DNA from: Utricularia gibba
Taxonomy: Eukaryota; Plantae; Magnoliophyta
Reading direction: 5' to 3'
Length of the DNA stretch: 41,501 nt
Assembly (NCBI GenBank): GCA_002189035.1
Contig: NEEC01000161.1
Coordinates: 1-41,501, forward strand
Shown here in pieces: positions 1 through 41,501 of the stretch (position 1 is the first letter of the stretch; the number at the start of each line of letters is the position of its first letter). The notes beneath the pieces are model-generated. The model had not been told where the DNA came from. It saw only the letters and a program-made list of their open reading frames with translations, and did no database searches. Made by a program: the position numbers and the translations under genes.

Positions 1-279
1 TACTTTATACTGAGAGGCGGTCTTGGGGGGCACTTGGAACCGGAAAAAGGTCAGCTTAGGCCTTGGCCCAAAGTAAGTTGTAGCCCGGCAAAGAAAGTGA
101 TGTATTTATTAACGTTCGGTTTTCGGTGTTGCCTACATGGTTTTTCAAGGAACAGCTTCTCGTTTTGTGGCGGCCAGTCTCGCTAGGAACTTGGTCCGGG
201 CCCGCGATTCTTTATGGCTCATGAGGACAAAAGGATGCAAATCGATGAATACAATGTTGCATTTGTTTAAAATTGCGAT

Positions 280-298
280 ATCACGTGCACCCCACATG
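280..298. promoter_or_regulatory. Sequence motif: RTCACGTG followed 11 bp later by CACATG (paired E-boxes), at essentially every monomer junction; function unproven
   Basis: ATCACGTG (280-287) at A-to-B junctions and GTCACGTG (595-602) at B-to-A junctions; CACATG at 293-298. The motif match is direct; protein binding is inference only. Confidence 0.35.
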
Positions 299-347
299 AT
301 TTTTTCAACAACTTACTTTATACTTGAGAGGCGGTCTTTGGGTGCAC
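285..347. repeat. Perfect 8 bp inverted repeat GTGCACCC / GGGTGCAC in B- and C-type heads
   Basis: GTGCACCC at 285-292 and GGGTGCAC at 340-347, with a 47 bp spacer. Type A has GGGGGCAC (one mismatch). Confidence 0.75.
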
Positions 348-605
348 CTGGAACGGGACAAAGGTAAGGTTTGGCTTGCACCGAGAGTTAGTTGTAGTCC
401 GGCAAATAAAGTGATGTATTTATTATCGTTCGGTTTTCGGGGGCTGCCTACATGGTTTTTCAAGGAACCGCTTCTCGTTTTGTGGCGGCCAGTCTCGCTG
501 GGAACTTGGTCCTTGACCCCGATTCTGTATGGCTCATGAGGTCAACTGGATGCAAATCGATTAAAAAAAATGATGCATTTGTTTAAATTACGATGTCACG
601 TGCAC
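291..605 (+). repeat. Internal degenerate ~156-158 bp direct subrepeat (each monomer is two diverged halves)
   Basis: CCCACATGATTTTTTCAACAAC (291) vs CCTACATGGTTTTTCAAGGAAC (447); GGCGGTC (330) vs GGCGGCC (484); ACCTGG (346) vs ACTTGG (504); TGGCT (372) vs TGGCT (530); GCAAAT (402) vs GCAAAT (552); TGATGTATTT (412) vs TGATGCATTT (571). The blocks are collinear, with offsets of 150-159 bp. Confidence 0.85.
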
Positions 606-623
606 CCCACATGATTTTTTTAA
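561..623. repeat. Imperfect 14-15 bp inverted repeat across B-to-A junctions
   Basis: TTAAAAAAAATGATG (561-575) vs CATGATTTTTTTAA (610-623; reverse complement TTAAAAAAATCATG): one mismatch and one extra A, with a 34 bp spacer. Confidence 0.8.
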
Positions 624-3600
624 CAACTACTTTATACATGAGGAGGCGGTCTTGGGGGCACTTGGAACCGGAAAAGGTCAGCTTAGGCCTTGGCCCAAAG
701 TAAGTTGTAGCCCGGCAAAGAAAGTGATGTATTTATTAACGTTCGGTTTTTCGGTGTTGCCTACATGGTTTTTCAAGGAACAGCTTCTCGTTTTGTGGCG
801 GCCAGTCTCGCTAGGAACTTGGTCCGGGCCCGCGATTCTTTATGGCTCATGAGGACAAAAGGATGCAAATCGATGAATACAATGTTGCATTTGTTTAAAT
901 TGCGATATCACGTGCACCCCACATGATTTTTTCAACAACTTACTTTATACTTGAGAGGCGGTCTTGGGTGCACTGGAACGGAAAAAGGTAGGTTAGGCTT
1001 GGCCCAAAGTTAGTTGTAGCCGGCAAATAAAGTGATGTATTTATTATCGTTCGGTTTTCGGGGGCTGCCTACATGGTTTTTCAAGGAACCGCTTCTCGTT
1101 TTGTGGCGGCCAGTCTCGCTGGGAACTTGGTCCTTGACCCCGATTCTGTATGGCTCATGAGGTCAACTGGATGCAAATCGATTAAAAAAAATGATGCATT
1201 TGTTTAAATTACGATGTCACGTGCACCCCACATGATTTTTTTTAACAACATACTTTATACTGAGGAGGCGGTCTTGGGGGGCACTTGGAACCGGAAAAAG
1301 GTCAGCTTAGGCCTTGGCCCAAAGTAAGTTGTAGCCCGGCAAAGAAAGTGATGTATTTATTAACGTTCGGTTTCGGTGTTGCCTACATGGTTTTTCAAGG
1401 AACAGCTTCTCGTTTTGTGGCGGCCAGTCTCGCTAGGAACTTGGTCCGGGCCCGCGATTCTTTATGGCTCATGAGGACAAAAGGATGCAAATCGATGAAT
1501 ACAATGTTGCATTTGTTTAAATTGCGATATCACGTGCACCCCACATGATTTTTTCAACAACTTACTTTATACTTGAGCAGGCGGTCTTGGGTGCACTGGA
1601 ACGGGACAAAGGTAGGTTTGGCTTGGCACGAGAGTTAGTTGTAGTCCGGCAAATAAAGTGATGTATTTATTATCGTTCGGTTTTCGGGGTGCCTACATGG
1701 TTTTTCAAGGAACCGCTTCTCGTTTTGTGGCGGCCAGTCTCGCTGGGAACTTGGTCCTTGACCCGATTCTGTATGGCTCATGAGGTCAACTGGATGCAAA
1801 TCGATTAAAAAAAATGATGCATTTGTTTAAATTACGATGTCACGTGCACCCCACATGATTTTTTCAAAACAACTTACTTTATACTTGAGAAGGCGGTCTT
1901 GGGTGCACTTGGAACCGGAAAAAGGTCAGCTTAGGCCTTGGCCCAAAGTAAGTTGTAGCCGGCAAAGAAAGTGATGTATTTATTAACGTTCGGTTTTCGG
2001 TGTTGCCTACATGGTTTTTCAAGGAACAGCTTCTCGTTTTGTGGCGGCCAGTCTCGCTAGGAACTTGGTCCGGGCCCGCGATTCTTTATGGCTCATGAGG
2101 ACAAAAGGATGCAAATCGATGAAAAAAATGTTGCATTTGTTTAAATTGCGATATCACGTGCACCCCACATGATTTTTTCAACAACTTACTTTATACTTGA
2201 GAAGGCGGTCTTGGGTGCACTTGGAACGGAAAAAGGTCAGCTTAGGCGGCCCAAGTAAGTTGTAGCCGGCAAATAAAGTGATGTATTTATTATCGTTCGG
2301 TTTTCGGGTTGCCTACATGGTTTTTCAAGGAAGCTTCTCGTTTTGTGGCGGCCAGTCTCGCTGGAACTTGGTCCCCCGATTCTGTATGGCTCATGAGGAC
2401 AAAAGGATGCAAATCGATTAAACAAAATGATCATTTGTTTAAATTGCGATATCACGTGCACCCCACATGATTTTTTCAACAACTTACTTTATACTTGAGA
2501 GGCGGTCTTTGGGTGCACTTGGAACGGGAAAAGGTAGGTTTTAGGCTTGGCCGAAAGTAAGTTGTAGCCGGCAAATAAAGTGATGTATTTATTAACGTTC
2601 GGTTTTCGGGGTGCCTACATGGTTTTTCAAGGAACAGCTTCTCGTTTTGTGGCGGCCAGTCTCGCTGGGAACTTGGTCCGACCCGATTCTTATGGCTCAT
2701 GAGGTCAACTGGATGCAAATCGATTAAAAAAATGTGCATTTGTTTAAATTACGATATCACGTGCACCCACATGATTTTTTCAAAACTTACTTTATACTTG
2801 AGGGCGGTCTTTGGGTGCACTGGAACGGAAAAAAGGTTTAGGCTTGGCCAAAGTTAGTTGTAGTCCGGCAAATAAAGTGATGTATTTATTATCGTTCGGT
2901 TTTCGGGGGCTGCCTACATGGTTTTTCAAGGAACCGCTTCTCGTTTTGTGGCGGCCAGTCTCGCTGGGAACTTGGTCCTTGACCCCGATTCTGTATGGCT
3001 CATGAGGTCAACTGGATGCAAATCGATTAAAAAAAATGATGCATTTGTTTAAATTACGATGTCACGTGCACCCACATGATTTTTTTAACAACATACTTTA
3101 TACTGAGGAGGCGGTCTTGGGGGGCACTTGGAACCGGAAAAAGGTCAGCTTAGGCCTTGGCCCAAAGTAAGTTGTAGCCCGGCAAAGAAAGTGATGTATT
3201 TATTAACGTTCGGTTTTCGGTGTTGCCTACATGGTTTTTCAAGGAACAGCTTCTCGTTTTGTGGCGGCCAGTCTCGCTAGGAACTTGGTCCGGGCCCGCG
3301 ATTCTTTATGGCTCATGAGGACAAAAGGATGCAAATCGATGAATACAATGTTGCATTTGTTTAAATTGCGATATCACGTGCACCCCACATGATTTTTTCA
3401 ACAACTTACTTTATACTTGAGCAGGCGGTCTTTGGGTGCACTTGGAACGGAAAAGGTAGGTTAGGCTTGGCCGAAAGTTAGTTGTAGTCCGGCAAATAAA
3501 GTGATGTATTTATTATCGTTCGGTTTTCGGGGGCTGCCTACATGGTTTTTCAAGGAACCGCTTCTCGTTTTGTGGCGGCCAGTCTCGCTGGGAACTTGGT

Positions 3601-6600
3601 CCTTGACCCCGATTCTGTATGGCTCATGAGGTCAACTGGATGCAAATCGATTAAAAAAAATGATGCATTTGTTTAAATTACGATGTCACGTGCACCCCAC
3701 ATGATTTTTTTAACAACTACTTTATACATGAGGAGGCGGTCTTTGGGGGGCACTTGGAACCGGAAAAAGGTCAGCTTAGGCCTTGGCCCAAAGTAAGTTG
3801 TAGCCCGGCAAAGAAAGTGATGTATTTATTAACGTTCGGTTTTCGGTGTTGCCTACATGGTTTTTCAAGGAACAGCTTCTCGTTTTGTGGCGGCCAGTCT
3901 CGCTAGGAACTTGGTCCGGGCCCGCGATTCTTTATGGCTCATGAGGACAAAAGGATGCAAATCGATGAATACAATGTTGCATTTGTTTAAATTGCGATAT
4001 CACGTGCACCCCACATGATTTTTTTCAACAACTTACTTTATACTTGAGCAGGCGGTCTTTGGGTGCACCTGGAACGGGACAAAGGTAGGTTTGGCTTGCA
4101 CGAGAGTTAGTTGTAGTCCGGCAAATAAAGTGATGTATTTATTATCGTTCGGTTTTCGGGGTGCCTACATGGTTTTTCAAGGAACCGCTTCTCGTTTTGT
4201 GGCGGCCAGTCTCGCTGGGAACTTGGTCCTTGACCCGATTCTGTATGGCTCATGAGGTCAACTGGATGCAAATCGATTAAAAAAAATGATCATTTGTTTA
4301 AATTATGATGTCACGTGCACCCCACATGATTTTTTCAAACAACTTACTTTATACTTGAGAGGCGGTCTTTGGGGCACTTGGAACCGGAAAAAGATCAGCT
4401 TAGGCCTTGGCCAAAGTAAGTTGTAGCCCGGCAAATAAAAGTGATGTATTTATTAACGTTCGGTTTTCGGGGTGCCTACATGGTTTTTCAAGGAACCGCT
4501 TCTCGTTTTGTGGCTCTCGCTGGGAACTTGGTCCTTGACCCCGATTCTGTATGGCTCATGAGGTCAACTGGATGCAAATCGATTAAAAAATGATGCATTT
4601 GTTTAAATTACGATGTCACGTGCACCCCACATGATTTTTTTAACAACATACTTTATACTGAGGAGGCGGTCTTGGGGGGCACTTGGAACCGGAAAAAGGT
4701 CAGCTTAGGCCTTGGCCCAAAGTAAGTTGTAGCCCGGCAAAGAAAGTGATGTATTTATTAACGTTCGGTTTTCGGTGTTGCCTACATGGTTTTTCAAGGA
4801 ACAGCTTCTCGTTTTGTGGCGGCCAGTCTCGCTAGGAACTTGGTCCGGGCCCCGATTCTTTATGGCTCATGAGGACAAAAGGATGCAAATCGATGAATAC
4901 AATGTTGCATTTGTTTAAATTGCGATATCACGTGCACCCCACATGATTTTTTCAACAACTTACTTTATACTTGAGGAGGCGGTCTTTGGGTGCACTTGGA
5001 ACGGAAAAAAGGTAGGTTTGGCTTGGCCAAAGTAAGTTGTAGTCCGGCAAATAAAGTGATGTATTTATTATCGTTCGGTTTTCGGGGGCTGCCTACATGG
5101 TTTTTCAAGGAACGCTTCTCGTTTTGTGGCGGCCAGTCTCGCTGGGAACTTGGTCCTTGACCCCGATTCTGTATGGCTCATGAGGTCAACTGGATGCAAA
5201 TCGATTAAAAAAAATGATGCATTTGTTTAAATTACGATGTCACGTGCACCCCACATGATTTTTTTAACAACATACTTTATACATGAGGAGGCGGTCTTGG
5301 GGGGCACTTGGAACCGGAAAAAGGTCAGCTTAGGCCTTGGCCAAAGTAAGTTGTAGCCGGCAAAGAAAGTGATGTATTTATTAACGTTCGGTTTTCGGTG
5401 TTGCCTACATGGTTTTTCAAGGAACAGCTTCTCGTTTTGTGGCGGCCAGTCTCGCTAGGAACTTGGTCACCGCGATTCTTTATGGCTCATGAGGACAAAA
5501 GGATGCAAATCGATGAATACAATGTTGCATTTGTTTAAATTGCGATATCACGTGCACCCCACATGATTTTTTCAACAACTTACTTTATACTTGAGAGGCG
5601 GTCTTTGGGTGCACTGGAACGGGACAAAGGTAGGTTTGGCTTGCCGAGAGTTAGTTGTAGTCCGGCAAATAAAGTGATGTATTTATTATCGTTCGGTTTT
5701 CGGGGCTGCCTACATGGTTTTTCAAGGAACCGCTTCTCGTTTTGTGGCGGCCAGTCTCGCTGGGAACTTGGTCCTTGACCCCGATTCTGTATGGCTCATG
5801 AGGTCAACTGGATGCAAATCGATTAAAAAAAATGATGCATTTGTTTAAATTATGATGTCACGTGCACCCCACATGATTTTTTCAACAACTTACTTTATAC
5901 TTGAGAGGCGGTCTTGGGTGCACTTGGAACCGGAAAAAGATCAGCTTAGGCCTTGGCCCAAAGTAAGTTGTAGCCCGGCAAAGAAAGTGATGTATTTATT
6001 AACGTTCGGTTTTCGGTGTTGCCTACATGGTTTTTCAAGGAACAGCTTCTCGTTTTGTGGCGGCCAGTCTCGCTGGGAACTTGGTCCGACCCCGATTCTT
6101 ATGGCTCATGAGGTCAACTGGATGCAAATCGATTAAAAAAATGATGCATTTGTTTAAATTGCGATATCACGTGCACCCCACATGATTTTTTCAACAACTT
6201 ACTTTATACTTGAGAGGCGGTCTTTGGGGCACTTGGAACGGAAAAAGATCAGCTTAGGCCTTGGCCCAAAGTAAGTTGTAGCCCGGCAAAGAAAGTGATG
6301 TATTTATTATCGTTCGGTTTTCGGTTGCCTACATGGTTTTTCAAGGAACAGCTTCTCGTTTTGTGGCGGCCAGTCTCGCTAGGAACTTGGTCCGGGCCCG
6401 CGATTCTTTATGGCTCATGAGGACAAAGGATGCAAATCGATGAATACAATGTTGCATTTGTTTAAATTGCGATATCACGTGCACCCACATGATTTTTTCA
6501 ACAACTTACTTTATACTTGAGCAGGCGGTCTTTGGGTGCACTGGAACGGACAAAGGTAAGGTTTGGCTTGCAGAGAGTTAGTTGTAGTCCGGCAAATAAA

Positions 6601-9600
6601 GTGATGTATTTATTATCGTTCGGTTTTCGGGGGCTGCCTACATGGTTTTTCAAGGAACCGCTTCTCGTTTTGTGGCGGCCAGTCTCGCTGGGAACTTGGT
6701 CCTTGACCCCGATTCTGTATGGCTCATGAGGTCAACTGGATGCAAATCGATTAAAAAAAATGATGCATTTGTTTAAATTACGATGTCACGTGCACCCCAC
6801 ATGATTTTTTAACAACATACTTTATACATGAGGAGGCGGTCTTGGGGGGCACTTGGAACCGGAAAAAGGTCAGCTTAGGCCTTGGCCCAAAGTAAGTTGT
6901 AGCCCGGCAAAGAAAGTGATGTATTTATTAACGTTCGGTTTTCGGTGTTGCCTACATGGTTTTTCAAGGAACAGCTTCTCGTTTTGTGGCGGCCAGTCTC
7001 GCTAGGAACTTGGTCCGGGCCCGCGATTCTTTATGGCTCATGAGGACAAAAGGATGCAAATCGATGAATACAATGTTGCATTTGTTTAAATTGCGATATC
7101 ACGTGCACCCCACATGATTTTTTCAACAACTTACTTTATACTTGAGAGGCGGTCTTGGGGCACTTGGAACGGAAAAGGTAGGTTAGGCTTGCCAAAGTGT
7201 TGTAGTCCGGCAAATAAAGTGATGTATTTATTATCGTTCGGTTTTCGGGGGCTGCCTACATGGTTTTTCAAGGAACCGCTTCTCGTTTTTGGCGGCCAGT
7301 CTCGCTGGGAACTTGGTCCTTGACCCCGATTCTGTATGGCTCATGAGGTCAACTGGATGCAAATCGATTAAAAAAAATGATGCATTTGTTTAAATTACGA
7401 TGTCACGTGCACCCCACATGATTTTTTAACAACATACTTTATACATGAGAAGGCGGTCTTGGGGGCACTTGGAACCGGAAAAAGGTCAGCTTAGGCCTTG
7501 GCCCAAAGTAAGTTGTAGCCCGGCAAAGAAAGTGATGTATTTATTAACGTTCGGTTTTCGGTGTTGCCTACATGGTTTTTCAAGGAACAGCTTCTCGTTT
7601 TGTGGCGGCCAGTCTCGCTAGGAACTTGGTCCGGCCCGCGATTCTTTATGGCTCATGAGGACAAAAGGATGCAAATCGATGAAACAATGTTGCATTTGTT
7701 TAAATTGCGATATCACGTGCACCCCACATGATTTTTTCAACAACTTACTTTATACTTGAGCAGGCGGTCTTTGGGTGCACCTGGAACGGAAAAGGTAGGT
7801 TTGGCTTGCCGAAGTTAGTTGTAGTCCGGCAAATAAAGTGATGTATTTATTATCGTTCGGTTTTCGGGGCTGCCTACATGGTTTTTCAAGGAACCGCTTC
7901 TCGTTTTGTGGCGGCCAGTCTCGCTGGGAACTTGGTCCTTGACCCCGATTCTGTATGGCTCATGAGGTCAACTGGATGCAAATCGATTAAAAAAAATGAT
8001 GCATTTGTTTAAATTACGATGTCACGTGCACCCCACATGATTTTTTTAACAACATACTTTATACATGAGGAGGCGGTCTTGGGGGGCACTTGGAACCGGA
8101 AAAAGATCAGCTTAGGCCTTGGCCCAAAGTAAGTTGTAGCCCGGCAAAGAAAGTGATGTATTTATTAACGTTCGGTTTTCGGTGTTGCCTACATGGTTTT
8201 TCAAGGAACAGCTTCTCGTTTTGTGGCGGCCAGTCTCGCTAGGAACTTGGTCCGGGCCGCGATTCTTTATGGCTCATGAGGACAAAAGGATGCAAATCGA
8301 TGAATACAATGTTGCATTTGTTTAAATTGCGATATCACGTGCACCCCACATGATTTTTTCAACAACTTACTTTATACTTGAGAGGCGGTCTTTGGGTGCA
8401 CCTGGAACGGGACAAAGGTAGGTTTGGCTTGCCGAGAGTTAGTTGTAGTCCGGCAAATAAAGTGATGTATTTATTATCGTTCGGTTTTCGGGGCTGCCTA
8501 CATGGTTTTTCAAGGAACGCTTCTCGTTTTGTGGCGGCCAGTCTCGCTGGGAACTTGGTCCTTGACCCCGATTCTGTATGGCTCATGAGGTCAACTGGAT
8601 GCAAATCGATTAAAAAAAATGATCCATTTGTTTAAATTATGATGTCACGTGCACCCCACATGATTTTTTTCAACAACTTACTTTATACTTGAGAGGCGGT
8701 CTTTGGGTGCACTTGGAACCGGAAAAAGTCAGCTTAGGCCTTGGCCCAAAGTAAGTTGTAGCCCGGCAAAGAAAGTGATGTATTTATTAACGTTCGGTTT
8801 TCGGTGTTGCCTACATGGTTTTTCAAGGAACAGCTTCTCGTTTGTGGCGGCCAGTCTCGCTAGGAACTTGGTCCGGGCCCGCGATTCTTTATGGCTCATG
8901 AGGACAAAAGGATGCAAATCGATGAATACAATGTTGCATTTGTTTAAATTGCGATATCACGTGCACCCCACATGATTTTTTCAACAACTTACTTTATACT
9001 TGAGCAGGCGGTCTTTGGGTGCACCTGGAACGGGACAAAGGTAAGGTTTGGCTTGCACCGAGAGTTAGTTGTAGTCCGGCAAATAAAGTGATGTATTTAT
9101 TATCGTTCGGTTTTCGGGGGCTGCCTACATGGTTTTTCAAGGAACCGCTTCTCGTTTTTGGCGGCCAGTCTCGCTGGGAACTTGGTCCTTGACCCCGATT
9201 CTGTATGGCTCATGAGGTCAACTGGATGCAAATCGATTAAAAAAAATGATGCATTTGTTTAAATTACGATGTCACGTGCACCCACATGATTTTTTTAACA
9301 ACATACTTTATACATGAGGAGGCGGTCTTGGGGCACTTGGAACCGGAAAAAGGTCAGCTTAGGCCTTGGCCCAAAGTAAGTTGTAGCCCGGCAAAGAAAG
9401 TGATGTATTTATTAACGTTCGGTTTTCGGTGTTGCCTACATGGTTTTTCAAGGAACAGCTTCTCGTTTTGTGGCGGCCAGTCTCGCTAGGAACTTGGTCC
9501 GGGCCCGCGATTCTTTATGGCTCATGAGGACAAAAGGATGCAAATCGATGAATACAATGTTGCATTTGTTTAAATTGCGATATCACGTGCACCCCACATG

Positions 9601-9894
9601 ATTTTTTCAACAACTTACTTTATACTTGAGAGGCGGTCTTGGGTGCACTGGAACGGAAAAAGGTAAGGTTAGGCTTGCACCAAAGTTAGTTGTAGTCCGG
9701 CAAATAAAGTGATGTATTTATTATCGTTCGGTTTTCGGGGGCTGCCTACATGGTTTTTCAAGGAACCGCTTCTCGTTTTGTGGCGGCCAGTCTCGCTGGG
9801 AACTTGGTCCTTGACCCCGATTCTGTATGGCTCATGAGGTCAACTGGATGCAAATCGATTAAAAAAAATGATGCATTTGTTTAAATTACGATGT

Positions 9895-10208
9895 CACGTG
9901 CACCCCACATGATTTTTTTAACAACATACTTTATACATGAGGAGGCGGTCTTGGGGGGCACTTGGAACCGGAAAAAGGTCAGCTTAGGCCTTGGCCCAAA
10001 GTAAGTTGTAGCCCGGCAAAGAAAGTGATGTATTTATTAACGTTCGGTTTTCGGTGTTGCCTACATGGTTTTTCAAGGAACAGCTTCTCGTTTTGTGGCG
10101 GCCAGTCTCGCTAGGAACTTGGTCCGGGCCCGCGATTCTTTATGGCTCATGAGGACAAAAGGATGCAAATCGATGAATACAATGTTGCATTTGTTTAAAT
10201 TGCGATAT
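9895..10208 (+). repeat. Type A monomer, clean exemplar (314 bp)
   Basis: Diagnostic alleles: TAACAACATAC, CATGAGGAGG, GGGGGGCACTTGGAACCGG, GTCAGCTTAGGCCTTGGCCCAAAGTAAG, GCCCGGCAAAGAAAG, AACGTT, CGGTGTTGCC, AACAGC, CTAGG, CCGGGCCCGCG, GACAAAAGG, GATGAATACAATGTTGC, TTGCGATAT. Confidence 0.95.
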
Positions 10209-11133
10209 CACGTGCACCCCACATGATTTTTTCAACAACTTACTTTATACTTGAGAGGCGGTCTTTGGGTGCACTGGAACGGAAAAGGTCAGTTTGGCTT
10301 GCCGAAGTTAGTTGTAGTCCGGCAAATAAAGTGATGTATTTATTATCGTTCGGTTTTCGGGGGCTGCCTACATGGTTTTTCAAGGAACCGCTTCTCGTTT
10401 TGTGGCGGCCAGTCTCGCTGGGAACTTGGTCCTTGACCCCGATTCTGTATGGCTCATGAGGTCAACTGGATGCAAATCGATTAAAAAAAATGATGCATTT
10501 GTTTAAATTACGATGTCACGTGCACCCCACATGATTTTTTCAACAACTTACTTTATACTGAGGAGGCGGTCTTGGGGGCACTTGGAACCGGAAAAAGATC
10601 AGCTTAGGCCTTGGCCCAAAGTAAGTTGTAGCCCGGCAAAGAAAGTGATGTATTTATTAACGTTCGGTTTTCGGTGTGCCTACATGGTTTTTCAAGGAAC
10701 AGCTTCTCGTTTTGTGGCGGCCAGTCTCGCTGGGAACTTGGTCCGACCCCGATTCTGTATGGCTCATGAGGTCAACTGGATGCAAATCGATTAAAAAAAA
10801 TGATGCATTTGTTTAAATTACGATGTCACGTGCACCCCACATGATTTTTTAACAACTACTTTATACATGAGGAGGCGGTCTTGGGGGCACTTGGAACCGG
10901 AAAAAGGTCAGCTTAGGCCTTGGCCCAAAGTAAGTTGTAGCCGGCAAAGAAAGTGATGTATTTATTAACGTTCGGTTTTCGGTGTTGCCTACATGGTTTT
11001 TCAAGGAACAGCTTCTCGTTTTGTGGCGGCCAGTCTCGCTGGAACTTGGTCCGGGCCCGATTCTTATGGCTCATGAGGACAAAAGGATGCAAAATCGATG
11101 AATACAATGTTGCATTTGTTTAAATTGCGATAT

Positions 11134-14100
11134 CACGTGCACCCCACATGATTTTTTCAACAACTTACTTTATACTGAGAGGCGGTCTTTGGGGGCACTT
11201 GGAACGGAAAAAGTCAGCTTAGGCTTGGCCCAAAGTAAGTTGTAGTCCGGCAAATAAAGTGATGTATTTATTATCGTTCGGTTTTCGGGGCTGCCTACAT
11301 GGTTTTTCAAGGAACCGCTTCTCGTTTTGTGGCGGCCAGTCTCGCTGGGAACTTGGTCCTTGACCCCGATTCTGTATGGCTCATGAGGTCAACTGGATGC
11401 AAATCGATTAAAAAAAATGATGCATTTGTTTAAATTACGATGTCACGTGCACCCCACATGATTTTTTCAACAACTTACTTTATACTTGAGAAGGCGGTCT
11501 TTGGGGCACTTGGAACCGGAAAAAGATCAGCTTAGGCCTTGGCCCAAAGTAAGTTGTAGCCCGGCAAAGAAAGTGATGTATTTATTAACGTTCGGTTTTC
11601 GGTGTTGCCTACATGGTTTTTCAAGGAACAGCTTCTCGTTTTGTGGCGGCCAGTCTCGCTAGGAACTTGGTCCGGGCCCGCGATTCTTTATGGCTCATGA
11701 GGACAAAAGGATGCAAATCGATGAATACAATGTTGCATTTGTTTAAATTGCGATATCACGTGCACCCCACATGATTTTTTCAACAACTTACTTTATACTT
11801 GAGCAGGCGGTCTTTGGGCACCTGGAACGGACAAAGGTAAGGTTTGGCTTGGAGAGTTAGTTGTAGTCCGGCAAATAAAGTGATGTATTTATTATCGTTC
11901 GGTTTTCGGGGGCTGCCTACATGGTTTTTCAAGGAACCGCTTCTCGTTTTGTGGCGGCCAGTCTCGCTGGGAACTTGGTCCTTGACCCCGATTCTGTATG
12001 GCTCATGAGGTCAACTGGATGCAAATCGATTAAAAAAAATGATCCATTTGTTTAAATTACGATGTCACGTGCACCCCACATGATTTTTTTAACAACATAC
12101 TTTATACATGAGAGGCGGTCTTTGGGGCACTTGGAACCGGAAAAAGATCAGCTTAGGCCTTGGCCCAAAGTAAGTTGTAGCCCGGCAAAGAAAGTGATGT
12201 ATTTATTAACGTTCGGTTTTCGGTGTTGCCTACATGGTTTTTCAAGGAACAGCTTCTCGTTTTGTGGCGGCCAGTCTCGCTAGGAACTTGGTCCGGGCCC
12301 GCGATTCTTTATGGCTCATGAGGACAAAAGGATGCAAATCGATGAATACAATGTTGCATTTGTTTAAATTGCGATATCACGTGCACCCCACATGATTTTT
12401 TCAACAACTTACTTTATACTTGAGCAGGCGGTCTTTGGGGCACTTGGAACGGAAAAAGTCAGCTTTGGCTTGGCCCAAAGTAAGTTGTAGTCCGGCAAAT
12501 AAAGTGATGTATTTATTATCGTTCGGTTTTCGGGGGCTGCCTACATGGTTTTTCAAGGAACCGCTTCTCGTTTTGTGGCGGCCAGTCTCGCTGGGAACTT
12601 GGTCCTTGACCCCGATTCTGTATGGCTCATGAGGTCAACTGGATGCAAATCGATTAAAAAAAATGATGCATTTGTTTAAATTACGATGTCACGTGCACCC
12701 CACATGATTTTTTCAACAACTTACTTTATACTTGAGAAGGCGGTCTTTGGGGCACTTGGAACCGGAAAAAGATCAGCTTAGGCCTTGGCCCAAAGTAAGT
12801 TGTAGCCCGGCAAAGAAAGTGATGTATTTATTAACGTTCGGTTTTCGGTGTTGCCTACATGGTTTTTCAAGGAACAGCTTCTCGTTTTGTGGCGGCCAGT
12901 CTCGCTAGGAACTTGGTCCGGGCCCGCGATTCTTTATGGCTCATGAGGACAAAAGGATGCAAATCGATGAATACAATGTTGCATTTGTTTAAATTGCGAT
13001 ATCACGTGCACCCCACATGATTTTTTCAACAACTTACTTTATACTTGAGCAGGCGGTCTTTGGGGCACCTGGAACGGGAAAAGGTAAGTTTGGCTTGCAC
13101 GAGAGTTAGTTGTAGTCCGGCAAATAAAGTGATGTATTTATTATCGTTCGGTTTTCGGGGGCTGCCTACATGGTTTTTCAAGGAACCGCTTCTCGTTTTG
13201 TGGCGGCCAGTCTCGCTGGGAACTTGGTCCTTGACCCCGATTCTGTATGGCTCATGAGGTCAACTGGATGCAAATCGATTAAAAAAAATGATGCATTTGT
13301 TTAAATTACGATGTCACGTGCACCCCACATGATTTTTTTAACAACATACTTTATACATGAGGAGGCGGTCTTGGGGCACTTGGAACCGGAAAAAGGTCAG
13401 CTTAGGCCTTGGCCAAAGTAAGTTGTAGCCCGGCAAAGAAGTGATGTATTTATTAACGTTCGGTTTTCGGTGTTGCCTACATGGTTTTTCAAGGAACAGC
13501 TTCTCGTTTTGTGGCGGCCAGTCTCGCTAGGAACTTGGTCCGGGCCCGCGATTCTTTATGGCTCATGAGGACAAAAGGATGCAAATCGATGAATACAATG
13601 TTGCATTTGTTTAAATTGCGATATCACGTGCACCCCCATGATTTTTTCAACAACTTACTTTATACTTGAGGAGGCGGTCTTGGGGCACTGGAACGGACAA
13701 AGATCAGGTTAGGCTTGCCCAAGTAAGTTGTAGTCCGGCAAATAAAGTGATGTATTTATTATCGTTCGGTTTTCGGGGGCTGCCTACATGGTTTTTCAAG
13801 GAACCGCTTCTCGTTTTGTGGCGGCCAGTCTCGCTGGGAACTTGGTCCTTGACCCGATTCTGTATGGCTCATGAGGTCAACTGGATGCAAATCGATTAAA
13901 AAAAATGATGCATTTGTTTAAATTACGATGTCACGTGCACCCCACATGATTTTTTTAACAACATACTTTATACATGAGAAGGCGGTCTTGGGGCACTTGG
14001 AACCGGAAAAGATCAGCTTAGGCCTTGGCCCAAAGTAAGTTGTAGCCCGGCAAAGAAAGTGATGTATTTATTAACGTTCGGTTTTCGGTGTTGCCTACAT

Positions 14101-15180
14101 GGTTTTTCAAGGAACAGCTTCTCGTTTTGTGGCGGCCAGTCTCGCTAGGAACTTGGTCCGGGCCCGCGATTCTTTATGGCTCATGAGGACAAAAGGATGC
14201 AAATCGATGAATACAATGTTGCATTTGTTTAAATTGCGATATCACGTGCACCCCACATGATTTTTTTCAACAACTTACTTTATACTTGAGCAGGCGGTCT
14301 TTGGGGCACTGGAACGGGACAAAGGTAAGGTTTGGCTTGCCCAGAGTAGTTGTAGTCCGGCAAATAAAGTGATGTATTTATTATCGTTCGGTTTTCGGGG
14401 GCTGCCTACATGGTTTTTCAAGGAACCGCTTCTCGTTTTGTGGCGGCCAGTCTCGCTGGGAACTTGGTCCTTGACCCCGATTCTGTATGGCTCATGAGGT
14501 CAACTGGATGCAAATCGATTAAAAAAAATGATGCATTTGTTTAAATTACGATGTCACGTGCACCCCACATGATTTTTTTAACAACATACTTTATACATGA
14601 GGAGGCGGTCTTGGGGGGCACTTGGAACCGGAAAAAGATCAGCTTAGGCCTTGGCCCAAAGTAAGTTGTAGCCCGGCAAAGAAAGTGATGTATTTATTAA
14701 CGTTCGGTTTTCGGTGTTGCCTACATGGTTTTTCAAGGAACAGCTTCTCGTTTTGTGGCGGCCAGTCTCGCTAGGAACTTGGTCCGGGCCCGCGATTCTT
14801 TATGGCTCATGAGGACAAAAGGATGCAAATCGATGAATACAATGTTGCATTTGTTTAAATTGCGATATCACGTGCACCCCACATGATTTTTTCAACAACT
14901 TACTTTATACTTGAGCAGGCGGTCTTTGGGTGCACTTGGAACGGAAAAAGATCAGCTTAGGCCTTGCCCAAAGTAAGTTGTAGTCCGGCAAATAAAGTGA
15001 TGTATTTATTATCGTTCGGTTTTCGGGGCTGCCTACATGGTTTTTCAAGGAACCGCTTCTCGTTTTGTGGCGGCCAGTCTCGCTGGGAACTTGTCCTTGA
15101 CCCCGATTCTGTATGGCTCATGAGGTCAACTGGATGCAAATCGATTAAAAAAAATGATGCATTTGTTTAAATTACGATGT
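11134..15180 (+). repeat. Local tetramer periodicity (D-A-B-A)n, ~1245 bp
   Basis: D-like monomers at 11134, 12378, 13625 and 14869 (spacing 1244, 1247, 1244), with full B heads midway at 11757, 13003 and 14243. The copy at 12378 is a B/D mixture. Confidence 0.6.
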
Positions 15181-18100
15181 CACGTGCACCCCACATGATT
15201 TTTTTTAACAACATACTTTATACATGAGGAGGCGGTCTTGGGGGCACTTGGAACCGGAAAAAGATCAGCTTAGGCCTTGGCCCAAAGTAAGTTGTAGCCC
15301 GGCAAAGAAAGTGATGTATTTATTAACGTTCGGTTTTCGGTGTTGCCTACATGGTTTTTCAAGGAACAGCTTCTCGTTTTGTGGCGGCCAGTCTCGCTGG
15401 GAACTTGGTCCTTGACCCCGATTCTGTATGGCTCATGAGGTCAAAAGGATGCAAATCGATTAAAAAAAATGATGCATTTGTTTAAATTCGATATCACGTG
15501 CACCCCACATGATTTTTTAACAACATACTTTATACTTGAGAAGGCGGTCTTTGGGGCACTTGGAACCGGAAAAAGATCAGCTTAGGCCTTGGCCCAAAGT
15601 AAGTTGTAGCCCGGCAAAGAAAGTGATGTATTTATTAACGTTCGGTTTTCGGTGTTGCCTACATGGTTTTTCAAGGAACAGCTTCTCGTTTTGTGGCGGC
15701 CAGTCTCGCTAGGAACTTGGTCCGGGCCCGCGATTCTTTATGGCTCATGAGGACAAAAGGATGCAAATCGATGAATACAATGTTGCATTTGTTTAAATTG
15801 CGATATCACGTGCACCCCACATGATTTTTTCAACAACTTACTTTATACTTGAGCAGGCGGTCTTTGGTGCACCTGGAACGGAAAAGGTAAGCTTTGCCTT
15901 GCCCAAAGTAAGTTGTAGTCCGGCAAATAAAGTGATGTATTTATTATCGTTCGGTTTTCGGGGCTGCCTACATGGTTTTTCAAGGAACCGCTTCTCGTTT
16001 TGTGGCGGCCAGTCTCGCTGGAACTTGGTCCTTGACCCCGATTCTGTATGGCTCATGAGGTCAACTGGATGCAAATCGATTAAAAAAAATGATGCATTTG
16101 TTTAAATTACGATGTCACGTGCACCCCACATGATTTTTTTTAACAACATACTTTACATGAGGAGGCGTCTTGGGGGGCACTTGGAACCGGAAAAAGATCA
16201 GCTTAGGCCTTGGCCCAAAGTAAGTTTGTAGCCCGGCAAAGAAAGTGATGTATTTATTAACGTTCGGTTTTCTGTTGCCTACATGGTTTTTCAAGGAACA
16301 GCTTCTCGTTTTGTGGCGGCCAGTCTCGCTAGGAACTTGGTCCGGCCCGGATTCTTTATGGCTCATGAGGACAAAAGGATGCAAATCGATGAATACAATG
16401 TTGCATTTGTTTAAATTGCGATATCACGTGCACCCCACATGATTTTTTCAACAACTTACTTTATACTTGAGGAGGCGGTTGGGGCACTTGGAACGGAAAA
16501 GATCAGCTTAGGCCTTGCCCAAAGTAAGTTGTAGTCCGGCAAATAAAGTGATGTATTTATTATCGTTCGGTTTTCGGGGGCTGCCTACATGGTTTTTCAA
16601 GGAAGCTTCTCGTTTTGTGGCGGCCAGTCTCGCTGGGAACTTGTCCTTGACCCCGATTCTGTATGGCTCATGAGGTCAACTGGATGCAAATCGATTAAAA
16701 AAAATGATGCATTTGTTTAAATTACGATGTCACGTGCACCCCACATGATTTTTTCAACAACTTACTTTATACTTGAGAGCGGTCTTTGGGGCACTTGGAA
16801 CCGGAAAAAGATCAGCTTAGGCCTTGCCCAAAGTAAGTTGTAGCCCGGCAAAGAAAGTGATGTATTTATTAACGTTCGGTTTTCGGTGTTGCCTACATGG
16901 TTTTTCAAGGAACAGCTTCTCGTTTTGTGGCGGCCAGTCTCGCTGGGAACTTGGTCCTTGACCCCGATTCTGTATGGCTCATGAGGTCAATGGATGCAAA
17001 TCGATTAAAAAATGATGCATTTGTTTAATTATGATGCGTGCACCCCACATGATTTTTTTAACAACATACTTTATACATGAGGAGGCGGTCTTTGGGGGCA
17101 CTTGGAACCGGAAAAAGGTCAGCTTAGGCCTTGGCCCAAAGTAAGTTGTAGCCCGGCAAAGAAAGTGATGTATTTATTAACGTTCGGTTTTCCGTGTTGC
17201 CTACATGGTTTTTCAAGGAACAGCTTCTCGTTTTGTGGCGGCAGTCTCGCTAGGAACTTGGTCCGGGCCGCGATTCTTTATGGCTCATGAGGACAAAAGG
17301 ATGCAAATCGATGAATACAATGTTGCATTTGTTTAAATTGCGATATCACGTGCACCCCACATGATTTTTTCAACAACTTACTTTATACTTGAGCAGGCGG
17401 TCTTTGGGTGCACCTGGAACGGGACAAAGGTAAGGTTTGGCTTGCACCGAGAGTTAGTTGTAGTCCGGCAAATAAAGTGATGTATTTATTATCGTTCGGT
17501 TTTCGGGGGCTGCCTACATGGTTTTTCAAGGAACCGCTTCTCGTTTTGTGGCGGCCAGTCTCGCTGGGAACTTGGTCCTTGACCCCGATTCTGTATGGCT
17601 CATGAGGTCAACTGGATGCAAATCGATTAAAAAAAATGATGCATTTGTTTAAATTGATGTCACGTGCACCCCACATGATTTTTTTAACAACATACTTTAT
17701 ACATGAGGAGGCGGTCTTGGGGGCACTTGGAACCGGAAAAAGGTCAGCTTAGGCCTTGGCCCAAAGTAAGTTGTAGCCCGGCAAAGAAAGTGATGTATTT
17801 ATTAACGTTCGGTTTTCGGTGTTGCCTACATGGTTTTCAAGGAACAGCTTCTCGTTTGTGGCGGCCAGTCTCGCTAGGAACTTGGTCCGGGCCCGCGATT
17901 CTTTATGGCTCATGAGGACAAAAGGATGCAAATCGATGAATACAATGTTGCATTTGTTTAAATTGCGATATCACGTGCACCCACATGATTTTTTTCAACA
18001 ACTTACTTTATACATGAGGAGGCGGTCTTGGGGGCACTGGAACGGAAAAAGGTAAGCTTGGCTTGCCCAAAGTAGTTGTAGTCCGGCAAATAAAGTGATG

Positions 18101-21100
18101 TATTTATTATCGTTCGGTTTTCGGGGGCTGCCTACATGGTTTTTCAAGGAACCGCTTCTCGTTTTGTGGCGGCCAGTCTCGCTGGGAACTTGGTCCTTGA
18201 CCCCGATTCTGTATGGCTCATGAGGTCAACTGGATGCAAATCGATTAAAAAAAATGATGCATTTGTTTAAATTACGATGTCACGTGCACCCACATGATTT
18301 TTTTTAACAACATACTTTATACATGAGGAGGCGGTCTTGGGGGCACTTGGAACCGGAAAAAGATCAGCTTAGGCCTTGGCCCAAAGTAAGTTGTAGCCCG
18401 GCAAAGAAAGTGATGTATTTATTAACGTTCGGTTTTCGGTGTTGCCTACATGGTTTTTCAAGGAACAGCTTCTCGTTTTGTGGCGGCCAGTCTCGCTAGG
18501 AACTTGGTCCGGGCCGCGATTCTTTATGGCTCATGAGGACAAAGGATGCAAATCGATGAATACAATGTTGCATTTGTTTAAATTGCGATATCACGTGCAC
18601 CCCACATGATTTTTTCAACAACTTACTTTATACTTGAGCAGGCGGTCTTTGGGTGCACCTGGAACGGGACAAAGGTAGGTTTGGCTTGCACCGAGAGTTA
18701 GTTGTAGTCCGGCAAATAAAGTGATGTATTTATTATCGTTCGGTTTTCGGGGCTGCCTACATGGTTTTTCAAGGAACCGCTTCTCGTTTTGTGGCGGCCA
18801 GTCTCGCTGGGAACTTGGTCCTTGACCCCGATTCTGTATGGCTCATGAGGTCAACTGGATGCAAATCGATTAAAAAAAATGATGCATTTGTTTAAATTAT
18901 GATGTCACGTGCCCCACATGATTTTTTCAACAACTTACTTTATACTTGAGAGGCGGTCTTTGGGTGCACTTGGAACCGGAAAAAGATCAGCTTAGGCCTT
19001 GGCCAAAGTAAGTTGTAGCCCGGCAAAGAAAGTGATGTATTTATTAACGTTCGGTTTTCGGTGTTGCCTACATGGTTTTTCAAGGAACAGCTTCTCGTTT
19101 TGTGGCGGCCAGTCTCGCTGGGAACTTGGTCCTTGACCCCGATTCTGTATGGCTCATGAGGTCAACTGGATGCAAATCGATTAAAAAAAATGATGCATTT
19201 GTTTAAATTGCGATATCACGTGCACCCCACATGATTTTTTCAACAACTTACTTTATACTTGAGGAGGCGGTCTTTGGGTGCACTTGGAACCGGAAAAAGA
19301 TCAGCTTAGGCCTGGCCCAAAGTAAGTTGTAGCCCGGCAAAGAAAGTGATGTATTTATTAACGTTCGGTTTTCGGTGTTGCCTACATGGTTTTTCAAGGA
19401 ACAGCTTCTCGTTTTGTGGCGGCCAGTCTCGCTAGGAACTTGGTCCGGGCCCGATTCTTATGGCTCATGAGGACAAAAGGATGCAAATCGATGAATACAA
19501 TGTTGCATTTGTTTAAATTGCGATATCACGTGCACCCCACATGATTTTTTCAACAACTTACTTTATACTTGAGCAGGCGGTCTTTGGTGCACCTGGAACG
19601 GACCTTAGTTAGTTGTAGTCCGGCAAATAAAGTGATGTATTTATTATCGTTCGGTTTTCGGGGGCTGCCTACATGGTTTTTCAAGGAACCGCTTCTCGTT
19701 TTGTGGCGGCCAGTCTCGCTGGGAACTTGGTCCTTGACCCCGATTCTGTATGGCTCATGAGGTCAACTGGATGCAAATCGATTAAAAAAAATGATGCATT
19801 TGTTTAAATTACGATGTCACGTGCACCCCACATGATTTTTTAACAACATACTTTATACATGAGGAGGCGGTCTTGGGGGCACTTGGAACCGGAAAAAGGT
19901 CAGCTTAGGCCTTGGCCCAAAGTAAGTTGTAGCCCGGCAAAGAAAGTGATGTATTTATTAACGTTCGGTTTTCGGTGTTGCCTACATGGTTTTTCAAGGA
20001 ACAGCTTCTCGTTTTGTGGCGGCCAGTCTCGCTAGGAACTTGGTCCGGGCCCGCGATTCTTTATGGCTCATGAGGACAAAAGGATGCAAATCGATGAATA
20101 CAATGTTGCATTTGTTTAAATTGCGATATCACGTCCCCACATGATTTTTTCAACAACTTACTTTATACTTGAGAGGCGGTCTTGGGGGCACTGGAACGGA
20201 AAAAGTCAGCTTAGGCTTTGCCCAAAGTAAGTTGTAGTCCGGCAAATAAAGTGATGTATTTATTATCGTTCGGTTTTCGGGGCTGCCTACATGGTTTTTC
20301 AAGGAACCGCTTCTCGTTTTGTGGCGGCCAGTCTCGCTGGGAACTTGGTCCTTGACCCCGATTCTGTATGGCTCATGAGGTCAACTGGATGCAAATCGAT
20401 TAAAAAAAATGACATTTGTTTAAATTATGATGTCACGTGCACCCCACATGATTTTTTCAACAACTTACTTTATACTTGAGAGGCGGTCTTTGGGTGCACT
20501 TGGAACCGGAAAAAGATCAGCTTAGGCCTTGGCCCAAAGTAAGTTGTAGCCCGGCAAAGAAAGTGATGTATTTATTAACGTTCGGTTTTCGGTGTTGCCT
20601 ACATGGTTTTTCAAGGAACAGCTTCTCGTTTTGGCGGCCAGTCTCGCTGGGAACTTGGTCCTTGACCCCGATTCTGTATGGCTCATGAGGTCAACTGGAT
20701 GCAAATCGATTAAAAAAAATGATGCATTTGTTTAAATTGCGATGTCACGTGCACCCCACATGATTTTTTTCAACAACTTACTTTATACTTGAGGAGGCGG
20801 TCTTTGGGTGCACTTGGAACCGGAAAAAGATCAGCTTAGGCCTTGGCCCAAAGTAAGTTGTAGCCCGGCAAAGAAAGTGATGTATTTATTAACGTTCGGT
20901 TTTCGGTGTTGCCTACATGGTTTTTCAAGGAACAGCTTCTCGTTTTGTGGCGGCCAGTCTCGCTAGGAACTTGGTCCGGGCCGCGATTCTTTATGGCTCA
21001 TGAGGACAAAAGGATGCAAATCGATGAATAAATGTTGCATTTGTTTAAATTGCGATATCACGTGCACCCCACATGATTTTTTCAACAACTTACTTTATAC

Positions 21101-22302
21101 TTGAGAGGCGGTCTTTGGGTGCACCTGGAACGGACAAAGGTAAGTTTGGCTTGCAAAGTTAGTTGTAGTCCGGCAAATAAAGTGATGTATTTATTATCGT
21201 TCGGTTTTCGGGGCTGCCTACATGGTTTTTCAAGGAACCGCTTCTCGTTTTGTGGCGGCCAGTCTCGCTGGGAACTTGGTCCTTGACCCCGATTCTGTAT
21301 GGCTCATGAGGTCAACTGGATGCAAATCGATTAAAAAAAATGATGCATTTGTTTAAATTATGATGTCACGTGCACCCCACATGATTTTTTCAACAACTTA
21401 CTTTATACTTGAGAGGCGGTCTTTGGGTGCACTTGGAACCGGAAAAAGATCAGCTTAGGCCTTGGCCAAAGTAAGTTGTAGCCCGGCAAATAAAGTGATG
21501 TATTTATTATCGTTCGGTTTTCGGGGGCTGCCTACATGGTTTTTCAAGGAACGCTTCTCGTTTTGTGGCGGCCAGTCTCGCTGGGAACTTGGTCCTTGAC
21601 CCCGATTCTGTATGGCTCATGAGGTCAACTGGATGCAAATCGATTAAAAAAAAATGATGCATTTGTTTAAATTACGATGTCACGTGCACCCCACATGATT
21701 TTTTTAACAACATACTTTATACATGAGGAGGCGTCTTGGGGGGCACTTGGAACCGGAAAAAGGTCAGCTTAGGCCTTGGCCCAAAGTAAGTTGTAGCCCG
21801 GCAAAGAAAGTGATGTATTTATTAACGTTCGGTTTTCGGTGTTGCCTACATGGTTTTTCAAGGAACAGCTTCTCGTTTTGTGGCGGCCAGTCTCGCTAGG
21901 AACTTGGTCCGGGCCCGCGATTCTTTATGGCATGAGGACAAAAGGATGCAAATCGATGAATACAATGTTGCATTTGTTTAAATTGCGATATCACGTGCAC
22001 CCCACATGATTTTTTCAACAACTTACTTTATACTTGAGGAGGCGGTCTTGGGGGGCACTTGGAACGGAAAAGTCAGCTTAGGCTTGCCCAAAGTAAGTTG
22101 TAGTCCGGCAAATAAAGTGATGTATTTATTATCGTTCGGTTTTCGGGGGCTGCCTACATGGTTTTTCAAGGAACCGCTTCTCGTTTTGTGGCGGCCAGTC
22201 TCGCTGGGAACTTGGTCCTTGACCCCGATTCTGTATGGCTCATGAGGTCAACTGGATGCAAATCGATTAAAAAAAATGATGCATTTGTTTAAATTACGAT
22301 GT

Positions 22303-25300
22303 CACGTGCACCCCACATGATTTTTTTAACAACATACTTTATACATGAGGAGGCGGTCTTGGGGGCACTTGGAACCGGAAAAAGGTCAGCTTAGGCCTTG
22401 GCCCAAAGTAAGTTGTAGCCCGGCAAAGAAAGTGATGTATTTATTAACGTTCGGTTTTCGGTGTTGCCTACATGGTTTTTCAAGGAACAGCTTCTCGTTT
22501 TGTGGCGGCCAGTCTCGCTAGGAACTTGGTCCGGGCCGCGATTCTTTATGGCTCATGAGGACAAAAGGATGCAAATCGATGAATACAATGTTGCATTTGT
22601 TTAAATTGCGATATCACGTGCACCCCACATGATTTTTTCAACAACTTACTTTATACTTGAGCAGGCGGTCTTTGGGTGCACCTGGAACGGGACAAAGGTA
22701 AGGTTTGGCTTGCCGAGAGTTAGTTGTAGTCCGGCAAATAAAGTGATGTATTTATTATCGTTCGGTTTTCGGGGCTGCCTACATGGTTTTTCAAGGAACG
22801 CTTCTCGTTTTGTGGCGGCCAGTCTCGCTGGGAACTTGGTCCTTGACCCCGATTCTGTATGGCTCATGAGGTCAACTGGATGCAAATCGATTAAAAAAAA
22901 TGATGCATTTGTTTAAATTACGATGTCACGTGCACCCCACATGATTTTTTAACAACTTACTTTATACATGAGGAGGCGGTCTTGGGGGCACTTGGAACCG
23001 GAAAAAGGTCAGCTTAGGCCTTGGCCCAAAGTAAGTTGTAGCCCGGCAAAGAAAGTGATGTATTTATTAACGTTCGGTTTTCGGTGTTGCCTACATGGTT
23101 TTTCAAGGAACAGCTTCTCGTTTTGTGGCGGCCAGTCTCGCTAGGAACTTGGTCCGGGCCCGCGATTCTTTATGGCTCATGAGGACAAAAGGATGCAAAT
23201 CGATGAATACAATGTTGCATTTGTTTAAATTGCGATATCACGTGCACCCCACATGATTTTTTCAACAACTTACTTTATACTTGAGCAGGCGGTCTTTGGG
23301 TGCACCTGGAACGGGACAAAGGTAAGGTTTGGCTTGCACCGAGAGTTAGTTGTAGTCCGGCAAATAAAGTGATGTATTTATTATCGTTCGGTTTTCGGGG
23401 GCTGCCTACATGGTTTTTCAAGGAACCGCTTCTCGTTTTGTGGCGGCCAGTCTCGCTGGGAACTTGGTCCTTGACCCCGATTCTGTATGGCTCATGAGGT
23501 CAACTGGATGCAAATCGATTAAAAAAAATGATGCATTTGTTTAAATTACGATGTCACGTGCACCCCACATGATTTTTTTAACAACTTACTTTATACATGA
23601 GGAGGCGGTCTTGGGGGCACTTGGAACCGGAAAAAGGTCAGCTTAGGCCTTGGCCCAAAGTAAGTTGTAGCCCGGCAAAGAAAGTGATGTATTTATTAAC
23701 GTTCGGTTTTCGGTGTTGCCTACATGGTTTTTCAAGGAACAGCTTCTCGTTTTGTGGCGGCCAGTCTCGCTAGGAACTTGGTCCGGGCCCGCGATTCTTT
23801 ATGGCTCATGAGGACAAAAGGATGCAAATCGATGAATACAATGTTGCATTTGTTTAAATTGCGATATCACGTGCACCCCACATGATTTTTTCAACAACTT
23901 ACTTTATACTTGAGCAGGCGGTCTTTGGGTGCACCTGGAACGGGACAAAGGTAAGGTTTGGCTTGCACCGAGAGTTAGTTGTAGTCCGGCAAATAAAGTG
24001 ATGTATTTATTATCGTTCGGTTTTCGGGGCTGCCTACATGGTTTTTCAAGGAACCGCTTCTCGTTTTGTGGCGGCCAGTCTCGCTGGGAACTTGGTCCTT
24101 GACCCCGATTCTGTATGGCTCATGAGGTCAACTGGATGCAAATCGATTAAAAAAAATGATGCATTTGTTTAAATTACGATGTCACGTGCACCCCACATGA
24201 TTTTTTCAACAACATACTTTATACATGAGAGGCGGTCTTTGGGGCACTTGGAACCGGAAAAAGATCAGCTTAGGCCTTGGCCCAAAGTAAGTTGTAGCCC
24301 GGCAAAGAAAGTGATGTATTTATTAACGTTCGGTTTTCGGTGTTGCCTACATGGTTTTTCAAGGAACAGCTTCTCGTTTTGTGGCGGCCAGTCTCGCTAG
24401 GAACTTGGTCCGGGCCCGCGATTCTTTATGGCTCATGAGGACAAAAGGATGCAAATCGATGAATACAATGTTGCATTTGTTTAAATTGCGATATCACGTG
24501 CACCCCACATGATTTTTTCAACAACTTACTTTATACTTGAGCAGGCGGTCTTTGGGTGCACTGGAACGGACAAAGGTAAGGTTTGGCTTGCAGAGTTAGT
24601 TGTAGTCCGGCAAATAAAGTGATGTATTTATTATCGTTCGGTTTTCGGGGGCTGCCTACATGGTTTTTCAAGGAACCGCTTCTCGTTTTGTGGCGGCCAG
24701 TCTCGCTGGGAACTTGGTCCTTGACCCCGATTCTGTATGGCTCATGAGGTCAACTGGATGCAAATCGATTAAAAAAAATGATGCATTTGTTTAAATTACG
24801 ATGTCACGTGCACCCCACATGATTTTTTTAACAACTTACTTTATACATGAGGAGGCGGTCTTTGGGGGCACTTGGAACCGGAAAAAGGTCAGCTTAGGCC
24901 TTGGCCCAAAGTAAGTTGTAGCCCGGCAAAGAAAGTGATGTATTTATTAACGTTCGGTTTTCGGTGTTGCCTACATGGTTTTTCAAGGAACAGCTTCTCG
25001 TTTTGTGGCGGCCAGTCTCGCTAGGAACTTGGTCCGGGCCCGCGATTCTTTATGGCTCATGAGGACAAAAGGATGCAAATCGATGAATACAATGTTGCAT
25101 TTGTTTAAATTGCGATATCACGTGCACCCCACATGATTTTTTCAACAACTTACTTTATACTTGAGAGGCGGTCTTTGGGTGCACTGGAACGGAAAAGGTA
25201 GTTTGGCTTGCCCAAGTTGTAGTCCGGCAAATAAAGTGATGTATTTATTATCGTTCGGTTTTCGGGGGCTGCCTACATGGTTTTTCAAGGAACCGCTTCT

Positions 25301-27917
25301 CGTTTTGTGGCGGCCAGTCTCGCTGGGAACTTGGTCCTTGACCCCGATTCTGTATGGCTCATGAGGTCAACTGGATGCAAATCGATTAAAAAAAATGATG
25401 CATTTGTTTAAATTACGATGTCACGTGCACCCCACATGATTTTTTTAACAACTACTTTATACATGAGGAGGCGGTCTTGGGGGCACTTGGAACCGGAAAA
25501 AGATCAGCTTAGGCCTTGGCCCAAAGTAAGTTGTAGCCCGGCAAAGAAAGTGATGTATTTATTAACGTTCGGTTTTCGGTGTTGCCTACATGGTTTTTCA
25601 AGGAACAGCTTCTCGTTTTGTGGCGGCCAGTCTCGCTAGGAACTTGGTCCGGGCCCGCGATTCTTTATGGCTCATGAGGACAAAAGGATGCAAATCGATG
25701 AATACAATGTTGCATTTGTTTAAATTGCGATATCACGTGCACCCCACATGATTTTTTCAACAACTTACTTTATACTTGAGCAGGCGGTCTTTGGGTGCAC
25801 TGGAACGGACAAAGGTAGGTTTGGCTTGCCGAGAGTTAGTTGTAGTCCGGCAAATAAAGTGATGTATTTATTATCGTTCGGTTTTCGGGGCTGCCTACAT
25901 GGTTTTTCAAGGAACCGCTTCTCGTTTTGTGGCGGCCAGTCTCGCTGGGAACTTGGTCCTTGACCCCGATTCTGTATGGCTCATGAGGTCAACTGGATGC
26001 AAATCGATTAAAAAAAATGATGCATTTGTTTAAATTACGATGTCACGTGCACCCCACATGATTTTTTCAACAACTTACTTTATACTTGAGAAGGCGGTCT
26101 TTGGGGCACTTGGAACCGGAAAAAGATCAGCTTAGGCCTTGGCCCAAAGTAAGTTGTAGCCCGGCAAAGAAAGTGATGTATTTATTAACGTTCGGTTTTC
26201 GGTGTTGCCTACATGGTTTTTCAAGGAACAGCTTCTCGTTTTGTGGCGGCCAGTCTCGCTAGGAACTTGGTCCGGGCCCGCGATTCTTTATGGCTCATGA
26301 GGACAAAAGGATGCAAATCGATGAATACAATGTTGCATTTGTTTAAATTGCGATATCACGTGCACCCCACATGATTTTTTCAACAACTTACTTTATACTT
26401 GAGAGGCGGTCTTTGGGTGCACTTGGAACGGACAAAGGTAAGGTTTGGCTTGCACCGAAGTTAGTTGTAGTCCGGCAAATAAAGTGATGTATTTATTATC
26501 GTTCGGTTTTCGGGGGCTGCCTACATGGTTTTTCAAGGAACCGCTTCTCGTTTTGTGGCGGCCAGTCTCGCTGGGAACTTGGTCCTTGACCCCGATTCTG
26601 TATGGCTCATGAGGTCAACTGGATGCAAATCGATTAAAAAAAATGATGCATTTGTTTAAATTACGATGTCACGTGCACCCCACATGATTTTTTTAACAAC
26701 ATACTTTATACATGAGGAGGCGGTCTTGGGGGGCACTTGGAACCGGAAAAAGGTCAGCTTAGGCCTTGGCCCAAAGTAAGTTGTAGCCCGGCAAAGAAAG
26801 TGATGTATTTATTAACGTTCGGTTTTCGGTGTTGCCTACATGGTTTTTCAAGGAACAGCTTCTCGTTTTGTGGCGGCCAGTCTCGCTAGGAACTTGGTCC
26901 GGGCCCGCGATTCTTTATGGCTCATGAGGACAAAAGGATGCAAATCGATGAATACAATGTTGCATTTGTTTAAATTGCGATATCACGTGCACCCCACATG
27001 ATTTTTTCAACAACTTACTTTATACTTGAGCAGGCGGTCTTGGGTGCACCTGGAACGGAAAAAGGTAGGTTTGGCTTGCCAAAGTTAGTTGTAGTCCGGC
27101 AAATAAAGTGATGTATTTATTATCGTTCGGTTTTCGGGGGCTGCCTACATGGTTTTTCAAGGAACCGCTTCTCGTTTTGTGGCGGCCAGTCTCGCTGGGA
27201 ACTTGGTCCTTGACCCCGATTCTGTATGGCTCATGAGGTCAACTGGATGCAAATCGATTAAAAAAAATGATGCATTTGTTTAAATTACGATGTCACGTGC
27301 ACCCCACATGATTTTTTTAACAACATACTTTATACATGAGGAGGCGGTCTTGGGGGCACTTGGAACCGGAAAAAGGTCAGCTTAGGCCTTGGCCCAAAGT
27401 AAGTTGTAGCCCGGCAAAGAAAGTGATGTATTTATTAACGTTCGGTTTTCGGTGTTGCCTACATGGTTTTTCAAGGAACAGCTTCTCGTTTTGTGGCGGC
27501 CAGTCTCGCTAGGAACTTGGTCCGGGCCGCGATTCTTTATGGCTCATGAGGACAAAAGGATGCAAATCGATGAATACAATGTTGCATTTGTTTAAATTGC
27601 GATATCACGTGCACCCCACATGATTTTTTCAACAACTTACTTTATACTTGAGCAGGCGGTCTTTGGGTGCACCTGGAACGGGACAAAGGTAGGTTTGGCT
27701 TGCCGAGAGTTAGTTGTAGTCCGGCAAATAAAGTGATGTATTTATTATCGTTCGGTTTTCGGGGCTGCCTACATGGTTTTTCAAGGAACCGCTTCTCGTT
27801 TTGTGGCGGCCAGTCTCGCTGGGAACTTGGTCCTTGACCCCGATTCTGTATGGCTCATGAGGTCAACTGGATGCAAATCGATTAAAAAAAATGATGCATT
27901 TGTTTAAATTATGATGT
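22303..27917 (+). repeat. Regular (A-B)n dimer block, 9 dimers without phase slip
   Basis: A-slot starts: 22303, 22927, 23555, 24183, 24805, 25422, 26044, 26670, 27294. B-slot starts: 22615, 23239, 23868, 24495, 25119, 25734, 26357, 26984, 27606. Confidence 0.9.
23239..23554 (+). repeat. Type B monomer, clean exemplar (316 bp)
   Basis: Diagnostic alleles: TCAACAACTTAC, CTTGAGCAGG, TTTGGGTGCACCTGGAACGGGACAAAGGTAAGGTTTGGCTTGCACCGAGAGTTAG, GTCCGGCAAATAAAG, ATCGTT, CGGGGGCTGCC, AACCGC, CTGGG, CCTTGACCCCG, GTCAACTGG, GATTAAAAAAAATGATGC, TTACGATGT. Confidence 0.95.
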
Positions 27918-29789
27918 CACGTGCACCCCACATGATTTTTTCAACAACTTACTTTATACTTGAGAGGCGGTCTTGGGGCACTTGGAACGGAAAAAGATCA
28001 GCTTAGGCCTTGGCCCAAAGTAAGTTGTAGCCGGCAAATAAAGTGATGTATTTATTATCGTTCGGTTTTCGGGGTGCCTACATGGTTTTTCAAGGAACGC
28101 TTCTCGTTTTGTGGCGGCCAGTCTCGCTGGGAACTTGGTCCTTGACCCCGATTCTGTATGGCTCATGAGGTCAACTGGATGCAAATCGATTAAAAAAAAT
28201 GATGCATTTGTTTAAATTACGATGTCACGTGCACCCCACATGATTTTTTAACAACATACTTTATACATGAGGAGGCGGTCTTGGGGGCACTTGGAACCGG
28301 AAAAAGATCAGCTTAGGCCTTGGCCCAAAGTAAGTTGTAGCCCGGCAAAGAAAGTGATGTATTTATTAACGTTCGGTTTTCGGTGTTGCCTACATGGTTT
28401 TTCAAGGAACAGCTTCTCGTTTTGTGGCGGCCAGTCTCGCTAGGAACTTGGTCCGGGCCGCGATTCTTTATGGCTCATGAGGACAAAAGGATGCAAATCG
28501 ATGAATACAATGTTGCATTTGTTTAAATTGCGATATCACGTGCACCCCACATGATTTTTTCAACAACTTACTTTATACTTGAGCAGGCGGTCTTTGGGTG
28601 CACCTGGAACGGGACAAAGGTAAGGTTTGGCTTGCCGAGAGTTAGTTGTAGTCCGGCAAATAAAGTGATGTATTTATTATCGTTCGGTTTTCGGGGGCTG
28701 CCTACATGGTTTTTCAAGGAACCGCTTCTCGTTTTGTGGCGGCCAGTCTCGCTGGGAACTTGGTCCTTGACCCCGATTCTGTATGGCTCATGAGGTCAAC
28801 TGGATGCAAATCGATTAAAAAAAATGATGCATTTGTTTAAATTACGATGTCACGTGCACCCCACATGATTTTTTCAACAACTTACTTTATACATGAGAGG
28901 CGGTCTTTGGGGCACTTGGAACCGGAAAAAGATCAGCTTAGGCCTTGGCCCAAAGTAAGTTGTAGCCCGGCAAAGAAAGTGATGTATTTATTAACGTTCG
29001 GTTTTCGTGTTGCCTACATGGTTTTTCAAGGAACAGCTTCTCGTTTTGTGGCGGCCAGTCTCGCTAGGAACTTGGTCCGGGCCCGCGATTCTTTATGGCT
29101 CATGAGGACAAAAGGATGCAAATCGATGAATACAATGTTGCATTTGTTTAAATTGCGATATCACGTGCACCCCACATGATTTTTTCAACAACTTACTTTA
29201 TACTTGAGCAGGCGGTCTTTGGGTGCACCTGGAACGGGACAAAGGTAAGGTTTGGCTTGCCCGAGAGTTAGTTGTAGTCCGGCAAATAAAGTGATGTATT
29301 TATTATCGTTCGGTTTTCGGGGGCTGCCTACATGGTTTTTCAAGGAACCGCTTCTCGTTTTGTGGCGGCCAGTCTCGCTGGGAACTTGGTCCTTGACCCC
29401 GATTCTGTATGGCTCATGAGGTCAACTGGATGCAAATCGATTAAAAAAAATGATGCATTTGTTTAAATTACGATGTCACGTGCACCCCACATGATTTTTT
29501 TAACAACATACTTTATACATGAGGAGGCGGTCTTGGGGGCACTTGGAACCGGAAAAAGGTCAGCTTAGGCCTTGGCCCAAAGTAAGTTGTAGCCCGGCAA
29601 AGAAAGTGATGTATTTATTAACGTTCGGTTTTCGGTGTTGCCTACATGGTTTTTCAAGGAACAGCTTCTCGTTTTGTGGCGGCCAGTCTCGCTAGGAACT
29701 TGGTCCGGGCCCGCGATTCTTTATGGCTCATGAGGACAAAAGGATGCAAATCGATGAATACAATGTTGCATTTGTTTAAATTGCGATAT

Positions 29790-32700
29790 CACGTGCACCC
29801 CACATGATTTTTTCAACAACTTACTTTATACTTGAGGAGGCGGTCTTGGGGGCACTTGGAACGGAAAAAGGTAGCTTAGGCTTGCCCAAAGTAAGTTGTA
29901 GTCCGGCAAATAAAGTGATGTATTTATTATCGTTCGGTTTTCGGGGGCTGCCTACATGGTTTTTCAAGGAACCGCTTCTCGTTTTGTGGCGGCCAGTCTC
30001 GCTGGGAACTTGGTCCTTGACCCCGATTCTGTATGGCTCATGAGGTCAACTGGATGCAAATCGATTAAAAAAAATGATGCATTTGTTTAAATTACGATGT
30101 CACGTGCACCCCACATGATTTTTTTAACAACATACTTTATACATGAGGAGGCGGTCTTGGGGGGCACTTGGAACCGGAAAAAGGTCAGCTTAGGCCTTGG
30201 CCCAAAGTAAGTTGTAGCCCGGCAAAGAAAGTGATGTATTTATTAACGTTCGGTTTTCGGTGTTGCCTACATGGTTTTTCAAGGAACAGCTTCTCGTTTT
30301 GTGGCGGCCAGTCTCGCTAGGAACTTGGTCCGGGCCGCGATTCTTTATGGCTCATGAGGACAAAAGGATGCAAATCGATGAATACAATGTTGCATTTGTT
30401 TAAATTGCGATATCACGTGCACCCCACATGATTTTTTCAACAACTTACTTTATACTTGAGCAGGCGGTCTTTGGGTGCACCTGGAACGGGACAAAGGTAA
30501 GGTTTGGCTTGCACGAGAGTTAGTTGTAGTCCGGCAAATAAAGTGATGTATTTATTATCGTTCGGTTTTCGGGGGCTGCCTACATGGTTTTTCAAGGAAC
30601 CGCTTCTCGTTTTGTGGCGGCCAGTCTCGCTGGGAACTTGGTCCTTGACCCCGATTCTGTATGGCTCATGAGGTCAACTGGATGCAAATCGATTAAAAAA
30701 AATGATCCATTTGTTTAAATTATGATGTCACGTGCACCCCACATGATTTTTTCAACAACTACTTTATACTTGAGAAGGCGGTCTTTGGGGCACTTGGAAC
30801 CGGAAAAAGATCAGCTTAGGCCTTGGCCCAAAGTAAGTTGTAGCCCGGCAAAGAAAGTGATGTATTTATTAACGTTCGGTTTTCGGTGTTGCCTACATGG
30901 TTTTTCAAGGAACAGCTTCTCGTTTTGTGGCGGCCAGTCTCGCTAGGAACTTGGTCCGGGCCCGCGATTCTTTATGGCTCATGAGGACAAAAGGATGCAA
31001 ATCGATGAATACAATGTTGCATTTGTTTAAATTGCGATATCACGTGCACCCCACATGATTTTTTCAACAACTTACTTTATACTTGAGCAGGCGGTCTTTG
31101 GGTGCACCTGGAACGGGACAAAGGTAAGGTTTGGCTTGCACCGAGAGTTAGTTGTAGTCCGGCAAATAAAGTGATGTATTTATTATCGTTCGGTTTTCGG
31201 GGGCTGCCTACATGGTTTTTCAAGGAACCGCTTCTCGTTTTGTGGCGGCCAGTCTCGCTGGGAACTTGGTCCTTGACCCCGATTCTGTATGGCTCATGAG
31301 GTCAACTGGATGCAAATCGATTAAAAAAAATGATGCATTTGTTTAAATTACGATGTCACGTGCACCCCACATGATTTTTTTAACAACATACTTTATACAT
31401 GAGGAGGCGGTCTTGGGGGCACTTGGAACCGGAAAAAGGTCAGCTTAGGCCTTGGCCCAAAGTAAGTTGTAGCCCGGCAAAGAAAGTGATGTATTTATTA
31501 ACGTTCGGTTTTCGGTGTTGCCTACATGGTTTTTCAAGGAACAGCTTCTCGTTTTGTGGCGGCCAGTCTCGCTAGGAACTTGGTCCGGGCCCGCGATTCT
31601 TTATGGCTCATGAGGACAAAAGGATGCAAATCGATGAATACAATGTTGCATTTGTTTAAATTGCGATATCACGTGCACCCCACATGATTTTTTCAACAAC
31701 TTACTTTATACTTGAGAGGCGGTCTTTGGGTGCACTTGGAACGGAAAAGATAGCTTAGGCTTGCCCAAAGTAAGTTGTAGTCCGGCAAATAAAGTGATGT
31801 ATTTATTATCGTTCGGTTTTCGGGGGCTGCCTACATGGTTTTTCAAGGAACCGCTTCTCGTTTTGTGGCGGCCAGTCTCGCTGGGAACTTGGTCCTTGAC
31901 CCCGATTCTGTATGGCTCATGAGGTCAACTGGATGCAAATCGATTAAAAAAAATGATGCATTTGTTTAAATTACGATGTCACGTGCACCCCACATGATTT
32001 TTTTAACAACATACTTTATACATGAGGAGGCGGTCTTGGGGCACTTGGAACCGGAAAAAGGTCAGCTTAGGCCTTGGCCCAAAGTAAGTTGTAGCCCGGC
32101 AAAGAAAGTGATGTATTTATTAACGTTCGGTTTTCGGTGTTGCCTACATGGTTTTTCAAGGAACAGCTTCTCGTTTTGTGGCGGCCAGTCTCGCTAGGAA
32201 CTTGGTCCGGGCCCGCGATTCTTTATGGCTCATGAGGACAAAAGGATGCAAATCGATGAATACAATGTTGCATTTGTTTAAATTGCGATATCACGTGCAC
32301 CCCACATGATTTTTTCAACAACTTACTTTATACTTGAGCAGGCGGTCTTTGGGTGCACTGGAACGGACAAAGGTAAGGTTTGGCTTGCCCGAAGTTAGTT
32401 GTAGTCCGGCAAATAAAGTGATGTATTTATTATCGTTCGGTTTTCGGGGGCTGCCTACATGGTTTTTCAAGGAACCGCTTCTCGTTTTGTGGCGGCCAGT
32501 CTCGCTGGGAACTTGGTCCTTGACCCCGATTCTGTATGGCTCATGAGGTCAACTGGATGCAAATCGATTAAAAAAATGATGCATTTGTTTAAATTACGAT
32601 GTCACGTGCACCCCACATGATTTTTTTAACAACTACTTTATACATGAGGAGGCGGTCTTGGGGGCACTTGGAACCGGAAAAAGGTCAGCTTAGGCCTTGG

Positions 32701-33844
32701 CCCAAAGTAAGTTGTAGCCCGGCAAAGAAAGTGATGTATTTATTAACGTTCGGTTTTCGGTGTTGCCTACATGGTTTTTCAAGGAACAGCTTCTCGTTTT
32801 GTGGCGGCCAGTCTCGCTAGGAACTTGGTCCGGGCCGCGATTCTTTATGGCTCATGAGGACAAAAGGATGCAAATCGATGAATACAATGTTGCATTTGTT
32901 TAAATTGCGATATCACGTGCACCCCACATGATTTTTTCAACAACTTACTTTATACTTGAGCAGGCGGTCTTTGGGCACCTGGAACGGGACAAAGGTAAGG
33001 TTTGGCTTGCCGAGAGTTAGTTGTAGTCCGGCAAATAAAGTGATGTATTTATTATCGTTCGGTTTTCGGGGCTGCCTACATGGTTTTTCAAGGAACCGCT
33101 TCTCGTTTTGTGGCGGCCAGTCTCGCTGGGAACTTGGTCCTTGACCCCGATTCTGTATGGCTCATGAGGTCAACTGGATGCAAATCGATTAAAAAAAATG
33201 ATGCATTTGTTTAAATTACGATGTCACGTGCACCCCACATGATTTTTTTAACAACATACTTTATACATGAGGAGGCGGTCTTGGGGGCACTTGGAACCGG
33301 AAAAAGGTCAGCTTAGGCCTTGGCCCAAAGTAAGTTGTAGCCCGGCAAAGAAAGTGATGTATTTATTAACGTTCGGTTTTCGGTGTTGCCTACATGGTTT
33401 TTCAAGGAACAGCTTCTCGTTTTGGCGGCCAGTCTCGCTAGGAACTTGGTCCGGGCCCGCGATTCTTTATGGCTCATGAGGACAAAAGGATGCAAATCGA
33501 TGAATACAATGTTGCATTTGTTTAAATTGCGATATCACGTGCACCCCACATGATTTTTTCAACAACTTACTTTATACTTGAGAGGCGGTCTTTGGGGGCA
33601 CTGGAACGGAAAAGATCAGCTTAGGCTTGCCCAAAGTAAGTTGTAGTCCGGCAAATAAAGTGATGTATTTATTATCGTTCGGTTTTCGGGGCTGCCTACA
33701 TGGTTTTTCAAGGAACCGCTTCTCGTTTTGTGGCGGCCAGTCTCGCTGGGAACTTGGTCCTTGACCCCGATTCTGTATGGCTCATGAGGTCAACTGGATG
33801 CAAATCGATTAAAAAAAATGATGCATTTGTTTAAATTACGATGT
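29790..33844 (+). repeat. Local hexamer periodicity (D-A-B-A-B-A)n, ~1870 bp
   Basis: D monomers at 29790, 31670 and 33536 (spacing 1880, 1866), each pair separated by A-B-A-B-A. Confidence 0.55.
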
Positions 33845-36800
33845 CACGTGCACCCCACATGATTTTTTTAACAACATACTTTATACATGAGGAGGCGGTC
33901 TTGGGGGCACTTGGAACCGGAAAAAGGTCAGCTTAGGCCTTGGCCCAAAGTAAGTTGTAGCCCGGCAAAGAAAGTGATGTATTTATTAACGTTCGGTTTT
34001 CGGTGTTGCCTACATGGTTTTTCAAGGAACAGCTTCTCGTTTTGTGGCGGCCAGTCTCGCTAGGAACTTGGTCCGGGCCGCGATTCTTTATGGCTCATGA
34101 GGACAAAAGGATGCAAATCGATGAATACAATGTTGCATTTGTTTAAATTGCGATATCACGTGCACCCCACATGATTTTTTCAACAACTTACTTTATACTT
34201 GAGAGGCGGTCTTTGGGTGCACCTGGAACGGGACAAAGGTAGGTTTGGCTTGCAAGAGTTAGTTGTAGTCCGGCAAATAAAGTGATGTATTTATTATCGT
34301 TCGGTTTTCGGGGCTGCCTACATGGTTTTTCAAGGAACCGCTTCTCGTTTTGTGGCGGCCAGTCTCGCTGGGAACTTGGTCCTTGACCCCGATTCTGTAT
34401 GGCTCATGAGGTCAACTGGATGCAAATCGATTAAAAAAAATGATCCATTTGTTTAAATTATGATGTCACGTGCACCCCACATGATTTTTTCAACAACTTA
34501 CTTTATACTTGAGAAGGCGGTCTTTGGGTGCACTTGGAACCGGAAAAAGATCAGCTTAGGCCTTGGCCCAAAGTAAGTTGTAGCCCGGCAAAGAAAGTGA
34601 TGTATTTATTAACGTTCGGTTTTCGGTGTTGCCTACATGGTTTTTCAAGGAACAGCTTCTCGTTTTGTGGCGGCCAGTCTCGCTGGGAACTTGGTCCTTG
34701 ACCCCGATTCTGTATGGCTCATGAGGTCAACTGGATGCAAATCGATTAAAAAAAAATGATGCATTTGTTTAAATTGCGATATCACGTGCACCCCACATGA
34801 TTTTTTCAACAACTTACTTTATACTTGAGGAGGCGGTCTTTGGGTGCACTTGGAACCGGAAAAAGATCAGCTTAGGCCTTGGCCCAAAGTAAGTTGTAGC
34901 CCGGCAAAGAAAGTGATGTATTTATTAACGTTCGGTTTTCGGTGTTGCCTACATGGTTTTTCAAGGAACAGCTTCTCGTTTTGTGGCGGCCAGTCTCGCT
35001 AGGAACTTGGTCCGGCCCGCGATTCTTTATGGCTCATGAGGACAAAAGGATGCAAATCGATGAATACAATGTTGCATTTGTTTAAATTGCGATATCACGT
35101 GCACCCCACATGATTTTTTCAACAACTTACTTTATACTTGAGCAGGCGGTCTTTGGTGCACCTGGAACGGGACAAAGGTAGGTTTGGCTTGCACGAGAGT
35201 TAGTTGTAGTCCGGCAAATAAAGTGATGTATTTATTATCGTTCGGTTTTCGGGGCTGCCTACATGGTTTTTCAAGGAACCGCTTCTCGTTTTGTGGCGGC
35301 CAGTCTCGCTGGGAACTTGGTCCTTGACCCCGATTCTGTATGGCTCATGAGGTCAACTGGATGCAAATCGATTAAAAAAAATGATGCATTTGTTTAAATT
35401 ATGATGTCACGTGCACCCCACATGATTTTTTCAACAACTTACTTTATACTTGAGGAGGCGGTCTTTGGGTGCACTTGGAACCGGAAAAAGATCAGCTTAG
35501 GCCTTGGCCCAAAGTAAGTTGTAGCCCGGCAAAAAAGTGATGTATTTATTAACGTTCGGTTTTCGGGTTGCCTACATGGTTTTTCAAGGAACCGCTTCTC
35601 GTTTTGTGGCGGCCAGTCTCGCTGGGAACTTGGTCCTTGACCCGATTCTGTATGGCTCATGAGGTCAACTGGATGCAAATCGATTAAAAAAATGATGCAT
35701 TTGTTTAAATTACGATGTCACGTGCACCCCACATGATTTTTTAACAACTACTTTATACTGAGAGGCGGTCTTGGGGCACTTGGAACCGGAAAAAGGTCAG
35801 CTTAGGCCTTGGCCCAAAGTAAGTTGTAGCCCGGCAAAGAAAGTGATGTATTTATTAACGTTCGGTTTTCGGTGTTGCCTACATGGTTTTTCAAGGAACA
35901 GCTTCTCGTTTTGTGGCGGCCAGTCTCGCTAGGAACTTGGTCCGGGCCCGCGATTCTTTATGGCTCATGAGGACAAAAGGATGCAAATCGATGAATACAA
36001 TGTTGCATTTGTTTAAATTGCGATATCACGTGCACCCCACATGATTTTTCAACAACTTACTTTATACTGAGGAGGCGGTCTTGGGGGCACTTGGAACGGA
36101 AAAAGATCAGCTTAGGCCTTGGCCCAAAGTAAGTTGTAGTCCGGCAAATAAAGTGATGTATTTATTATCGTTCGGTTTTCGGGGGCTGCCTACATGGTTT
36201 TTCAAGGAACCGCTTCTCGTTTTGTGGCGGCCAGTCTCGCTGGGAACTTGGTCCTTGACCCCGATTCTGTATGGCTCATGAGGTCAACTGGATGCAAATC
36301 GATTAAAAAAAATGATGCATTTGTTTAAATTACGATGTCACGTGCACCCCACATGATTTTTTTAACAACATACTTTATACATGAGGAGGCGGTCTTGGGG
36401 GGCACTTGGAACCGGAAAAAGGTCAGCTTAGGCCTTGGCCCAAAGTAAGTTGTAGCCCGGCAAAGAAAGTGATGTATTTATTAACGTTCGGTTTTCGGTG
36501 TTGCCTACATGGTTTTTCAAGGAACAGCTTCTCGTTTTGTGGCGGCCAGTCTCGCTAGGAACTTGGTCCGGGCCGCGATTCTTTATGGCTCATGAGGACA
36601 AAAGGATGCAAATCGATGAATACAATGTTGCATTTGTTTAAATTGCGATATCACGTGCACCCCACATGATTTTTTCAACAACTTACTTTATACTTGAGCA
36701 GGCGGTCTTTGGGTGCACCTGGAACGGGACAAAGGTAGGTTTGGCTTGCACGAGAGTTAGTTGTAGTCCGGCAAATAAAGTGATGTATTTATTATCGTTC

Positions 36801-37904
36801 GGTTTTCGGGGGCTGCCTACATGGTTTTTCAAGGAACCGCTTCTCGTTTTGTGGCGGCCAGTCTCGCTGGGAACTTGGTCCTTGACCCCGATTCTGTATG
36901 GCTCATGAGGTCAACTGGATGCAAATCGATTAAAAAAAAATGATCCATTTGTTTAAATTATGATGTCACGTGCACCCCACATGATTTTTTCAACAACTTA
37001 CTTTATACTTGAGAAGGCGGTCTTTGGGTGCACTTGGAACCGGAAAAAGATCAGCTTAGGCCTTGGCCCAAAGTAAGTTGTAGCCCGGCAAAGAAAGTGA
37101 TGTATTTATTAACGTTCGGTTTTCGGTGTTGCCTACATGGTTTTTCAAGGAACAGCTTCTCGTTTTGTGGCGGCCAGTCTCGCTGGGAACTTGGTCCTTG
37201 ACCCCGATTCTTATGGCTCATGAGGTCAACTGGATGCAAATCGATTAAAAAAATGATGCATTTGTTTAAATTGCGATATCACGTGCACCCCACATGATTT
37301 TTTCAACAAATACTTTATACTTGAGAAGGCGGTTTGGGTGCACTTGGAACCGGAAAAAGATCAGCTTAGGCCTTGGCCCAAAGTAAGTTGTAGCCCGGCA
37401 AAGAAAGTGATGTATTTATTAACGTTCGGTTTTCGGTGTTGCCTACATGGTTTTTCAAGGAACAGCTTCTCGTTTTGTGGCGGCCAGTCTCGCTAGGAAC
37501 TTGGTCCGGCCCGCGATTCTTTATGGCTCATGAGGACAAAAGGATGCAAATCGATGAATACAATGTTGCATTTGTTTAAATTGCGATATCACGTGCACCC
37601 CACATGATTTTTTCAACAACTTACTTTATACTTGAGCAGGCGGTCTTTGGGTGCACTTGGAACGGGACAAAGGTAAGGTTTGGCTTGCCCGAGAGTTAGT
37701 TGTAGTCCGGCAAATAAAGTGATGTATTTATTATCGTTCGGTTTTCGGGGGCTGCCTACATGGTTTTTCAAGGAACCGCTTCTCGTTTTGTGGCGGCCAG
37801 TCTCGCTGGGAACTTGGTCCTTGACCCCGATTCTGTATGGCTCATGAGGTCAACTGGATGCAAATCGATTAAAAAAAATGATGCATTTGTTTAAATTACG
37901 ATGT
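33536..37904 (+). repeat. Candidate octamer higher-order repeat (D-A-B'-C-A'-B'-D*-A), ~2.49 kb, ~1.75 tandem copies
   Basis: D at 33536 and 36027, B' (GATCCATTT/TATGATGT tail) at 34157 and 36652, C at 34467 and 36967, A' at 34783 and 37280. Offsets are 2491-2500 bp. Confidence 0.55.
34467..34782 (+). repeat. Type C mosaic monomer (A-type body, B-type 3' tract, A-type end), exemplar
   Basis: Head TTGAGAAGG...TTTGGGTGCACTTGGAACCGGAAAAAGATCAG, A alleles through AACAGC, B alleles CTGGG/CCTTGACCCC/GTCAACTGG/TTAAAAAAAA, then A-type TTGCGATAT. The same architecture occurs at 5859, 18906, 20434 and 36967. Confidence 0.75.
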
Positions 37905-40713
37905 CACGTGCACCCCACATGATTTTTTTAACAACATACTTTATACATGAGGAGGCGGTCTTGGGGGGCACTTGGAACCGGAAAAAAGGTCAGCTTAGGC
38001 CTTGGCCCAAAGTAAGTTGTAGCCCGGCAAAGAAAGTGATGTATTTATTAACGTTCGGTTTTCGGTGTTGCCTACATGGTTTTTCAAGGAACAGCTTCTC
38101 GTTTTGTGGCGGCCAGTCTCGCTAGGAACTTGGTCCGGGCCCGCGATTCTTTATGGCTCATGAGGACAAAAGGATGCAAATCGATGAATACAATGTTGCA
38201 TTTGTTTAAATTGCGATATCACGTGCACCCCACATGATTTTTTCAACAACTTACTTTATACTTGAGCAGGCGGTCTTTGGGGGCACTTGGAACGGAAAAG
38301 GTAGGTTTGGCCTTGCCCAAAGTTAGTTGTAGTCCGGCAAATAAAGTGATGTATTTATTATCGTTCGGTTTTCGGGGGCTGCCTACATGGTTTTTCAAGG
38401 AACCGCTTCTCGTTTTGTGGCGGCCAGTCTCGCTGGGAACTTGGTCCTTGACCCCGATTCTGTATGGCTCATGAGGTCAACTGGATGCAAATCGATTAAA
38501 AAAAATGATGCATTTGTTTAAATTATGATGTCACGTGCACCCCACATGATTTTTTTAACAACATACTTTATACATGAGGAGGCGGTCTTGGGGGGCACTT
38601 GGAACCGGAAAAAGGTCAGCTTAGGCCTTGGCCCAAAGTAAGTTGTAGCCCGGCAAAGAAAGTGATGTATTTATTAACGTTCGGTTTTCGGTGTTGCCTA
38701 CATGGTTTTTCAAGGAACAGCTTCTCGTTTTGTGGCGGCCAGTCTCGCTAGGAACTTGGTCCGGGCCCGCGATTCTTTATGGCTCATGAGGACAAAAGGA
38801 TGCAAATCGATGAATACAATGTTGCATTTGTTTAAATTGCGATATCACGTGCACCCCACATGATTTTTTCAACAACTTACTTTATACTTGAGCAGGCGGT
38901 CTTTGGGTGCACCTGGAACGGACAAAGGTAAGGTTTGGCTTGCACGAGAGTTAGTTGTAGTCCGGCAAATAAAGTGATGTATTTATTATCGTTCGGTTTT
39001 CGGGGGCTGCCTACATGGTTTTTCAAGGAACCGCTTCTCGTTTTGTGGCGGCCAGTCTCGCTGGGAACTTGGTCCTTGACCCCGATTCTGTATGGCTCAT
39101 GAGGTCAACTGGATGCAAATCGATTAAAAAAATGATCCATTTGTTTAAATTATGATGTCACGTGCACCCCACATGATTTTTTCAACAACTTACTTTATAC
39201 TTGAGGAGGCGGTCTTTGGGCACTTGGAACCGGAAAAAGATCAGCTTAGGCCTTGGCCCAAAGTAAGTTGTAGCCCGGCAAAGAAAGTGATGTATTTATT
39301 AACGTTCGGTTTTCGGTTTGCCTACATGGTTTTTCAAGGAACAGCTTCTCGTTTTGTGGCGGCCAGTCTCGCTAGGAACTTGGTCCGGCCCCGATTCTTT
39401 ATGGCTCATGAGGACAAAAATGCAAATCGATGAATAAAATGTTGCATTTGTTTAAATTGCGATATCACGTGCACCCCACATGATTTTTTCAACAACTTAC
39501 TTTATACTTGAGCAGGCGGTCTTTGGGTGCACTTGGAACGGAAAAAGGTCAGCTTAGGCTTGCCCAAAGTAAGTTGTAGTCCGGCAAATAAAGTGATGTA
39601 TTTATTATCGTTCGGTTTTCGGGTTGCCTACATGGTTTTTCAAGGAACCGCTTCTCGTTTTGTGGCGGCCAGTCTCGCTGGGAACTTGGTCCTTGACCCC
39701 GATTCTGTATGGCTCATGAGGTCAACTGGATGCAAATCGATTAAAAAAAATGATGCATTTGTTTAAATTATGATGTCACGTGCACCCCACATGATTTTTT
39801 TCAACAACTTACTTTATACTTGAGAAGGCGGTCTTTGGGTGCACTTGGAACCGGAAAAAGATCAGCTTAGGCCTTGGCCCAAAGTAAGTTGTAGCCCGGC
39901 AAAGAAAGTGATGTATTTATTAACGTTCGGTTTTCGTGTTGCCTACATGGTTTTTCAAGGAACAGCTTCTCGTTTTGTGGCGGCCAGTCTCGCTAGGAAC
40001 TTGGTCCGGGGCCCGCGATTCTTTATGGCTCATGAGGACAAAAGGATGCAAATCGATGAATACAATGTTGCATTTGTTTAAATTGCGATATCACGTGCAC
40101 CCCACATGATTTTTTCAACAACTTACTTTATACTTGAGGAGGCGGTCTTTGGGCACTGGAACGGGACAAAGGTAAGCTTTGGCTTGCACCAGAGTTAGTT
40201 GTAGTCCGGCAAATAAAGTGATGTATTTATTATCGTTCGGTTTTCGGGGGCTGCCTACATGGTTTTTCAAGGAACCGCTTCTCGTTTTGTGGCGGCCAGT
40301 CTCGCTGGGAACTTGGTCCTTGACCCCGATTCTGTATGGCTCATGAGGTCAACTGGATGCAAATCGATTAAAAAAAAATGATGCATTTGTTTAAATTACG
40401 ATGTCACGTGCACCCCACATGATTTTTTTAACAACATACTTTATACTGAGGAGGCGGTCTTGGGGGCACTTGGAACCGGAAAAAATCAGCTTAGGCCTTG
40501 GCCCAAAGTAAGTTGTAGCGGCAAAGAAAGTGATGTATTTATTAACGTTCGGTTTTCGGTGTTGCCTACATGGTTTTTCAAGGAACAGCTTCTCGTTTTG
40601 TGGCGGCCAGTCTCGCTAGGAACTTGGTCCGGGCCCGCGATTCTTTATGGCTCATGAGGACAAAAGGATGCAAATCGATGAATACAATGTTGCATTTGTT
40701 TAAATTGCGATAT

Positions 40714-41026
40714 CACGTGCACCCCACATGATTTTTTCAACAACTTACTTTATACATGAGGAGGCGGTCTAGGGGCACTTGGAATCGGAAAAAGATCAGC
40801 TTAGGCTTGGCCCAAAGTAAGTTGTAGTCCGGCAAATAAAGTGATGTATTTATTATCGTTCGGTTTTCGGGGGCTGCCTACATGGTTTTTCAAGGAACCG
40901 CTTCTCGTTTTGTGGCGGCCAGTCTCGCTGGGAACTTGGTCCTTGACCCCGATTCTGTATGGCTCATGAGGTCAACTGGATGCAAATCGATTAAAAAAAA
41001 TGATGCATTTGTTTAAATTATGATGT
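40714..41026 (+). repeat. Type D mosaic monomer (A-like head, B-type body and tail), exemplar
   Basis: A-like GATCAGCTTAGGCTTGGCCCAAAGTAAG is joined to B-type GTAGTCCGGCAAATAAAG and a B tail. Similar copies occupy the B slot at 11134, 13625, 14869, 16425, 17972, 20130, 21992, 29790, 31670, 33536, 36027 and 39466. Confidence 0.7.
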
Positions 41027-41501
41027 CACGTGCACCCCACATGATTTTTTTAACAACTTACTTTATACTGAGAGGCGGTCTTTGGGTGCACTTGGAACCG
41101 GAAAAAGGTCAGCTTAGGCCTTGGCCCAAAGTAAGTTGTAGCCCGGCAAAGAAAGTGATGTATTTATTAACGTTCGGTTTTCGGTGTTGCCTACATGGTT
41201 TTTCAAGGAACAGCTTCTCGTTTTGTGGCGGCCAGTCTCGCTAGGAACTTGGTCCGGGCCCGCGATTCTTTATGGCTCATGAGGACAAAAAGGATGCAAA
41301 TCGATGAATACAATGTTGCATTTGTTTAAATTGCGATATCACGTGCACCCCACATGATTTTTTCAACAACTTACTTTATACTTGAGCAGGCGGTCTTTGG
41401 GTGCACCTGGAACGGGACAAAGGTAAGGTTTGGCTTGCACGAGAGTTAGTTGTAGTCCGGCAATAAAAGTGATGTATTTATTATCGTTCGGTTTTCGGGG
41501 G

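What the first reader, a model, noticed from the sequence alone, without database searches (positions are those of the whole stretch)
282..41339. Nested hierarchy: ~157 bp -> ~315 bp -> ~630 bp -> 1.25/1.87/2.5 kb
Seen: six collinear similarity blocks at 150-159 bp offsets inside each monomer, strict A/B alternation over most of the array, and longer local periodicities. Known: ~155-156 bp is the monomer length of centromeric satellites such as rice CentO and maize CentC, and layered higher-order repeats characterise primate alpha satellite. Inferred: successive doublings of a nucleosome-sized unit, consistent with a (peri)centromeric satellite. I could not recognise the family, so it may be undescribed.
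Basis: partly seen in the sequence, partly recalled or inferred. Interest (0 to 1): 0.75.

Follow-up and report, generated by a model that had tools for sequence, protein, structure and literature searches.

The report
Plant 313-bp satellite built from dimers
The whole window is one ordinary non-coding plant satellite whose 313-letter unit is an old doubled 157-letter unit and now repeats as an A/B pair, and nothing here shows that it marks a centromere.

Summary
The 41.5-kb window is one uninterrupted head-to-tail array of 134 monomers of about 313 bp.

Three layers are real:
- **157 bp:** each monomer is an old, much-diverged dimer of ~157-bp halves. The halves are ~62% identical and align in register (nhmmer E = 6e-5; beats shuffles at p = 0.001-0.02).
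- **313 bp:** there are two monomer types, A and B. They are 88% alike between types and 95-97% alike within a type (~99% and ~97.5% counting substitutions only).
- **626 bp:** A and B alternate at 109 of 132 junctions.

Above 626 bp there is no doubling series:
- Every break in alternation that I inspected sits at or next to a mosaic or chimeric monomer; most have an A-like head and a B-like tail. This is the expected footprint of crossing-over between partners misaligned by one monomer.
- These slips give odd-numbered units of 3, 5, 7 and 15 monomers.
- Only one short local higher-order repeat passes a permutation test: a 6-mer of 1.87 kb, about 3.5 copies (p about 0.004).
- A 4-mer (1.25 kb) is visible but weak. 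The 2.5-kb layer is not supported.

I found no gene, RNA family, tRNA, telomere repeat or transposon in the window. No array edge is visible.

A centromeric role is untested and has no support here. The scan already found this family on other pieces of the same genome, a plant that its notes call Utricularia gibba. My verdict is a new member of a well-known kind, of low to moderate interest.

The parts
1..41501 (+). Uninterrupted tandem array of 134 monomers of ~313 bp, all in one orientation. It runs off both ends of the window.
   Evidence: TRF 1-41498, period 313, 133.4 copies. nhmmer segmentation with monomer spacing 290-316 bp.
629..941 (+). Example A-type monomer. There are about 60 pure A copies, about 99% alike by substitutions at every distance.
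942..1252 (+). Example B-type monomer. There are 64 copies, 88% like A. B is a mosaic series: pure B, B with an A-like head, and B with an A-like tail.
132..145 (+). First copy of the 14-nt box CCYACATGRTTTTT, the best-kept part of the two 157-bp halves. It occurs 264 times, twice per monomer, about 155/158 bp apart. The CCT..G and CCC..A forms alternate in every row shown.
   Evidence: 264 matches against 0.01 expected.
5892..6200 (+). Chimeric C monomer, with an A head up to alignment column ~161 and B from column ~192. It is one of nine. The others start at 10550, 15215, 16764, 18937, 20467, 34500, 35441 and 37000. Each sits where the A/B register slips.
   Evidence: Diagnostic-site strings; positions and spacings 15, 15, 5, 7, 5, 45, 3, 5 monomers.
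27951..34499 (+). Local 6-monomer (1.87 kb) higher-order repeat of about 3.5 copies: A, B with A-like head, A, B with A-like tail, A, pure B.
   Evidence: Lag-6 similarity 0.97 against 0.89 at lag 2; subtype codes; permutation 2/500.
10858..15214 (+). Local 4-monomer (1.25 kb) alternation of two B subtypes, about 3.5 copies. The signal is weak.
   Evidence: Subtype codes; lag 4 at 0.79 against lag 2 at 0.77.
2789..5891 (+). Two copies of a 5-monomer (1.56 kb) unit, B-A-B-A-B.
   Evidence: Lag-5 similarity 0.84; codes.
2188..3094 (+). Three short (298-306 bp), poorly classifiable monomers at a register slip. This is either rearranged sequence or low-quality sequence.

Best explanation
This is non-coding satellite DNA of a plant. 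I place it most likely in a heterochromatin block, but the window does not show where on the chromosome it lies.

Proposed history:
1. A ~157-bp unit doubled long ago into a 313-bp monomer. The halves are now about 62% alike, a Jukes-Cantor distance of about 0.5.
2. Much later the monomer split into types A and B, which are 12% apart.
3. The A-B pair (626 bp) became the unit that is copied and kept uniform.

The array is maintained by unequal crossing-over and gene conversion between sister or homologous arrays.
- In-register exchange keeps the dimers 97-99% alike over the whole 41 kb.
- Exchange between partners misaligned by one monomer creates hybrid monomers with an A head and a B tail. 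These shift the register and produce units of 3, 5, 7 and 15 monomers.
- Short local duplications create transient 4-, 5- and 6-monomer repeats.

Shown here: the anatomy, the statistics of each layer, and the chimeras at the slip points. Inferred: the order of events, the recombination mechanism, and the heterochromatic state.
For: - One array, one strand, no insert.
- Identity is 0.966 within A, 0.947 within B and 0.877 between them. Counting substitutions only, it is about 0.99 (A) and about 0.975 (B), flat over lags 2-32.
- The half-repeat is supported.
- Nine C chimeras share the same breakpoint zone. Each is preceded by B and followed by A, which is exactly the product expected from A x B misaligned crossing-over.
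- The B-B slips at monomers 14/15, 69/70 and 90/91 also involve a B with an A-like head.
- No coding or RNA content was found: no Rfam match at E<=1 in the first 3 kb, no tRNA, no Pfam match in the six ORFs scanned.
- Single-strand DNA folding is no better than shuffles, z = 0.44.
Against: - The 157-bp similarity is modest (p about 0.02 for the B consensus alone), so convergence cannot be excluded.
- Much of the variation between copies is homopolymer-length noise typical of an unpolished long-read assembly. Fine subtype calls, and hence some local repeats, could be affected.
- No flank is visible, so chromosomal location and chromatin state are inferred only.
- Recombination is inferred from its products, not observed.
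Confidence: 0.85

Rival explanations
1. It is the functional centromeric satellite: CENH3 nucleosomes sit on the 157-bp halves, and the array forms the kinetochore-bearing core of one or more chromosomes.
For: - The sub-unit is 156-157 bp, close to nucleosome size.
- AT-rich dinucleotides have their strongest period at 156 bp.
- A 14-nt box is kept twice per monomer in 264 of about 267 half-units.
- The array is very homogeneous and longer than 41 kb, with a dimeric higher-order structure.
- The relative Genlisea nigrocaulis has a 161-bp centromere-associated repeat (PMC4542322).
Against: - None of these features is specific to centromeres.
- The window holds no CRM or any other retrotransposon.
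- Unchecked scan notes place CRM elements beside other, kilobase-monomer satellites of this genome, and copia fragments in the 313-bp family.
- PMC8333044 reports that putative U. gibba centromeres lack satellite repeats.
- The primers for the Genlisea 161-bp repeat do not match.
Confidence: 0.2
2. The 157-bp half-similarity does not come from a duplication. It reflects chance or convergence, for example one protein-binding or nucleosome-positioning box needed twice per monomer.
For: - Most of the signal comes from a few blocks, above all the 14-nt box and its T-run.
- Consensus B alone reaches only p about 0.02, and its best ungapped lag does not beat shuffles.
Against: - The blocks are collinear across nearly the whole half.
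- nhmmer aligns positions 26-153 to 26-152 in register at E = 5.7e-5.
- For consensus A, lag 156/157 is the best of all lags and beats the maximum over all lags of every one of 500 shuffles.
Confidence: 0.1
3. The slips, chimeras and local higher-order repeats are artefacts of assembling noisy long reads through a near-identical array. Only the 313/626-bp periodicity is real.
For: - Indels are 3% and 33 alignment columns have partial gaps.
- From reading the sequence, these concentrate in homopolymer runs.
- Three monomers at 2188-3094 look degraded.
Against: - The nine C chimeras share the same switch at 13 or more diagnostic substitution sites, not at indels.
- The B subtypes are likewise defined by linked substitutions.
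- Random consensus error would not produce linked multi-site haplotypes.
Confidence: 0.12

Closest known systems
Dimeric and higher-order satellites such as primate alpha satellite (dimeric and multimeric HORs)
   Same: Two diverged monomer types (12% apart) alternate in a unit that is itself 97-99% uniform across the array. Register slips occur at hybrid monomers. Local gain and loss go in whole-monomer steps.
   Different: - There is no sequence relation to alpha satellite.
- The basic unit is 313 bp, itself an old dimer.
- There is no stable multimeric unit above the dimer in this window.
- Centromere function is not shown.
Grass centromeric satellites CentO (155 bp) and CentC (156 bp)
   Same: The sub-unit length of about 157 bp is in the same range.
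   Different: - The resemblance in length is the only shared feature established here.
- Sequence similarity was not tested, because no reference sequence is at hand.
- The source is not a grass (by the scan's notes it is a member of the Lamiales).
- CENH3 binding is unknown.
Silene latifolia X43.1 subtelomeric satellite (313-bp consensus; PMC3212565)
   Same: It has the same consensus length and is a plant satellite with internal duplications. It shows that a 313-bp satellite need not be centromeric.
   Different: The published X43.1 probe 12H5 gives no meaningful alignment to either consensus (best local score 21), so the families are unrelated.
Genlisea nigrocaulis Gn7c161, a 161-bp centromere-associated repeat (PMC4542322)
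   Same: It comes from the same plant family as the source named in the scan's notes, and its monomer size is similar to the 157-bp half.
   Different: Neither published primer matches the window, even with up to 3 mismatches.

Membership tests
Tandem satellite DNA | Long head-to-tail array of a non-coding unit with high identity between copies | tested here: met
   134 monomers, period 313, over more than 41 kb. No Rfam, tRNA or Pfam content was found.
Higher-order repeat (alpha-satellite style) | Diverged monomers arranged in a multi-monomer unit whose copies are far more alike than neighbouring monomers | tested here: met
   Met for the A-B dimer. Identity is 0.88 at lag 1 and 0.946 at lag 2 with gaps counted, and 0.98-0.99 between monomers of the same type counting substitutions only.
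Higher-order repeat (alpha-satellite style) | A regular unit of more than two monomers held across the array (the 1.25 / 1.87 / 2.5 kb layers) | tested here: not met
   Same-type identity is flat over lags 2-32. Only one local 6-mer block of about 3.5 copies passes permutation, at 2/500. Units of 3, 5, 7 and 15 monomers also occur.
Nested doubling from a ~157-bp unit | The two halves of the monomer align in register better than composition-matched shuffles | tested here: met
   p = 0.001-0.006 for A and about 0.02 for B over 1000 shuffles; nhmmer E = 5.7e-5 in register.
Plant centromeric satellite (CentO/CentC type) | Binding of CENH3 and location at the primary constriction | not testable with these tools
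   This needs ChIP-seq or FISH.
Plant centromeric satellite (CentO/CentC type) | Interspersed centromeric (CRM) retrotransposons | tested here: not met
   No insertion of any kind in 41.5 kb; all monomer spacings are 290-316 bp. A pure core array could still lack them.
Plant centromeric satellite (CentO/CentC type) | Sequence similarity to CentO or CentC | not tested
Silene X43.1 (313 bp) | Similarity to the published consensus probe | tested here: not met
   Best local score 21 for the 50-nt probe.
5S-rDNA-derived satellite (reported elsewhere in this genome by scan notes) | A recognisable 5S rRNA gene remnant in the monomer | tested here: not met
   No Rfam match at E<=1 in 3 kb, both strands. 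A very decayed remnant could still escape detection.
Subtelomeric satellite | Adjacent to or mixed with telomere repeats | tested here: inconclusive
   No plant telomere repeat in the window, but no array edge is visible either.

The most novel reading that the evidence does not exclude
The 313-bp family is the missing centromeric satellite of at least some chromosomes of a genome whose centromeres have been described as free of satellites (PMC8333044, citing the long-read genome paper). The arrays would sit in small unplaced contigs. The conserved 14-nt box, present twice per monomer, would be a binding or positioning site for centromeric chromatin.
Probability: 0.15. Interest if true: 0.5.

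Novelty: new member of a known kind. Interest (0 to 1): 0.25.

Why it matters
Taken alone this is a textbook satellite, and the way it grows (doubling, dimer fixation, register slips at hybrid monomers) is well known. Its modest value is as a clean, fully dissected example.

Its other value depends on the source. The scan's notes say the genome is Utricularia gibba; this is unverified. If so, arrays longer than 40 kb exist in a very small genome whose putative centromeres are reported to lack satellites. Locating this family on the chromosomes would test whether that report reflects biology or gaps in the assembly.

Tried and rejected
- **A ~104-bp (one-third) period.** A loose 10-mer anchor hit every ~104 bp. 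Ungapped lags 104-108 on the consensus do not exceed the shuffles' maximum. Rejected.
- **A 15-monomer repeat.** High similarity at lag 15 is mostly the effect of an odd lag coming back into phase across one C slip, since lags 11, 13 and 15 rise together. Not accepted as a repeat unit.
- **Strict alternation of two C subtypes.** This was suggested but did not hold with four tail sites. Dropped.
- **Origin from a 5S rRNA gene, a tRNA or another RNA gene.** No Rfam or tRNA match.
- **Origin from a transposon coding region.** No Pfam match in six ORFs.
- **Dyad symmetry or cruciform potential.** Folding z = 0.44.
- **Relatives elsewhere.** Two invariant words of 23 and 26 nt gave no exact match in metagenome contigs. 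There was no plasmid match. A look-up by sequence in the scan's notes was blank.
- **Literature.** Four monomer words were found in no paper. No paper in the library describes a Utricularia satellite. The genome paper (PMC5465930) is not held.
- It held a typed monomer-type string. I re-derived the string inside the script instead.
Full report
**What is there**

The window is a single tandem array. Tandem Repeats Finder gives one row: 1-41498, period 313, 133.4 copies, 88% matches and 3% indels. Base composition is flat at 44-45% G+C, with a constant strand bias (GC skew about +0.12, AT skew about -0.11). Searching with one monomer by nhmmer cuts the window into 134 consecutive same-strand monomers spaced 290-316 bp apart. 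There is no foreign insertion, and the array runs off both ends of the window.

**The 313 and 626 bp layers**

- After alignment, the 133 complete monomers fall into two types: 69 A and 64 B in the two-way split.
- Identity is 0.966 within A, 0.947 within B and 0.877 between them. The two consensuses differ at 39 of 316 columns.
- Much of the difference within a type is indels (33 partly gapped columns). From reading the sequence these lie mainly in homopolymer runs. Counting substitutions only, A copies are about 99% alike and B copies about 97.5% alike.
- A and B alternate strictly at 109 of 132 junctions. The longest clean run is 21 monomers.
The 626-bp dimer is the unit that is kept uniform.

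**The 157 bp layer**

- Raw autocorrelation has a distinct peak at lags 155-157 (0.32 against a median of 0.254).
- On consensus A the circular lag 156/157 is the best of all lags. Its 113 matches exceed the best lag of every one of 500 dinucleotide shuffles. Consensus B is weaker on this ungapped measure.
- A gapped alignment of the two halves gives 61-63% identity over about 147 columns.
- Scanning the same rotations on 1000 shuffles, the observed score is reached 1-6 times for A and 17-20 times for B.
- nhmmer aligns half 1 to half 2 of the overall consensus almost end to end and in register (26-153 to 26-152) at E = 5.7e-5.
- The strongest block is a 14-nt box, CCYACATGRTTTTT. It occurs 264 times, twice per monomer, with two alternating variants.
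The layer is real but old.
- With about 38% mismatch between halves and about 10.5% between A and B, the first doubling is roughly five times older than the A/B split. This is a simple distance inference that assumes a molecular clock.

**Above 626 bp**

- Between monomers of the same type, identity does not depend on distance from lag 2 to lag 32. No regular larger unit spans the array.
- The breaks in alternation are not random. Nine monomers are chimeras with A states at the first seven diagnostic sites and B states from alignment column ~192 onward.
- These chimeras are monomers 20, 35, 50, 55, 62, 67, 112, 115 and 120. Each is preceded by B and followed by A. The array therefore reads (AB)n-C with spacings of 15, 15, 5, 7, 5, 45, 3 and 5 monomers.
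- That is the product expected when an A pairs with a B one monomer out of register and a crossover occurs within them.
- The B-B junctions at monomers 14/15, 69/70 and 90/91 likewise involve a B with an A-like head.
- B as a whole is a mosaic series (pure B, A-like head, A-like tail), while A is uniform.
- A sliding scan on 41 informative columns shows local periodicities:
  - A 6-mer (1.87 kb) over monomers 91-111 scores 0.97 at lag 6 against 0.89 at lag 2. Only 2 of 500 within-type permutations reach this.
  - A 4-mer (1.25 kb) over monomers 36-49 is visible in the subtype codes but marginal numerically (0.79 against 0.77).
  - There is also a 5-mer present twice (monomers 10-19) and a 5+7 = 12-monomer pattern around monomers 50-67.
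  - An 8-mer (2.5 kb) has no convincing support.
- The odd-numbered units contradict a hierarchy of successive doublings beyond 626 bp.

**What it is not**

- There was no Rfam match at E<=1 in the first 3 kb, no tRNA and no Pfam domain in the six ORFs scanned.
- There was no plant telomere repeat.
- Single-strand DNA folding is no better than shuffles (z = 0.44).
- The monomer is unrelated to the 313-bp Silene X43.1 satellite (probe test; PMC3212565).
- It is also unrelated to the Genlisea 161-bp centromere-associated repeat (primer tests; PMC4542322).

**Source and location**

- The window itself carries nothing that identifies the organism.
- The scan's notes call it a plant, and one follow-up names Utricularia gibba. 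I could not verify this.
- The notes also report the same 312-313-bp family on other pieces of the genome, with other local units (a five-piece grammar, 2.19 kb, 1.25 kb) and with a co-amplified copia fragment. They place CRM elements beside different, kilobase-monomer satellites.
- PMC8333044, citing the long-read genome paper, states that putative centromeres of U. gibba lack satellite repeats and have few centromeric chromoviruses.
- Monomer length and dimeric organisation do not discriminate centromeric from subtelomeric or interstitial satellites. I therefore rate a centromeric role at about 0.2.

**Mechanism**

The best reading is a non-coding satellite maintained by unequal crossing-over and gene conversion.

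- In-register exchange homogenises the A-B dimers.
- Exchange one monomer out of register produces the A-head/B-tail hybrids and the odd-numbered units.
- Short local duplications give transient 4- to 6-monomer repeats.

The anatomy and statistics are shown here. The recombination events, their order and the heterochromatic state are inferred.

**Novelty**

The kind is well known, and the scan has already found this family on other DNA of the same genome. The family itself is not described in any paper I could search. The sequence databases that would settle this are not available here.

Noticed in passing
window 1-41501 (A and B consensus, alignment): The fixed differences between the A and B consensuses are 25 transversions and only 7 transitions. 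This fits a uniform mutation model (p = 0.12) but is far from the transition excess usual for methylated plant repeats (p = 0.001 against 50% transitions). CpG is also not depleted (observed/expected 0.94).
   Followed up: partly
window 132-145, 291-304 and every ~157 bp onward: The 14-nt box CCYACATGRTTTTT is kept in 264 of about 267 half-monomers. In the second half of each monomer it is preceded by a CACGTG palindrome (a G-box/E-box core). It is a possible protein-binding site; this was not tested.
   Followed up: partly
whole window: From reading the sequence and the variable-column lists, much of the difference between copies is homopolymer-length indels, which I did not quantify. Identity is 0.95-0.97 with gaps against 0.975-0.99 counting substitutions only. 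This looks like consensus error of an unpolished long-read assembly.
   Followed up: partly
window 2188-3094: Three consecutive short monomers (298, 303 and 306 bp) have mixed or unreadable A/B states at a register slip. This is either a complex rearrangement or a low-quality stretch.
   Followed up: no
whole window: There is a constant strand asymmetry (GC skew about +0.12, AT skew about -0.11). CWG trinucleotides are at 0.58 of expectation. Both are properties of one repeated monomer, so they carry little statistical weight.
   Followed up: no
whole window: The strongest period of AT-rich dinucleotides in the consensus dimer is 156 bp, followed by 52 bp. There is no 10-bp helical periodicity.
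   Followed up: no
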